This document shows, piece by piece, positions 1 to 64,000 of a stretch of 64,000 nt of DNA. How positions within the stretch are numbered: the first letter of the stretch is position 1; the number at the start of each line of letters is the position of its first letter. The notes beneath the pieces were generated by a model that was not told the origin of the DNA, made no database searches, and saw nothing but the letters and a program-made list of their open reading frames with translations. The position numbers were made by a program, and so were the translations under genes. This DNA is from Sphagnum compactum (lineage: Eukaryota). The stretch is from NCBI GenBank assembly GCA_965153455.1, contig OZ234493.1, positions 9,228,213 through 9,292,212 of the forward strand, read 5' to 3'.

Positions 1-265
1 TAATAATAGGTCTATTTTTATTATATAGAGGATTTTTGAAAGATCATATATTTTGGCTTGTGTTGAAACTTGAGATTAGTTACAGAATTATGTATAATAA
101 TATCTTGAACAAAATTGGTTTCTTTCTTTTCGAGGATATTTTTTGAAGATTATTTTTTTGCATGGTAAAAATATTTGAGTTTCCATAATTCTTCGTTTTG
201 CCTTAAAGATTTTTTTTTTAATGTAAAATGGGCAAGGCCACAGTGCAACACAACAACACCCCTTG
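1..265. repeat. Dispersed repeat; inverted homolog of 33012-33250
   Basis: gaggatttttgaaagat...attttggcttgtgttgaaacttgagat and the downstream ggcaaggccac...acaccccttgtt align colinearly with the reverse complement of ~33012-33250. Confidence 0.7.
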
Positions 266-3200
266 TTTTTAATTTTTGTGTTCTTTGTTCCCATGTGTTC
301 TCAATGATGTTTGTCAAATTCCCAATGAGTTCCTCAAGATGTTTCTCTAAGTTCCTAATGTGTTCCCCCAAGGGTGTTCTCAACAGCACCTCACTTTTAT
401 CCCATCAAAACAGTACTTGGGAGACAGCCCATCTAATGAATAAGAGAGGTGAATACCTCCTCCCACCCATTTGCACTCGGTCTAGAAGAGCCTCAGCAGT
501 CTTCACACATGTTTGTTGAATAATTAATTGGTTTTGAAATTTTCATTTCAACAAACAGAATATTCTGAAATATTCAATAAGAAAAGAAATCCACAAAATT
601 TCAAATTTTCTGAAAATAATATAATGAGTGTCGAACCTGCCAAGGTAATAATAGGGTGATCAAAACTGCAAATAAAAGCATTCTAAGAAATTTCGGAGAA
701 TATATCAAGACCAATCAGCCTACAATGCCAAAATTCAACATTTCTGAAAATAATATGATTAATGTCAAAAGCGATATCGTAGTACAATGTACTACGACGA
801 CATATTTATGGCTCTACACATTGAAGATTCTATATTGGCAAATAGAACATACCCTAGTACTCCCCAAAAAAACAAAAGAAAACCTCTTTTTTCCTTCACA
901 AAATTTGGTTATTTGAAAAATATATATTATTTTGAAAAATTCAACAATAATCAATGTGGAAGCTGCAAGGGTACTATGATAATAAGAAGGGGGAGGTGGT
1001 GTATAGAAATGTTTTCTTTCTATTGTGAAATGGTATTAAGAAGGAAGGTTGCCTTCTATTTCTTTATCGAGAGTGAATGGCCAATCTGAACTTCGTAAAA
1101 TGTCCTAGTATACCGGGCATGGGAATATATAGGAAACATGAATGGCCAACATGTCCTAGTATACTGGGTGTGGGAATATTTAGGTATGGTTTCCAACGAT
1201 TTTGTTTACATATTGCAAAGGCTGCGAAATTTCATGCTGAGCATTATATATGCTCGTGACAATTGAAAATCCAATTCTAAACATCCCCCAAACCTTAACC
1301 ATTCAAAAGAAGAAGATACGATTTGTACACGTGATAAGGCTTATTACCTTTCACAACTTGACATTTGCGACCAATGTTATTTGTAACCTACCTTCAAAGC
1401 TATCCATCTATAAAATGCATATACATGTCGACCTTATTATCTTATGTCCTTTCCTTCAATTGCGTTTGAATTTTGTGTTTCAATTCATAACTAGTTATCT
1501 TGATTCCTTCAACTTCTTTTCAATTAGGTGTTTCAACCCATATGCATTGTTGACCTAGCCATCTTAATTCCTTCAACTACTTGTGAATTTGGTGTGCCAT
1601 GCGCACACATAAAACAAAGCAAATTAGATTTTGTTGGATTCATGTGTTTAAACTCACATGAGGAGCTAAAATTTATTGAGATAAAATAGATCCCTTAATT
1701 ATTCAATTCAAAAGGTCTCACACTTTTTTTTTTTGTCATGCACTCTGGACTCATTGTTTTAGTAGTAACATGGCCATGGTGTTCTGACAAAACCATCATA
1801 CATGTGAGGATTGCAAAGCACACAACCCCTTCTAACAATCCATTGGTACCACACTTGGGATTCTACCAAGGTACAAAAAGAAATCACATATTGATTGTCT
1901 ATTACCCCAGTCTAACAAAAATTATATTACAAAACAAGATGTCCCAAATTCTGAATAAATTAGTAGAATTGGTAAGTTGTAGTTGTTAGAATTGGTATGT
2001 ACTTTTAAAGGTAATCAATTTACAATTACCACAACAAGGGCAACACATTGCCTCTACCTCCCTTAAGGTTTTACCCCCCAAGTTCCCTAATGGGTAATGA
2101 GGTGATTAAATGACCATGATCACAAAGGAGTTGGATATAGCAACTTTAGACCATGGAGACATTGAGTTTCGAGCATCTCCATGGCCAATAGTGTACCATA
2201 ACACTTTAATGGATTTTGCGGTAGTTAAATATTTATGAAAACAATAATTCTCTAAAGAAATATACTGGTTGAAGTGTGAAATTTTCAAGTTGCATATTGC
2301 TAAAAGTTTGGGAAACCTTTTTAGGTTATAAGCCCTAACCGCTAGCATTTTTTCAAAAAAAAACAATTAATGGTTGTACATGTTATGCTTTGCTTAGCCC
2401 ATAATATGGCCCTAAACTCCAATGTTTCAAAAACACATTTTGCCAGCTCTCACTCCTCCTGAACAAGACAATTTTTCCATGCATCCTATTGCAACCCACC
2501 ATGAACAAGTCAAATTGTCTATGCATCGTTGTGCAAGCCACTCCGTTTTGAAGTTGATAGAGGTAGTCAAAAATGTGACTAACAAGAATTGAAAAAGATC
2601 AAGGCCATGCAACCAAGAATTTTTTTAATGTGACACATTAATTTTATGTATGAAAATGAATGAAAAATAATTGACATCCTCTTTCATGCGAAAAGTATTG
2701 AATATTTTTTTAACGTGAGCCAAAAATCCTGAAAATTATTACATTATATGTCAAAATGCATTTTAACAAACAAACAAAGTATTCAGCACCCCAATGCCAA
2801 AATCCCTTAAAGTAGTACGACAATGGCTTGTACACAATTAATTTGGATAAACATTCAAGCCATAAATAATACGAAATTGAGTTTGGACCTACAAATATGC
2901 ATATGGCTCTCCAAAAAGGCCAATAAAATAAATATGATTATCATTGATTGGTCACTACTACTAAGGATTATCCCATGTGATAACACTTATATGATTCCTC
3001 GCTCACTCTTAACACAACGTTTATTTAGGAATTTTTCAATGTAACCTAAATGGAGATCATTCGTAAGAAGATGCAAAACAAATGGTGATCATCTCTAGGG
3101 AGATTTCGCCAAATTTGGCTATAAACAAAAAAAATATGAAGTACAAACATTTGATCAACCATGGCTACACACACTCTGAAAACCAAAGTTCCATCAAGGC

Positions 3201-3559
3201 ATGCAAACCGGTTTTGGGGCGGGTATTGATTTCTGAAAATGCCCAGTACTAACTGACTGGTATTGGAATTGTTTTTCAAATTTGCCTCCCAAATTTTTTA
3301 ACAGTGACCAACAACAAATTATTACAAGAGTTGTGGCGTTTTGAGGACTACTCTTGCAAGAGTGTCGGAATCCAAGCAACATCCTGACACTAATTCTATG
3401 CGAAAACTTGGGCCTGCACATGCCCATTCCGATGAAGGGGCTTCTTTCTTTTCGTCATCCCCTTGAGTGATGTATGTTCTACATCGCACCAGCCCTTTTT
3501 TGTTTCTGGTGAAATATAGCCAGAAAGTGATGAAACCCTGCCAACCATTGAAACAAAAA

Positions 3560-6150
3560 AAACCCAAAGCACCCATAACAGAGGGAATACAAGGAATGAA
3601 ATGGAAGGACCCACATCCAAGAAGACAAATGAACCACTCTTTGTGGGAATGGCAGACTACAAGGGGAACATCAAGTTCTCGAACCCCCTTTGGTCATCAG
3701 AAGCATATCAACGAAAGAAAGCGGAGGACCTCCTGAAAGGACACCTAGCCTAGACAAACCCTCACCTATTGCAATTGCGTGTCTTAAAATAGAAATTGTC
3801 TACGCACATTGTAACACCATTGACATCTTCTATCTATAAATGCATGCAAAAATAAAAGTGGAAGGCCTCCAATGCCCTTTGCTCCCCATGCCATGTTGGC
3901 ACATCAATGAAGAAACGTGTATGCTTGTTGTGTAGACATCCAAAACCCTCTACAAGTAGAGCAAAAAACATGTCTCCCAGGAATCGATTGCAATAAAGAT
4001 CATTCTTCATCTAAATCATGATTGTCGTAGCAACCTTATGAAAAAGATTAGCCTATGAAACCAAATCAACTTGAATGGGGTTGACGATGGCAACGTCTAC
4101 CAACATGCAAACATTATCAATTGATAGCACAATGTCAACTAGACAACACGAAAACTACAATGTAAAGGGCAAAAGGACATGGGTTTACTTTCACAAAACA
4201 TGAAATCTCGCACATGTCGCAATAGTCACAAAAACACCTCGCACAACATCATGCAAGGCCATCCTTTTCTCACCATGAGCGCAACAAAGAATATGGATCC
4301 CCATAAGGTCCAAAGGTTGGCTACAAATGTAGTGTGACACCCCAAGGACCAAAAGATGGGAAAGACCCAACCTAATGTGCAACATGGTGGAAAAAACATC
4401 TAAAGTTAAGCTTTAAAAAATGGATGATTAGGCAAGCTGACAACAAAGCGCCCGCACCCACACCCAACTTTACACACAACCTTAAGCACATCTAGTGCGA
4501 ATCGAAAGGTAAATTAGAAATGATACTAGTAAAAAAATGGTCATGCAATCTCTATGAAATAATTTCCTAAAGGCAATATGTGTCTTTTTTAGGCAATTAT
4601 TCCAAAAAAAACACACATGTTATAATTTTTAAGGGAATAAGTTTTCACATTGATTTCAAACACACGTGGAAAGGGACTAGCCTTGAGCTTCTCACACCTA
4701 TTGCCTCCAACAAGAACATACAAAAATCCAACAAAAAATTTAGAAGTTATGATAAGGGGAATTAATGGTCAACTTCCTAAATAAGCAATTGGAGCAATGA
4801 CCTTTGAAGAAATCAACCTTACGCCCCCACTAGAAATGAAAAAAATCACATGTTGATGAATTAAAGGGGCCTCAGGGCACTCCAATAAACCCAAACCCAA
4901 AAGTCTTTCAAAAACTCCCATTAAGGTCGAATAAAAAACAATGAGTTAATTTTGAAAACCTGGAAGAAGGGGAACAACGAAACAAAAAGGAAAACCTTTC
5001 AACAAAGCATCAAAAGAAGATACCAAAAGCCACTTGAACATCCCCTAATCTTGGGAATAAGTTTACATGCCAAACATCCTCACCTAAAATTTTTTGCAAA
5101 AAAAAATGAAAGAGGAAAATCCAAAAGGGATGCCAAGGATCCTAATGTCATCAAGGGGGGCAACAAAATTCAGCAAGGGGGATGAACCCAAGAGGTAAAC
5201 TAGAAGGAACCCAAGCCAAACACTTATGGGATTGAACAAAAAACCCCACATAAATCAATTAGGAACCAAAATGATCAAAGGTGAAGGAGATGACATGGGC
5301 AAGGCAGAAGATATGGGTGTCATCAACTCGAGAAGGGGAGACACATGACGGGAAAACCTTCGAAAAATATTACAAAACATGAAAATGAACAAGCACAAAA
5401 AGAAGCCCTTTAAGTAGATTGCCTTAACATGTGCCCACATAAGAAAGAATGACAAACAAAGCCCTCGAAGAATAATGATGACTAAAAAACAAAGGAACTT
5501 GAAAGCCATAAAAAGAATGAACAAAAGGGAAAAGTTAGGACAACTGGCCCCTCATTGTCCGAAGTTCTTAAGAAATGACCTTACACAAGATGGTGTTAAA
5601 AACGTATGCAACATCTACTTAAAACACCACCCAATCATGATGGGCATTCAAAGTGGCCCAAATACCATGGACCACGGCTTCACAACCTCCTTTAACCGCC
5701 ACCCCAAACTAATATAGTGACAAGTGATAAACAAACATATCATGAAACTGTAAGCATAAAGCCGTGCTCACTAGCAAATAATAAACCTCTCCCATTGCAA
5801 TCTGACAAATGCCACCAAAGAGGGCTTGACCAAAGTCAAAAGTCGACTAGCACCAAAAACCCACGCCATGAACCCAGGGATGGGGCCAACAACCACATGG
5901 GAACACAACTAATGAAACTAAATGAAGCCATTAGTTCAATCCTCAAGGTCAAAAAAATCTCAAAAATGTTCAAAGACCATGCCAAATGGACCACCAATCG
6001 ACAAAATAAATTTGGTGGGTGATAAGTACATGTAAATAAAGAAGGGGAAAAAAGATCCAATAGCCAAATGACCTTAGCCATTTCCAACAATGGAGCCATA
6101 TTGTTTTATAGGTTAGTAGTCACATTGCCATGAAAACTTTATCCTCCACC
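3560..6150 (-). mobile_element. Degenerate non-LTR retrotransposon with restriction-like endonuclease (CRE-like clade), RT pseudogene
   Basis: Minus-strand frames with stops and frameshifts give ASRLLTLVKPS (RT N-part), GTC*GNLL...VDDTHI (QGDPL / YADD-equivalent), C-terminal ICSQPLDLMGIHILCC...HDVVR (CCHC knuckle and RLE start) and the tail MSMVLQCA..ISILRHAI. Confidence 0.7.
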
Positions 6151-6154
6151 CATG

Positions 6155-6308
6155 CACTACTACAAAATGTGAGTGCAATTCATTAATCCTCGTTGACTAA
6201 CCCAGTAAATTCACTACATCCCCACCAGGCCCCATTCACTAGGAGTAATGAATTCACTCAAAATCCAGTAAAATCATTTAGCATACAAAGACACCTTTTG
6301 TTGTAGTG
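6155..6308. mobile_element. 154-bp non-autonomous CACTA (En/Spm) element
   Basis: Starts cactactacaaaa and ends ttttgttgtagtg (13-bp TIR, 1 mismatch); 3-bp TSD atg at 6152-6154 and 6309-6311. Confidence 0.85.
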
Positions 6309-7229
6309 ATGTTTTTCACCATCTTGCATTATAACCATCATAAAATGTAATCATCGGCACCATTAAGACCACCCACATAGCCATTTTTGGTTATGCTTTT
6401 AAGGTTGGAATTGCCTTCAGGTTTAACAAGAGTCTTAAGGTTTATCACCAATAAATACAACGAGATGGTTAGGGTTTGACACTAGCAACTATAACAACTT
6501 GCAAGATTGTTAGGGCTTTTCACCATAGCTTTTGTTCTTTCAAGCAAGGATTGTTGCCACCATGTTTTCTGCTTCTAAGTTCCAATACATATATCACCTT
6601 AGACTTCAAGGCAAAGATTTATGGGCGTTGCATTTAATAGTAGCCATGGGTTTAATGTTCATCTTGCAATGTTGTTGGAACTAATTGGGGGCTTTTTATT
6701 ATGATGGTGATTGAACATGAATTCTAGCCCTAAGGCAATGGGTTTTCATTATGTAAGCAATAATGCCGTTGCAGGTTTCAAGTTTCTTTTTGTTGAACTT
6801 GTAAATTGTGAGCATCAATAAGCATCAGATGAAAATAATGTGTGTTTCTCCCCAAGTGGAATCACGAGTCCTAACACCCCATCAAATTTTTAGATATGTT
6901 TCAATTGATTAAGGCATGAGTTCATTCCAATTTCATTCATTTGGACTTTTGTTTTAAATGCATTGAAAGTGTTCACATTTATAGCACACCACTATGTTTA
7001 TGTTTTTATTATGATTTTGCTTTTTTTTTTTCCTTGCTTGAAGTGTGTATGTTTTTGTGTCTTGAATCATGAAATGAAAAAACTTGGAATCGACAACAAG
7101 GTTGATAATCAAATCAAAATTAAACATGTTGCAAAAAAAAATTCTAATAGTAGAAATCCATCAAATGCATAACCCTTATGGTTAGTCTATGATTATATGC
7201 CATTGTTGTCTCATTAGGATGTTATGGCC

Positions 7230-10200
7230 CATCGAATTCATATGGGTTACTTCTTCATGCACACTCTCTTGGGTCTTCATATCTACCATCACCATTTCCA
7301 TCTTTTGAGCTTCAACCTTCTTCTAAGTTGTTGCCTTTTCCAACACTACCATATTTTGAGCTACCTTCTTTTGAACACCATTCTTTTGAAAAATTGTTAT
7401 CTCCAACGTTATTTTCTTCTGAACTGCCTTCTCCAACTCTACTTTCCTTTGAACATCCTTGTCTTGCCATGCCTTTTTGTAAGGTTCCTTTTCCTAAGAT
7501 GTCTTTTTATGTTCATGAATTTCTTTTTGATGTTTCACCATCTCCTACAACCACTATCATCTCAACTTCTAGGCATCCAAATTCAAGTTCCAGTGTCCAT
7601 GTTGAATCCCCACGTCATCAAATAAGCTTATTGACTTGAATGATTTTCCATATATTGAATCAAATCCAAATATGTTGCATCAATGTCCTCCACCTCAAAA
7701 GCTCAAAAAATCTTATGATCGCACATGCAAATTTCAACTTGAATGGACTGTAAAGTTCCCATGGGCTGAAGGAGTCATTGCCATCGATGGCATTTTACGC
7801 AATATTTAATGTAAGGTTTGCAATAATGTTAACAAAAAGCCATTGTTGTTTGCTCCCAAATGAAATACTCTAATGAAACATGAGGCCATGGGGAAGGCAT
7901 ACAAGGATTTGCTTTACTTTAATGTTAAGGCAAGAGAATGGTACACCAATAAAACATGTCGACAAAAAAAAAATCAAGCCTTGTTTTTACCCAAGCACAT
8001 GCTACTATACTACAACAAGTCAATAAAAATAACCACTTGGAAAATGAAAGGAAGAAGGTATAGTTTGCCACGTTGTTTTAGATTTTGGAAGGTGGTCGTC
8101 CTATGGTGGAATATGAAAAAAGGAAAGTTGAGTAGTACTCATTTATTGGTGTGCCTAAGAATCTTAAAATGCATTGGTTACATTCTTTATGTTGGACAAT
8201 GGCAAAATCCATATATGCCCAAGTCACTAATGTAATTATAGCCATTATTTATTTTGCTAACTATGTGCATTGTGGCCCTTACATGTGACGAGGTGAACAT
8301 AGTGGGTAATGGGAGTTTGATCTCCATTCATGGATATGTCATGCAAAATTGGGTGAATTCCCATGTTGATTTTTTTCCTAAAGATTATTGGTGGAGTAGG
8401 GGTTGAGTCATGACAACCTAATAGTTGTGATCATGGAGGCCTTGCAAAAGGGTGGAGGATTGAATATATAATATGTAGCTCAAAAGTTCCTTTGTTTTGG
8501 GGATAATGCAATAAGTAAATTCCAAAAAACCAAAATTGGGCTCACTAAACAAATGAATACTAACTATGCACCATTTTCCATTAAGGTTCAATGCACGGTT
8601 CATAGATGCAATTTGGCTTTCAAAACCTTGTATTCCTTGGGAATAGTGAGTAACATAGAATATTTGCTACAAACTTGTCATTCTTACTTTGTCCATAGCC
8701 AAAAAAGGCACTTGGAGTTCATTAAATTTACTAATATCATGGAAACATGGGGGTTGAAAATGCTAAAAAATGTGAAAATCTGATGGATATCCTTGTTGGA
8801 GCCTCTAAGGAAGAATCTATCAAAATATATGCTACTACTCGCCAAGATGTACATGGACAACACAAACAACCAAGCGACCAAGGTAAATTGTTGTAAACTA
8901 AAAACCTTTTGTAAACTTTATTGATTTTGTATGTTTCTTTTTTTCAAATTCCCTAATGTTCAAATCTATGCTTGCAAGTTAATTTGATCCTCCTTGCTAA
9001 TCCATATTACCTACAAGGAATGTGTTGTCTCATTGTTTAATTAGAGATCATTGACTTTCTTATGCAATTTGCACAACAACATGATGTTTTCATTTGCAAT
9101 CTTGTGGCTACAATAAAGATCTACCAAAGGCAGCTCTATACCTTGTTCGATGATGGCAATTCATCATTTTCTAGTGATGAGTTTTTGGCATTTAAAAGTT
9201 TGTTGGATTTGAGCCATGACCATATTCACATGAAATAGGCGATAGGTTTGAATGACAATAATGAACAACTTGTATTCCTTATGAATGGTGAGAAAATTTG
9301 AGCCATGCACAATGACCTAATGTCCAGACTACAAATAGTTGTGATTTAGCAATCTTTTCAAAGTTTGATTTCAAAAGTGAAATCAAAGTGTTTAGGTAAG
9401 TTTTAATTTGTAATCTATTTGATTTTTATTTTTTTTAATTGATGTAATGTGAATTTGCATTGGTAGTTTGGTGTTGATGTTGGGTAATTGCAAGCTAGAG
9501 TGGACCAAAAATGGCATTTGAAGGTTCCATAAATGTACATTTTTGTAATGTGCTTTGATAGTGACAAATGTGACATTGTTATCCATGCTTAAACCACATC
9601 TAATTTTAAAAATTGACCTAGGGCCACTATTTTGTTTATGTATATAATCATTGTTCATGAAAAAAAAAATTAAATCCCATTGTTATGACAAAATGAACTT
9701 TACAATATTGGTGCATTTTGTGACTTTCAAAAGTCCATCAAAGTACATTTCATGTTATGAAATGGAATGGAAACTTGCATTTATGGTTCATCAACATGTC
9801 ATTGAACTTTGAGAAAAATATAAATTTTTTCATTGAGAATTTTTTCATTTAGTGAGTCCATATGCATAATTTTGCAAATAAATTTCATTCCCAGTTTTAT
9901 AAACAAAAAAATCCCTCAAAATTTTTATTTAACGATTCTGATTTTTTTTCGTTTAATAATTATAGTTATTCGATGCATTGAATTTGAGTCATTTTTTAGT
10001 ATATGTGTGCACAAATTTAACATCTAGGATTTGAACATGAAGGGGTGCAAAAAAATTTACCCTTATACATGATTTTATGGACATTCTAACTTGCAAATAC
10101 ATTGTTGTGCTTCTTCTTTTTTCCTATGTTGCTTTGCAAGTGCAACTACCCAATTGATCAAGGAAGTAGACAATTTTATTTCCCCTAGTTTACATTGTTT

Positions 10201-10251
10201 GATGTTATGGGCATTATGTATCTTCAATGTTGGATGCAACCCAACTGCGAA
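7230..10251 (+). pseudogene. hAT-superfamily (ZNF862-like) transposase pseudogene with introns, truncated at 10251
   Basis: Frames give RTCKFQLEWTVKFPWAE..CKVC, TCDEV (catalytic D), QCTVHRCNLA (CxxH), KNVKI*WIS (TRW motif); GT donors at ~8882 and ~9395; last exon LFDVMGIMYLQCWMQPNCE ends at the inverted-repeat boundary; many stops and frameshifts. Confidence 0.7.
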
Positions 10252-11962
10252 AATTATGGATGTGAATATTACATGGTTGGCTAAAAAAATCAACGAAAAA
10301 TTTGGGAGGTTAATGCAGGTATTATGGGGTGAAAACAATGTACAATGCATTATAAAAAATTCATATGTAGGTATAATTGCATGTTCAAATAAAAGTTATG
10401 TTTATTTTTAATGTTTCATATTTTTTTGGCTTGACTAACGTAATAAAATTTGAATTTGTAAATAAGCAACGTTTACATGAATTAATGCAAAATTTGAAAT
10501 GAATTTGAAATTCAAAAATTCACTAAGATCTTTTGGAAAACATTCACATGTCATTGGTTGCCATAATACAAAATGGCATAAACTAATTTTTTTTGTTTCT
10601 ATGTACACATAGATTACATGCAAAATGCACCAAACCATAAGAATTGTGTCCAACAAAAATGCAAATCAATAAGTCCATGTTAATACAAAAAAGGAAGTAA
10701 TGACATGTTATTCCTTTTTCATAAAAGATCCATTTTGATCACTAATCTCTTCATTTATAATTTTATGAATTTGTCAATAAGTTGCAACTCCTTTGATCAC
10801 TTTTGTAACATGATGATATGTGCACAATTGTTGGTGTTATATGTGAAGATGAATTATGTTGATTATAAACTCATCCTTAGTGGTTCCACACAATCTAATT
10901 CACAAATACAAACATGCAATAGTAAATAAAAGTTTCAAGGTTTATATGAGTAAGAAAAAAAACACACAAACATTATATATATATATATAAGTAAATAAAT
11001 AAACAAAAAAACACACAAATTGAGAGAATTTGAAACCAAAACCAAAATAAAAGATATAATTAAAATGAAAAAAAAGGCACAAACATGAAAAAAAAAAGAT
11101 TTTTTTTAAAAAACACACGAAACAGAAAAAAAAACATGAAAAAAATAGAAACCAAAAGAAACCAAAAGAAAACAAAAAAATTTTAAAACAAAAAAACTCA
11201 CTTGAAAAGGTCTAAGCTTTGTTTTGTTTTTGTATGAACAAGTCTTGTCGTTCCAACTCACCTTTAGTTGCATTGCGATCTTGCTTAGAATCCAACTTGC
11301 CAACCCTTTGTAACAAGCTATAATGTTTCTCCAAATCGCTATCTTGTTCCAAATTAAAAGACCCAACACACGTGAAAAAAAAAAAAAACAAGGAAAAAAT
11401 ATGAAGAAGGGCTAGGAGAGAAACAAGAAAAAACATCAAGAAAAATAATAAGAAAAAACAACAAGAGAAAAGAAGAAAAAAAGGAAGAAGTAGGGGGGAA
11501 AAAAAGGAAAAGGAACAAGGAGGAAGAGAAGAAAAATAAATGAAGAGGAGTAAGGGGGAAGAGAAGAAAAAACATCAAGAAAAAAAAAAGGAAGAGGAGC
11601 AAGGGGGAAAAAAAGAAAAAACATCAAGAAAAAAAAGAGGAAGAGGAGCAAGGGAGAATAGAAAAAAAAACAAGAAATAAAATAAGGAGGAAAAGAAGAA
11701 AAAATAGCATGAAAAATAAGGAAAAAAAAACAAGGAGGAAGAAAAGAAAAAACAGTAACAAGAAAAACAAGAAAATAAGAAGAAAGAGAAGAAAAACAAC
11801 CAAGAATAATAGAAAGAAAAAAAAAAAGGTCCATGAAAGCGGTAAAAAAGGGTAGTGAGGAAGTGAAAAAGTTTTTTAGAAATTAGAGCTTCATCCAACC
11901 AATGAAACCCACAACGAGTTTCAATGGACTAGTGCATTGATAGGTGCTAGGTCACTCCAACC
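10252..11962. mobile_element. Truncated copy of MULE element B (one TIR only)
   Basis: Mirror of 42672-44416; ends ...gtgctaggtcactccaacc at 11962, followed by aactttatt (reverse complement of the TSD); includes the purine-rich GAA tract 11370-11830. Confidence 0.8.
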
Positions 11963-13627
11963 AACTTTATTGAGCCTTACATGTTTTTCCCACCCCCACA
12001 ATTTGAACCCTTAGTTGTTCATAATATTATTAACAAAGAAGAAATCTTAGGACAATACAAAAGTTTTTTATATTACACAATGCATTTATTGGATTATGAA
12101 TTTGAATTCCAATTTTCATAGTTTCAAGAATTATTTTATTGAAATACGCACATAGGTTTGGTGATTTCTTTTAATAATTCCAATCTCCCTTCAAGATCAC
12201 GAAAAACACAAAAATTGTGTAATAGATGAACAAGCATCTCACAAAAAAAACCCCCTAATTAACACAATTTATATAAGAACCTACACCTTCAAATTTTCTT
12301 AGGACTAGAAACCCTTGGTTAGGTTCCAAATTGAGTTTTTGTTCAAGTACTTAATACTTTCATGGTCCTACACAGTGTGATTCATATTAATTAGTTCATG
12401 GGTGCACTCACAACTTCATAATTTTTTTCTTTTTTTCAAGGAGCCATATTGATTGGCTTATCAACAAAAGTTTTGGAGCATTGGGCATGTCCCATATAGA
12501 ATGACCTCTTTGGACCCCAATTGCAAAATAGAAGCAAATGTGCTTCCCTAAATTTCACCTTTTCAATTTATATACATGAGAGTTGAACTTTGGCTTAAGT
12601 GACCTAGCCCTGTGACTCCACCAATTTTGTTTCAAAAGAACTAGTGTTCATCCTAATTACTGAACCTCATGTAGTCAAAGAGGTTCACTCAAACTTTTTT
12701 TTTGCATGTCCCCTTAATTGTTAAATTATTTTTCCACCCACGTACTTACCCTAGTCGCCCAACTACCCACCTACTCCACTCACCCAAGCTACCTATCTAC
12801 ACCATCCATTTTCAAAAGTTTTTTTTTGTTTTCCAACATGGCCATCATCATTGCCGCAAGGAGAAAAAGTTGTTGAAGGTATCAACAACATTGAAACTTA
12901 GGAGAAAGAGTTGTATCAAGGTTGAGACTAGTTGCGGATCGCCAACAATGCTTGTGTTGCAATTTCTAGAGGTGCTCCAACTGATGGAGGATAGACGCAA
13001 CAACTTTGTGAGCTTGTTTAATGTAGACAACGAAAACACGGCTTTCTTTGTGCATAATTTGCTTCTTTACACACAAGGCATCTTATTTGTGTCTTGCTTA
13101 TCTATTTGTCTTGTTTTTCTTTCTTTCTCTTATTTTTATTTATCTTTGTGTTGTTGCAAGTCTCATCCTCTCCATACTATGCATTGCAAAGAAGATGATG
13201 ATGAGCCCAAGTTCATCATCATCTTCTTGTTGTTCTACTTGAAAAAATTGGGCACCAAATTAAGTTGTACATGATGATGATAAACAAAGTTGCAATGGGA
13301 AAGAAGATGACAACAAACTTAGTTTGCTTGAAAAATTATTTTTCAACTTGAAAAACTTAATTTTTTGTTGTAAATGATGATGATAAACTAGCTCATTGTT
13401 GTCTTTTTTCATGTTGCTACAAAAGATGATGACGAACTAAACATGTCATCTTCATTTTCTTTTTCCTACACATATGACGATGAGCTAATTCATCATTGTA
13501 TTCATTTTCTTTCACCATAAAAGATGACAGTAAGCTTGCTCATCATTGTCTTCATTTTTTCGTTGCAAAAAAACAATAACAAACTAGCTTGTTGTCATCT
13601 TCTTTCTTGTTGCTATAAAAGATGGTG

Positions 13628-14245
13628 CGAATAAATGTTCATTGTGATTTTCATGATAACATTTTTTTCATTTTTTCAATTCAAGTTTTTGTGAAATTTA
13701 ACAAAAATTTAGCAAAAATGAATCAAATTTAAACCTTGAAAAGATTTCCAAAATTTTGACCCAAAAAAACATTGTTTCATGGGTGTGAATAAATGTTCAT
13801 TGTCATTTTCATGATAAAGTTTTTTTAATTTTTTTAATTGAGGTTTTAGTGAAATTTAATAAAAATTTAACAAAATTAATCAAATTTAAACCTTTATAAA
13901 ACTCTAAAGTTTCACATAAGAACACATTGTTTTATGGGCACAAATAAACATTCATTGTCACTTTCATGATAATGTTTTTGTCATTTTTTCAATTGAGGTG
14001 TTTAGGAAATTTTACAAATTTTAGCAAAATTAATCAACTTTGGACCTTTAAAATTTTCCAAAATTTCACCCCACAAAAATTGTTTCATGGGCACAAATAA
14101 ACATTCGTTGTCATTTTCATGATAATGTCTTTAAATGTTTTTTAATTGAGGTTTTTATGAGATTTAACAAATTTTTAGCAAAATTAATCAACTTTGGACC
14201 TTTAAAAATTTCTAAATTTTCACCCAAGAAACATTGTTTCATGGG
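13628..14245. repeat. Tandem array, ~155-bp unit x4 (mirror at ~40390-41010)
   Basis: Recurring aataaatgttcattgtcattttcatgata...aaattaatcaa...acattgtttcatggg at ~13628, 13785, 13939 and 14091. Confidence 0.85.
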
Positions 14246-15309
14246 GTTATTTGTTACTATTGGTGAAAACCATGGCAATGATTTTATAATAGTAGAAACA
14301 TCATGTTGTTGTTGATGAAGAGAATATTAATGATGATGATGTTGCAATAGCAACAACATGAGTAATTGACATTTTTTGGCAACATAAAGTTTTAAAATAT
14401 TGTTACCATCTAATATTAAAATGTTGTAAATAATGTACATTAAAATTATAAATGTTATTTTTCATTGTGTGTATAAGAAAAGGTAACAACGAATTGAAGC
14501 ACCGCATTACCTTGTTGTAGGTCACATCAAGTTGCAATAAATAATTTGCCATTTTAATTTTTTATTACAATTGTTTACTCTTGGGCGAGCTTGAAGCTTC
14601 CCAACACTAGTGATAGTGAATGGCTACTATCACCATTACTAGGGAGCTTCAAGTTTTTTTTTTTGGGATTGAATATGGCCAAAATATATGTATATTTTCT
14701 TAATGATGTGCTTATAAATGAAAATAAAATTGATGAACTAGAAATAAAAGAAGAAGGAACAAAGCATTAATTAACCATTGTTTTGTTTTTAAATGGCACA
14801 TCCTCGAAAGAAACCTAGATGCCAAGGAAAGACATCAATTAATGATAATCAACATCAAATGAATGTTACAATAAATGAGCAAATTGAAATAAAACAAAGA
14901 ATTGTCATATATACACCCGTTCTTGGAGGTAAATATCTTGTGATGGATTATGTGGCTCATATGTTAGGGTTTTAAAAAGTTTAATTTAACCCAAACATTT
15001 CAAAAAATCCCAACCTATCTTCATTTTCTATCCAAAAGTGGGGATGGGTAAATTTTTTGCCCATTTTTTTCCAAGCAATACCCATATGTTTAGATAGGTG
15101 TTTCTTCCACTTAACACCAAACAATACCGTTATATAATGGGTTTAGGGTGTAATTTTTGTTTGTAACACCCTCATCGTGTTTACCATCCACTTATTGGTT
15201 TAATTGCAATACACTCATCATGTATAAATGAATATTTCATCTTTTTGGGCAACATTCACATCCATTTCATAATTATGGTATTTTTGTAAGGGAAATGGTT
15301 TTTCCAAAG

Positions 15310-15920
15310 GTGATCATGGAAAAATCCCACCAAAACATGTAATGGAACATGCAAATTGGGTGCATGAGGGGTCAAGGTGGGTGTGTAAAATTGATGGATG
15401 CACTAATAGTTATGCGACTAAATGGTTGTTTTGTTAACATTTGAACAATAAACGCGGGCTTCACATGGAAGTATGTAAATTTAGCTATCCTTTTTCTATT
15501 CATTTTGGGGGGCCAAGGTGGCAAGACCACCACGCCATGAATGCTTGCATTTTGAACAACCCACATGCACAACAAATTTGTAATGAAAATAAGGCAATTG
15601 ATTAAACAAGAAATCAAGTTAAAGGTGAGTGAGATTGATTTCAAATTGAAGCGCAATGCCTCAAGGAGGTTTGATGACCTTTATTGGCAAGATTAGCCAT
15701 TAACAAATTGTTGCACGTCATTAGCATACCTATGTGGGGAATGGGGTCTATCCCATGTAATGTATTTTCATGAATTGAAAAGGATGATAATTTGTTAAAA
15801 CAATTTGGGTGAGTAAAGTTGGTTAAACAAAGCCTTTTAAACTCACATGGGATGCTCCTAATTAGAATCCCAAACCCACCAAGGGCAATCAAGAAAAGGA
15901 GATCTGCAAATTGTATGCAA
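15310..15920 (+). pseudogene. C2H2 zinc-finger accessory gene of MULE C (degenerate); possible first exon at 14793 (MAHPRKKPR, NLS-like)
   Basis: Translates as WVHEGSRWVCKIDGCTNSYATKWLFC*HLNNKRG (Cx4Cx12H), then HHAMNACILNNPHAQQ...PLLARLAINKLL..WGMG..IEKDDNLL; homologous to the split ORF in element A. Confidence 0.6.
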
Positions 15921-17929
15921 ATATCCTAAATCAGAAATTATTCATAATGATGTGTTTGTAAACCGTTAATTTTATTTTTGCATTGTTTTCCATCATGCAT
16001 TTGAATGATGCTAAGAGGGCCACAGGGTTGTCTCTATTCAAAAGTTGGGTTATATTTTGATTATTGCCAATCTGAAATGATGTTTGCACATCAATGTAAT
16101 AATAACCTTATTTCAATGCAAAAAAAGTCTAATGTTCATATTCTAAATTTAAGTAAAAATCTTTTACAACTATAATCCAACTAATAAGCAATATACATAC
16201 AAATTGTAGTTAATAAATAATGTACATATAGTTTACAACTATAATGCAATTGACAAGCGACATACACCATGTCATAATTGACTTAACATTCAAATAAAAA
16301 ACACATCGTAGCAATATAATGGTTAAATTACAAGTTCTACATTTACAAACAACCATCTAAATAAAAATAAAAATTTCATAATTAAAAAAGAAAATATACT
16401 GGTCTTGAATTTTTTTCACATGTAGGTGTGTAAACTTACTTTGACTTTCATTGTTTTAGCATGAAAGTTTATTGAATTTTGAATGCATTGAAATGTGCAT
16501 CATCAAAGTTTACAATCAATAATTCATTTTAGTTGTATAAAATTTAACAACCTAAATGTTTAATATTCATGCAAGTAGTTGAAATTTAGTTGTACATTAG
16601 TTGTAATGGACATTTAGTTGCATGGTAGTCTAGTTTTAGTAGACACAATTTCTCAGAATTCAAGCTAAAAAATATTGAAATTTATCATGGAGGATTTATA
16701 CATGTACAAAACAATGACATTGGCAATGCAATATATTCATTGCTTCAATCTCATTTACAAACAACCATTCAAATACAAAATAAAGTGTCATAAGAAAAAT
16801 TGAAGTACATTGGTTTTGAATATTTTCACATGTAGATGTAACCGTAACTTCACATTTGTTGGACCATAGCACAACAATAGATTAAACTTGAATGTTTTGG
16901 GACACGCAATATCAAAATTCATAATCAATATTTCATTTTAGTTGTATAAAACTAACAACTTAACAACAATATATTATTATGCATAAGAAGAATGAATGAT
17001 ATTGCAAATGCACAAAGACCATGAATGTCAAAATTGAATTTTCTATTCATTACACCCAATAACTAAAAGTTCTTATAATTTCACACAATCTTAAGAATAA
17101 GATTTTTATGGTTTCAATCAATGATATAAAAATAACAATGATTTGGACAAAGAAATGAACAACAAAAAAAAGGTCTTCATTTCATGTTATTTAAATAAAA
17201 ATGAAATTTTTGTTTATCTAACTTGAACATTTCATTATTTGAACTAAAAGTTGAAATGCAAAAGATTGTCACATAATATGTCTCTTGGTTACTTCATAAA
17301 AAACCAAATAATAATAATTAAAAGGAACAATCATTTCCTCATTCATCATTTATATTTTTTTGACACTAAGCACAAGTGCATAATAACCATAGATGTAAAA
17401 CCTACAACCAAATGTCATATGGCTTTGCATATCTTGTGCAAATTTGAAACTTGAAATCTATATGTATAGTTGAAATTAGTTGTACACCAATTGCAATGGA
17501 CATTCAATTGCATGGTAATTGATAACTAATTACAAAGGAATTGAAAGTTTTAGATTTAATGGATGGTGGCAGTGCATACATGTGGCATGACTATATACAT
17601 CAATGACATGCACTAATTGCAAGGTAGATGCTAGTTGAATGTTACATTTTTGCTAATTATATGGTGCTTGTCATTCACAAAGTTTTCATGCAAATTGTTC
17701 ACAAATTCAAAATATGGTTGACCACAATTGTATATATTGTTGTTTTACATCAGTATAAGGCTCCATCTTGTAATTAACATGCAACTACAATAAAACTCTA
17801 TGAATTTTTGACATGGCATTTTATTTTGTAATTCCCGATTTTATATGGAAATGTAGTTGTAACATAATTACGCATTAATTGCTTTTGAACAAGGCATTGA
17901 AGTTTCCATGGACACTATTTATCATTATT

Positions 17930-20740
17930 CATGTTGAACATGAAGGCAATTACATGATGCCCATTGAGAAATTGGGTTGTGGATAATATATTGAATGTGT
18001 GGTCATTTGGAAAAGGTTACAAATGTTGGTTGCCCATCATACTTCAATAATGTAACATTATTGTCAACAATGTTTTATGGCCTCAAATATAACCTTCTAG
18101 TAAGCTCGTGAATGCATTGGTCCATGTGATGACCAACCATCTTACTTTTTTCAACTTTTAATTGAAAATTTAGTGTTTTACAATACCTTTCAATTGTTGC
18201 ATTAGTATCTTGCCCAACATATGGCAAAATTTTGTACCTAACCACCACCACACATATGAGTTTTAAACAAGTAATTTTCCTCCATATAATCCCAAAATGC
18301 ATTTGTTGTAAGGTATTTGAGGGTCAAAGATCTCGACTTGCCCATGGCCCATGTTCTAATACCAATTCCAAATGGACCCACCTTATCATACATAATGTTG
18401 CCCACCCTTACAACACCTTGACATATAGCTCTAGGTTTTTTAATCTTAATGCATGCTTGCATTTGGCATGTTCTTTTCACATGTCATGTGTGAAGGAAGA
18501 TGGTTGTGTAAGGCCATATAATTCTATAAGAAGGCAAAGACACATGAGGGTGTAATGGGAAAGTTAAACCATGGATTGGACAAGGAAAATGACATACAAT
18601 AAAAATAACATTAGTATCAAAAACATTAATTAAAGTTAATTCTAGATAATGCTTGTGGGGGATTAGTTGAGGCTATTTATATTTCCTTTTGTACAATCAA
18701 TATGAAAATATTGGGTAGCCAATTTGGATTATTTTGGTGAATGTGATCATTCAAAGCACACATCCATCGTGTTGGATTTTTTTTTTGACAACAATGTGAT
18801 ACAATATGCAACCGAAATGCTATTGTGCCACTCATCAAACATCATCATTGTATAAAATAAGAATAAAATCACAACAATATAAAGGTAGAAATTAGTTTGT
18901 GCAACATCTACAATTGAAATGGTGAAGGACAATTAAACACAAAACATGTTTCACTACACGTAAGGATTTGAAACACCTTGTTTTCATTGGTACCAAATGT
19001 GGCATCAATAGCAACAATCTTTTGGTGCCCATGTACAATCATCATCTCCTTTTGCATTGTGTTTGGATTCCCACAATGAAGGGCATATTGTGTCCTATCA
19101 ATGAACCTTTTATTTCAAGGTCAAATTTTCAATAGTAAAACACATAATGTGGATTTTGTTGGACATGCATATGCACACGTTTTGCATCATTTTTGTGTAG
19201 TTGGTATGTTTCATGGGCTAGCTTTCTTAATAGGAATCGAACATCTTATTAAGTGAAGAACATGTCCTTAGTCAATTCCAATCAACCATTCATGATGTCC
19301 TCGGCTTGGAGTTTGTGTTTGGCCATTATCTAGGACATTAAAAGCCCAAGCTTCAACCGTTCAATAACAAAATCCTTCATATCTTGTGACAAATGTGCTA
19401 AGAAATCAAACCTCTCCAACTTTTAGGTCCTCATGAACATGTAAATTATTTGCATTACAATGTTTTTGTTGGATGAAACACACTTTTGATATGTGTTTTA
19501 TAAAAAAATAGGGTATTCATTATGAAGTTGGCTTTAATGTAATCCCTTTTGATGGAGCTTCCTAGTTTTTTATCTGAATCCCTTGATCCCTTGTCACTTT
19601 ACTTGTAACATTATATTTTTTGGGCTATAAATTATGCTATTAAATAGTCTTCAACAATGTTGGTGAAGTCATTAAGACCATATTGACATTGGTACCTATG
19701 GAAAGTAGTTAATAATTGGGCATAAACATGTTAAAGTAGGTCAAAAAAGTATCATGAGAATGTAGGAAAACAAAATTGTCAACTTTGGAAGTTAAAAAGT
19801 AGGACACGTTCTTTGAAAATTAATGTTTAAATTACATGAGCATATGTTGTATGACTTGAAAAAGTTTTTAAAAGCTTAAGATGTTGCGTTTACATTTTTT
19901 CCAACCTACTTTCATTCGCTTTTTTTGATTTGGTGTTGTCCCATTTTGCACAAAGTAAACATAAAGTATAATCATGATCTTTCAGTTTTTAAATTCATTC
20001 TCATGGCTTCCTCAAAGAATGTATAAAGTGTGCTTTATCATGTTACAAACACAAAATACATTTGTAATTCATATTGAAAAGTAAGTTTTAATTGCTTTAG
20101 ACTTATGTAAGAATTTTTTTTACTTTGAAAGGCTTAACATTGTCATAATTGAAAGATTCAAGTTCCAAAAATTATGTATCAATATGCATGATGGTTCGAG
20201 CATTAATAACACCATTTGAATAATTTGATTTGGAAAATGTATCATATATAAACTTGCAATAAATAAATAAAATAGCTTGAATATTGGGCATGGCCATGTA
20301 TGGTTTATTTGATATGGCAAGTATTCCCCAAATTTTACAATATCGTTTAAAGGCTTGAAACTTGAAAAATGCAAAATCTACTTTCCACTTACTTTTACTT
20401 TTTGAACAAGAATCACCAATTGGCCTACTTTAGCATGCTTGCACGCCCACTTGCACAATCAATGTTTCATCATGTATCAGTAAATATCACTTTTGAATTC
20501 AATATCACTTTTGATTCAAGGTTCTTGTAGTGTTTCACTAATGTTACATTTTCAACAAACAAATTGACACTTCCCACCAAGTATGGTCTCTTCACCACTT
20601 ATAAAGGAAGCACTCAATTTGTGGGATGAATACAACTTCAACAAAGTAAACCTTTTGTTGTGCCCATGTGTGTTAAATAACCACATCCCAAAAGAAGTCT
20701 CGACAATCACATGACTCCATTTGATGGGGTTTGAAAGCAT
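17930..20740 (-). pseudogene. Mutator-like (MULE/SWIM) transposase pseudogene, left copy
   Basis: Mirror of 33917-36705. Confidence 0.75.
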
Positions 20741-21289
20741 TGCTCTAATGTAAGAAGGTCAAGGGCATGGATGTCCCATGGAGATTTGAAGCCACTATAT
20801 ATGGAACTTGGATCCAAGAATTTTTGCATTGCCAATTTATATACAATCAATGTTTCTATGTTTTGAAAATAATTCATGTAACTTTCAAAAACTAAAGCTT
20901 TGACATAATGTCTAATTACTCATATTATGGATTCATTGAAAAATCAATCTTGTATTAAGCAATGATATTTTAAGGAAACATGTAATGCACCATGCATTAA
21001 AACAAACAATGCACAACTTACTTTTTGTTAATTGTGAAGTGTAAAACCCTAACCCATCTTTAAAATTTAAATGTTATAAGAACTATCACTGAAGTGGTTA
21101 TATAAAAAATATTATAACATTAAATTAACGAAAATTAATGAAATGTGAATTACACCCAAGTAAACATACCCTTAAACCATTGAAATTTCCAACAAGTAAT
21201 AAAACATAATGGGATTGATTGATATTAAAGGAATCTAGAATAAAATTAATTTGTATGTGTATAATTAATGGATGCAAAACTTAAACTTG

Positions 21290-22470
21290 GTAGTGTATTC
21301 CTTGAGAGAAGGATCTTGGTTTGAAATGCCAAATATTTATGCTTGCATATGTGTTGCAAGAAAAATCACCATTCAAATTAGCTATGTGATTTCAATGACT
21401 CTAACTATAATAATACATCATTGAATAAATAAATATTATGTTATTTTGTCATTGATAAGGAATTGTCCTTAAAACTTGCAATGTATAATTACATGTAACT
21501 TTTAAAGTCTTAAAGTGATTGTATTGGCCTTTGATGACTCTAGATGTATTTGTGAAATATTGGGAACCTAACTTGACAATAATAAGTAACTTGAGGATTA
21601 TAAAAGTGTTTTTATTATGATGAAATTATTTATTTATTAAATAGCGTATTACCTAACAAAAGGACTACTTATTTGAAATTATCACCATTTCAACTCGTCA
21701 TGTGATATGAAGAAACAAATAAACATCATTGTGTGTTAATGACAACAACAAAGTATGAGAAATAATTGTGTTGAGTAATTTCTTATATTTGTTGTGTAGA
21801 ATTTGAAAATGTTCAAATGTAGTTTTTTGGGAAGATCTTTCTTATTATATTGCCAAGCTTTCACATTTGTTATTAATCATGGTGATGCAAAGGTTAGCAT
21901 CATTGTTACATGACATTAAAACATTGAAACCTTAATACAATACTAAACACCAATTCCAATGATTTAAAAAACAACAATTTCTAGTAGTTGGTTAAAACAA
22001 TTGGTAGCTTGATATCAAGAAAATTTTCATGCAAATGAACATCTTTAAGTTCATAGGCCAATAATTGTATGCATTCAACAAAATATGAACTTCATACAAG
22101 GTTCATGTCTACAACTTTGTGTACACAAATATATGGTAGGAAAAGTTGAAGAAAATGTACTTTAAAGCTTCACAAATAGAAAAAATAAAAATCATCAATA
22201 TATTATTTGGAGTTCCCATCAAGTGTGCATTGAACCACCTTTCAAAACTTCGTTGAAGCTTTGATTAAATGTGCAAAAAAACCTCCCATTCATGAATTTG
22301 TGAAGCTTACACCAATTGTTCATGAAACCTTTCATCAATTGTGTTTCAAAGATGCATTGAAGCCTAAAGTGAAGTTGAGGTGGACACTACAAATAATAAC
22401 CCTAATTTCCAATAGGGAATTGTTCATTCTAAAAACTATTTATAAGATCCATGCATTACATTTGAAACGT
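21290..22470 (+). pseudogene. Degenerate coding-like segment, possibly Ulp1/peptidase C48-like
   Basis: Fragments SLREGSWFEMPNIYAC, NKHHCVLM and CIQQNMNFIQGSCLQLCV occur in the order expected for the Ulp1 WL..., HW.L and QQ.N..DCG motifs, but each match is weak. Confidence 0.2.
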
Positions 22471-24327
22471 TAACAAAACATTGATCTTTTGTTAGTGTTT
22501 TAACATGAGACATGGTGGGTGAGAAATTTGAAATAGTGATGACCACTTGAACCCTAATTTTTGCACTATTGAATGGGACACTCAAAGGTTTCTTAAACTA
22601 CTAAATCAAAAGCAATATTTTTTTTTCTGGCAATTAATCACCAAATTTCAACTTGAACTTTTTTAATAATTTTTTTGTGAAAATAATTCTCTTTGTTTAA
22701 AAAAATGCCCATTTTTTTATCAAAATTTTTTGGGGGACAAAATTTCAGTAATATAAACATGCCGGTTATGTTCAATACTTTAGTGTTTCAACAGCCATGC
22801 CATCGTGGATGGATACATGATGACATGACGGTCAAGACAACCCATGCATGAATGATGTAAGCCCATTTGCCATATACATATATAGAAGAAAGCAACTATA
22901 TATGCCATCAAAAGTTAAAAACACTGAGACAATAATGGACATTGAAATGACCAAAGTGATGCAATGCTTTCATTTTACTTTTTTTTTAACCCTTTTTTAT
23001 TTTCATGTGCTCCCATTTTGTCAAGGGCAGCAACCCATTATTGAGTGGGCCAAAGGGTTGTCTAAAGTAGGCACCCAAGGTGTAAAAAGAACCTGACCCA
23101 CACAAAGTTCCAGAAATGTTTGCCTGGTGTTTTTCTCTTTGACCCAGAGACCAAAGTATACCATGTACACTTCGAGAAAGTACCATATAGACCCCCCCCC
23201 CCTTCACTGGAGTCTGACCTCACTCTACTTCACCTTAGTGCAAGCTCCTACCGCTCTCCTGTTGGCGTTTCTGTCCCCTTTTGGTCTCCAAAGTCTTTGC
23301 CAAAATGATGATGATCAGTGGGACAGACTTTTTGGCAAAAGAACCAAATGAGTAGCAATCAATACATCAATGCCCAATGAGATTGGCATTTGGTGAATTT
23401 TCTTTTTTTGTTTTCTAAAGTTAGCCAATTGGCTACTAGGTAGGTATTCTTTTTCAAAATGGTTAAGAAAATGTGGCTTTTCCGGGTTTTTTAGTCGCCG
23501 AATTTTGACCTTTGTATTAAAAAATTTAATCACCAGGTTTTTCTCTATCGGGTTCTAGTATGCAGCCAAAAAATGTGAAGGATGCTTAAACTTTTTAAAT
23601 TTTTTCACATCTTGTTTATAACCAAATTTGGCTAAAATGTCTTACACATGATCGTCATTTCAGGTACATCACAATAATAAATTAATCTAAATCTTATAAT
23701 TTTTTTTAAAAAAAAAACCCTGAGCACATGTGAACTTACCAAGAAAAAATGGCACCCAATGAAAATTTCAAAGGTACAAAACTGAATCAGTGGACAATTT
23801 CAAGTTTGGCAGGGATGACAAAGTACATGTGTTTGTTTGTTCCTGTTGTTATTCGCTCTCTCAGGCTTTAGAAAGGTATGCTAATCATGTTGTCCAACAA
23901 CACATGGGACACACATGCTACTTACTATCTTGACTAAAATTTAATCTTTACACAAAAAGCCCAAATATTTGGGCCTCAGGACAATGTCACGGTGCATGCC
24001 TACCACATAGCCATCCTCTAGTTGTGTTCACACTGTACAACATAGTTGATGCACATTACATGTCATGGTCCAGTACTATCAGCTCTCAAGTGTGGGTGGC
24101 CAATTGTTCTATTATTTGGGCTAACTTGTGTGATACCGTAGCAATTGAACGATTTCGACATAACTTAAATGATTCTTCATTTTGCCGAATTTTTGAATTT
24201 TTGAAAATGAATTGTGCTGAAATTCTTATGAAATTAGGTTTGATCAGCAGACCTTAAAGTTCGAGGACTAGACACACTAGCCTGTCTCATATTCTTAAAG
24301 AGTACGTTTGATATTTATTATAACCAT

Positions 24328-24720
24328 TAATAGAGTTATCTGTAAAGTAACCCTCTCTTCACGGGCCTCCTTTCACCCCCTATCCCCTCTTTCAGTGTTA
24401 TCCGCAAATTAAAGACATTTTAGGAAATGTCAGTATGAAATGCTGATACTCAGCATTTAATGCACAAGGTTCCAGACTAATTATAGTAGATGTAGAGTTA
24501 GGAGCAGTGAAAATATATGTAGCAGCAGTGGATGCGCTCAGGGAAAAGGAAAGATAGGATGAAACTCAGTTTACCACCAAATTGATGGTTTTCTGAGTTT
24601 CATCCCCCATTGAATGCTAATGTACTTTTTCGCAGGTTTTAGTTTTGAATCTCATGCTGTGTATGACCATACTCAGGGTTCTGGTGCTTTGTATTTCTTA
24701 CTTTACAGATAACTCTATTA
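24328..24720. mobile_element. MITE with perfect 23-bp terminal inverted repeats
   Basis: taatagagttatctgtaaagtaa (24328-24350) and its exact reverse complement ttactttacagataactctatta (24698-24720); the outer TA could be the TSD. Confidence 0.75.
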
Positions 24721-24963
24721 TCTGCCGAAATGTTCAGAATTAAAAAACCAAGAGCCAAAGTTAAGATTTAAAATTTAATTATTTATTCGACAGTTGTTGT
24801 CAGGGAGTAGGGGTAGTCTGAAACACATGGGTTCCATAGCCATATGACTAGAGACAATTTTTTACCTTTCATCAGGAAATTAGGTTGGGACAAATAGAGG
24901 TAGCAACAGATGGTTATGTGGGGTTTGTTTTCTCTGTAAATCCAGAATGGGTGGCCAGGTAAC

Positions 24964-25101
24964 CTGTTCCACCTTTGGTTTAATGGGACCAACAGTTACA
25001 CTTATACCGTCACCACCTTGGTCGAGGCCTCTTAGACTGTCTGAGGGCAGCAATACCCGTAGTGTAAGGTCAGTTTTCACATCGACAAACTGAGTTTGGA
25101 C
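24964..25101 (-). pseudogene. Orphan exon-like relic of an unidentified gene
   Basis: 138 nt stop-free (VQTQFVDVKTDLTLRVLLPSDSLRGLDQGGDGISVTVGPIKPKVEQ), donor CAG|gttacc, acceptor-like tacctacaa (AG apparently mutated), higher GC than the flanks. Confidence 0.3.
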
Positions 25102-25229
25102 TTGTAGGTATGTAATGAGGGGCATCATAACCCTAAAAATCTTGATTTGTGATGAGAGTTTTTTTTTTTTCTGGGTGCCCTACTTGTGTATGTGACTGTA
25201 TGCTTGTAGATGCTATATCAGTCACAAAA

Positions 25230-26900
25230 ATCCCCCAATAAAAGAACGATGGCCAAAACCATCCCAAGGGAGAGAAAAAGGGGGAGGTCGAAGAAAGGCC
25301 AAAAGACGCATAGCCCAAAGGGCCCAAAAAGAGGGAGAAAGCTAGTTTTTCTCATCGTAGGAAGCTATTTCACCCACGGCGCCTCTAATGTCACCAGCAT
25401 GCAAATCGTGAGATCTAATAGTAGTGGGAGGTCTAGAACAAGCATCACCTGTTAACGCAATCTTCTTCTCTATAACAAACGCTAAAGCACGTTGGAAAGC
25501 AATACTAACACGTTGCTTGAAAAATTGAATGCAAAAAGACAAGGATAAATGACCTTTCGATCATCTATCATGGAAAAGACGAGCACACTCCCTAATGAAA
25601 CAATCCATATCACGTTGGGGTGTGCCATGCACCTCCATGGCCATCAGATTAGTATGGTGCCTTTCCTAAAACTCTTTATATTTGCAGATCTTAGCAATGA
25701 CGCTAAATTTCGCAGTTGCACCAGTTGGTCGACTAATGACACTCGAAGCCACCATCTCCTGTGTCAAATCAATAACCACCACATCAGCAACGAAGACATG
25801 GTCCTTTCGGGTCATGTAGACATTAACTCATAATGAAACTCTTGACATAAGGACGTACCACCGCACTTTCCATATAGTGTGTTCACTTTCTCAAGCGAGG
25901 GCATACATGACGTTTCAAATGGCATCATGTGTGCCATCCACTAACCTCCAAATAGGCAACGAGCTAAATGCGTGCCAAATGCGTCCACCCTGTGTCCACA
26001 CTCATATGTGAGAAGACTAGATGTCAAAAGTTGAATCAAACCGAGGTGAAAATGCAACACTGAAGTGAAAATAAAATGTGTGATGTGAAACAAACAGATA
26101 GATGGCCTAATAATCAACCATAGCCCTACCCCCTTGCCTGAACAAGAACAAATGCGAGCTCTAGATGTTGAAGAAATGGAGCCATCCTCTAAGATAGACA
26201 TGAGGGATGTGTCATGGGGGATGTCCATCAAAGAAACATGTAGACCTAGGTGCCAGTAACAGCCAGACTATTAAAAGAAGAGTGCATCTCCCTAGCTGCA
26301 AGAAACATGTCATCTCGCGCTGCACGTAGGCATGACTGAAATAGGTGTGGGCCCTTTCAACCCGAGAAACATACTCCTCCAAATCAGGCCTATCGAAAAT
26401 ATGAAACCTAAAACACAAATATGGAGCCTCCAGATACCAACTCCTTAAAAAAGCAAATGGGGCACAGTCCTCTATAAAACAAAGGCCTATACCACCAAAG
26501 GATATTGATAGTCGAGCTTGATGCCTTGCTAAGGGGCCTTGAAAAGACTCCTATGATCCTGGATCCATAATGTCCCCACATACCTACATAACTCTCCTAT
26601 TGAAACATGCCAAAAAAAACAAGAAGGAAATAGAAGGAAATATTGTCCATGTGAGATAAGAAGATCAACAAGATACACATGTGGACAAAATGCTCAACGT
26701 AACCTGGGCATCTCTTAGGAGAGGAAAATCATCATTATGCGCCACGTTCTGAAATAAAGCCCCATTCGAAAATTGCGTGTCAAAGTCCTGATAACTCATT
26801 AACACACCCAAAATGCGAAGGCCATCTGTGACCAAAGTGTAGTTGTGATGAATCTTTATGCCTAGAGAAATCCTTGAAGGACTCCAAAACTTGCACAAAT
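25230..26900 (-). mobile_element. 5'-truncated CRE-like non-LTR retrotransposon (3' half)
   Basis: GLRILGVLM (RT end), ARICSCSGKGVGLWL, ECGHRVDAFGTHLARC (zinc knuckle), FFKQRVSIAFQRALA (RLE tail); same clade as 3560-6150. Confidence 0.7.
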
Positions 26901-28206
26901 TTTGCTATATCTAGCGTAGGAATGTTGAATTTGGATTTAAAAAGCCCTTAGAAATGTCAAATTTTGATTTAAAAACCTTGATTTAACATGTATTTAATTG
27001 CAAAATATTATGTTAGTGTTTGATTTCCAAGATGGTTACCTAGTGAGAATTTTATGGGCTCTAATGCGACGCCTTGCATGATTTTGCACAAGGTTTGATT
27101 AATGTCATGCAAAAAAATATATATATAAAAGAAATTTTTGATATTATAAATGTTGGAAACTAGGCTAATAGTGAATATTGTTTCTTTGGTTTCCCAATGC
27201 TTAGGGTTTAAATCCTTGTGGGGAGAATATTATAATTTTTTATGTTAGGACAAGTTTTATGTTTTGACATTGTAGGATAGCAAATACACATTGTTTGGGC
27301 AATATTTAATGCCTTCCATTTGATTTAGACATGAAAACTTTCAATATTGCTATTGTTATATACAATACTCTTGGAGTCAAAGTATTAATGCAAAACACAA
27401 TTAGAATAAAAGATTTGTGGGTATTAAGGGGCAATGAATTTTTGGGGGTGAATTATCACCATTTTGTGTAAAATATTCTTTTGAAAATATTATGTTACAA
27501 ATTCCTTTTTTTTTTGAAAAAATAATCAAGCAAAAAAGAACTCAGAAACATTGTCACAATTGCCTACAATATGAAGGTGTGCTTCAAATTTTATACTTGT
27601 ATATTTTGAATATCAACAAATTTGGCTAAACATACTTATGGACTATCTCCACTTGAGTAAGACCATGAAATTGAGGGGGAAAAAAACATATTGGTTGGGG
27701 GTGGCATCCAGTCATTTTGCAAAGAGACAAAATGGTAATGATGAATGCTTTTATGACACCACAACAACCCTAATTTCTTGCAACTTTCCTACCCCTTTCA
27801 ATTGAGTTTGAAACCAGGACCTTTTTAATGCCACAGAGTCCCAGAATGGAAGGGGCTATACAAGTGAGCCATCACCCTTGGGACATTGTAGCCATTGAGA
27901 GTTTCCTAAACCTCATCATGCTTTAGCCCCTTGGGCCATTGAAAGGAGCATTTTCTGTTGGGGCACAGGCTTCTTGTGACCTGTCTAGCCTTGTTAGAGC
28001 AGCTCCAACCTCGTCCCCCCCTATTTGGGACTCTACCATGATTTATTTCATCCAACATAGAGTGGTGTTAATTAATTCTCTATTCCGCACCCCTAAACAT
28101 GAAAGGCAAGAAACTATCTAAAAATCAACCATTTGGGTCATTATTAATTAGAAATGACCAAATGAGATCAATCATTGTATTGTGGAGTGCCTTTCAAAAG
28201 CACTAA

Positions 28207-29380
28207 GAGCATCTCTAGCGGTGCTCAGTTTGTGATCTGCACATTAAAAATGGATGAAGAAAATCCAACCTGTACCGATTTGACTCAGGAAAATGGTTTT
28301 GCACGTTATGAACACACTAGGGGTATAAAGAAGGGTATGTAACATATTACTTGGCATGTTATGTGAGTTTACAAGTGCAAAACATGTCATATTATATGAG
28401 ACTAGTGGGTACCCGTGACCTTCGGACATTGTGAAGTCCCCCGGTTTCTTTAAATCAAGAGAGACACACGAGGGTGCACAGGGCACGATGGGCGAGCCAA
28501 ACCGGGGGGTCGAAGAGCGCCGCTTCCGCTCATTGCAAATGCAACGCAACGTGCCAGCCCCTTCCCTTCTCAAGCTACACAGAGAAAGGAGAGAGACGAC
28601 CGACCCGGGTACAAGAAAGGAGAGAGACGACCGAGCTCGGGTACCCGGGCCGGTGTAGACGACAGCCCCCGAAAACACACGGGCCCCTTCCCTTCTCGAG
28701 CTACAGAGAGAAAGAGAGACGACCGAGCTCGGGTACCCGGGCCGGTGTCGGCGACAGCCCCCGGAAACACACGGGCCTTGTTCCGGTCCACCCGTGGCAA
28801 AGAGCTTGGTTTATGGCCCGGGACCCGGGTCTTCGTGGGCAGACTGGGCTTCGTCACCGCCCCGGTTTAATACTTACTCCCGCAGTTCCACACACCTGGG
28901 CGGCGCCCTACCTTTCCCGTCACTGTTCTCTGCGTCCAGTGATCACAGACAGACGGACAGACAAGGCAATTAATATATATGATTACGAGTGCAAAACATG
29001 CCTGGGTGTCACTTGAGAAAGTATGGATGGGGCAAATGTGCAGACTGGAGGAAAAAATAGCAGCAGTACTTTTGTACTGACTGCATTCATTTCCTTTGGC
29101 CTGTTTTGGGGGCGCAGCAGAAAGAGGATGCACCTGCAGAACAGAGTGTAATAAATGTGATCTAACTGCTGCTCAGTTTTTCTGATCGGGCCATCATAAT
29201 GATTGGTCCAGGTGGTTTGCTATTAGTAGTTCCCCCACCTATTTGCTGTCCCAGTTTTATTGGTGGGGTTGCAAAAGAGTGCATAACTAAACTGGTGGGG
29301 TTGCAAAAGAGTGCATAACTAAACTTGGATGTGAAAAATATTTTTGCAGGGTCACATACTGAGCACCGCTGGAGATGCTC
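28207..29380. mobile_element. PIF/Harbinger (Tourist-like) MITE hosting a Helitron
   Basis: TIRs gagcatctctagcggtgctcagtttgtga / tcacatactgagcaccgctggagatgctc; TAA TSD at 28204-28206 and 29381-29383; internal 32-bp tandem duplication 29261-29324. Confidence 0.88.
28402..28982 (-). mobile_element. Non-autonomous Helitron (581 bp), GC-rich
   Basis: Minus strand starts A|TCatatatattaa...ctgtccgtctgtctgt and ends ...ccgaaggtcacgggtacccaCTAG|T; no TSD; removal restores a host tandem motif (tgag.ttac.agtgcaaaacatg x2). Confidence 0.8.
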
Positions 29381-31608
29381 TAATTATAGTCCTAATTGGG
29401 GACTATACAAATGTAATTATAGTTTGGTTTGGTTTAGTTTAGTGTTTTTTTTTTTTTTGGGCAATTACATTTCACCACCATCTTAAGTGTGAGATTATCT
29501 TAACATCACCCAAAATAATTCACACAATTGAATATTTGTGTCTAGGAGGGGTACACTATGGGTCCAGCTATGGAGCTGCACATCTTCCATCCACACACAT
29601 TCATTCAGTCATATTACAGAAAATTATTGCCCACTATAATTTAATTTGCTTGTTTCTGAAGTTTGTTTATGTGAAATCCCTTGTGCATGAATTGGTGCTG
29701 AAATCATGTGGACTCAAGTGTTCAACAATAGAGTTACTTGTGAACTCATCCTGCCTAGGGTGACCCTCTAATGCCCATTTCATCCCCAATTTGAGTGTAG
29801 CCATAAAGTGGGTGAAATTGGGTCCCATTTAATGAAACTAGGGATCCATTCAGAAGATTTGCAGGTGACTCAAATTCAAAATAGGGGTGAAATTCCCTGG
29901 AGGATCAATTTAGCTGAGAAAACTAATTTGGTCCCCTATTTTTCTCCTGTGTAATATTTTCATCTAGACTTCTCATTTTGTCCCCAATTTTGGCAAAATT
30001 GCGGTGCAGTTGCCATGATTTGGGGTACTTTTAACAATAACTCTAATGCCAAACAGCTCGAATTTTATGTTTTTTTTTAATGGTTCAATTTTTATAAATA
30101 GCATGGAATTTAACCCCAGTGAATGCGATGTGAGTGCAAGGATGTATCATCATCCAAATGCATGATCCATTTGGGCAAATTTGACCAACCGGATGAAATG
30201 GTTTATGATGGAAAAAACATGATGAATTGAAGGATTAATTTGGAATTTTGTCATTTGGGTTTAAATTTTGCATGACAATCAATATTTTTCAGTACATGAA
30301 TTAGAAGAACAAAAAGCACAAAAAGTGAATTTTTTTAATGTAGTCGGAAGGCACCTTTTTGCTTGGAATTTTTCTTCCATGAAGGGTAAGCATTTTTTTA
30401 AAAGCATAATGGTCACTCTTGTGTGTGTGTTTTGTTTCTCAAAACACCCTTTTTTAAAAAAATTCCTTGTGAGTAAAAATATTGCTCTTTGCTTGATGCT
30501 CAATAAACCCCTTGTCTATGGGCTTTGCCAGAATTGGACCCATGCTTGGCTCTGCCCTGTGCGGGTTCTTATTCCGATAGAGCCCAGGTGTCGGGCTTTA
30601 GCCTAGATGAAATTTCCTTTGGAAGACAAATAGGATTTAGCCTTTTCACATAGGCATCATCTGCACTGACCATTCTCCATTGCATTCGCACTCTACTAGA
30701 AACAACAGTAGATTAGCTTCAAGGGATTTTGCCTCCTCGAAACTAAACTTGGTGAGATGATCCATCCAAATCTTGTTGTACAAAGATTCACATTCATCTT
30801 TTGACATTTTATTTCTGTGCCACCTCCCCAAATGTGCACCCAGCCCCAAGTGACTTTGTCGCCAATCCATACATAACTCACAAAACTAAATATGAAACTA
30901 CTTTCTTCAAAAATGATTATGGCACTCATCATTCACAAAAATTCACATAATTCTTTTAAAATGTGACAATGTGATTGAAAACATTCAATACACATGTCAT
31001 GGCAAATGTTTTTTTTTTAATTTGAAAATTTGTACAAATGTGAAAAATAAATATGAAAAGGGAATATTTGCTTTTTTTTAAAGAAAAAGATCATTGAATT
31101 TTTTTAAATTAAAAATCATGTCACAACATTCCCCTATTAGTTTTGGTTTGGTATCAATTTTTTAAATGTCTAAATAGGTTGCTAGAACATGTTATCATTT
31201 AATGTGAGATCTCTTTTGAGTTCCTCATGGCTAATGTGATGTTAAAAAAATCATGACAATTTTCCTTTTACAACAACATGATGATGACGTACATTAAAAT
31301 AGATTTATCTTTTATTTTCCCCTGGTTATGACCAATTTATCATCCAATTTCAATTGTTGATATTAAATTAACGGCAGGGCCATTGTGTATAGCACACCTT
31401 GTTGACAAAAGGATGGATGATGCCTAGACACAAATTGCATGGTTTTGGTGTGTAATGGACATTAAGAACTCATATTATGCCTGGTAATGTCCATTACATG
31501 CTCACCACGTGTATAGTAAGACATTTTTGGTCTAGTCATCACCAAACACATCTTGGTCAGGCAATTGAGGAATCAGGGAACCAAGAAACAAACAATACTT
31601 TTGTACTA

Positions 31609-32011
31609 TCTACTATATTAATTCACTACGTCTGTGCGTGCGTCTGTCTGACACGACAATTCTGCTGCAAATTCTATGGTAGAACCGGCCTCTGCAAATT
31701 CTATGGCAGAACCGGCCTCTGCATTTTCTATGGCAGAACCGGGCAATGCATTTTCTATGACAGGGTTTGGTAACGGGGCGAAGGGGGCTAGCACGGGCGG
31801 GGGGGGGCCAGCACGGGGCGGGAAGTTAATTATATATAACAAGGGAACGGGGGGGGGGGGGGGGGGGGGGGGATATCAACGGGTTAAAGAATCGGAGTGA
31901 AAAATGCGAAGGACGGGGGGGGGTCGACGGGGTAAAGAACCGGAGTGGGCAATGGGAAAGACCGGGCGGGGGGGAGCTTGACGGGTGCATTATGCACCGG
32001 GTTCACACTAG
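31609..32011 (+). mobile_element. Non-autonomous Helitron (403 bp)
   Basis: A|TCtactatattaa start, ctgt/gcgt microsatellite, 27-bp tandem repeats (31671-31763), 3' hairpin ggtgca-tta-tgcacc (31984-31998) then CTAG|T. Confidence 0.85.
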
Positions 32012-32551
32012 TTTGTAATAAAAACCCAATGCTAATTTAATGTCCTATGTGGTGGCTATGAAATTTCAAGAAGGCCATGAAAGTGGGGATGGTGGGGGCA
32101 TCAAAATTTTGGCTTGGGCTTGGGTTAGAAACTAGAGTATTTTATGTCTTGAAACCTTAGGACATGGAATATTGGCTTGGGCCCCGGTAAGAATTAGAAT
32201 ATTTCATTTTATGGGACCTCATGCAGTCTAGGTTCCATTTTGTCCTGGGCCCTAAACAAGCTATTGTAAATTTTGTCATAGGCCCTTAAACAACCCATGG
32301 TCATTTTGTTTCAATGGCATGGGCCTTAGGCCACCATGTCCTAGACCTAGAGCCACCTTATCCTGGTCTTTAGGTACCTTAAAGTCAAATTGCCCAAAAT
32401 TGAATTTTTTTATGCTGTCCATGAATGCTTAAAATTAATTCCTTCCTTACCCAAACATTTTTCTTTTGTTTTTTTTCCTTTGAGGTTTGGGGGATGGAAG
32501 AAAGTTCATTGGGCGGTCTTGATTATCTATAACTTATCTAGTGTACTTAAT

Positions 32552-32893
32552 TACCTATTTACATAAACTACTTACCCACCAAAAGTTACCTCCCCACCTA
32601 CTTAGGTTACCAACCTATCATTCACATAGATTGCCTACCTACATATCTACTCACCTACCTAGTGTACCTACCTAAAGAACAAAAGAAAAAGCCTCCTTAC
32701 CTACATACATATTCACTTACCCAAAATCTTTTTCTTTACTTACCTTTCCTGCTATCTACCTTTGTTTGTTCTATGTAAGTAGGAGTGGGTAAGTAAGTAC
32801 ACTAGGTAGATGAATATAGGTAGGCCATCTATGTGGGTGGGTAGGTTGATAATGTAAGTAAGTGCGGAAGTAGTTTAGTTAGGTAAATAGGTA
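32552..32893. repeat. Imperfect foldback of TACC-rich sequence (~100-120 bp arms)
   Basis: 32552-32673 (tacctatttac...cacatagat.gcctacct...ctacctagtgtac) vs reverse complement of 32789-32893. Confidence 0.65.
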
Positions 32894-32902
32894 GGAATGT
32901 AT

Positions 32903-33282
32903 GTATAGTAGCTTAATGGATTTTGGCCCTGTAGGTGGTAGGTTTATTTTATATGAGGATTTTTGAAAGATGTATTTTGGCTTGTGTTGAAACTTGAGAT
33001 CACCCTAACATTAACAAGGGGTGTGTCACATTGTGGCCTTGCCATTTACATTAAAAAGTATCTGAAGGCAACAAGAAAATTCTGGAAATTCAAATATTTC
33101 ATGATGCAAAAATACAATCTTCAAAAAAAATCCTCTACAATAGACCAAAATCCTTCAAGATATCATAACTCTGTAATAATTAATCTCAAGTTTCAACACA
33201 AGCCAAAATATCATCTTTCAAAAATCCTCATATAAAAAATAGACCTACCACCTAGGGGCCAAAATCCATTAAGCTACTATAC
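32903..33282. repeat. ~100-bp inverted repeat formed by two opposed copies of a dispersed repeat
   Basis: 32903-33000 matches the reverse complement of 33183-33282 with only a few differences; same family as 1-265. Confidence 0.85.
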
Positions 33283-33464
33283 TCTATAATCAATCTAAAC
33301 ACAATATCCTTGCCTTGGTAGGCAAGGCCAACAAAATGTCATAACTAACATTATCATAATTCTTTAAGCAACATCAACCTCTTAACTTTATATCAACTTG
33401 TCCACACCATGATAGTGAGTGATAACTAATTTTAAATTATAGTTTCTATGTCTGCAAGTCACTC

Positions 33465-33612
33465 CACACAAGGGTCAATTTTGTGATGTAGCTGAAGTGG
33501 TGATCATCCATAAGATGATTTAGCAAGATTTGGCAGCAGACTAAATATGAAGGTAGGAAAAAAAAAAGATCCTTTTATATTCTTGACTACCTACTGGAAC
33601 ATATCATAAAAA
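33465..33612 (+). repeat. Short dispersed repeat family (other copies ~3030-3150, 23520-23680, 27545-27670, 54810-54915, 63050-63190); this copy truncated at the arm junction
   Basis: Consensus ttgtgatgtagc..aagtgg.gatcatcca...gatttagcca.atttggcta...atatgaa.gtag...atattcttggctacctactgga...atcataaaa; the 63050-63190 copy continues ..ctggcgattt whereas this one stops. Confidence 0.75.
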
Positions 33613-33916
33613 TTACACTTCATAATTAACAAAAAGTAAGTTGTGCATTGTTTGTTTTAATGCATGGTGCATTACATGTTTCCTTAAAATATCATTGCTT
33701 AATACAAGATTGATTTTTCAATGAATCCATAATATGAGTAATTAGACATTATGTCAAAGCTTTAGTTTTTGAAAGTTACATGAATTATTTACAAAACATA
33801 AAAACATTGATTGTATATAAATTGGCAATGCAAAAATTCTTGGATCCAAGTTCCATATATAGTGGCTTCAAATCTCCATGGGACATCCATGCCCTTGACC
33901 TTTTTACATTAGAGCA

Positions 33917-36705
33917 ATGCTTTCAAACCCCATCAAATGGAGTCATTTGATTGTCGAGACCTCTTTTGGGATGTGGTTATCTAACACACATGGGCACAAC
34001 AAAAGGTTTGCTTTGTTGAAGTTGTATTCATCCCACAAATTGAGTGATTCCTTTATAAGCGGTGAAGAGACCATACTTGGTGGGAAGTGTCAATTTGTTT
34101 GTTGAAAATGTAACATTAGTGAAACACTACAAAAGCCTTGAATCAAAAGTGATATTTACTGATACATGATGAAACATTGATTGTGCAAGGGGCGTGCAAG
34201 CATGCTAAAGTAGGCCAATTGGTGATTCTTGTTCAAAAAGTAAAAGTAAGTGGAAAGTAGATTTTGCATTTTTCAAGTTTTAGGCCTTTTAACGATGTTG
34301 TAAATTTTGGGGAATACTTGCCATATCAAATAAACCATACATGGCCATGCCCAATATTCAAGCTATTTTATTTATTTATTGCAAGTTTATATATGATACA
34401 TTTTCCAAATCAAATTATTCAAATGATGTGTTATTAATGTTCGAACCATCATGCATATTGATACATAATTTTTGGAACTTGAATCTTTCAATTATGACAA
34501 TGTTAAGCCTTTCAAAGTAAAAAATATTCTTACATAAGTCTAAAGCAATTAAAATTTACTTTTCAATATGAATTACAAATGTATTTTGTGTTTGTAACAT
34601 GATAAAACACACTTTAAACATTCTTTGAGGAAGCCATGAGAATGAATTTTTAAAATGAAAGATCATGATTATACTTTATGTTTACTTTGTGCAAAATGGG
34701 ACAACACCAAATCAAAAAAAATGAATGAAAGTAGGTTGGAAAAAATGTAAACGCAACATCTTAAGCTTTTAAAAACTTTTTCAAGTCATACAACATATGC
34801 TCATGTAATTTAAACATTAATTTTCAAAGAACGTGTCCTATTTTTTAACTCCCAAAGTTGACAATTTGGTTTTCCTACATTCTCATGATACTTTTTTGAC
34901 CTACTTTAACATGTTTATGCCTAATTATTAACTACTTTCCATAGGTACCAATGTCAATATGGTCCTAATGACTTCACCAACATTGTTGAAGACATTATTT
35001 AATAGCATAATTTGTAGCCCAAAAAATATAATGTCACAAGTAAAGTGACAAGGGACCAAGGGATTTAGATAAAAAACTAGGAAGCTCCATCAAAAGGGAT
35101 TACATTAAAGCCAACTTCATAATGAATACCCTATTTTTTTATAAAACACATATCAAAAGTGTGTTTCATCCAACAAAACATTGTAATGCAAATAATTTAC
35201 ATGTTCATGGGGACCTAAAAGTTGGAGAGGTTTGATTTCTTAGCACATTTGTCACAAGATATGAAGGATTTTGTTATTGAACGGTTGAAGCTTGGGCTTT
35301 TAATGTCCTAGATAATGGCCAAACACAAACTCCAAGCCAAGGACATCATGAATGGTTGATTGGAATTGACTAAGGACATGTTCTTCACTTAATAAGATGT
35401 TCAATTCCTATTAGGAAAGTTAGCCCATGAAACATACCAACTACACAAAAATGATGCAAAAAGTGTGCATATGCATGTCCAACAAAATCCACATTATGTG
35501 TTTTACTATTGAGAATTTGACCTTCAAATAAAATGTTCATTGATAGGACACAATATGCCCTTCATTGTGGGAATCCAAACACAATGCAAAAGGAGATGAT
35601 GATTATACATGGGCACCAAAGGATTGTTGATATTGATGCCACATTTGGCACCAATGAAGTGTTTCAAATCCTTATGTGTAGTGAAACATGTTTTGTGTAT
35701 AATTGTCCTTCACCATTTCAATTGTAGATGTTGCACAAACTAATTTCTACCTTTACATTGTTGTGATTTTATTTCTTTTTTTATACAATGATGATGTTTG
35801 ATGAGTGGCACAATAGCATTTCGGTTGCATATTGTATCACATTGTTATCAAAAAAAAAATCCAACACGATGGATGTGTGCTTTGAATGATCACATTCACC
35901 AAAATAGTCCAAATTGGCTACCCAATGTTTTCATATTGATTGTACAAAAGGAAATATAAATAGCCTCAAGTAATCCCCCACAAGCATTATCTAGAATTAA
36001 CTTTAATTAATGTTTTTGATACTAATGTTATTTTTATTGTATGTCATTTTCCTTGTCCAATCCATGGCTTAACTTTCCCATTACACCCTCATGTGTCTTT
36101 GCCTTCTTATAGAATTATATGGCCTTACACAACCATCTTCCTTCACACATGACATGTGACAAGAACATGCCAAATGCAAGCATGCATTAAGATTTAAAAA
36201 CCTAGAGCTATATGTCAAGGTGTTGTAAGGGTGGGCAACATTATGTATGATAAGGTGGGTCCATTTGGAATTGGTATTAAAACATGGGCCATGGGCAAGT
36301 CGAGATCTTTGACCCTCAAATACCTTACAACAAATGCATTTTGGGATTATATGGAGGAAAATTACTTGTTTAAAACTCATATGTGTGGTGGTGGTTAGGT
36401 ACAAAATTTTGCCATATGTTGGGCAAGATACTAATGCAACAATTGAAAGGTATTGTAAAACACTAAATTTTCAATTAAAAGTTGAAAAAAGTAAGATGGT
36501 TGGTCATCACATGGACCAATGCATTCACGAGCTTACTAGAAGGTTATATTTGAGGCCATAAAACATTGTTGACAATAATGTTACATTATTGAAGTATGAT
36601 GGGCAACCAACATTTGTAACCTTTTCCAAATGACCACACATTCAATATATTATCCACAACCCAATTTCTCAATGGGCATCATGTAATTGCCTTCATGTTC
36701 AACAT
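33917..36705 (+). pseudogene. Mutator-like (MULE/SWIM) transposase pseudogene, right copy
   Basis: Ordered motifs SFISGEET..CQF, YQCQYGPND, HVHGD, LAHLSQDMK, YQLHKNDAKSV, DIDATFGTN (D1), FHIDC (D2), IFLHT*HV (CxxH-like), GQDTNATIERY (E), QYIIHNPISQWASCNC (start of SWIM); multiple stops and frameshifts. Confidence 0.75.
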
Positions 36706-38714
36706 GAATAATGATAAATAGTGTCCATGGAAACTTCAATGCCTTGTTCAAAAGCAATTAATGCGTAATTATGTTACAACTACATTTCCATATAAAATCG
36801 GGAATTACAAAATAAAATGCCATGTCAAAAATTCATAGAGTTTTATTGTAGTTGCATGTTAATTACAAGATGGAGCCTTATACTGATGTAAAACAACAAT
36901 ATATACAATTGTGGTCAACCATATTTTGAATTTGTGAACAATTTGCATGAAAACTTTGTGAATGACAAGCACCATATAATTAGCAAAAATGTAACATTCA
37001 ACTAGCATCTACCTTGCAATTAGTGCATGTCATTGATGTATATAGTCATGCCACATGTATGCACTGCCAACATCCATTAAATCTAAAACTTTCAATTCCT
37101 TTGTAATTAGTTATCAATTACCATGCAATTGAATGTCCATTGCAATTGGTGTACAACTAATTTCAACTATACATATAGATTTCAAGTTTCAAATTTGCAC
37201 AAGATATGCAAAGCCATATGACATTTGGTTGTAGGTTTTACATCTATGGTTATTATGCACTTGTGCTTAGTGTCAAAAAAATATAAATGATGAATGAGGA
37301 AATGATTGTTCCTTTTAATTATTATTTTTTGGTTTTTTATGAAGTAACCAAGAGACATATTATGTGACAATCTTTTGCATTTCAACTTTTAGTTCAAATA
37401 ATGAAATGTTCAAGTTAGATAAACAAAAATTTCATTTTTATTTAAATAACATGAAATGAAGACCTTTTTTTTGTTGTTCATTTCTTTGTCTAAATCATTG
37501 TTATTTTTAATTCATTGATTGAAACCATAAAAATCTTATTCTTAAGATTGTGTGAAATTATAAAAACTTTTTGTTATTGGGTGTAATGAATAGAAAATTC
37601 AATTTTGACATTCATGGTGTTTGTGCATTTGCAATATCATTCATTCTTCTTATGCATAATAATATATTGTTGTTAAGTTGTTAGTTTTATACAACTAAAA
37701 TGAAATACTGATTATGAATTTTGATATTGCGTGTCCCAAAACATTCAAGTTTAATCTATTGTTGTGCTATGGTCCAACAAATGTGAAGGTACGGTTACAT
37801 CTACATGTGAAAATATTCAAAACCAATGTACTTCAATTTTTCTTATGACACTTTATTTTGAATTTGAATGGTTGTTTGTAAATGAAATTGAAGCAATGAA
37901 TATATTGCATTACCAATGTCATTGTTTTGTACATGTATAAATCCTCCATGATAAATTTCAATATTTTTTAGCTTGAATTCTGAGAAATTGTGTCTACTAA
38001 GACTAGACTACCATGCAACTAAATGTCCATTACAACTAATGTACAACTAAATTTCAACTACTTGCATGAATATTAAACATTTAGGTTGTTAAATTTATAC
38101 AACTAAAATGAATTATTGATCATAAACTTTGATGATGCACATTTCAATACATTCAAAATTCAATAAACTTTCATGTTAAAACAATGAAAGTGAAAGTAAG
38201 TTTACACACCTACATGTGAAAAAATTCAAGACCAGTATATTTTCTTTTTTTAATATGACATTTTCATTTTTATTTAGATGGTTGTTTGTAAATGTAGAAC
38301 TTGTAATTTAACCATTATATTGCTATGATGTGTTTTTTATTTGAATGTTAAGTCAATTATGACATGATGTATGTCGCTTGTTAATTGCATTATAGTTGTA
38401 AACTATATGTACATTATTTATTAACTACAATTTGTATGTATATTGCTTATTAGCTGGATTATAGTTGTAAAAGATTTTTACTTAAATTTAGAATATGAAC
38501 ATTAGAATTTTTTTGCATTGAAATAAGGTTATTATTACATTGATGTGCAAACATCATTTCAGATTGGCAATAATCAAAATATAACCCAACTTTTGAATAG
38601 AGACAACCCTGTGGCCCTCTTAGCATCATCCAAATGCATGATGGAAAACAAAGTAAAAATAAAATTAAGGGTTTACAAACATATCATTATGAATAATTTC
38701 TGATTTAGGATATT

Positions 38715-39330
38715 TGCATACAATTTGCAGATCTCCTTTTCTTGATTGCCCTTGGTGGGTTTGGGATTCTAATTAGGAGCATCCCATGTGAGTTTAAAAG
38801 GCTTTGTTTAACCAACTTTACTCACCCAAATTGTTTTAGAAAATTATCATCCTTTTCAATTCATGAAAATACATTACATGGGATAGACCTCATTCCCCAC
38901 ATAGGTATGCTAATGACGTGCAACAATTTGTTAAAGGCTAATCTTGCCAATAAAGGTCATCAAACCTCCTTGAGGCATTGCGCTTCAATTTGAAATCAAT
39001 CTCACTCACCTTTAACTTGATTTTTTGTTTAATCAATTGCCTTATTTTCATTACAAATTTGTTGTGCATGTGGGTTGTTCAAAATGCAAGCATTCATGGC
39101 GTGGTGGTCTTGCCACCTTGGCCCCCCAAAATGAATAGAAAAAGGATAGCTAAATTTACATACTTCCATGTGAAGCCCACGTTTATTGTTAAAATGTTAA
39201 CAAAACAACCATTTAGTCGCATAACTATTAATGCATCCATCAATTTTACACACCCACCTTGACCCCTCATGCACCCAATTTGCATCTTCCATTACATGTT
39301 TTGGTGAGATTTTTCCATGATCACCTTTGG
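38715..39330 (-). pseudogene. C2H2 zinc-finger accessory gene of MULE C, right copy
   Basis: Mirror of 15310-15920. Confidence 0.6.
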
Positions 39331-42300
39331 AAAAACCATTTCCCTTACAAAAATAACATAATTATGAAATGAATGTGAATGTTGCCCAAAAAGATGAAAT
39401 ATTCATTTATACATGATGAGTGTATTGCTATTAAACCAATAAGTGGATGGTAAACACGATGAGGGTGTTACAAACAAAAATTACACCCTAAACCCATTAT
39501 ATAACGGTATTGTTTGGTGTTAAGTGGAAGAAACACCTATCTAAACATATGGGTATTGCTTGGAAAAAAATGGGCAAAAAAATTACCCATCCCCACTTTT
39601 GGATAGAAAATGAAGATAGGTTGGGATTTTTTGAAATGTTTGGGTTAAATTAAACTTTTTAAAACCCTAACATATGAAACGCATAATCCATCACAAGATA
39701 TTTACCTCCAAGAACGGATGTATATGTGACAATTCTTTGTTTTATTTCAATTTGCTCATTTATTGTAACATTCATTTGATGTTGATTATCATTAATTGAT
39801 GTTTTTCCTTGGCATCTAGGTTTCTTTCGAGGATGTGCCATTTTAAAACAAAACAATGGTTAATTAATGCTTTGTTCCTTCTTCTTTTATTTCTAGTTCA
39901 TCAATTTTATTTTCATTTATAAGCACATCACTAAGAAAATATACATATCTTTTGGCCATATTCAATCCCAAAAAAAAAACTTGAAGCTCCTTAGTAATGG
40001 TGATAGTAGCCATTCAATGTCACTAGTGTTGGGAAGCTTCAAGCTCGCTCAAGAGTAAACAATTGTAATAAAAAATTAAAATGGAAAATTATTTATTGCA
40101 ACTTGATGTGACCTACTACAAGGTAATGCGGTGCTTCAAATTCGTTGTTGCCTTTTCTTATACACACAATCAAAAATAACATTTATAATTTTAATGTACA
40201 TTATTTACAACATTTTAATATTAAATGGTAACAATATTTTAAAACTTTATGTTGCCAAAAAATGTCAATTACTCATGTTGTTGCTATTGCAACATCATCA
40301 TCATTAATATTCTCTTCATCAACAACAACATGATGTTTCTACTATTATAAAATCATCACCATGGTTTTCACCAATAGTAACAAATAACCCCATGAAACAA
40401 TGTTTCTTGAGTGAAAATTTAGAAATTTTTAAAGGTCCAAAGTTAATTAATTTTGCTAAAAATTTGGTAAATCTCATAAAAACCTCAATTAAAAAAAATT
40501 TAAAAACATTATCATGAAAATGACAATGAATGTTTATTTGTGCCCATGAAACAATTTTTGTGGGGTGAAATTTTGGAAATTTTTAAAGGTCCAAAGTTGA
40601 CTAATTTTGCTAAAATTTGTAAAATTTCATAAACACCTCAATTGAAAAAATGACAAAAACATTATCATGAAAGTGACAATGAATGTTTATTTGTGCCCAT
40701 AAAACAATGTTTTCTTATGTGAAACTTTAGAGTTTTATAAAGGTTTAAATTTGATTAATTTTGTTAAATTTTTATTAAATTTCACAAAAACCTCAATTTA
40801 AAAAATGAAAAAAACTTTATCATGAAAATGACAATGAACATTTATTCACACCCATGAAACAATGTTTTTTTGGGTCAAAATTTTGGAAATCTTTTCAAGG
40901 TTTAAATTTGATTAATTTTTGCTAAATTTTTGTTAAATTTCACAAAAACTTCAATTGAAAAAATGAAAAAAATGTTATCATGAAAATCACAATGAACATT
41001 TATTCGCACCATCTTTTATAGCAACAAGAAAGAAGATGACAACAAGCTAGTTTGTTATTTTTTTTTGCAACAAAAAAATGAAGACAATGATGAGCAAGCT
41101 TAATGTCAATCTTTTATCGTGAAAGAAAATGAATACAATGATGAATTAACTCATCGTCATATGTGTAGGAAAAAGAAAATGAAGATGACATGTTTAGTTC
41201 GTCATCATCTTTTGTAGCAACATGAAAAAAGACAACAATGAGCTAGTTTATCATCATCATTTACAACAAAAAATTAAGTTTTTCAAGTTGAAAAATAAAT
41301 TTTCAAGCAAACTAAGTTTGTTGTCATCTTCTTTCCCATTGCAACCTTGTTTATCATCATCATGTACAACTTAATTTGGTGCCCAATTTTTTCAAGTAGA
41401 ACAACAAGAAGATGATGATGAACTTGGGCTCATCATCATCTTCTTTGCAATGCATAGTATGGAGAGGATGAGACTTGCAACAACACAAAGATAAATAAAA
41501 ATAAGAAAAAGAAAGAAAAACAAGACAAATAGATAAGCAAGACACAAATAAGATGCCTTGTGTGTAAAGAAGCAAATTATGCACAAAGAAAGCCGTGTTT
41601 TCGTTGTCTACATTAAACAAGCTCACAAAGTTGTTGCGTCTATCCTCCATCAGTTGGAGCACCTCTAGAAATTGCAACACAAGCATTGTTGGCGATCCGC
41701 AACTAGTCTCAACCTTGATACAACTCTTTCTCCTAAGTTTCAATGTTGTTGATACCTTCAACAACTTTTTCTCCTTGCGGCAATGATGATGGCCATGTTG
41801 GAAAACAAAAAAAAACTTTTGAAAATGGATGGTGTAGATAGGTAGCTTGGGTGAGTGGAGTAGGTGGGTAGTTGGGCGACTAGGGTAAGTACGTGGGTGG
41901 AAAAATAATTTAACAATTAAGGGGACATGCAAAAAAAAAGTTTGAGTGAACCTCTTTGACTACATGAGGTTCAGTAATTAGGATGAACACTAGTTCTTTT
42001 GAAACAAAATTGGTGGAGTCACAGGGCTAGGTCACTTAAGCCAAAGTTCAACTCTCATGTATATAAATTGAAAAGGTGAATTTTAGGGAAGCACATTTGC
42101 TTCTATTTTGCAATTGGGGTCCAAAGAGGTCATTCTATATGGGACATGCCCAATGCTCCAAAACTTTTGTTGATAAGCCAATCAATATGGCTCCTTGAAA
42201 AAAAGAAAAAAATTATGAAGTTGTGAGTGCACCCATGAACTAATTAATATGAATCACACTGTGTAGGACCATGAAAGTATTAAGTACTTGAACAAAAACT

Positions 42301-42671
42301 CAATTTGGAACCTAACCAAGGGTTTCTAGTCCTAAGAAAATTTGAAGGTGTAGGTTCTTGTATAAATTGTGTTAATTAGGGGGTTTTTTTTGTGAGATGT
42401 TTGTTCATCTATTGTACAATTTTTGTGTTTTTCATGATCTTGAAGGGAGGTTGGAATTATTAAAAGAAATCACCAAACCTATGTGCGTATTTCAATAAAA
42501 TAATTCTTGAAACTATGAAAATTGGAATTCAAATTCATAATCCAATAAATGCATTGTGTAATATAAAAAACTTTTGTATTGTCCTAAGGTTTCTTCTTTG
42601 TTAATAATATTATGAACAACTAAGGGTTCAAATTGTGGGGGTGGGAAAAACATGTAAGGCTCAATAAAGTT

Positions 42672-45600
42672 GGTTGGAGTGACCTAGCACCTATCAATGC
42701 ACTAGTCCATTGAAACTCGTTGTGGGTTTCATTGGTTGGATGAAGCTCTAATTTTTAAAAAACTTTTTCACTTCCTCACTACCCTTTTTTACCGCTTTCA
42801 TGGACCTTTTTTTTTTCTTTCTATTATTCTTGGTTGTTTTTCTTCTCTTTCTTCTTATTTTCTTGTTTTTCTTGTTACTGTTTTTTCTTTTCTTCCTCCT
42901 TGTTTTTTTTTCCTTTTTTTTCATGCTATTTTTCCTTCTTTTCCTCCTTATTTCTTTTCTTGTTTTTTTTTCTATTCTCCCTTGCTCCTCTTCCTCTTTT
43001 TTTTCTTGATGTTTTTTCTTTTCTTCCCCCTTGCTCCTCTTCCTTTTTTTTTTCTTGATGTTTTTACTTCTCTTCCCCCTTACTCCTCTTCATTTATTTT
43101 TCTTCTCTTCCTCCTTGTTCCTTTTCCTTTTTTTCCCCCCTACTTCTTCCTTTTTTTTTTTTCCTTTTCTCTTGTTGTTTTTTCTTATTATTTTTCTTGA
43201 TGTTTTTTCTTGTTTCTCTCCTAGCCCTTCTTCATCTTTTTTCCTTGTTATTTTATTTTATTTTTCACGTGTGTTGGGTCTTTTAATTTGGAGCAAGATA
43301 GCGATTTGGAGAAACATTATAGCTTGTTTCAAAGGGTTGGCGAGTTGGATTCTAAGCAAGATCACAATGCAACTAAAGGTGAGTTGGAACGACAAGACTT
43401 GTTCATACAAAAACAAAACAAAGCTTAGAGCTTTTCAAGTGAGTTTTTTTGTTTTTAAAATTTTTTGTTTTCTTTTGGTTTCTTTTATTTTCTATTTTTT
43501 TCATGTTTTTTTTTCTGTTTCGTGTGTTTTTAAAAAAAAATCTTTTTTTTTTTTCATGTTTGTGCCTTTTTTTCATTTTTAAATTATATCTTTTATTTTG
43601 GTTTTGGTTTTAAAAATAATTTATTTTCTTTTTTGTTTTCAAATTCTCTCAATTTGTGTGTTTTGTTTTGTTTATTTATTTACTTATATATATATATAAT
43701 GTTTGTGTGTTTTTTTCTTACTCATATAAACCTTGAAACTTTTATTTACTATTGCATGTTTGTATTTGTGAATTAGATTGTGTGGAACCACTAAGGATGA
43801 GTTTATAATCAACATAATTCATCTTCACATATAACACCAACAATTGTGCACATATCATCATGTTACAAAAATGATCAAAGGAGTTGCAACTTATTGACAA
43901 ATTCATAAAATTATAAATGAAGAAATTAGTGATCGAAATGGATCTTTTATGAAAAAGGAATAACATGTCATTACTTCTTTTTTTGTATTAACATGGACTT
44001 ATTGATTTGCATTTTTGTTGGACATAATTCTTATGGTTTGGTGCATTTTGCATGTAATCTATGTGTACATAGAAACAAAAAAAAATAGTTTATGCCATTT
44101 TGTATTATGGCAACCAATGACATGTGAATGTTTCCAAAAGATCTTAGTGAATTTTTGAATTTCAAATTCATTTCAAATTTTGCATTAATTCATGTAAACG
44201 TTGCTTATTTACAAATTCAAATTGTATTATGTTAGTCAAGCAAAAAATATGAAACATTAAAAATAAACATAACTTTTATTTGAACATGCAATTGTACCTA
44301 CATATGAATTTTTTATAATGCATTGTACATTGTTTTCACCCCATAATACCTGCATTAACCTCCCAAATTTTTCGTCGATTTTTTTAGCCAACCATGTCAT
44401 ATTCACATCCATAATTGTTAAATTACATTTTGTAACATAATCACCCCACAATACCCACATTGCATTCCCAAATTCTTCACTAGTTTTTTTGGCCGACTAT
44501 GTAATACCTAGATCCATAATTGTTAGAACTTTTTTTGCAACATTGCCACCTTGTAATGCCCACATTGCATTCCAAAATTCTTCATTGATTTTTTTGGTTA
44601 ACAATTGCCACCAACTATGCAATACCTACAATATGGGTCTTAAAAATGTTGATTATTGTATCAACCAATTATGTAATATTTGTAAACCTACATGTTTTCC
44701 CAATTAAAAATTTACTTATATGCGAATATTGGATGTGTAATGTTTGACATGTGGTTTTGGCATTATACCAAAGTGGGTGTTGCATTTTGAGGTCAAAAGT
44801 CCACCTAAATGAGGCTTGGACTAATAAATGTTAGTTTCGGCATGATCCTTAATGTGAGTATTGCATATTGGGTAATTAATACAACTTATTAATGGTGGAT
44901 GAAAATATTGCATTGTGATTTAAAGTGGGTTAATGAAGTTTATCCAATTTAAAAAGGTATTGCAAAATCATTTCAAAAGTGTGTTGAAATTCCATTCAAT
45001 TTTAAATGCATTGATTTTTGTAATACTTCATTGATGATAATAATTGCATTCCATAATATCTTTAGGATTTTCTTGTGTGTGAGCAGTACCAAAGAAGTAG
45101 TTATTTAGCCAAAAAATAAAAAGTGTTTTGTTGAAATATTGAAGTTTAACCAAAAAAAAAAATTGGTTTTGTTGAAGGTGGAGGTTTAGTTAGGAAGTAA
45201 AAAAGTTTTATTGAAAGGTGGAAGTTTAACGAAATAAAATATTTAATTTTGCCAAGATATAGTGGTTCAACCAAAAAAAGATATTAGTTTTCCAAGAGGT
45301 GGAGGTTTAACCAAGAAGTAAAGGGGTTTTGCCAAAAGTGACGTTTAACCAAGAAAAAACTTCAGTTTTGTTAAAAGATAAGCCAATCAATATGGCTCCT
45401 TGAAAAAAAATAAAACTAAGCTAATAAAATGTAAAGGTTTTGATGAAAGGTAATGGTTTAGCCAATAAATAAAGAGGTTTTGTCAAAAGGTGAAAGTTGA
45501 ACCAAGAAAAAATATTGATTTTGCTAAAAAATAAAAATATAGTTATAAACTAAAGAGGTTTTGTTAAGAGATGAAAATTTAGCCAAATATAAATAGTAAT

Positions 45601-46335
45601 TTTGTTGAAAGATAAAGATTTAGCTAATAAAAGGTAAAGGTTTTGTTGAGAGGTAACAATTTAATCAATAAGTAAAGAAATTTTGTTAAAAGGTAAAAAT
45701 TTAACCATGAAAAGTTACTAGTTTTGCCAAAAGGTAAAAAGTTTAGCCAAGAAGTAAAAAGGTTTTGCCAAGAGATAAAAGTTTAGCTAAAAAGTAGAGA
45801 GGTTTTGGAAAGAACTAATGTTTAGCTTGGAAGTAGAAAGCTTTTACCCATATATAAAAGCTTAGCCATGAAAAGATAAAAGTTTTACTAGGGAGAGATA
45901 AAAGTTTTGTTGAAATATTAAAAATGCATAGAGGTTTAATAAGAAACTAAATAGATATTGTCAAAAGGTAGAGGTTTAACCATAAAAAAATAGGTTTTGG
46001 CAAGAAGTAAAAGTTTAATCAAGAAAAGATTACGACTTTTACCTAGAGGGTAAAAATTTAGCTAATGAAAACATAGAAGGTAGGTAGGAGGGGAGGTCGA
46101 TTATTAGTTGATAGGTAGGGCTAAGATGCAGGTTAGTAGTGTAGCTAGGTCAATAGGGTAACTAGGTGGGAAGGTTACTTGAAGGTTAAGTTTGAGAAAA
46201 AAATAGCTAAAAAAAAAACTCATTAATCAAAAACAAAAAAAAGTTGACTAATTAAAGCTGGATGAAAAAAATGCAACCCATCCAATGGACAGAATGACCA
46301 ATTGGTCCATCGGTGGGTGTTGGTTCACTTTGGCC
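42672..46335. mobile_element. Non-autonomous MULE element B, complete (3.66 kb)
   Basis: TIRs ggttggagtgacctagcacc / ggtgttggttcactttggcc; perfect 9-bp TSD aataaagtt at 42663-42671 and 46336-46344; internal CTT-rich tract, ~105-bp repeats (44330-44600) and a subterminal array. Confidence 0.85.
45095..46070. repeat. Subterminal tandem array (~35-40-bp unit, aggtttagccaa core)
   Basis: Many degenerate copies of ttttgccaa.aggt..aggtttagccaagaagtaaa; the same core in opposite orientation at 46630-46915 in element A. Confidence 0.8.
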
Positions 46336-48319
46336 AATAAAGTTATGTTTTGGATCATTTATGGGCCAGAGTGAACCAACCCCCATGACTACACCAGTTG
46401 GCCGTTCTAACCATAGGATGGGTTGGATGATTCACCTTTTTTTCATTTGCCTCTTTACCTTGCGTTAACCAACATCCTACCACAATCAATTTTTTTTGGT
46501 TGCTAACCTTTTGACCATTTTTTTTTGTTGCCAAAATTTTCCCAACCCTGACCTCCATACTATCCACCCACCTAGCTACCCTATTGACCTAAATCTTAGC
46601 CTTGCCTACAAACTAACAAACTAATCCCTGACTTACCTTGGCAAAATTCTTATCTCCTTTTGGCTAAACTTTTATTTCTTGGTTAAAACTATATTTATTC
46701 TTGGCTAAATTTATATCTCTTGGCTAAACCTATATTTTTTCTTGGTTAAACTTATATTTATTAACTAAATTTATATCTCTTGGCTAAACCTATATTTCTT
46801 CTTGGTTAAACATATATTTCTTGTCTAAATTTCTATCTTTTGGCTAAATATATATATATCTTAATGGCTAAACTTTTATCTCTTGGTTAAATCTATATAT
46901 TTTATTGGCTAAACATCTACATAATACCAATACATATGTATGAATTTTTTTAATGTAATATTCATATATTCTACTTCTCCTTTTTATGTCATACTTTTAA
47001 GAGATTAAATTTCCACCAAACTATGGATGAGGGTATTGCATACCTAGGGCGACTCATGATGTAGTAGACTTGAATGGCAATGAACCAAGTTTCCACAATG
47101 CCCTCATGTTAGGATGGGTATTACTTGGAACATAAGAAAATCAACTGGCATTTTATGTTTTAGATGCAAGTATTACATAATTTTATTATACTTTTATTTA
47201 TTTTAAATATTTCTTGTCACAATGATGAAAGGATGGGCAAGGGTATTGCATGCTCGGGACCAATCATGATGTGATGAGAAACTTGAATGGTAATGGACCA
47301 AGTTTTTGCAATACCCTCATGTCAAAATGGGGCACCTATTGGAAATATGAAATGCGAATAACCCCAAGTCCTTCCTATAAAGGTGGCCGGATTGCACCCT
47401 AAACATGGGTTGGTTAATGATGTGGGTATTATAATTTCATCGGCTTTATGAAAAACCCAACATTGACAATAAAATATCAAGAGTTTATAATACATGCATA
47501 GTGAAATTGGTTTATGCACCAAGGGGTCATTTTATGAAGGTGGGCAATTTAATTATATATAAGTATTCAAATATAATATCTTCTTAAGGTTATTGTGCAA
47601 CTATTTCATGATAAGGATAATGAGAGTATTATATAGTCAATCATTTAATAATGAACTTTAACTTACATTCATGAAAATATTGCTTAAATGTTCTATAATG
47701 TCCACAAAATGTGTTAACCTTATAAGATGAAGGTATTATTCATTTTGTTTATGGTAAATGTAATCCATTTGTGGTGGAGGGGGGTATTGTGTGCAACATG
47801 GCATAAGGGGATCCCAAAATTTACAAAATTCATAATTATATTTCAAAATTAAAACAAGTGGATTGATACAAAAATGTCATGCCACCCCAAGCTATAATGC
47901 ATCAATACAAAATGGTGTGTACATGCACTAAAGCCTCACTATGGGTTCAACTACAATGATATATATCTATGATTAGTCATTTGAGGAGGATGAATTAGAT
48001 GCAATGCCCGTAGTGGTGCAATAGTTTGTTGTAGTTATTATAGCTTTTGTTACATCATGATGAGTGAATAATTGACAATGTTCAAGCGCAAGTTGAATTG
48101 CATTTACAACTAAAGCCTTTTTTGTTGTGCCCCAAAGCTTAACACACACAAAAATAATAATAATTAGATTCTGATTAAAAAATGCAAACAATGTAAAAAT
48201 AAATAAAATTAAAGTATGGAAATATATTGTTCATGAACAATTTTGCAATTGTAATACTTGCATATTACATCCATTTCTTTGGCTTGATTGTGCTTATTAG
48301 ACTCCAATGTCCAATTTCG

Positions 48320-51300
48320 AACACCCCATGCAAGTTTGAGAGGCTTTGCATAGGCAACTATGGTTGCCTAAATTAGCTCAACAAGGTTATCATCCTTTTC
48401 AAGGCGTGCCCATGCACTTTGTGAGATGAACCCGACCCCCCATGCCAGAATCCCAATGATGCCCAACAAGATCTCGAAGGCTAAATGTACCAATAAAGGT
48501 TGCTTAACCTATTCCATTCACTACGCCAAAATGTGGTTTTTATGACTAGGACATGTTGCAACTACTCCCCAAAATAGTCATGTAGTTGTAAATGGACTTG
48601 AGTCGTAGTCATTTTGACGACTATAGTCATAATTGTGCGTATGTGATTAAAAATATGACTATGACTACAACTAAAGGTAATTATGACTACAAATATGACT
48701 ACACGACTAATGTAACCATTTAAAAGTAATTACTTGACCTTGTTTCAACAAGTTTAAAAAAAAACCTAAAATACATATCAACATGGTCAAATTTGTATTA
48801 GAATCCTAATTTACCTTAATTTAATATAATTTACATAATTCCAAATTTCATATATTTAAATTTAATTTAGTATGAATTAATATAAACCTAGTTTAATTTA
48901 AATTAATTTAGTTTAATTTAATCCAATCTTAATTTAACCCACTTAAGGCTAGTTCACCCTAAGTAGCCTATATAGTTTATCTTAAATAACACAATCTATT
49001 ATAAATAATCTTATATTTTAACTTAATGTAACATATTTTAACATAGGTAAGCTAATTTAATTTAGTTTAGCCAAATGGAACCAACTTTAACAACATTAAA
49101 AAATTTCCAAGTTTAGCCAAATTTAAATTAATTAACTCAATTTAGCATAGTTGGCATGAATTCCAAAAAATACATTAAAAAAATTTATTTGCCAAAATAA
49201 TTCAAATTTAGTCAAGTTTACTTGACCATGTTTAGCATAAATGTTTTCATGTAATTTGATTTCACCAATTTTAACCAAAATAAAACTTCAATGTCGAAAG
49301 TTTAACCTAAATGTTTTAATTTATCCAAGTTTAGCCTAGTTTATTAAAATTTAGCCAAATATATAACCACATTTACCTTTATTTTTGAAGATTTAACCAA
49401 ATTTATTCAATTTCAACAAAACAATTCAAATTTAAATAAAAATTTGCTTAGTTTAACCAAATTTAACCAAAATCATTTAGTTAAAAAAACATTATCTTCA
49501 TTTACCCAAGCTTAACCAAGTTTTAGCCAAGTTTATCAAAATATAAGAAAATTTATCCTATTTTTGTTAGAATAACCTATTTTAGCCTCATTTATATTGT
49601 TTTAACAAAAATTAAACAAAATTAATGAACTTTAGCTTTAGTCTAATTAAGTTTAATCTAAATATCCGATTTTAATAACAAAAGAAACATAATTCAAACA
49701 ATTTCATGTTATTTAAACCAAATTTAAGAAAGTTTTACTATATGTATCTATGGGTTTAGGATTCATAAATTTAAAACATATTAAATCTATATGTAAAATG
49801 ACCTTTAAGAAAATTTGATTAATATAATTTTTAAAATATAAATTTTTTAATTTTTTTTGTATTATGTATATATTAAAAAATCAGTAAATATTTATATATA
49901 TATAACATTGCATATGTATGTGTATATATTGTATGAAATATATAGATTTTTATAAATTAAAAATTATAAAAATTGACATAATGAAAAACCACTATAATTA
50001 TAAGGTTATATTAAGTGGTTGGATTATATTAAATATAATAAAATTAATTGGTAAATATCTTCTTTTTAAATATCAATTCTATTAATTAATTTACAATATA
50101 CTGAAAATAAATATAAAATTGGAATTAATATATGATTATTAAACATGATATAATGAAAATTAAATATTCGCATATAAAGTATAAATATTGAATATATGTA
50201 CATATATGTATACGTATATTATAATATGTGTATATTATATATATATGATACATAATATATATTAATAATATCATATTATGTTAATATTTCAGAATTACAA
50301 AAGGAATTAAAAATATTTAATGTTTTATATTCAAATTATACATATATTTATTAAAGTTTCTCATGTATTGAAACATAACAGATATGTTAAAATTTTAAAA
50401 ATTCAAAAACAATTTTCTGTGTACAAAATTTGTTATTTGAATTTTTAGTTGGTTCACATATGTAGATTATGCTCCAATGTTTTTAACAATTCATATTCGT
50501 ATTTTCATTTGAGTAAGTATTGGTAAAGAAATTAAATTTTAAACTTTGTATTTTTATACATTTAAACATTGGAACATGATAAAGTTTTTATGTGGCAATA
50601 TTGTGTTGCATGTAATGTGGTAAGTGGATGGCAAAGGCCTTCAACCAATTCAAGAAGGCCCAAGGATCAATACTTGTCCCCACCATGTCGACCAATTTGA
50701 CCATGTTGAATATAGTAAACTTTGACCATTGCTATGATAATGACATATAATACAACAATTTTTATATGGTTGTATATAAATTTTATACAATTCATGTACA
50801 AACCATACATATATATATAAGTATAATTATTTTGTAAAATCAATATTTGAAAACATAGTTAAATATTAATATAATAATATATAATTTTATTATATACAAA
50901 ATATATATTATATATATTATATATAAATAATATTTTGTAGTCGTAGGTGTAGTCGCAATGGTGGTTATGTCTATGACCATCTTAGCGACTAGTAGCATTT
51001 ACAATGTGGTCTTTTGGACTACAGAGTCATGTAGTCACAAGGAGTTGCAAATGGCATTTATGATTAGTTTTTTAGTTGTAAATGTAGTTGTAAATGCCAT
51101 GTTTTTGGCATTGTGATTTGTTGCGCTTGGGTCAAGTTCATCCCATTTTAATTTCACTTTCTTCTTCATTCGACCAAAAGCATTTTTCTCATTTCACTTT
51201 TGCCTTGCATGTGGGTTGCTCAAAATATGAACATTCATAGAACTGTGGTCTTGTTGCCTGTGCCCCCTATGATGAGAAAATGGATGCTTTAATCTCCTAA

Positions 51301-51440
51301 TTTGCATTCAAAGGGAGGGTTTGCTCCAAGTGTTTACAGAACAACCATGTGGTTGCATAAGAACTAGTGGATGCACCACCTTGCAACACCATTTTGAGCC
51401 TTTGTGAACCCATTCATTGTCCTCCATTGTATCTCCATGT
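48320..51440 (-). pseudogene. C2H2 zinc-finger accessory gene of MULE A, split by the CACTA insertion
   Basis: 51440-51119: WVHKGSKWCCKV..TSSYATTWLFCKHLEQ...DHSSMNVHILSNPHARQ; 48518-48320: QPLLVHLAFEILLGIIGILAWGVG...LEKDDNLV; colinear with the element C protein. Confidence 0.65.
48519..51115. mobile_element. Non-autonomous CACTA element (2.6 kb, extremely AT-rich interior)
   Basis: Starts cactacgccaaaa and ends ttttggcattgtg (2 mismatches); 3-bp TSD att at 48516-48518 and 51116-51118; gactac/gtagtc subterminal repeats at both ends; removal rejoins the zinc-finger gene. Confidence 0.88.
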
Positions 51441-51489
51441 TCATCTTGAATCGGAGGAAGAACCTTTAATTGAGGTGGTATTACAACTT

Positions 51490-51780
51490 AAGAGGGTATT
51501 GCATCTGGGCTATCCACCACACATGTAATAAGACGAGGGTATGGACTAAATCAACATACATAATGTGGAATTACATGTATGCTAACCACCATAATTACAA
51601 CAAGATGAAGGTATTGCACTAAAACAACGTACATAGAGTGGAATTACACCTAGGCCAACCACCACAATGACAAAGCAATGAGGGTATTACACTAAATCAA
51701 CATACATAATGGGGAATTACATTTAGGCCACCCATCACAATGTCAACAAGATGAGGGTATTGCACTAAATCATAACTCTA
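51490..51780. repeat. Tandem array, ~70-bp unit x4
   Basis: Recurring gatgagggtattgcactaaatcaacatacata.tg.ggaattaca...accacca. Confidence 0.75.
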
Positions 51781-52184
51781 AATCAAAAAGGATGAAAGCA
51801 TTGTGAACCAAAAACCAAGGAAATATTATATTATGTGCAAGAAACTTGATTCGAAATGTTCAGGTATTGTTACAAATTTTTTTTGACAAAAAACAACCCA
51901 TTTCATTTTCACATAGAGAGTAAGGATGGGTTTTGATGTGACCGTATGCATTTTTAGAATGCACCTTTCATGACATACCTTGAGAAGACATGGCCATGTA
52001 TACTACAATTACTTGTTTTTCAATTGTATTTGGCACCACTTGTTTTACAATTGTATTTGACACCTTTTGTGCCTTTCATGCATGTTTCCTTTGAATAGCC
52101 ATATTAAGACAAACTAGAAGACCTTAAAAGGGGAAAAAATCATTAATATACATTTTTTGTCTGTTGCAACAAAGTAAGGTAACT

Positions 52185-53410
52185 TGAGACATAGGAACAC
52201 GAAGAACAAGAAGATGACGACAAGTTGGCTTTTTGTCATTTTTTTGTAGTTGAAGAAGAAGACAACGACGAGCAAATTAAGTTCATTGTCGTCTTCCAGA
52301 GCACAATAACACAAAAAACAAGAATATAACAACGAGCCAAGCTTGTCATCATCTTCCGCAGTTGAGCAACAGGAAGAAAATGACAACGAACATTTGTTTG
52401 TCGTTGTCTTTTGGAGCACAAGAACACGAAGAGCATGAAGATGACAACGAACTTGGCTCATCGTCCTCTTTTGCAGTTGAACAACATGAAGAAGATGACA
52501 ACGAACATTTGCTTGTCGTTGTCTTCTAGAGCATAATAACACAAAGGAAAGGAAGATGACAAGGAGCTGGCTCATTGTTGTCTTTTGCAGTTGATTAATA
52601 AGAAGAAGAACAAGACGACGATGAGAAAAAACTTGTCATCTTCTGGAGCACAATAACATGAAGAATAGGAAGAAAACAACAAGCTTAGTTCATCATCGAG
52701 TTGAGTAAGAAGAAGAAGAAGAAGAAGACAAACATTTGCTTGTCATCGTCATCGTCTTTTGGAACACAATAACACGAAGAAAAGAAAGACGATGACAAGC
52801 TCGCTCGTTGTCGTCTTGTACAGCTAAGTAACAAGAAGAAAAACAAGACGATGACGAGTAAAAGTTCATTGTCATCTTCTAAAACACAAAAACACAAAGA
52901 ACATGAAGATGATGATGAGCTAAGGTTCATTGTTGTCTTTTGCAATTGAGTAACAAAGAAGATGATGATGATGAACATTTGTTCATCATCATATTTTGGA
53001 ACATAAGAACACGAAGAAAAGGAAGACAACGACGAGTTGGAACACAAAAACACAAAAAACATGAAGATGACGACGAGCCAAGGCTCGTTTTTGTTTTCTA
53101 TAGTTGAATAAAAAAAAAGAACAAAAAAAAAAGGAAGATGATAATGAGTTGGTTTGTTGTCGTCTTCTGGAACATGGGAACACAAAGAACATGAAGACAA
53201 TGACGAGCCAAGCTCTTCAATGTTTTCTGCAGTTGAACAATAGGAAGAAGAAGACAATGATGAACATTTGCTTCTCATCGTTTTCTAGAGCACAAGAGCA
53301 TGAAGAACAAGAAGATGACAATGAGCTTGGGTCGTTGTCCTTTTTACAATTGAATAATAAGAAGAAGAAGATGACAATGGCAAATCGAAGTCTGTTGTCG
53401 TCTTCTAGAG
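52185..53410. repeat. Subterminal degenerate array (gaagatgacaacgagc...gtcgtcttc mini-hairpin units)
   Basis: Over 15 units pairing gaagatgac with gtcatcttc; related array at 13190-13620 / 41030-41440 in element C. Confidence 0.75.
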
Positions 53411-55209
53411 CTTTCTAAGACAATGAACTAAAACTTAAATTACTTGAATAAGGGTGGGCCATGGTCTTACTTGCTTGGGTTGGAGTTGGCGATGGAACTT
53501 TTGGTAGGCGATGATGGTAGGTGGCAATGGAGTTGAACACAATGATGGACCCTCTTGAGCTGCTAACCTTGATGTGATGGTGGGTCCTTTTGAGTTGCTA
53601 GAGTTGCTGCGATGATGTTGCAATGGTGGGACCACACAAGATGGAAGAGGGTTTGCAAGGGAGGGAAGGGGATTGGTAGGTTTGTAAACGAGTTTGAAAA
53701 GAAAAAAAGGCCCAAAAAAGAATGATGATTTAAAAAAAACTGCTGAAATGAAATTGATGCAAGTGTGGTTTGCCAACCCAATGTGGGTGGATGAAACCCT
53801 TTCCATCCAAAACGGGATTGGTGCAGTCATGGGGGTTGGGTCACTCAAGCCTCATTTGTGTTCATATTGTCCAATCCATCTTCTATTAACCCTAGTTTCA
53901 GTTAACCTTGAAGCCTAAGCTCATTTTACAACCATTTTACTTCAACCTTAGTAAAAAATGTGGTCCAATCTATTCATCCATGAATCAAACTTCAAATCCA
54001 AATGTTGGATAATGGATTCAAAGTTTACAAATTCATAGTTTTTTGATAAAAAAAAAACTATAATCATGTAAAGGATGATGAGATAGAAAAGCTAGATTGA
54101 GCTCTATAGCATTTTGTAAGGTTTGCCCAAGGTTGGGTTTGAAGTTGCATTGATGAAGATTAAAAATTTGACATGGATTAATGCATGATTTTTGCATATG
54201 GCACTCACATTGACTAAGTTTCACTCATAAAGGAAAAGAAGGTTTCAAGTCAAAATGTGGTTCATGAAGTCTTGCAAGTTTTGGAACAAGAATGTCAATG
54301 TGAGGATCCTTGAAAATGAGGAATAAATTCTCAATACTAGAACTCATGGTTCAACTTTTAAACGAGCTTTCAAAGTTAGACCACCTAGGTTAGGAAGGTT
54401 GACTAGGGTTGGGTTTTTCCCTTGAGCATTCCCCATTCACATGTGGCAAGGCATGGGGGTTTTTTTTTTGATAAACTCCTCCCTAAATCCACTTAGGTGT
54501 GTTTGATTAGCAAACCATTATTCAAGGCGTGCACCCAAGCAAAAAAATACAAATTAAAAAATAAAGTCCATCTAGATTTAATGTTTTAGGTTGTAGACCT
54601 GTAGTGCAAGAGTTCTTGAACATTGAACAATTTTGTGAATTTTGAGTAATTTTTGTCACTGAAAAATCATTTAAATTTATTGATTTTTTCAAAATTGAGA
54701 TCTATCATAAGGTCCCCTTCACACTTGGGCCAGGGGCTCAGGCCATACTAGTAAACATGAAAAATGAGACACAATAAAGTGAAAGACTATTTATAAAAAA
54801 ATAAAATAAAAAATTGTGATGTTGCACTGGCGATCATCCACAAGGAGATTTAGCCATGCATGTTTGGCTACAGACCAGGTATGAAAGTAGAAATTTATTA
54901 AAATCCTTTTTTATACACCGAACTAGCCTACTTTGCTTCAACAAATGTGTATAGAAACCATACCGAATTTTTAGAAAAATTTCATCAATTTATGGCTTTT
55001 TTTTTTGGGTTCCTTTTTTCCCCCAAAAAGAATATTAGACAGAAAATTAAAATTTGGCAAATTTTTTTTCGCCAAATGGCGAAAATTCTCCTACCAAAAA
55101 AAACGCTGCGAATCTGCGGGCCAGTTTACTCATGGCGATGGAGCTGCTCTAAAACGAACTCAAGGTTTTGCCGCTTAGATAGATCCACACTTTTTTTGGT
55201 GTATTTTCT

Positions 55210-55881
55210 GAGAGAAAGAGAGAGAGAGAGAGAGAGCCGTTTGCAAACGCACATATGAAAGAGCCGTTCGCTCACACACACTTTCTCTCTGCTGTTTTTC
55301 TTCTTCGTCTTCTTTCTCAACACCAAAATCCCAGGCACCAATTGCTGCTGCTGCTGCTGCTGCTCTCTACACATACATGATTGCTTCTTCTTCTTCGTCT
55401 TCTTGTCTTCTCTTCTTTCACCGTTCCCAAACTATTATTGTCTCTGTTCTTTCATAGTTGGGAAACTATTGTTGTTGTTGTTACTCACTGTGTGTGTGTG
55501 TGGTGTGTGTGGTGGGTGGTTGTGTGAGTGTCTGTGTGTGCATACATTAGTGTCTTAGTTGATCATTTTAGTCTGTTTTAAAAGAGTCAGTGACGTTCAA
55601 TTGGGTGTTTTTTTTTGGGGTCGATCTGTTATGGTGGGAGAGATCCAACCCACTTTGGTGTCTTAGGGAGTGTGATGGGTGAACCGCATTTCTGCATTTG
55701 TCGAGAGAGGCTGGAGAGAGGAGGGAAAGGACGGTTTCTTGTGTTTTGGGGTTCTTGTTTGAGTGGATTGTTTTGGGTGTCTGGGGTATTTGGGTCAGTA
55801 GTTCCGGAACAAACGCAGAACAGGAGGGGGAGGAGGGCGCTGTGAGAGAATAACGGAAAAGAAAGAAAGAAAGAAAGAAAG
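55210..55881 (+). promoter_or_regulatory. Promoter / 5' UTR region of VPS2 with (GA)n, (CTG)n, (TG)n and (GAAA)n microsatellites
   Basis: GC increase and microsatellite cluster immediately upstream of the ATG; TSS not determinable. Confidence 0.4.
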
Positions 55882-55901
55882 GTGGTGGACGACGAAGGAA
55901 G

Positions 55902-58900
55902 ATGAATCTGTTCAAGAAGAAACCCGATGCGAAAGGTACATACACGCTCTCTAGAGAGATGGCAATTCCCGAAAACCCTTCTTTCACGCCTCGATTGTGT
56001 TATGCTTTTGTGCCGGTTCAAGAATCTTCTTGCGTTTTCAGAAAGCTATAGACACCATTGTCTATAGAGATCATGCAAGAGATGGGAAAGGAGCATGAAT
56101 TGGGGGTCCAAGAAGATGGGTATTGCAGCAAGGAGGTTCTTTGGCATTGGTGTTGTACACAACAGTTGGGACATTGTCATCAATGTGCATTGGCTTTGGA
56201 ATGAGGTTGTTAATGTGTGTGCAAGATTCGAGATTGCAATTCTCTGTTGCTCAGAATGGATTTTTTTTTCATAGAACATGCTTATGTGGGGTTTGTACAA
56301 AAATGATCCTATGCAGAGGCACTCCGGGTGAGTAAGCGGGAGATGTCAGTTGCCACAAGAGGTACTTAAATCTTTCCTTCAACTAGACAGTGTTGCAGCA
56401 ACTCCACAGTTAGAAGCACTCTTTCAGCAAAAGTGTGTGATAAAACTTCCAAATCAAATGATGAAGTGTATGAACCCTTTTATCCCAGAGATGGTTCTCA
56501 ATCAAGCTATTTTGTAAAGGACTGAAAGAACTTGTGGCAGTCCAGCTTGCTATACTCTATTTGCTATACTCCATTATATACTTGACTTCTTCTGCAGACT
56601 TTGTCTATTGTTGTCTCGTGAAAGATATGTTAGATTTTGTTTTAACATAAGGATAATGAGCAGACATGACAAACAACACACCACAGAGAGACAGTGATTC
56701 TTAGGGCATTAAATTATGATTTGGAATGGCCACAATTTTGCAGGGATTGAACGAGAAATTGGATCATTGCAATTAGAGGTACCAAGATGTTCCTCACACT
56801 TTTGGTATTTTAGAGGTCTCTATGACAAGTTTTTGGAACATCTGTTCTGGAAGAGTGGCTGCAGGTTTTGACCAGATCTCACCTTATTGTAAGGTCTCAA
56901 GTGGACAAACAGTTTGAATATATAGTGAGCATGATAACATGGATGTTGTAATTGCATGGGTGTATGTGCTTGCAGGAGAAGAAACTTGTTGCAGAGATCA
57001 AGAAGACTGCAAAAACTGGAAATGAGGTATGTTCTGCCCCAGATAGGTTTGTCATTGATCAGTTGCAGTACATTTGATGTGGTCACAATTGATCAAGGAA
57101 CTGACAAACACAGGTACATCATTTTCCGCGTAATAGGATGAATCTCGCAGTTCTATGAAGCCATGTTTTACTTGGATGCAAGGCTCTCTCTGTAGGGAAA
57201 GCTTTATGACCTGTGATTGCTGAGGCTGAAATTGAATGTTGGTCCTGTTCAAAAGCAATTCTTGATCAATTTCTAGCAGTTATCAACATGGCACATTTGC
57301 TGAGAGAATTGTTTGTCCATCAGGTTGCAACAAAGATATTGGCTCAGCAGTTGATAAGATTACGCCAGCAGATTGCAAAGCTTCAGGGAAGTCGTGCACA
57401 GATACGGGGTGTGGCTACTCACACACAGGTGAGAGGGATTACTGAATGAAGTAGTTAGACTACTTTGGATGATCCTTTACTTCCTCTCCATGCATTCACT
57501 GTGCCCAAATTGTCAGTACACTTTTCTAGAAGCAATCTCTGCTTGAAAAGGGAGGTGTCAATCTTTTTATCCAAGTATATGTTGCTCTACAGCCGTTCTC
57601 TCTAATTTGAGTTGTGAATCTAGGTATTCTATGCTTCAAGCTTCTTTTGTAAAAATGAGGTCCATAAAACCATTGTAACACTCTTGTATAAGATTGCTTG
57701 CAAAATGGGTGGGATAAAATAGGCCATGCATGCAAACACAGCAGTGGCAGGAGCCATGAAAGGGGCAACAAAAGCTATGGCCTCGATGAACAAGGTACAC
57801 CTTTGGTAACTGGAATTATCTCTATAGTGTCCTCAGTCATTGGATCTATTGTCATGTAGTTCTGGAGAGAAATTAGTAACTCCAGCCTCACAATTTGTAT
57901 TATAGCTGAATTTGTCAGATATGCTCAATGGTGGGTAAGAACTAGTTCCATGAGTAGGGGTCAATCTCTGTGTAGGCCTCTCCATGCCTTGGGGGTTAGA
58001 TGGGTATAGGGGTTAGCTGAACTGAAATGAAGCTTACTCTCACACTCTTTAACGCTTTGACTAGCTATTTCTCTTAAGTGTGCTAGCCAACATCATAACC
58101 AAGTCTTTCCTTCACTTCTGGAAATGTGACAGAAAGTTAGGAGACTGATTTTTGTAACATAGTTTGCTGGAGATTTTGCACCATATTATTACAGACTGAT
58201 ATACCCCACTGTGAGGAGCTGATGAAGTCAGTTGGTCATTATAGCAGCTAGTCACTGCTTTTCATTGTGAAGATGATGGTCTGACACTTTGTGACATTCA
58301 TAAGGTTATGACTTATGACCAAACTCATCTGGTTGTGTTAGTTTTAGCATTGCTGGAACTGGCACAATGGTTAGGTTACCTTCAAAGCATTATTGTGGAG
58401 TTATATCCGCAATCTCATAGATATGATGGGAATACTAGGAATAACTGTGGTACAAGTATCCTAGAGCACAATCACTCAGACATTGTATGGAAGTTGAGGC
58501 AAGGATAAGGTGCCATCTGCACTGGAGAGAATTTCATGACAGTTTTGAGTTCTGCTTGGAGCAGAAAGTGGAGCCTGCAAAACAGGCCAAGGTGATGCAG
58601 GAGTTCCAGAAGCAGTCAGCACAAATCAATATGACGGTTAGTCCATATCTTAACTTTTACTGTTGATCAATTTTTTGCCTTACAAGATGTGGAGGTGTTA
58701 CTTACTTTGCAGGAATGGTGTGAGGCTGGAGTGATCTTTGTTTGTGCCAGTGTCTTCTCTTCACAATGTTGTTTAACTTATGAATTTGCAATGGGGATGA
58801 TTATGCATGACAGATGGAGATGATGTCTGATTCTATTGATGAGACCCTTGATGATGATGAGGCAGAGGAGGAAACTGAAGAGCTAACCAACCAGGTACTT

Positions 58901-59745
58901 CCATCCCACCACATTGTCACCTAGGAGACCCAAGGTGATGGTCTGGTGACTACCCATACTACACATAAGTGTCTGCGGCTATCTAGATGCTGGACTAGTG
59001 TAAATTTGTTCTGGTGATATCTGCTTGCAAATGGCATTAAGTTGGGTTATTATGGTGACTAAGCTGGGTTTGTATCCTACTGCAGGTGCTTGATGAAATT
59101 GGAGTGGACGTTGCAGCTCAGGTGTTGTCTTCTATATTCCTAGACCCGTGCTTTCCTTTGTCTGAGTTTACTGTTAGATCGGGCATACTTCTTTGCATGT
59201 CTACAGAATGATAATCTACTCTATTGGAGTGCTGCACGGATCATGGAATGATTGGGCCCCCCCCCACTCAGTTCCCTCCCTGAAAATTTTGTATTCCTGC
59301 AGTTACTCATTTCTCTGTATAGAAGGAGTTAAGAGCTGAAGTGAGATATTTCCATTTATGTTGCAGATGTCATCAGCACCAAAGGGCAAGATTGTGGGGA
59401 AGGAAAGGCCTCAAAATGCTGGAAGGTACAGTCTTTGATATTTCCTCTGCACAGTTCATACATGCATATAGTTAGAAGGATGTACAGATGAATTTTAACA
59501 TCATTGGCTATCCTTCGGGAAAACTGGACAGATTATGCTGTTTATAATCTTGGGTGTAGGGCCTAAGGTTTTCAGCAGCAGATTTTCAATTTTAGGCTGC
59601 CATAGCTTAGCAAGTTTGTGGTAGATGTATTATGTCTTCCTTTGTCAGTCTTGGGCAACTTGTGATCTGAAATCTGTGGGAGACAAGCTGCAGCCTGGGA
59701 GTGGACGATTTGGAGGAAAGACTGGCTGCACTGCGACATGTTTGA
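55902..59745 (+). CDS. VPS2: ESCRT-III subunit VPS2/CHMP2 (Snf7 family; VPS2.2/2.3 type), 213 aa. Exons 55902-55935, 56317-56361, 56744-56778, 56976-57026, 57324-57428, 57723-57794, 58565-58636, 58814-58894, 59086-59121, 59367-59425, 59694-59745
   Basis: All introns GT-AG; the 642-nt join is in frame: MNLFKKKPDAKEALRVSKREMSVATRGIEREIGSLQLEEKKLVAEIKKTAKTGNEVATKILAQQLIRLRQQIAKLQGSRAQIRGVATHTQAMHANT...EFQKQSAQINMTMEMMSDSID...VLDEIGVDVAAQMSSAPKG...DDLEERLAALRHV (C-terminal MIM1 motif). Confidence 0.95.
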
Positions 59746-62700
59746 GACACAGGTGTATGGCTGTCTAATAGTTTTTTGCTCTTTGATCGGTTTATTAATT
59801 CCAATTTAGACGAGAAAACAAGACAAGACAATAATATAATATGGTGGATACCTGTTTGTCCTTGTTTTGGTTTGGCAAGCCTTTTTTTAAAGTACAGAGA
59901 AGGCCAAAATCGTTGAAACTTGAGGTGGCAGCAAATCAGTTGTGGCTAAACCCTTCCAAAAAGAAAGACTCATCATTCTGGCAATTGGCACTTTGGACCA
60001 AAATTGTCTTGGTTTGGTCCCAGGGTCTCTATCTAAATCTTCATTAATTCAGCATAAGTTACACTCCTTTTTTTCTCCTTCGCTTGCAGTACTCATGGAC
60101 TGGACATTTTCCTACATAGGAAAAGAAAGGTTAAGAGTTTCGCACCTAGAACCATGCACATGTGGTTTGCTTTGGAAAGGTTGATTTCTTAAGCGGTTAT
60201 AAAGATTGAAGCATCACCCCTGTAACCAATAATTTGGTTCCCTTGATGGAACTTCACTGCACATACAACATAGGGATTGTTGCTTGCTTACTTACTCATT
60301 ACAAGCAGCTGCGGGCACAGAGTTAGCCGGGGTTTGAAAGAATACTTATTACTAAACAGTGTTTGTCCAAAGTGGGTGCCGAATGTACTTAGCAATTTAG
60401 TAATACATGTAATTGTTGAAGGCGTTACAAAAGTGCTGCCTGCAATAAATTCCTACTGGCTGCAATAACAACTATTTGCACATGTAGTGTTGGGGGAGGA
60501 TGGGGGAAAGGGGAGATTCATATAAATGCAATGTCAGCCTCCTCCAGGCCAACTGCGGCTCTGCCATGCAGGTCAATTTGCAGTGCAGGTGACTCTGCAT
60601 TTTGTGACGGTGCAAACAGAGGGACGCCTTATATGCAATAATGTTGTATGGTCAAGTGAAAGTGGGCATTTCGAAAACTGAAACACCTGCCTCATATTGA
60701 AAAGTTGGAATTGGTCATCATTCTGTGAAAAACCCGTGTTACTTCTTTTTATCATGATACCTTATGGGTCTCAGTTTGGTACCCACTGGGTGCCACAGTA
60801 CATTTAAAGCATTTAAAATAAAAAAATGCATCACATTTTACATATTGCAATGACCTCCGGACAGGGCATTACTGAAATAATGGGTGCCCTCGGCCTCTGG
60901 CCATTATTTTGGGAACAACCCAGCCCTCAGGCAATTACCATACACAACAAGCGAGGAAGGGTGAAGACCTTGATATTGACTTGCTTTTGAAGTTTTAAGC
61001 AGATTCTATCTGCCAAAGATCTTGCCACAAAGTGGCCGCAAGAGGTAGTCAATGAAAGTTGTATCCTTTTGATGAAGGAAGGATGCATGGGCACTCCATT
61101 TGGCAAGGTTCACATACCTTGCCTACTAAAGCTGAGCATAAGATTACTAATTGGATTTAGTAATATGAACATTGTATACTCTGGTGGAGGTTAGAGCGAA
61201 TTGACATACTCTCACCTTGAATGAAACCATGCATAAGGAAAATTGCATCGAGTTCCAATCCTATCACAAAACAAAGGTATTAGTGAGATGCAAATTTTTA
61301 TACCGTCATGTTTCCAAAAACACAATGAGCTTTGTTATAAATTGTATTGAAATTTTGAACTTTGTCATAATTGGACTAAGAGTCCAAGAAGCATTGCACA
61401 TAGAAGTAGACAGTAAAAGTGGGCACACCCAAAGTTTCAAAGAAGAGTTAGGGTTAGTTCAGAGATCAAGTGGGTTTTAGTAGCCTCATGGTTCACATTG
61501 TTGCAAAACTCCTTGAACTAGTTATGTTGGCATGGACCATGTGATTGACATTTTTGTGACCCAAGAGGAGAATGCTTATGTTGTGACACTTTGGGGACAA
61601 CAAATTAATGGATGGTTTTTCCTCTAGTTCATATGCAAGCTCATATAAACAAATGGAAAAAAGAAGAAGCTTCAATCAATCAATCACATACGTGGTGAAG
61701 ATGTCTTCTTCCCTCATGCAAAATATTAGGTTGCAATGGCTCTTGCTTGAGCAATCCCCAGATTCTCTAGAAGATAATCTTGGTCTCCTTCCATCCACTG
61801 ATAGTTTCACTTCATCAATTGTAATGTCCCTTTTGATTCCAAAGTTCCCATAGCTTAACTTGTTGTAGGAGTAGCACGTAAACCCAAGTTTGAAGCCTTC
61901 TAAGTTGAAACCAAAATCAAGTGTACATGTGTTGGCGAGACTATGTTTTTATGCCGATCATCTATCATGAGAATCAAGTTTGCTCCTTTCAAAAGGCTGA
62001 ATTTTTGGACACAAGGGCTTCTCTCACTACAAGCAGTAGCTGTGTTGCTTCAACTTGTCTTTGAACGCAATCCCAACCTAGTGCAGTCTTGTTGTTTGGT
62101 GAAAAAATTGTCTCATTTTGATTATTTAACTGAATGTAACAATATTAAAGATTTGTCTCCAAGCGGTGAGAGTTATACCTCGAAATCCAAAATGCTTTTT
62201 GCTACGATGGTGTTTGGCTAAGTGAGATCCCAAACAATTTATAACACTGACCACGGAGACTCCACATCGATTCCAAGCTTTGCTACAAAAACATAATTAC
62301 TCTTTAATCAGACATTCCATTCAAACACTAATTTACATGGCAAGAGACACATCATAACTAACATTTCAACAAACAAAAAAGCTACATTCACTTCAGTTCC
62401 ACAAACATTCTATACAAAGAAAGACACTAACCCAAGGGTTTAGGGTTTAGGGCACAATAAAGAACTGATATAATAGAGAGGTAGTGTGTGATTTAATCCC
62501 ATTTTCCATTACATGTAGAGAAGAAACCAATTTGTTTTTCTTGATCATGTAAAGTTCAACAATAGCAAAGAATTGTGAAACTACTTCTCAGATAACATGT
62601 TGTATAAGATTTGAAATAAAAATCACTAAATGATGATGTCCATATTCGAAGCATTTCTAAAATGGCCTGAACCTTCAATGTTGACGTGTCTATTGAAATC

Positions 62701-63313
62701 ACTACATACAAAGTCGAAAGGCATCGATAAATGCACACCACATTGTCACATGCAATTCAAGAATTGGAGCAATTGGTTGAAAAACAAGTAACAACCTAGA
62801 AACCAAAACCCACAACCAACACAACATTGATAACTTCAAAGAAGATTGCCGAGCTCTTTCACGATCGCAATAGATGCAACGTGAAGCACAAAATGTGCAT
62901 TATGCACATTGCACACACAGTAACCTTAATAGAGACCTAGAAACTAGGACGAAATGATGAAACACGAAACCAAGACCAACCAACATCGACTTGAAGGAGA
63001 TTATGCCTACTCCCTTCAAGATAGACTTGAAGGAAGCAGACTTAATCTCCAAATCTGGCTAAATCATCTTATAGATCTGGCTACATACTAAATATGGAAA
63101 TCGGAAAAAGAAAAAAAAGAAAAAACCCAGAATTGTTCTATATTCTTGGCTACCTACTGGAAATTATCATAAAATTCTGGCGATTTGGGGAAAAAAAATC
63201 TTCGAAATCTGGCTAAAATCTGCCGCCGTTGTGGGCATTTGCCGCGTTTGACGCTTTGTTTGTCACAAGTTTTGCTGCTGCTGCTGTTGTTGTTGTAGTT
63301 CCAGAGTAGTGCT

Positions 63314-64000
63314 ATGGCGATGGAGGGTGATCCGCAGCAGCTACAATGGAATATAGTAATGGTGCTAATCGCTTTAGCTATGGCGTGGATGTTGCTTTGT
63401 TTGTGGCTTCGATCCCAGAGACAGCGCTTCCTGTCGTCTTTTTCTCCCCAAGAAGATGCTGATTACCTGATGAGGATTGTCACAAATGTGGAGTTTCCGT
63501 ACTTGTCTCACACTTCAATGGAGTTCGCCTTCTTTCGAACATGTGCCATTCCTTCCATCTCCAAAATCCTTGACAAGACGGGTGTATTCCGAGTTGCAGC
63601 AGCTAAGCGAGCAGATGATACAGAGATTCTGACTCGTGAGTTTTTGCTGCATCATGTGGACAGTGATAGAGGATCACTTGCAATTCGTCGTCTCAATTTC
63701 ATTCATAGTCAGTACGTGATCTCCAACGACGACTACCTTTACGTGTTGGCTCTTTTCGCTCGGGAGCCTGTGAGATGGGCTCGACGATTAGGGTACAGAA
63801 AATGGACAAGTGCGGAAGAGGTCGCAGCATTTGTGAAATGGCGAGATGTGGGTGTGCGTATGGGGATCAAGCACATTCCGGAGAATGTACAAGAGCTTGA
63901 GAGATGGGAAGAAGAATACGAGAAGAAGAACATGAAGTATGCGGATTCCAATCGTCGAGTCGCCGATGCGCAATTCACACTCTTGCTCGAGAAGTATCCG
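63314..64000 (+). CDS. MpaB / DUF2236 (rubber-oxygenase-like) family membrane-anchored oxygenase, 3'-partial
   Basis: 229 uninterrupted codons running off the window: N-terminal TM helix (IVMVLIALAMAWMLLCLWL), EFP..., EFAFFRTCAIPSISKIL, KRADDT, AIRRLNFIH, ISNDDYLYVL, EPVRW, WRDVGVRMGIKHIP. Confidence 0.88.
   Translation, partial: MAMEGDPQQLQWNIVMVLIALAMAWMLLCLWLRSQRQRFLSSFSPQEDADYLMRIVTNVEFPYLSHTSMEFAFFRTCAIPSISKILDKTGVFRVAAAKRADDTEILTREFLLHHVDSDRGSLAIRRLNFIHSQYVISNDDYLYVLALFAREPVRWARRLGYRKWTSAEEVAAFVKWRDVGVRMGIKHIPENVQELERWEEEYEKKNMKYADSNRRVADAQFTLLLEKYP

What the first reader, a model, noticed from the sequence alone, without database searches (positions are those of the whole stretch)
12592..53851. 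Moss MULE family carrying a conserved C2H2 zinc-finger accessory gene plus motif arrays: candidate transposon-encoded regulator or anti-silencing system
Seen: three elements (A 46364-53851, B 42672-46335, C from 12592/42042) share a GG-initiated TIR, and A and B have 9-bp TSDs. A and C are diverged at DNA level, yet both carry the same orphan gene (C2H2 finger, NPHA.Q segment, hydrophobic ...WG.G...EKDDNL domain) reading away from the equivalent end. In C it is convergent with a MULE/SWIM transposase. Established: MuDR carries a convergent second gene (mudrB), and Arabidopsis VANDAL MULEs encode VANC anti-silencing proteins that bind short motifs in their own tandem repeats. Inference: this zinc-finger protein is a family-specific accessory factor, possibly acting on the element's own arrays. 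I do not recognise it as a described family. All copies here are pseudogenised.
Basis: partly seen in the sequence, partly recalled or inferred. Interest (0 to 1): 0.8.

Follow-up and report, generated by a model that had tools for sequence, protein, structure and literature searches.

The report
Moss transposon's zinc-finger helper gene
Three broken copies of a peat-moss jumping gene lie here, and their family carries its own zinc-finger gene together with a short repeated DNA word, a pairing that looks like a self-activation system known from Arabidopsis but built from an unrelated protein; binding and function are untested.

Summary
Mostly confirmed, with two corrections. A and B are TIR-bounded with 9-bp TSDs. 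C is one element, duplicated, with no far end found.

The orphan gene is a three-exon, ~320-aa C2H2 + GRP + helical protein without a Pfam family. It belongs to a many-copy moss MULE family that has intact young copies elsewhere in the genome. It is convergent with the family transposase (40 of 55 loci checked), under purifying selection between subfamilies (dN/dS 0.14-0.30), and spliced and transcribed in relatives.

Correction 1: the transposase relic beside C is ~30% identical to the family's and probably comes from another MULE lineage.

Correction 2: the conspicuous GC-rich arrays do not track the protein. A noncoding word, GGTATTGC, does: 30-31 per full element, none in the coding exons matched, present in every subfamily down to 35% protein identity.

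Best reading (0.5): a trans-acting factor that binds this word and activates the element, like VANC but apparently not homologous. No binding or demethylation is shown; copies bear heavy methylation-type mutation. The scan noted this family before in at least five other windows of this genome. New variant of a known kind.

The parts
12592..12630 (+). Element C, gene-proximal terminal inverted repeat; far end and TSD not found
13160..13610 (.). C left-arm array of GAAGAYGAY-type words (subfamily-type array, CpG-decayed); limits approximate
13630..14245 (.). 154-bp tandem repeat, 4 copies, inside C
15321..15950 (+). Zinc-finger accessory gene, exon 2 relic in C (8 stops in the first frame, frameshift near 15800; end approximate)
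17950..21044 (-). MULE/SWIM transposase relic of another MULE lineage, probably not C's own; no GGTATTRC word in it; limits approximate
10252..21044 (.). One arm of a 10.8-kb inverted duplication (97.4%), other arm 33613-44416
33613..44416 (.). Other arm of the inverted duplication: holds C' (TIR at 42042, gene relic 38634-39313 on -) and the left half of B
42672..46335 (+). Element B, non-autonomous, TSD AATAAAGTT (9 of 9)
43790..43927 (+). Relic of exon 3 of the accessory gene in B (duplicate at 10744-10881, - strand)
   Evidence: tblastn E 2e-4
44336..44630 (.). 105-bp tandem repeat in B with GGTATTRC words (2 exact here, 3 in B)
46364..53851 (-). Element A, non-autonomous, TSD 8 of 9; gene-proximal end at 53851
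47030..47331 (.). GGTATTRC words downstream of the gene in A (4 exact)
48003..48125 (-). Exon 3 relic of the accessory gene in A
48233..48518 (-). 3' part of exon 2 relic in A
48519..51115 (.). CACTA-type insertion splitting exon 2 of A (ends CACTA / CACAA, TSD ATT)
51116..51469 (-). 5' part of exon 2 relic in A (C2H2 finger, frameshifted)
51477..51772 (+). 73-bp tandem repeat with 5 exact GGTATTRC words, at the position of intron 1 of the gene
52190..53420 (.). A left-arm array of GAAGAYGAC words in both orientations

Best explanation
A, B and C are dead derivatives of a peat-moss MULE family whose full elements (13-14.6 kb, ~36-bp TIRs, 9-bp TSD) carry two convergent genes: a MULE transposase (four candidate exons) and a three-exon, ~320-aa accessory gene (variable acidic peptide repeats; one C2H2 finger; an AT-hook-like GRP; a 44-residue helix; a helical C-terminal domain). 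SHOWN: the gene is element-borne, conserved in the transposing lineage, spliced and transcribed in relatives, and not needed in cis. A short word (ATGYRGGTATTGCAW, core GGTATTGC) is kept in dense, same-orientation clusters in introns and intergenic DNA of every subfamily examined. INFERRED: the protein binds this word through finger plus GRP plus basic helix and acts in trans on all word-bearing copies to open or re-activate them (anti-silencing or direct activation), as VANC does for VANDAL, from a different protein scaffold.
For: Element-borne: 14 of 20 loci had both TIRs with a 9-bp TSD at 0-1 mismatch. Linkage: convergent gene at 37 of the 60 best transposase matches by listed coordinates, plus 3 of 15 fetched 'none' loci. 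Selection: dN/dS between Y1, Y1b and Y2 consensuses 0.14-0.20 (kappa 1), 0.19-0.26 (kappa 3), 0.22-0.30 (kappa 6); copies against their own consensus 0.56-0.82 (Y1, 24 copies, 13 stops) and 0.65-0.96 (O1, 14 copies). Expression: stranded poly(A) reads of relatives on opposite strands over the two genes, and a GT..AG joint at intron 2 in RNA contigs. Annotated Sphagnum proteins join exons 1-2, 2-3 and all three. Word: 30 and 31 per full element, 0 in the 3.3 kb of exons matched; 16 in 108.6 kb of background; 971 triplets genome-wide against 17 for the reversed control; 89 of the first 100 listed lie within 10 kb of a family anchor covering 3.4% of that region. It is the top 8-mer present in 14 of 14 loci of a lineage only ~35% identical in protein, and 259 against 7 in shuffles around 80 metagenome copies. 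Repeat units of different period share little but the core, which diverges 3-6% against 14-17% for neighbouring bases. The VANC layout (short motif, noncoding, same orientation, tandem repeats; peptide repeats in variable regions) is from passages of PMC5735166.
Against: No binding or methylation data. Young copies are heavily mutated at methylatable cytosines (C>T per 1000: CG 9-36, CHG 20-52, against 1-3 for A/T transitions), with no dip near the word, so they are methylated most of the time. The finger helix differs between lineages (AKWLL.Q/K against AKYNL.R/Q/W) while the core word stays the same, the opposite of the VANC co-divergence pattern. A single finger is a weak reader (own knowledge). 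The word could equally be bound by the transposase or a host factor: it persists in copies that lack either gene. The core-conservation test is biased, because cores were defined on one partner, the units are tandem and the four pairs are not independent. 12 of 15 fetched transposase loci had no exon 2 within 9 kb. RNA depth is low (5-12) and mostly from 85-99% relatives; the two contig runs look like one data set. dN/dS between Y2 and Y2b is 0.49-0.72.
Confidence: 0.5

Rival explanations
1. Transposition helper like maize MURB or CACTA TnpA: the protein helps the transposase assemble, excise or integrate. The GGTATTGC clusters are sites for the transposase, for this protein as a scaffold, or for a host factor, and silencing is not the point.
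For: Convergent two-gene layout as in MuDR (MuDR layout recalled). Word clusters lie near the transposase-side TIR and upstream of the transposase as well as around the gene. No hypomethylation footprint in the copies. Transposases themselves can activate cognate copies (passages of bioRxiv 10.64898/2026.08.24.746577).
Against: The word is absent from the TIRs and sits in introns and internal DNA. Gene and transposase halves recombine between subfamilies: dS 0.41-0.43 for the gene against 0.02-0.045 for transposase exon 4 in the same element pairs, which does not suggest a tightly matched protein pair.
Confidence: 0.3
2. Self-limiting regulator: the protein binds the word, or acts through convergent transcription, to repress or time the transposase rather than activate it.
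For: Convergent transcription. Derivatives that keep an open exon 2 but lost the transposase are common (7 Y1 elements).
Against: Those derivatives decay nearly neutrally after insertion, so the host is not keeping them as repressors.
Confidence: 0.12
3. Pack-MULE passenger: a captured host gene fragment carried along without function, with the arrays as by-products of tandem duplication.
For: The family does capture host DNA in its left arm. Profile searches list only their best 120 hits, so a host paralogue in another moss is not excluded.
Against: Purifying selection between subfamilies with near-neutral tips. Exon structure kept across lineages at 35% identity. Every named full-length homologue is an unnamed Sphagnum product.
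Confidence: 0.04

Closest known systems
Arabidopsis VANDAL21/VANDAL6 with VANC21/VANC6 (PMC5735166, PMC10398659; passages read)
   Same: A MULE with an accessory gene. A short motif amassed in noncoding tandem repeats, in the same orientation and at high density. An accessory protein with a conserved part and a variable part of tandem peptide repeats. The core GTATT also occurs in the VANC21 motif YAGTATTAY, which may be chance.
   Different: VANC is structurally related to MAIN and dicot-specific (passage of PMC13547354); this protein is C2H2 + GRP + helices with no Pfam family. VANDAL TIRs are described as degenerate; here they are intact. VANC motifs differ between families, while here one core is kept across lineages at 35% protein identity. 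Binding and demethylation are shown for VANC, not here.
Maize MuDR (mudrA + mudrB)
   Same: Two convergent genes between TIRs, 9-bp TSD, derivatives lacking either gene (MuDR facts recalled; no mudrB passage was read).
   Different: TIR identity here falls off after ~36 bp, against ~215 bp recalled for Mu. MURB is not recalled to have a C2H2 finger or internal motif arrays. No direct sequence comparison with MURB was made.
En/Spm TnpA (passages in PMC10398659 and bioRxiv 10.64898/2026.08.24.746577)
   Same: An element-encoded second protein that activates cognate copies, with loss of methylation.
   Different: CACTA superfamily; its effect is confined to the termini; TnpA has a beta-barrel domain (figure legend passage in PMC13547354).
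TFIIIA/GLI-type C2H2 finger
   Same: Best PDB profile hit is TFIIIA 1tf3, E 0.0018; finger modelled at pLDDT 89-97.
   Different: Only one finger. The remaining ~150-200 residues match no solved sequence.

Membership tests
Mutator-like element (MULE) | MULE DDE transposase | tested here: met
   PF10551 29.5 bits, cut-off 27.6, E 1e-6, in exon 2 of an intact copy
Mutator-like element (MULE) | 9-bp TSD and terminal inverted repeats | tested here: met
   14 of 20 loci with both TIRs and TSD at 0-1 mismatch; window A 8 of 9, B 9 of 9
VANDAL/VANC | Accessory protein of the VANC (MAIN/PMD-related) type | tested here: not met
   No Pfam family at E<=1 for three intact exon-2 frames; none relevant at E<=0.1 for spliced P0085/P0070; PDB profile finds only C2H2 fingers at low E. 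No VANC sequence was compared directly; that PMD has a Pfam model is recalled.
VANDAL/VANC | Degenerate TIRs | tested here: not met
   27 of the first 30 bases match between the ends of a young copy; VANDAL feature from a passage of PMC10398659
VANDAL/VANC | Short motif enriched in noncoding tandem repeats, same orientation, element-specific | tested here: met
VANDAL/VANC | Motif changes together with the accessory protein between families | tested here: not met
   Same GGTATTGC core in Y1, Y2, O1 and D1 despite a changed finger helix; left-arm arrays change but do not follow the protein tree
VANDAL/VANC | Protein binds the motif and demethylates or activates cognate copies | not testable with these tools
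   Indirect mutation-spectrum test showed no hypomethylation footprint
MuDR (mudrA/mudrB) | Second gene convergent with the transposase | tested here: met
   40 of 55 transposase loci checked; opposite-strand RNA
MuDR (mudrA/mudrB) | Long (~215 bp, recalled) TIRs | tested here: not met
   27 of 30, 39 of 60, 49 of 100 identical between ends
MuDR (mudrA/mudrB) | Homology to MURB | not tested
   No MURB sequence was at hand; none was named among the listed homologues
Pack-MULE passenger | Fragment of a host gene, not under selection in the element | tested here: not met
   dN/dS 0.14-0.30 between subfamily consensuses, whole three-exon gene kept

The most novel reading that the evidence does not exclude
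Peat-moss MULEs evolved, independently of dicot VANC, a sequence-specific anti-silencing system: an undescribed single-finger protein family that binds GGTATTGC clusters and lifts DNA methylation from every cognate copy in trans. The protein family also has 24-32% relatives in unnamed assemblies, so the system may reach beyond Sphagnum.
Probability: 0.33. Interest if true: 0.8.

Novelty: new variant of a known kind. Interest (0 to 1): 0.5.

Why it matters
Sequence-specific anti-silencing by an accessory protein is known from dicot VANDAL/VANC and CACTA TnpA. A moss MULE with an unrelated protein and a defined 8-base candidate target would show that the strategy arose more than once, and would offer a small candidate tool for targeted demethylation or activation. 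Intact young copies exist in this genome, so the protein-word pair can be tested directly. If it is only a MURB-like helper, it is still a new protein family bearing on what second MULE genes do.

Tried and rejected
(1) The conspicuous left-arm arrays as the finger's target: rejected. They come in three types (AGCTCC, GAAGAAGGCGACGG, GAAGAYGACGA). One protein subfamily, Y1b, has two types (3 against 1 of 4 loci), and Y1 and Y2b share the finger helix but not the array.
(2) The transposase relic beside C as C's own: rejected as probably foreign.
(3) Fold searches with two AlphaFold models (pLDDT 79, pTM 0.34; pLDDT 80, pTM 0.52): no Foldseek match at E<=0.001; VIA best Z 5.7 (rmsd 2.9, 68 aligned) and 7.1 (rmsd 4.8, 83 aligned), generic helices. 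The C-terminal domain was not folded alone, so this shows neither a new fold nor the absence of a known one.
(4) Homodimer prediction: no answer.
(5) ESM Atlas: exon 2 gave hypothetical clusters at 0.90 and below; residues 25-226 of P0085 gave Basidiomycota hypothetical clusters at 0.92-0.94, no alignment, an untested lead.
(6) Context of the 24-32% relatives: the metagenome scan with P0207 found nothing; cluster look-ups and a further search gave no organism names.
(7) Hypomethylation footprint near the word: none.
(8) Cross-genome transposase linkage: contigs too short; 0 of 4 loci with at least 4 kb downstream, one edge hit in L238.
(9) Unassigned word clusters on contig 1: 5 of the 7 (one of the other two is window A) were sampled with ~2.7-kb stretches; 2 held 3' fragments of the gene, 3 did not.
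(10) Paper searches for this family found no description in the held library; most subscription papers are not held and no supplements were read.
Full report
OBSERVATION. The shared TIR word lies at +12592, +42672, +46364, -53851, -46335, -42042 and -11962. B (42672-46335) has a perfect 9-bp TSD and A (46364-53851) an 8-of-9 TSD. 10252-21044 is an inverted 97.4% copy of 33613-44416, so C and the left half of B are each present twice through one duplication; further 96-98% copies of the C region lie on contig 5. No far end of C was found. The gene relic in C runs from about 15321 to 15950, with 8 stops in the first frame and a frameshift. In A it is split by a CACTA-type insertion (48519-51115, TSD ATT). 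B holds an exon-3 relic at 43790-43927.

THE FAMILY. The window's genome (382 Mb) gave 600 candidates for C's protein and 797 for an intact copy; 150 were scored each time. A young TIR pattern matches 347 times, its reversed control 0 times. Of 20 stop-free matches fetched, 18 had the TIR within 4 kb upstream and 14 had both TIRs with a 9-bp TSD (11 perfect, 3 with one mismatch). Elements of 13-14.6 kb carry a convergent transposase in four candidate exons (PF10551 above cut-off). Seven Y1 elements of 8.8-9.5 kb gave no hit to the last transposase exon but keep an open exon 2. Named full-length homologues are unnamed products of Sphagnum balticum and S. jensenii, so the host is very probably a peat moss.

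LINKAGE. Of the 60 best of 152 transposase matches, 37 have a listed accessory gene convergent at 3.9-7.5 kb, 3 have another arrangement and 20 have none listed. I fetched 15 of those 20: 3 had the gene and 12 had no exon 2 within 9 kb; 5 were not checked. That makes 40 of 55. Two of the 12 (L102, L109) have exons 1-2 replaced at nearly the same joint, so the gene is not needed in cis. In 80 metagenome loci, 18 of 22 with at least 3 kb upstream have the TIR and 60 of 62 have exon 3; transposase linkage could hardly be tested there (0 of 4, one edge hit).

CORRECTION ON C. The transposase relic at ~17950-21044 is ~29-31% identical to the family's. The older subfamily O1, nearest to C's protein, has its own convergent transposase, about 55-68% identical to the young one in the best-kept exons, in 8 of 8 loci. 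None of the 34 non-family relatives of the relic lies within 12 kb of a listed accessory gene (the lists are incomplete). The relic region holds no GGTATTRC word. It is probably a neighbouring element of another MULE lineage.

THE GENE. Three coding exons, ~320 aa. Intron 2 is seen as a GT..AG joint in RNA contigs of two runs that look like one data set, and not among the DNA-run joints shown (132 joints were not shown). Annotated Sphagnum proteins join exons 1-2 (CAM6015125.1), 2-3 (CAK9265676.1) and all three (CAM6018555.1); these are gene predictions. Stranded poly(A) reads, mostly from 85-99% relatives, cover exons 2-3 at depth 5-12 on one strand and the transposase at depth 1-4 on the other. 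Exon 1 holds variable tandem peptide repeats. No Pfam family was found. The model shows a confident finger, a 44-residue helix and a helical C-terminal part; the only sequence link to solved structures is the C2H2 finger (TFIIIA, E 0.0018). 280 cluster representatives match at E<=0.001, down to 24-32% in unnamed assemblies; a few rows are finger-only or repeat hits. dN/dS between the Y1, Y1b and Y2 consensuses is 0.14-0.30 over three transition weights; O1-O2 is 0.27-0.46; Y2-Y2b is 0.49-0.72; pairs with the two-copy Y3 group are 0.18-0.47. Copies against their own consensus give 0.56-0.82 (Y1) and 0.65-0.96 (O1), with 0.34-0.49 (Y1b, 4 copies) and 1.2-1.8 (Y2b, 3 copies) in small groups. This is the usual pattern of a gene selected only while its element transposes.

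TWO KINDS OF ARRAY. (a) Left-arm arrays between TIR and start codon, probably in a 5'-UTR intron (inferred from splice-like sites), are often GC- and CpG-rich and of three types. They do not follow the protein. (b) One word, consensus ATGYRGGTATTGCAW, is enriched in all three groups first compared: 13-31 exact GGTATTRC in 14 of 15 young elements (7 in the 4.8-kb L046), against 16 in 108.6 kb of background. L036 and L040 hold 30 and 31, none in the 3.3 kb of exons matched (chance about 2e-4 if uniform). Genome-wide there are 971 triplets against 17 for the control, and 89 of the 100 listed lie within 10 kb of a family anchor. A lineage D1 at ~35% protein identity has the same TIR type, the same exon 2-3 boundary and the same word in 14 of 14 loci (124 in 47 kb against 2 in 80 kb); only 1 of 14 shows transposase within 6 kb. 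The word sits in repeat units of about 42, 51, 62, 73, 79, 103 and 105 bp that share little else, and its core diverges 3-6% between Y1 and Y2 against 14-17% for neighbouring bases (biased test, pairs not independent; the two O1 comparisons returned no usable alignment). In the window A has 9, B 3 and C 1.

MECHANISM. Shown: an element-borne, selected, expressed accessory gene, dispensable in cis, and a selected-looking noncoding word that travels with it. Inferred: the protein binds the word and activates cognate copies in trans (0.5). The layout matches VANC21 and its YAGTATTAY motif (passages of PMC5735166). The gene half and the transposase half have different histories (dS 0.41-0.43 against 0.02-0.045). 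Rivals: transposition helper 0.3, repressor 0.12, passenger 0.04.

COMPARISON. It is a MULE by transposase, TIR and TSD. It is not filed as VANDAL/VANC: VANC is MAIN-related and dicot-specific (passage of PMC13547354), VANDAL TIRs are degenerate (passage of PMC10398659), and motif-protein co-divergence was not met. It is not filed as MuDR: the TIRs are short and MURB homology was not tested (MuDR facts recalled). It may still work like either.

PAPERS SEEN. Passages of PMC5735166, PMC10398659, PMC13547354 and bioRxiv 10.64898/2026.08.24.746577; all others only as search listings; no supplements. Eight searches found no description of this family in the held library. Earlier notes of this scan describe the same family in other windows of this genome, one with a 14-base motif. 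I read them after my own analysis; they are not independent support.

VERDICT. Real; a new variant of a known kind; interest 0.5. The window copies themselves are dead relics.

Noticed in passing
window 48519-51115: AT-rich 2.6-kb CACTA-type non-autonomous element (ends CACTA/CACAA, TSD ATT, GACTAC-rich subterminal repeats) inserted into exon 2 of element A.
   Followed up: partly
window 10252-21044 and 33613-44416: 10.8-kb inverted duplication at 97.4%; three more 96-98% copies of the C region lie on contig 5, one reaching window 23802.
   Followed up: partly
L040 1207-2030 and 2160-3060: Host-like fragments sit between GAGCTC arrays in the left arm; the first matches a deep RNA contig. The inserts differ between copies: Pack-MULE-type capture in an autonomous element.
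   Followed up: partly
L102 and L109 (G000:C7:2203334-, G000:C2:7486540-7499946): Transposase-bearing derivatives in which exons 1-2 of the accessory gene are replaced by other DNA at nearly the same joint, leaving exon 3.
   Followed up: partly
L040 6240-6500: Telomere-like (AAACCCT)n array between the two genes of the young element.
   Followed up: no
L036/L039/L040 against L042/L043: Accessory gene dS 0.41-0.43 but transposase exon 4 dS 0.02-0.045 between the same elements: left and right halves recombine between subfamilies.
   Followed up: partly
L036 14835/14844, L063 832/834; window 46335/46364: Family members often lie end to end, a few bases apart, suggesting insertion next to their own TIRs.
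   Followed up: no
window 46-267 and 32903-33282: A ~240-bp repeat with inverted arms (32903-33000 / 33183-33282, 94%), probably a MITE, has a relative at the window start.
   Followed up: no
window 28240-29020 and 31660-32010: GC- and CpG-rich islands with short tandem repeats (31-92 bp; 27 bp) in otherwise CpG-poor DNA.
   Followed up: no
P0085 residues 25-226: ESM Atlas feature hits at 0.92-0.94 to Basidiomycota hypothetical proteins; no alignment, may be generic helical likeness.
   Followed up: no
P0199/P0290 family: A distant intact-looking ~220-aa relative family (about 30% identity; cluster of 26 members) from unnamed short assemblies; host and context unknown.
   Followed up: partly
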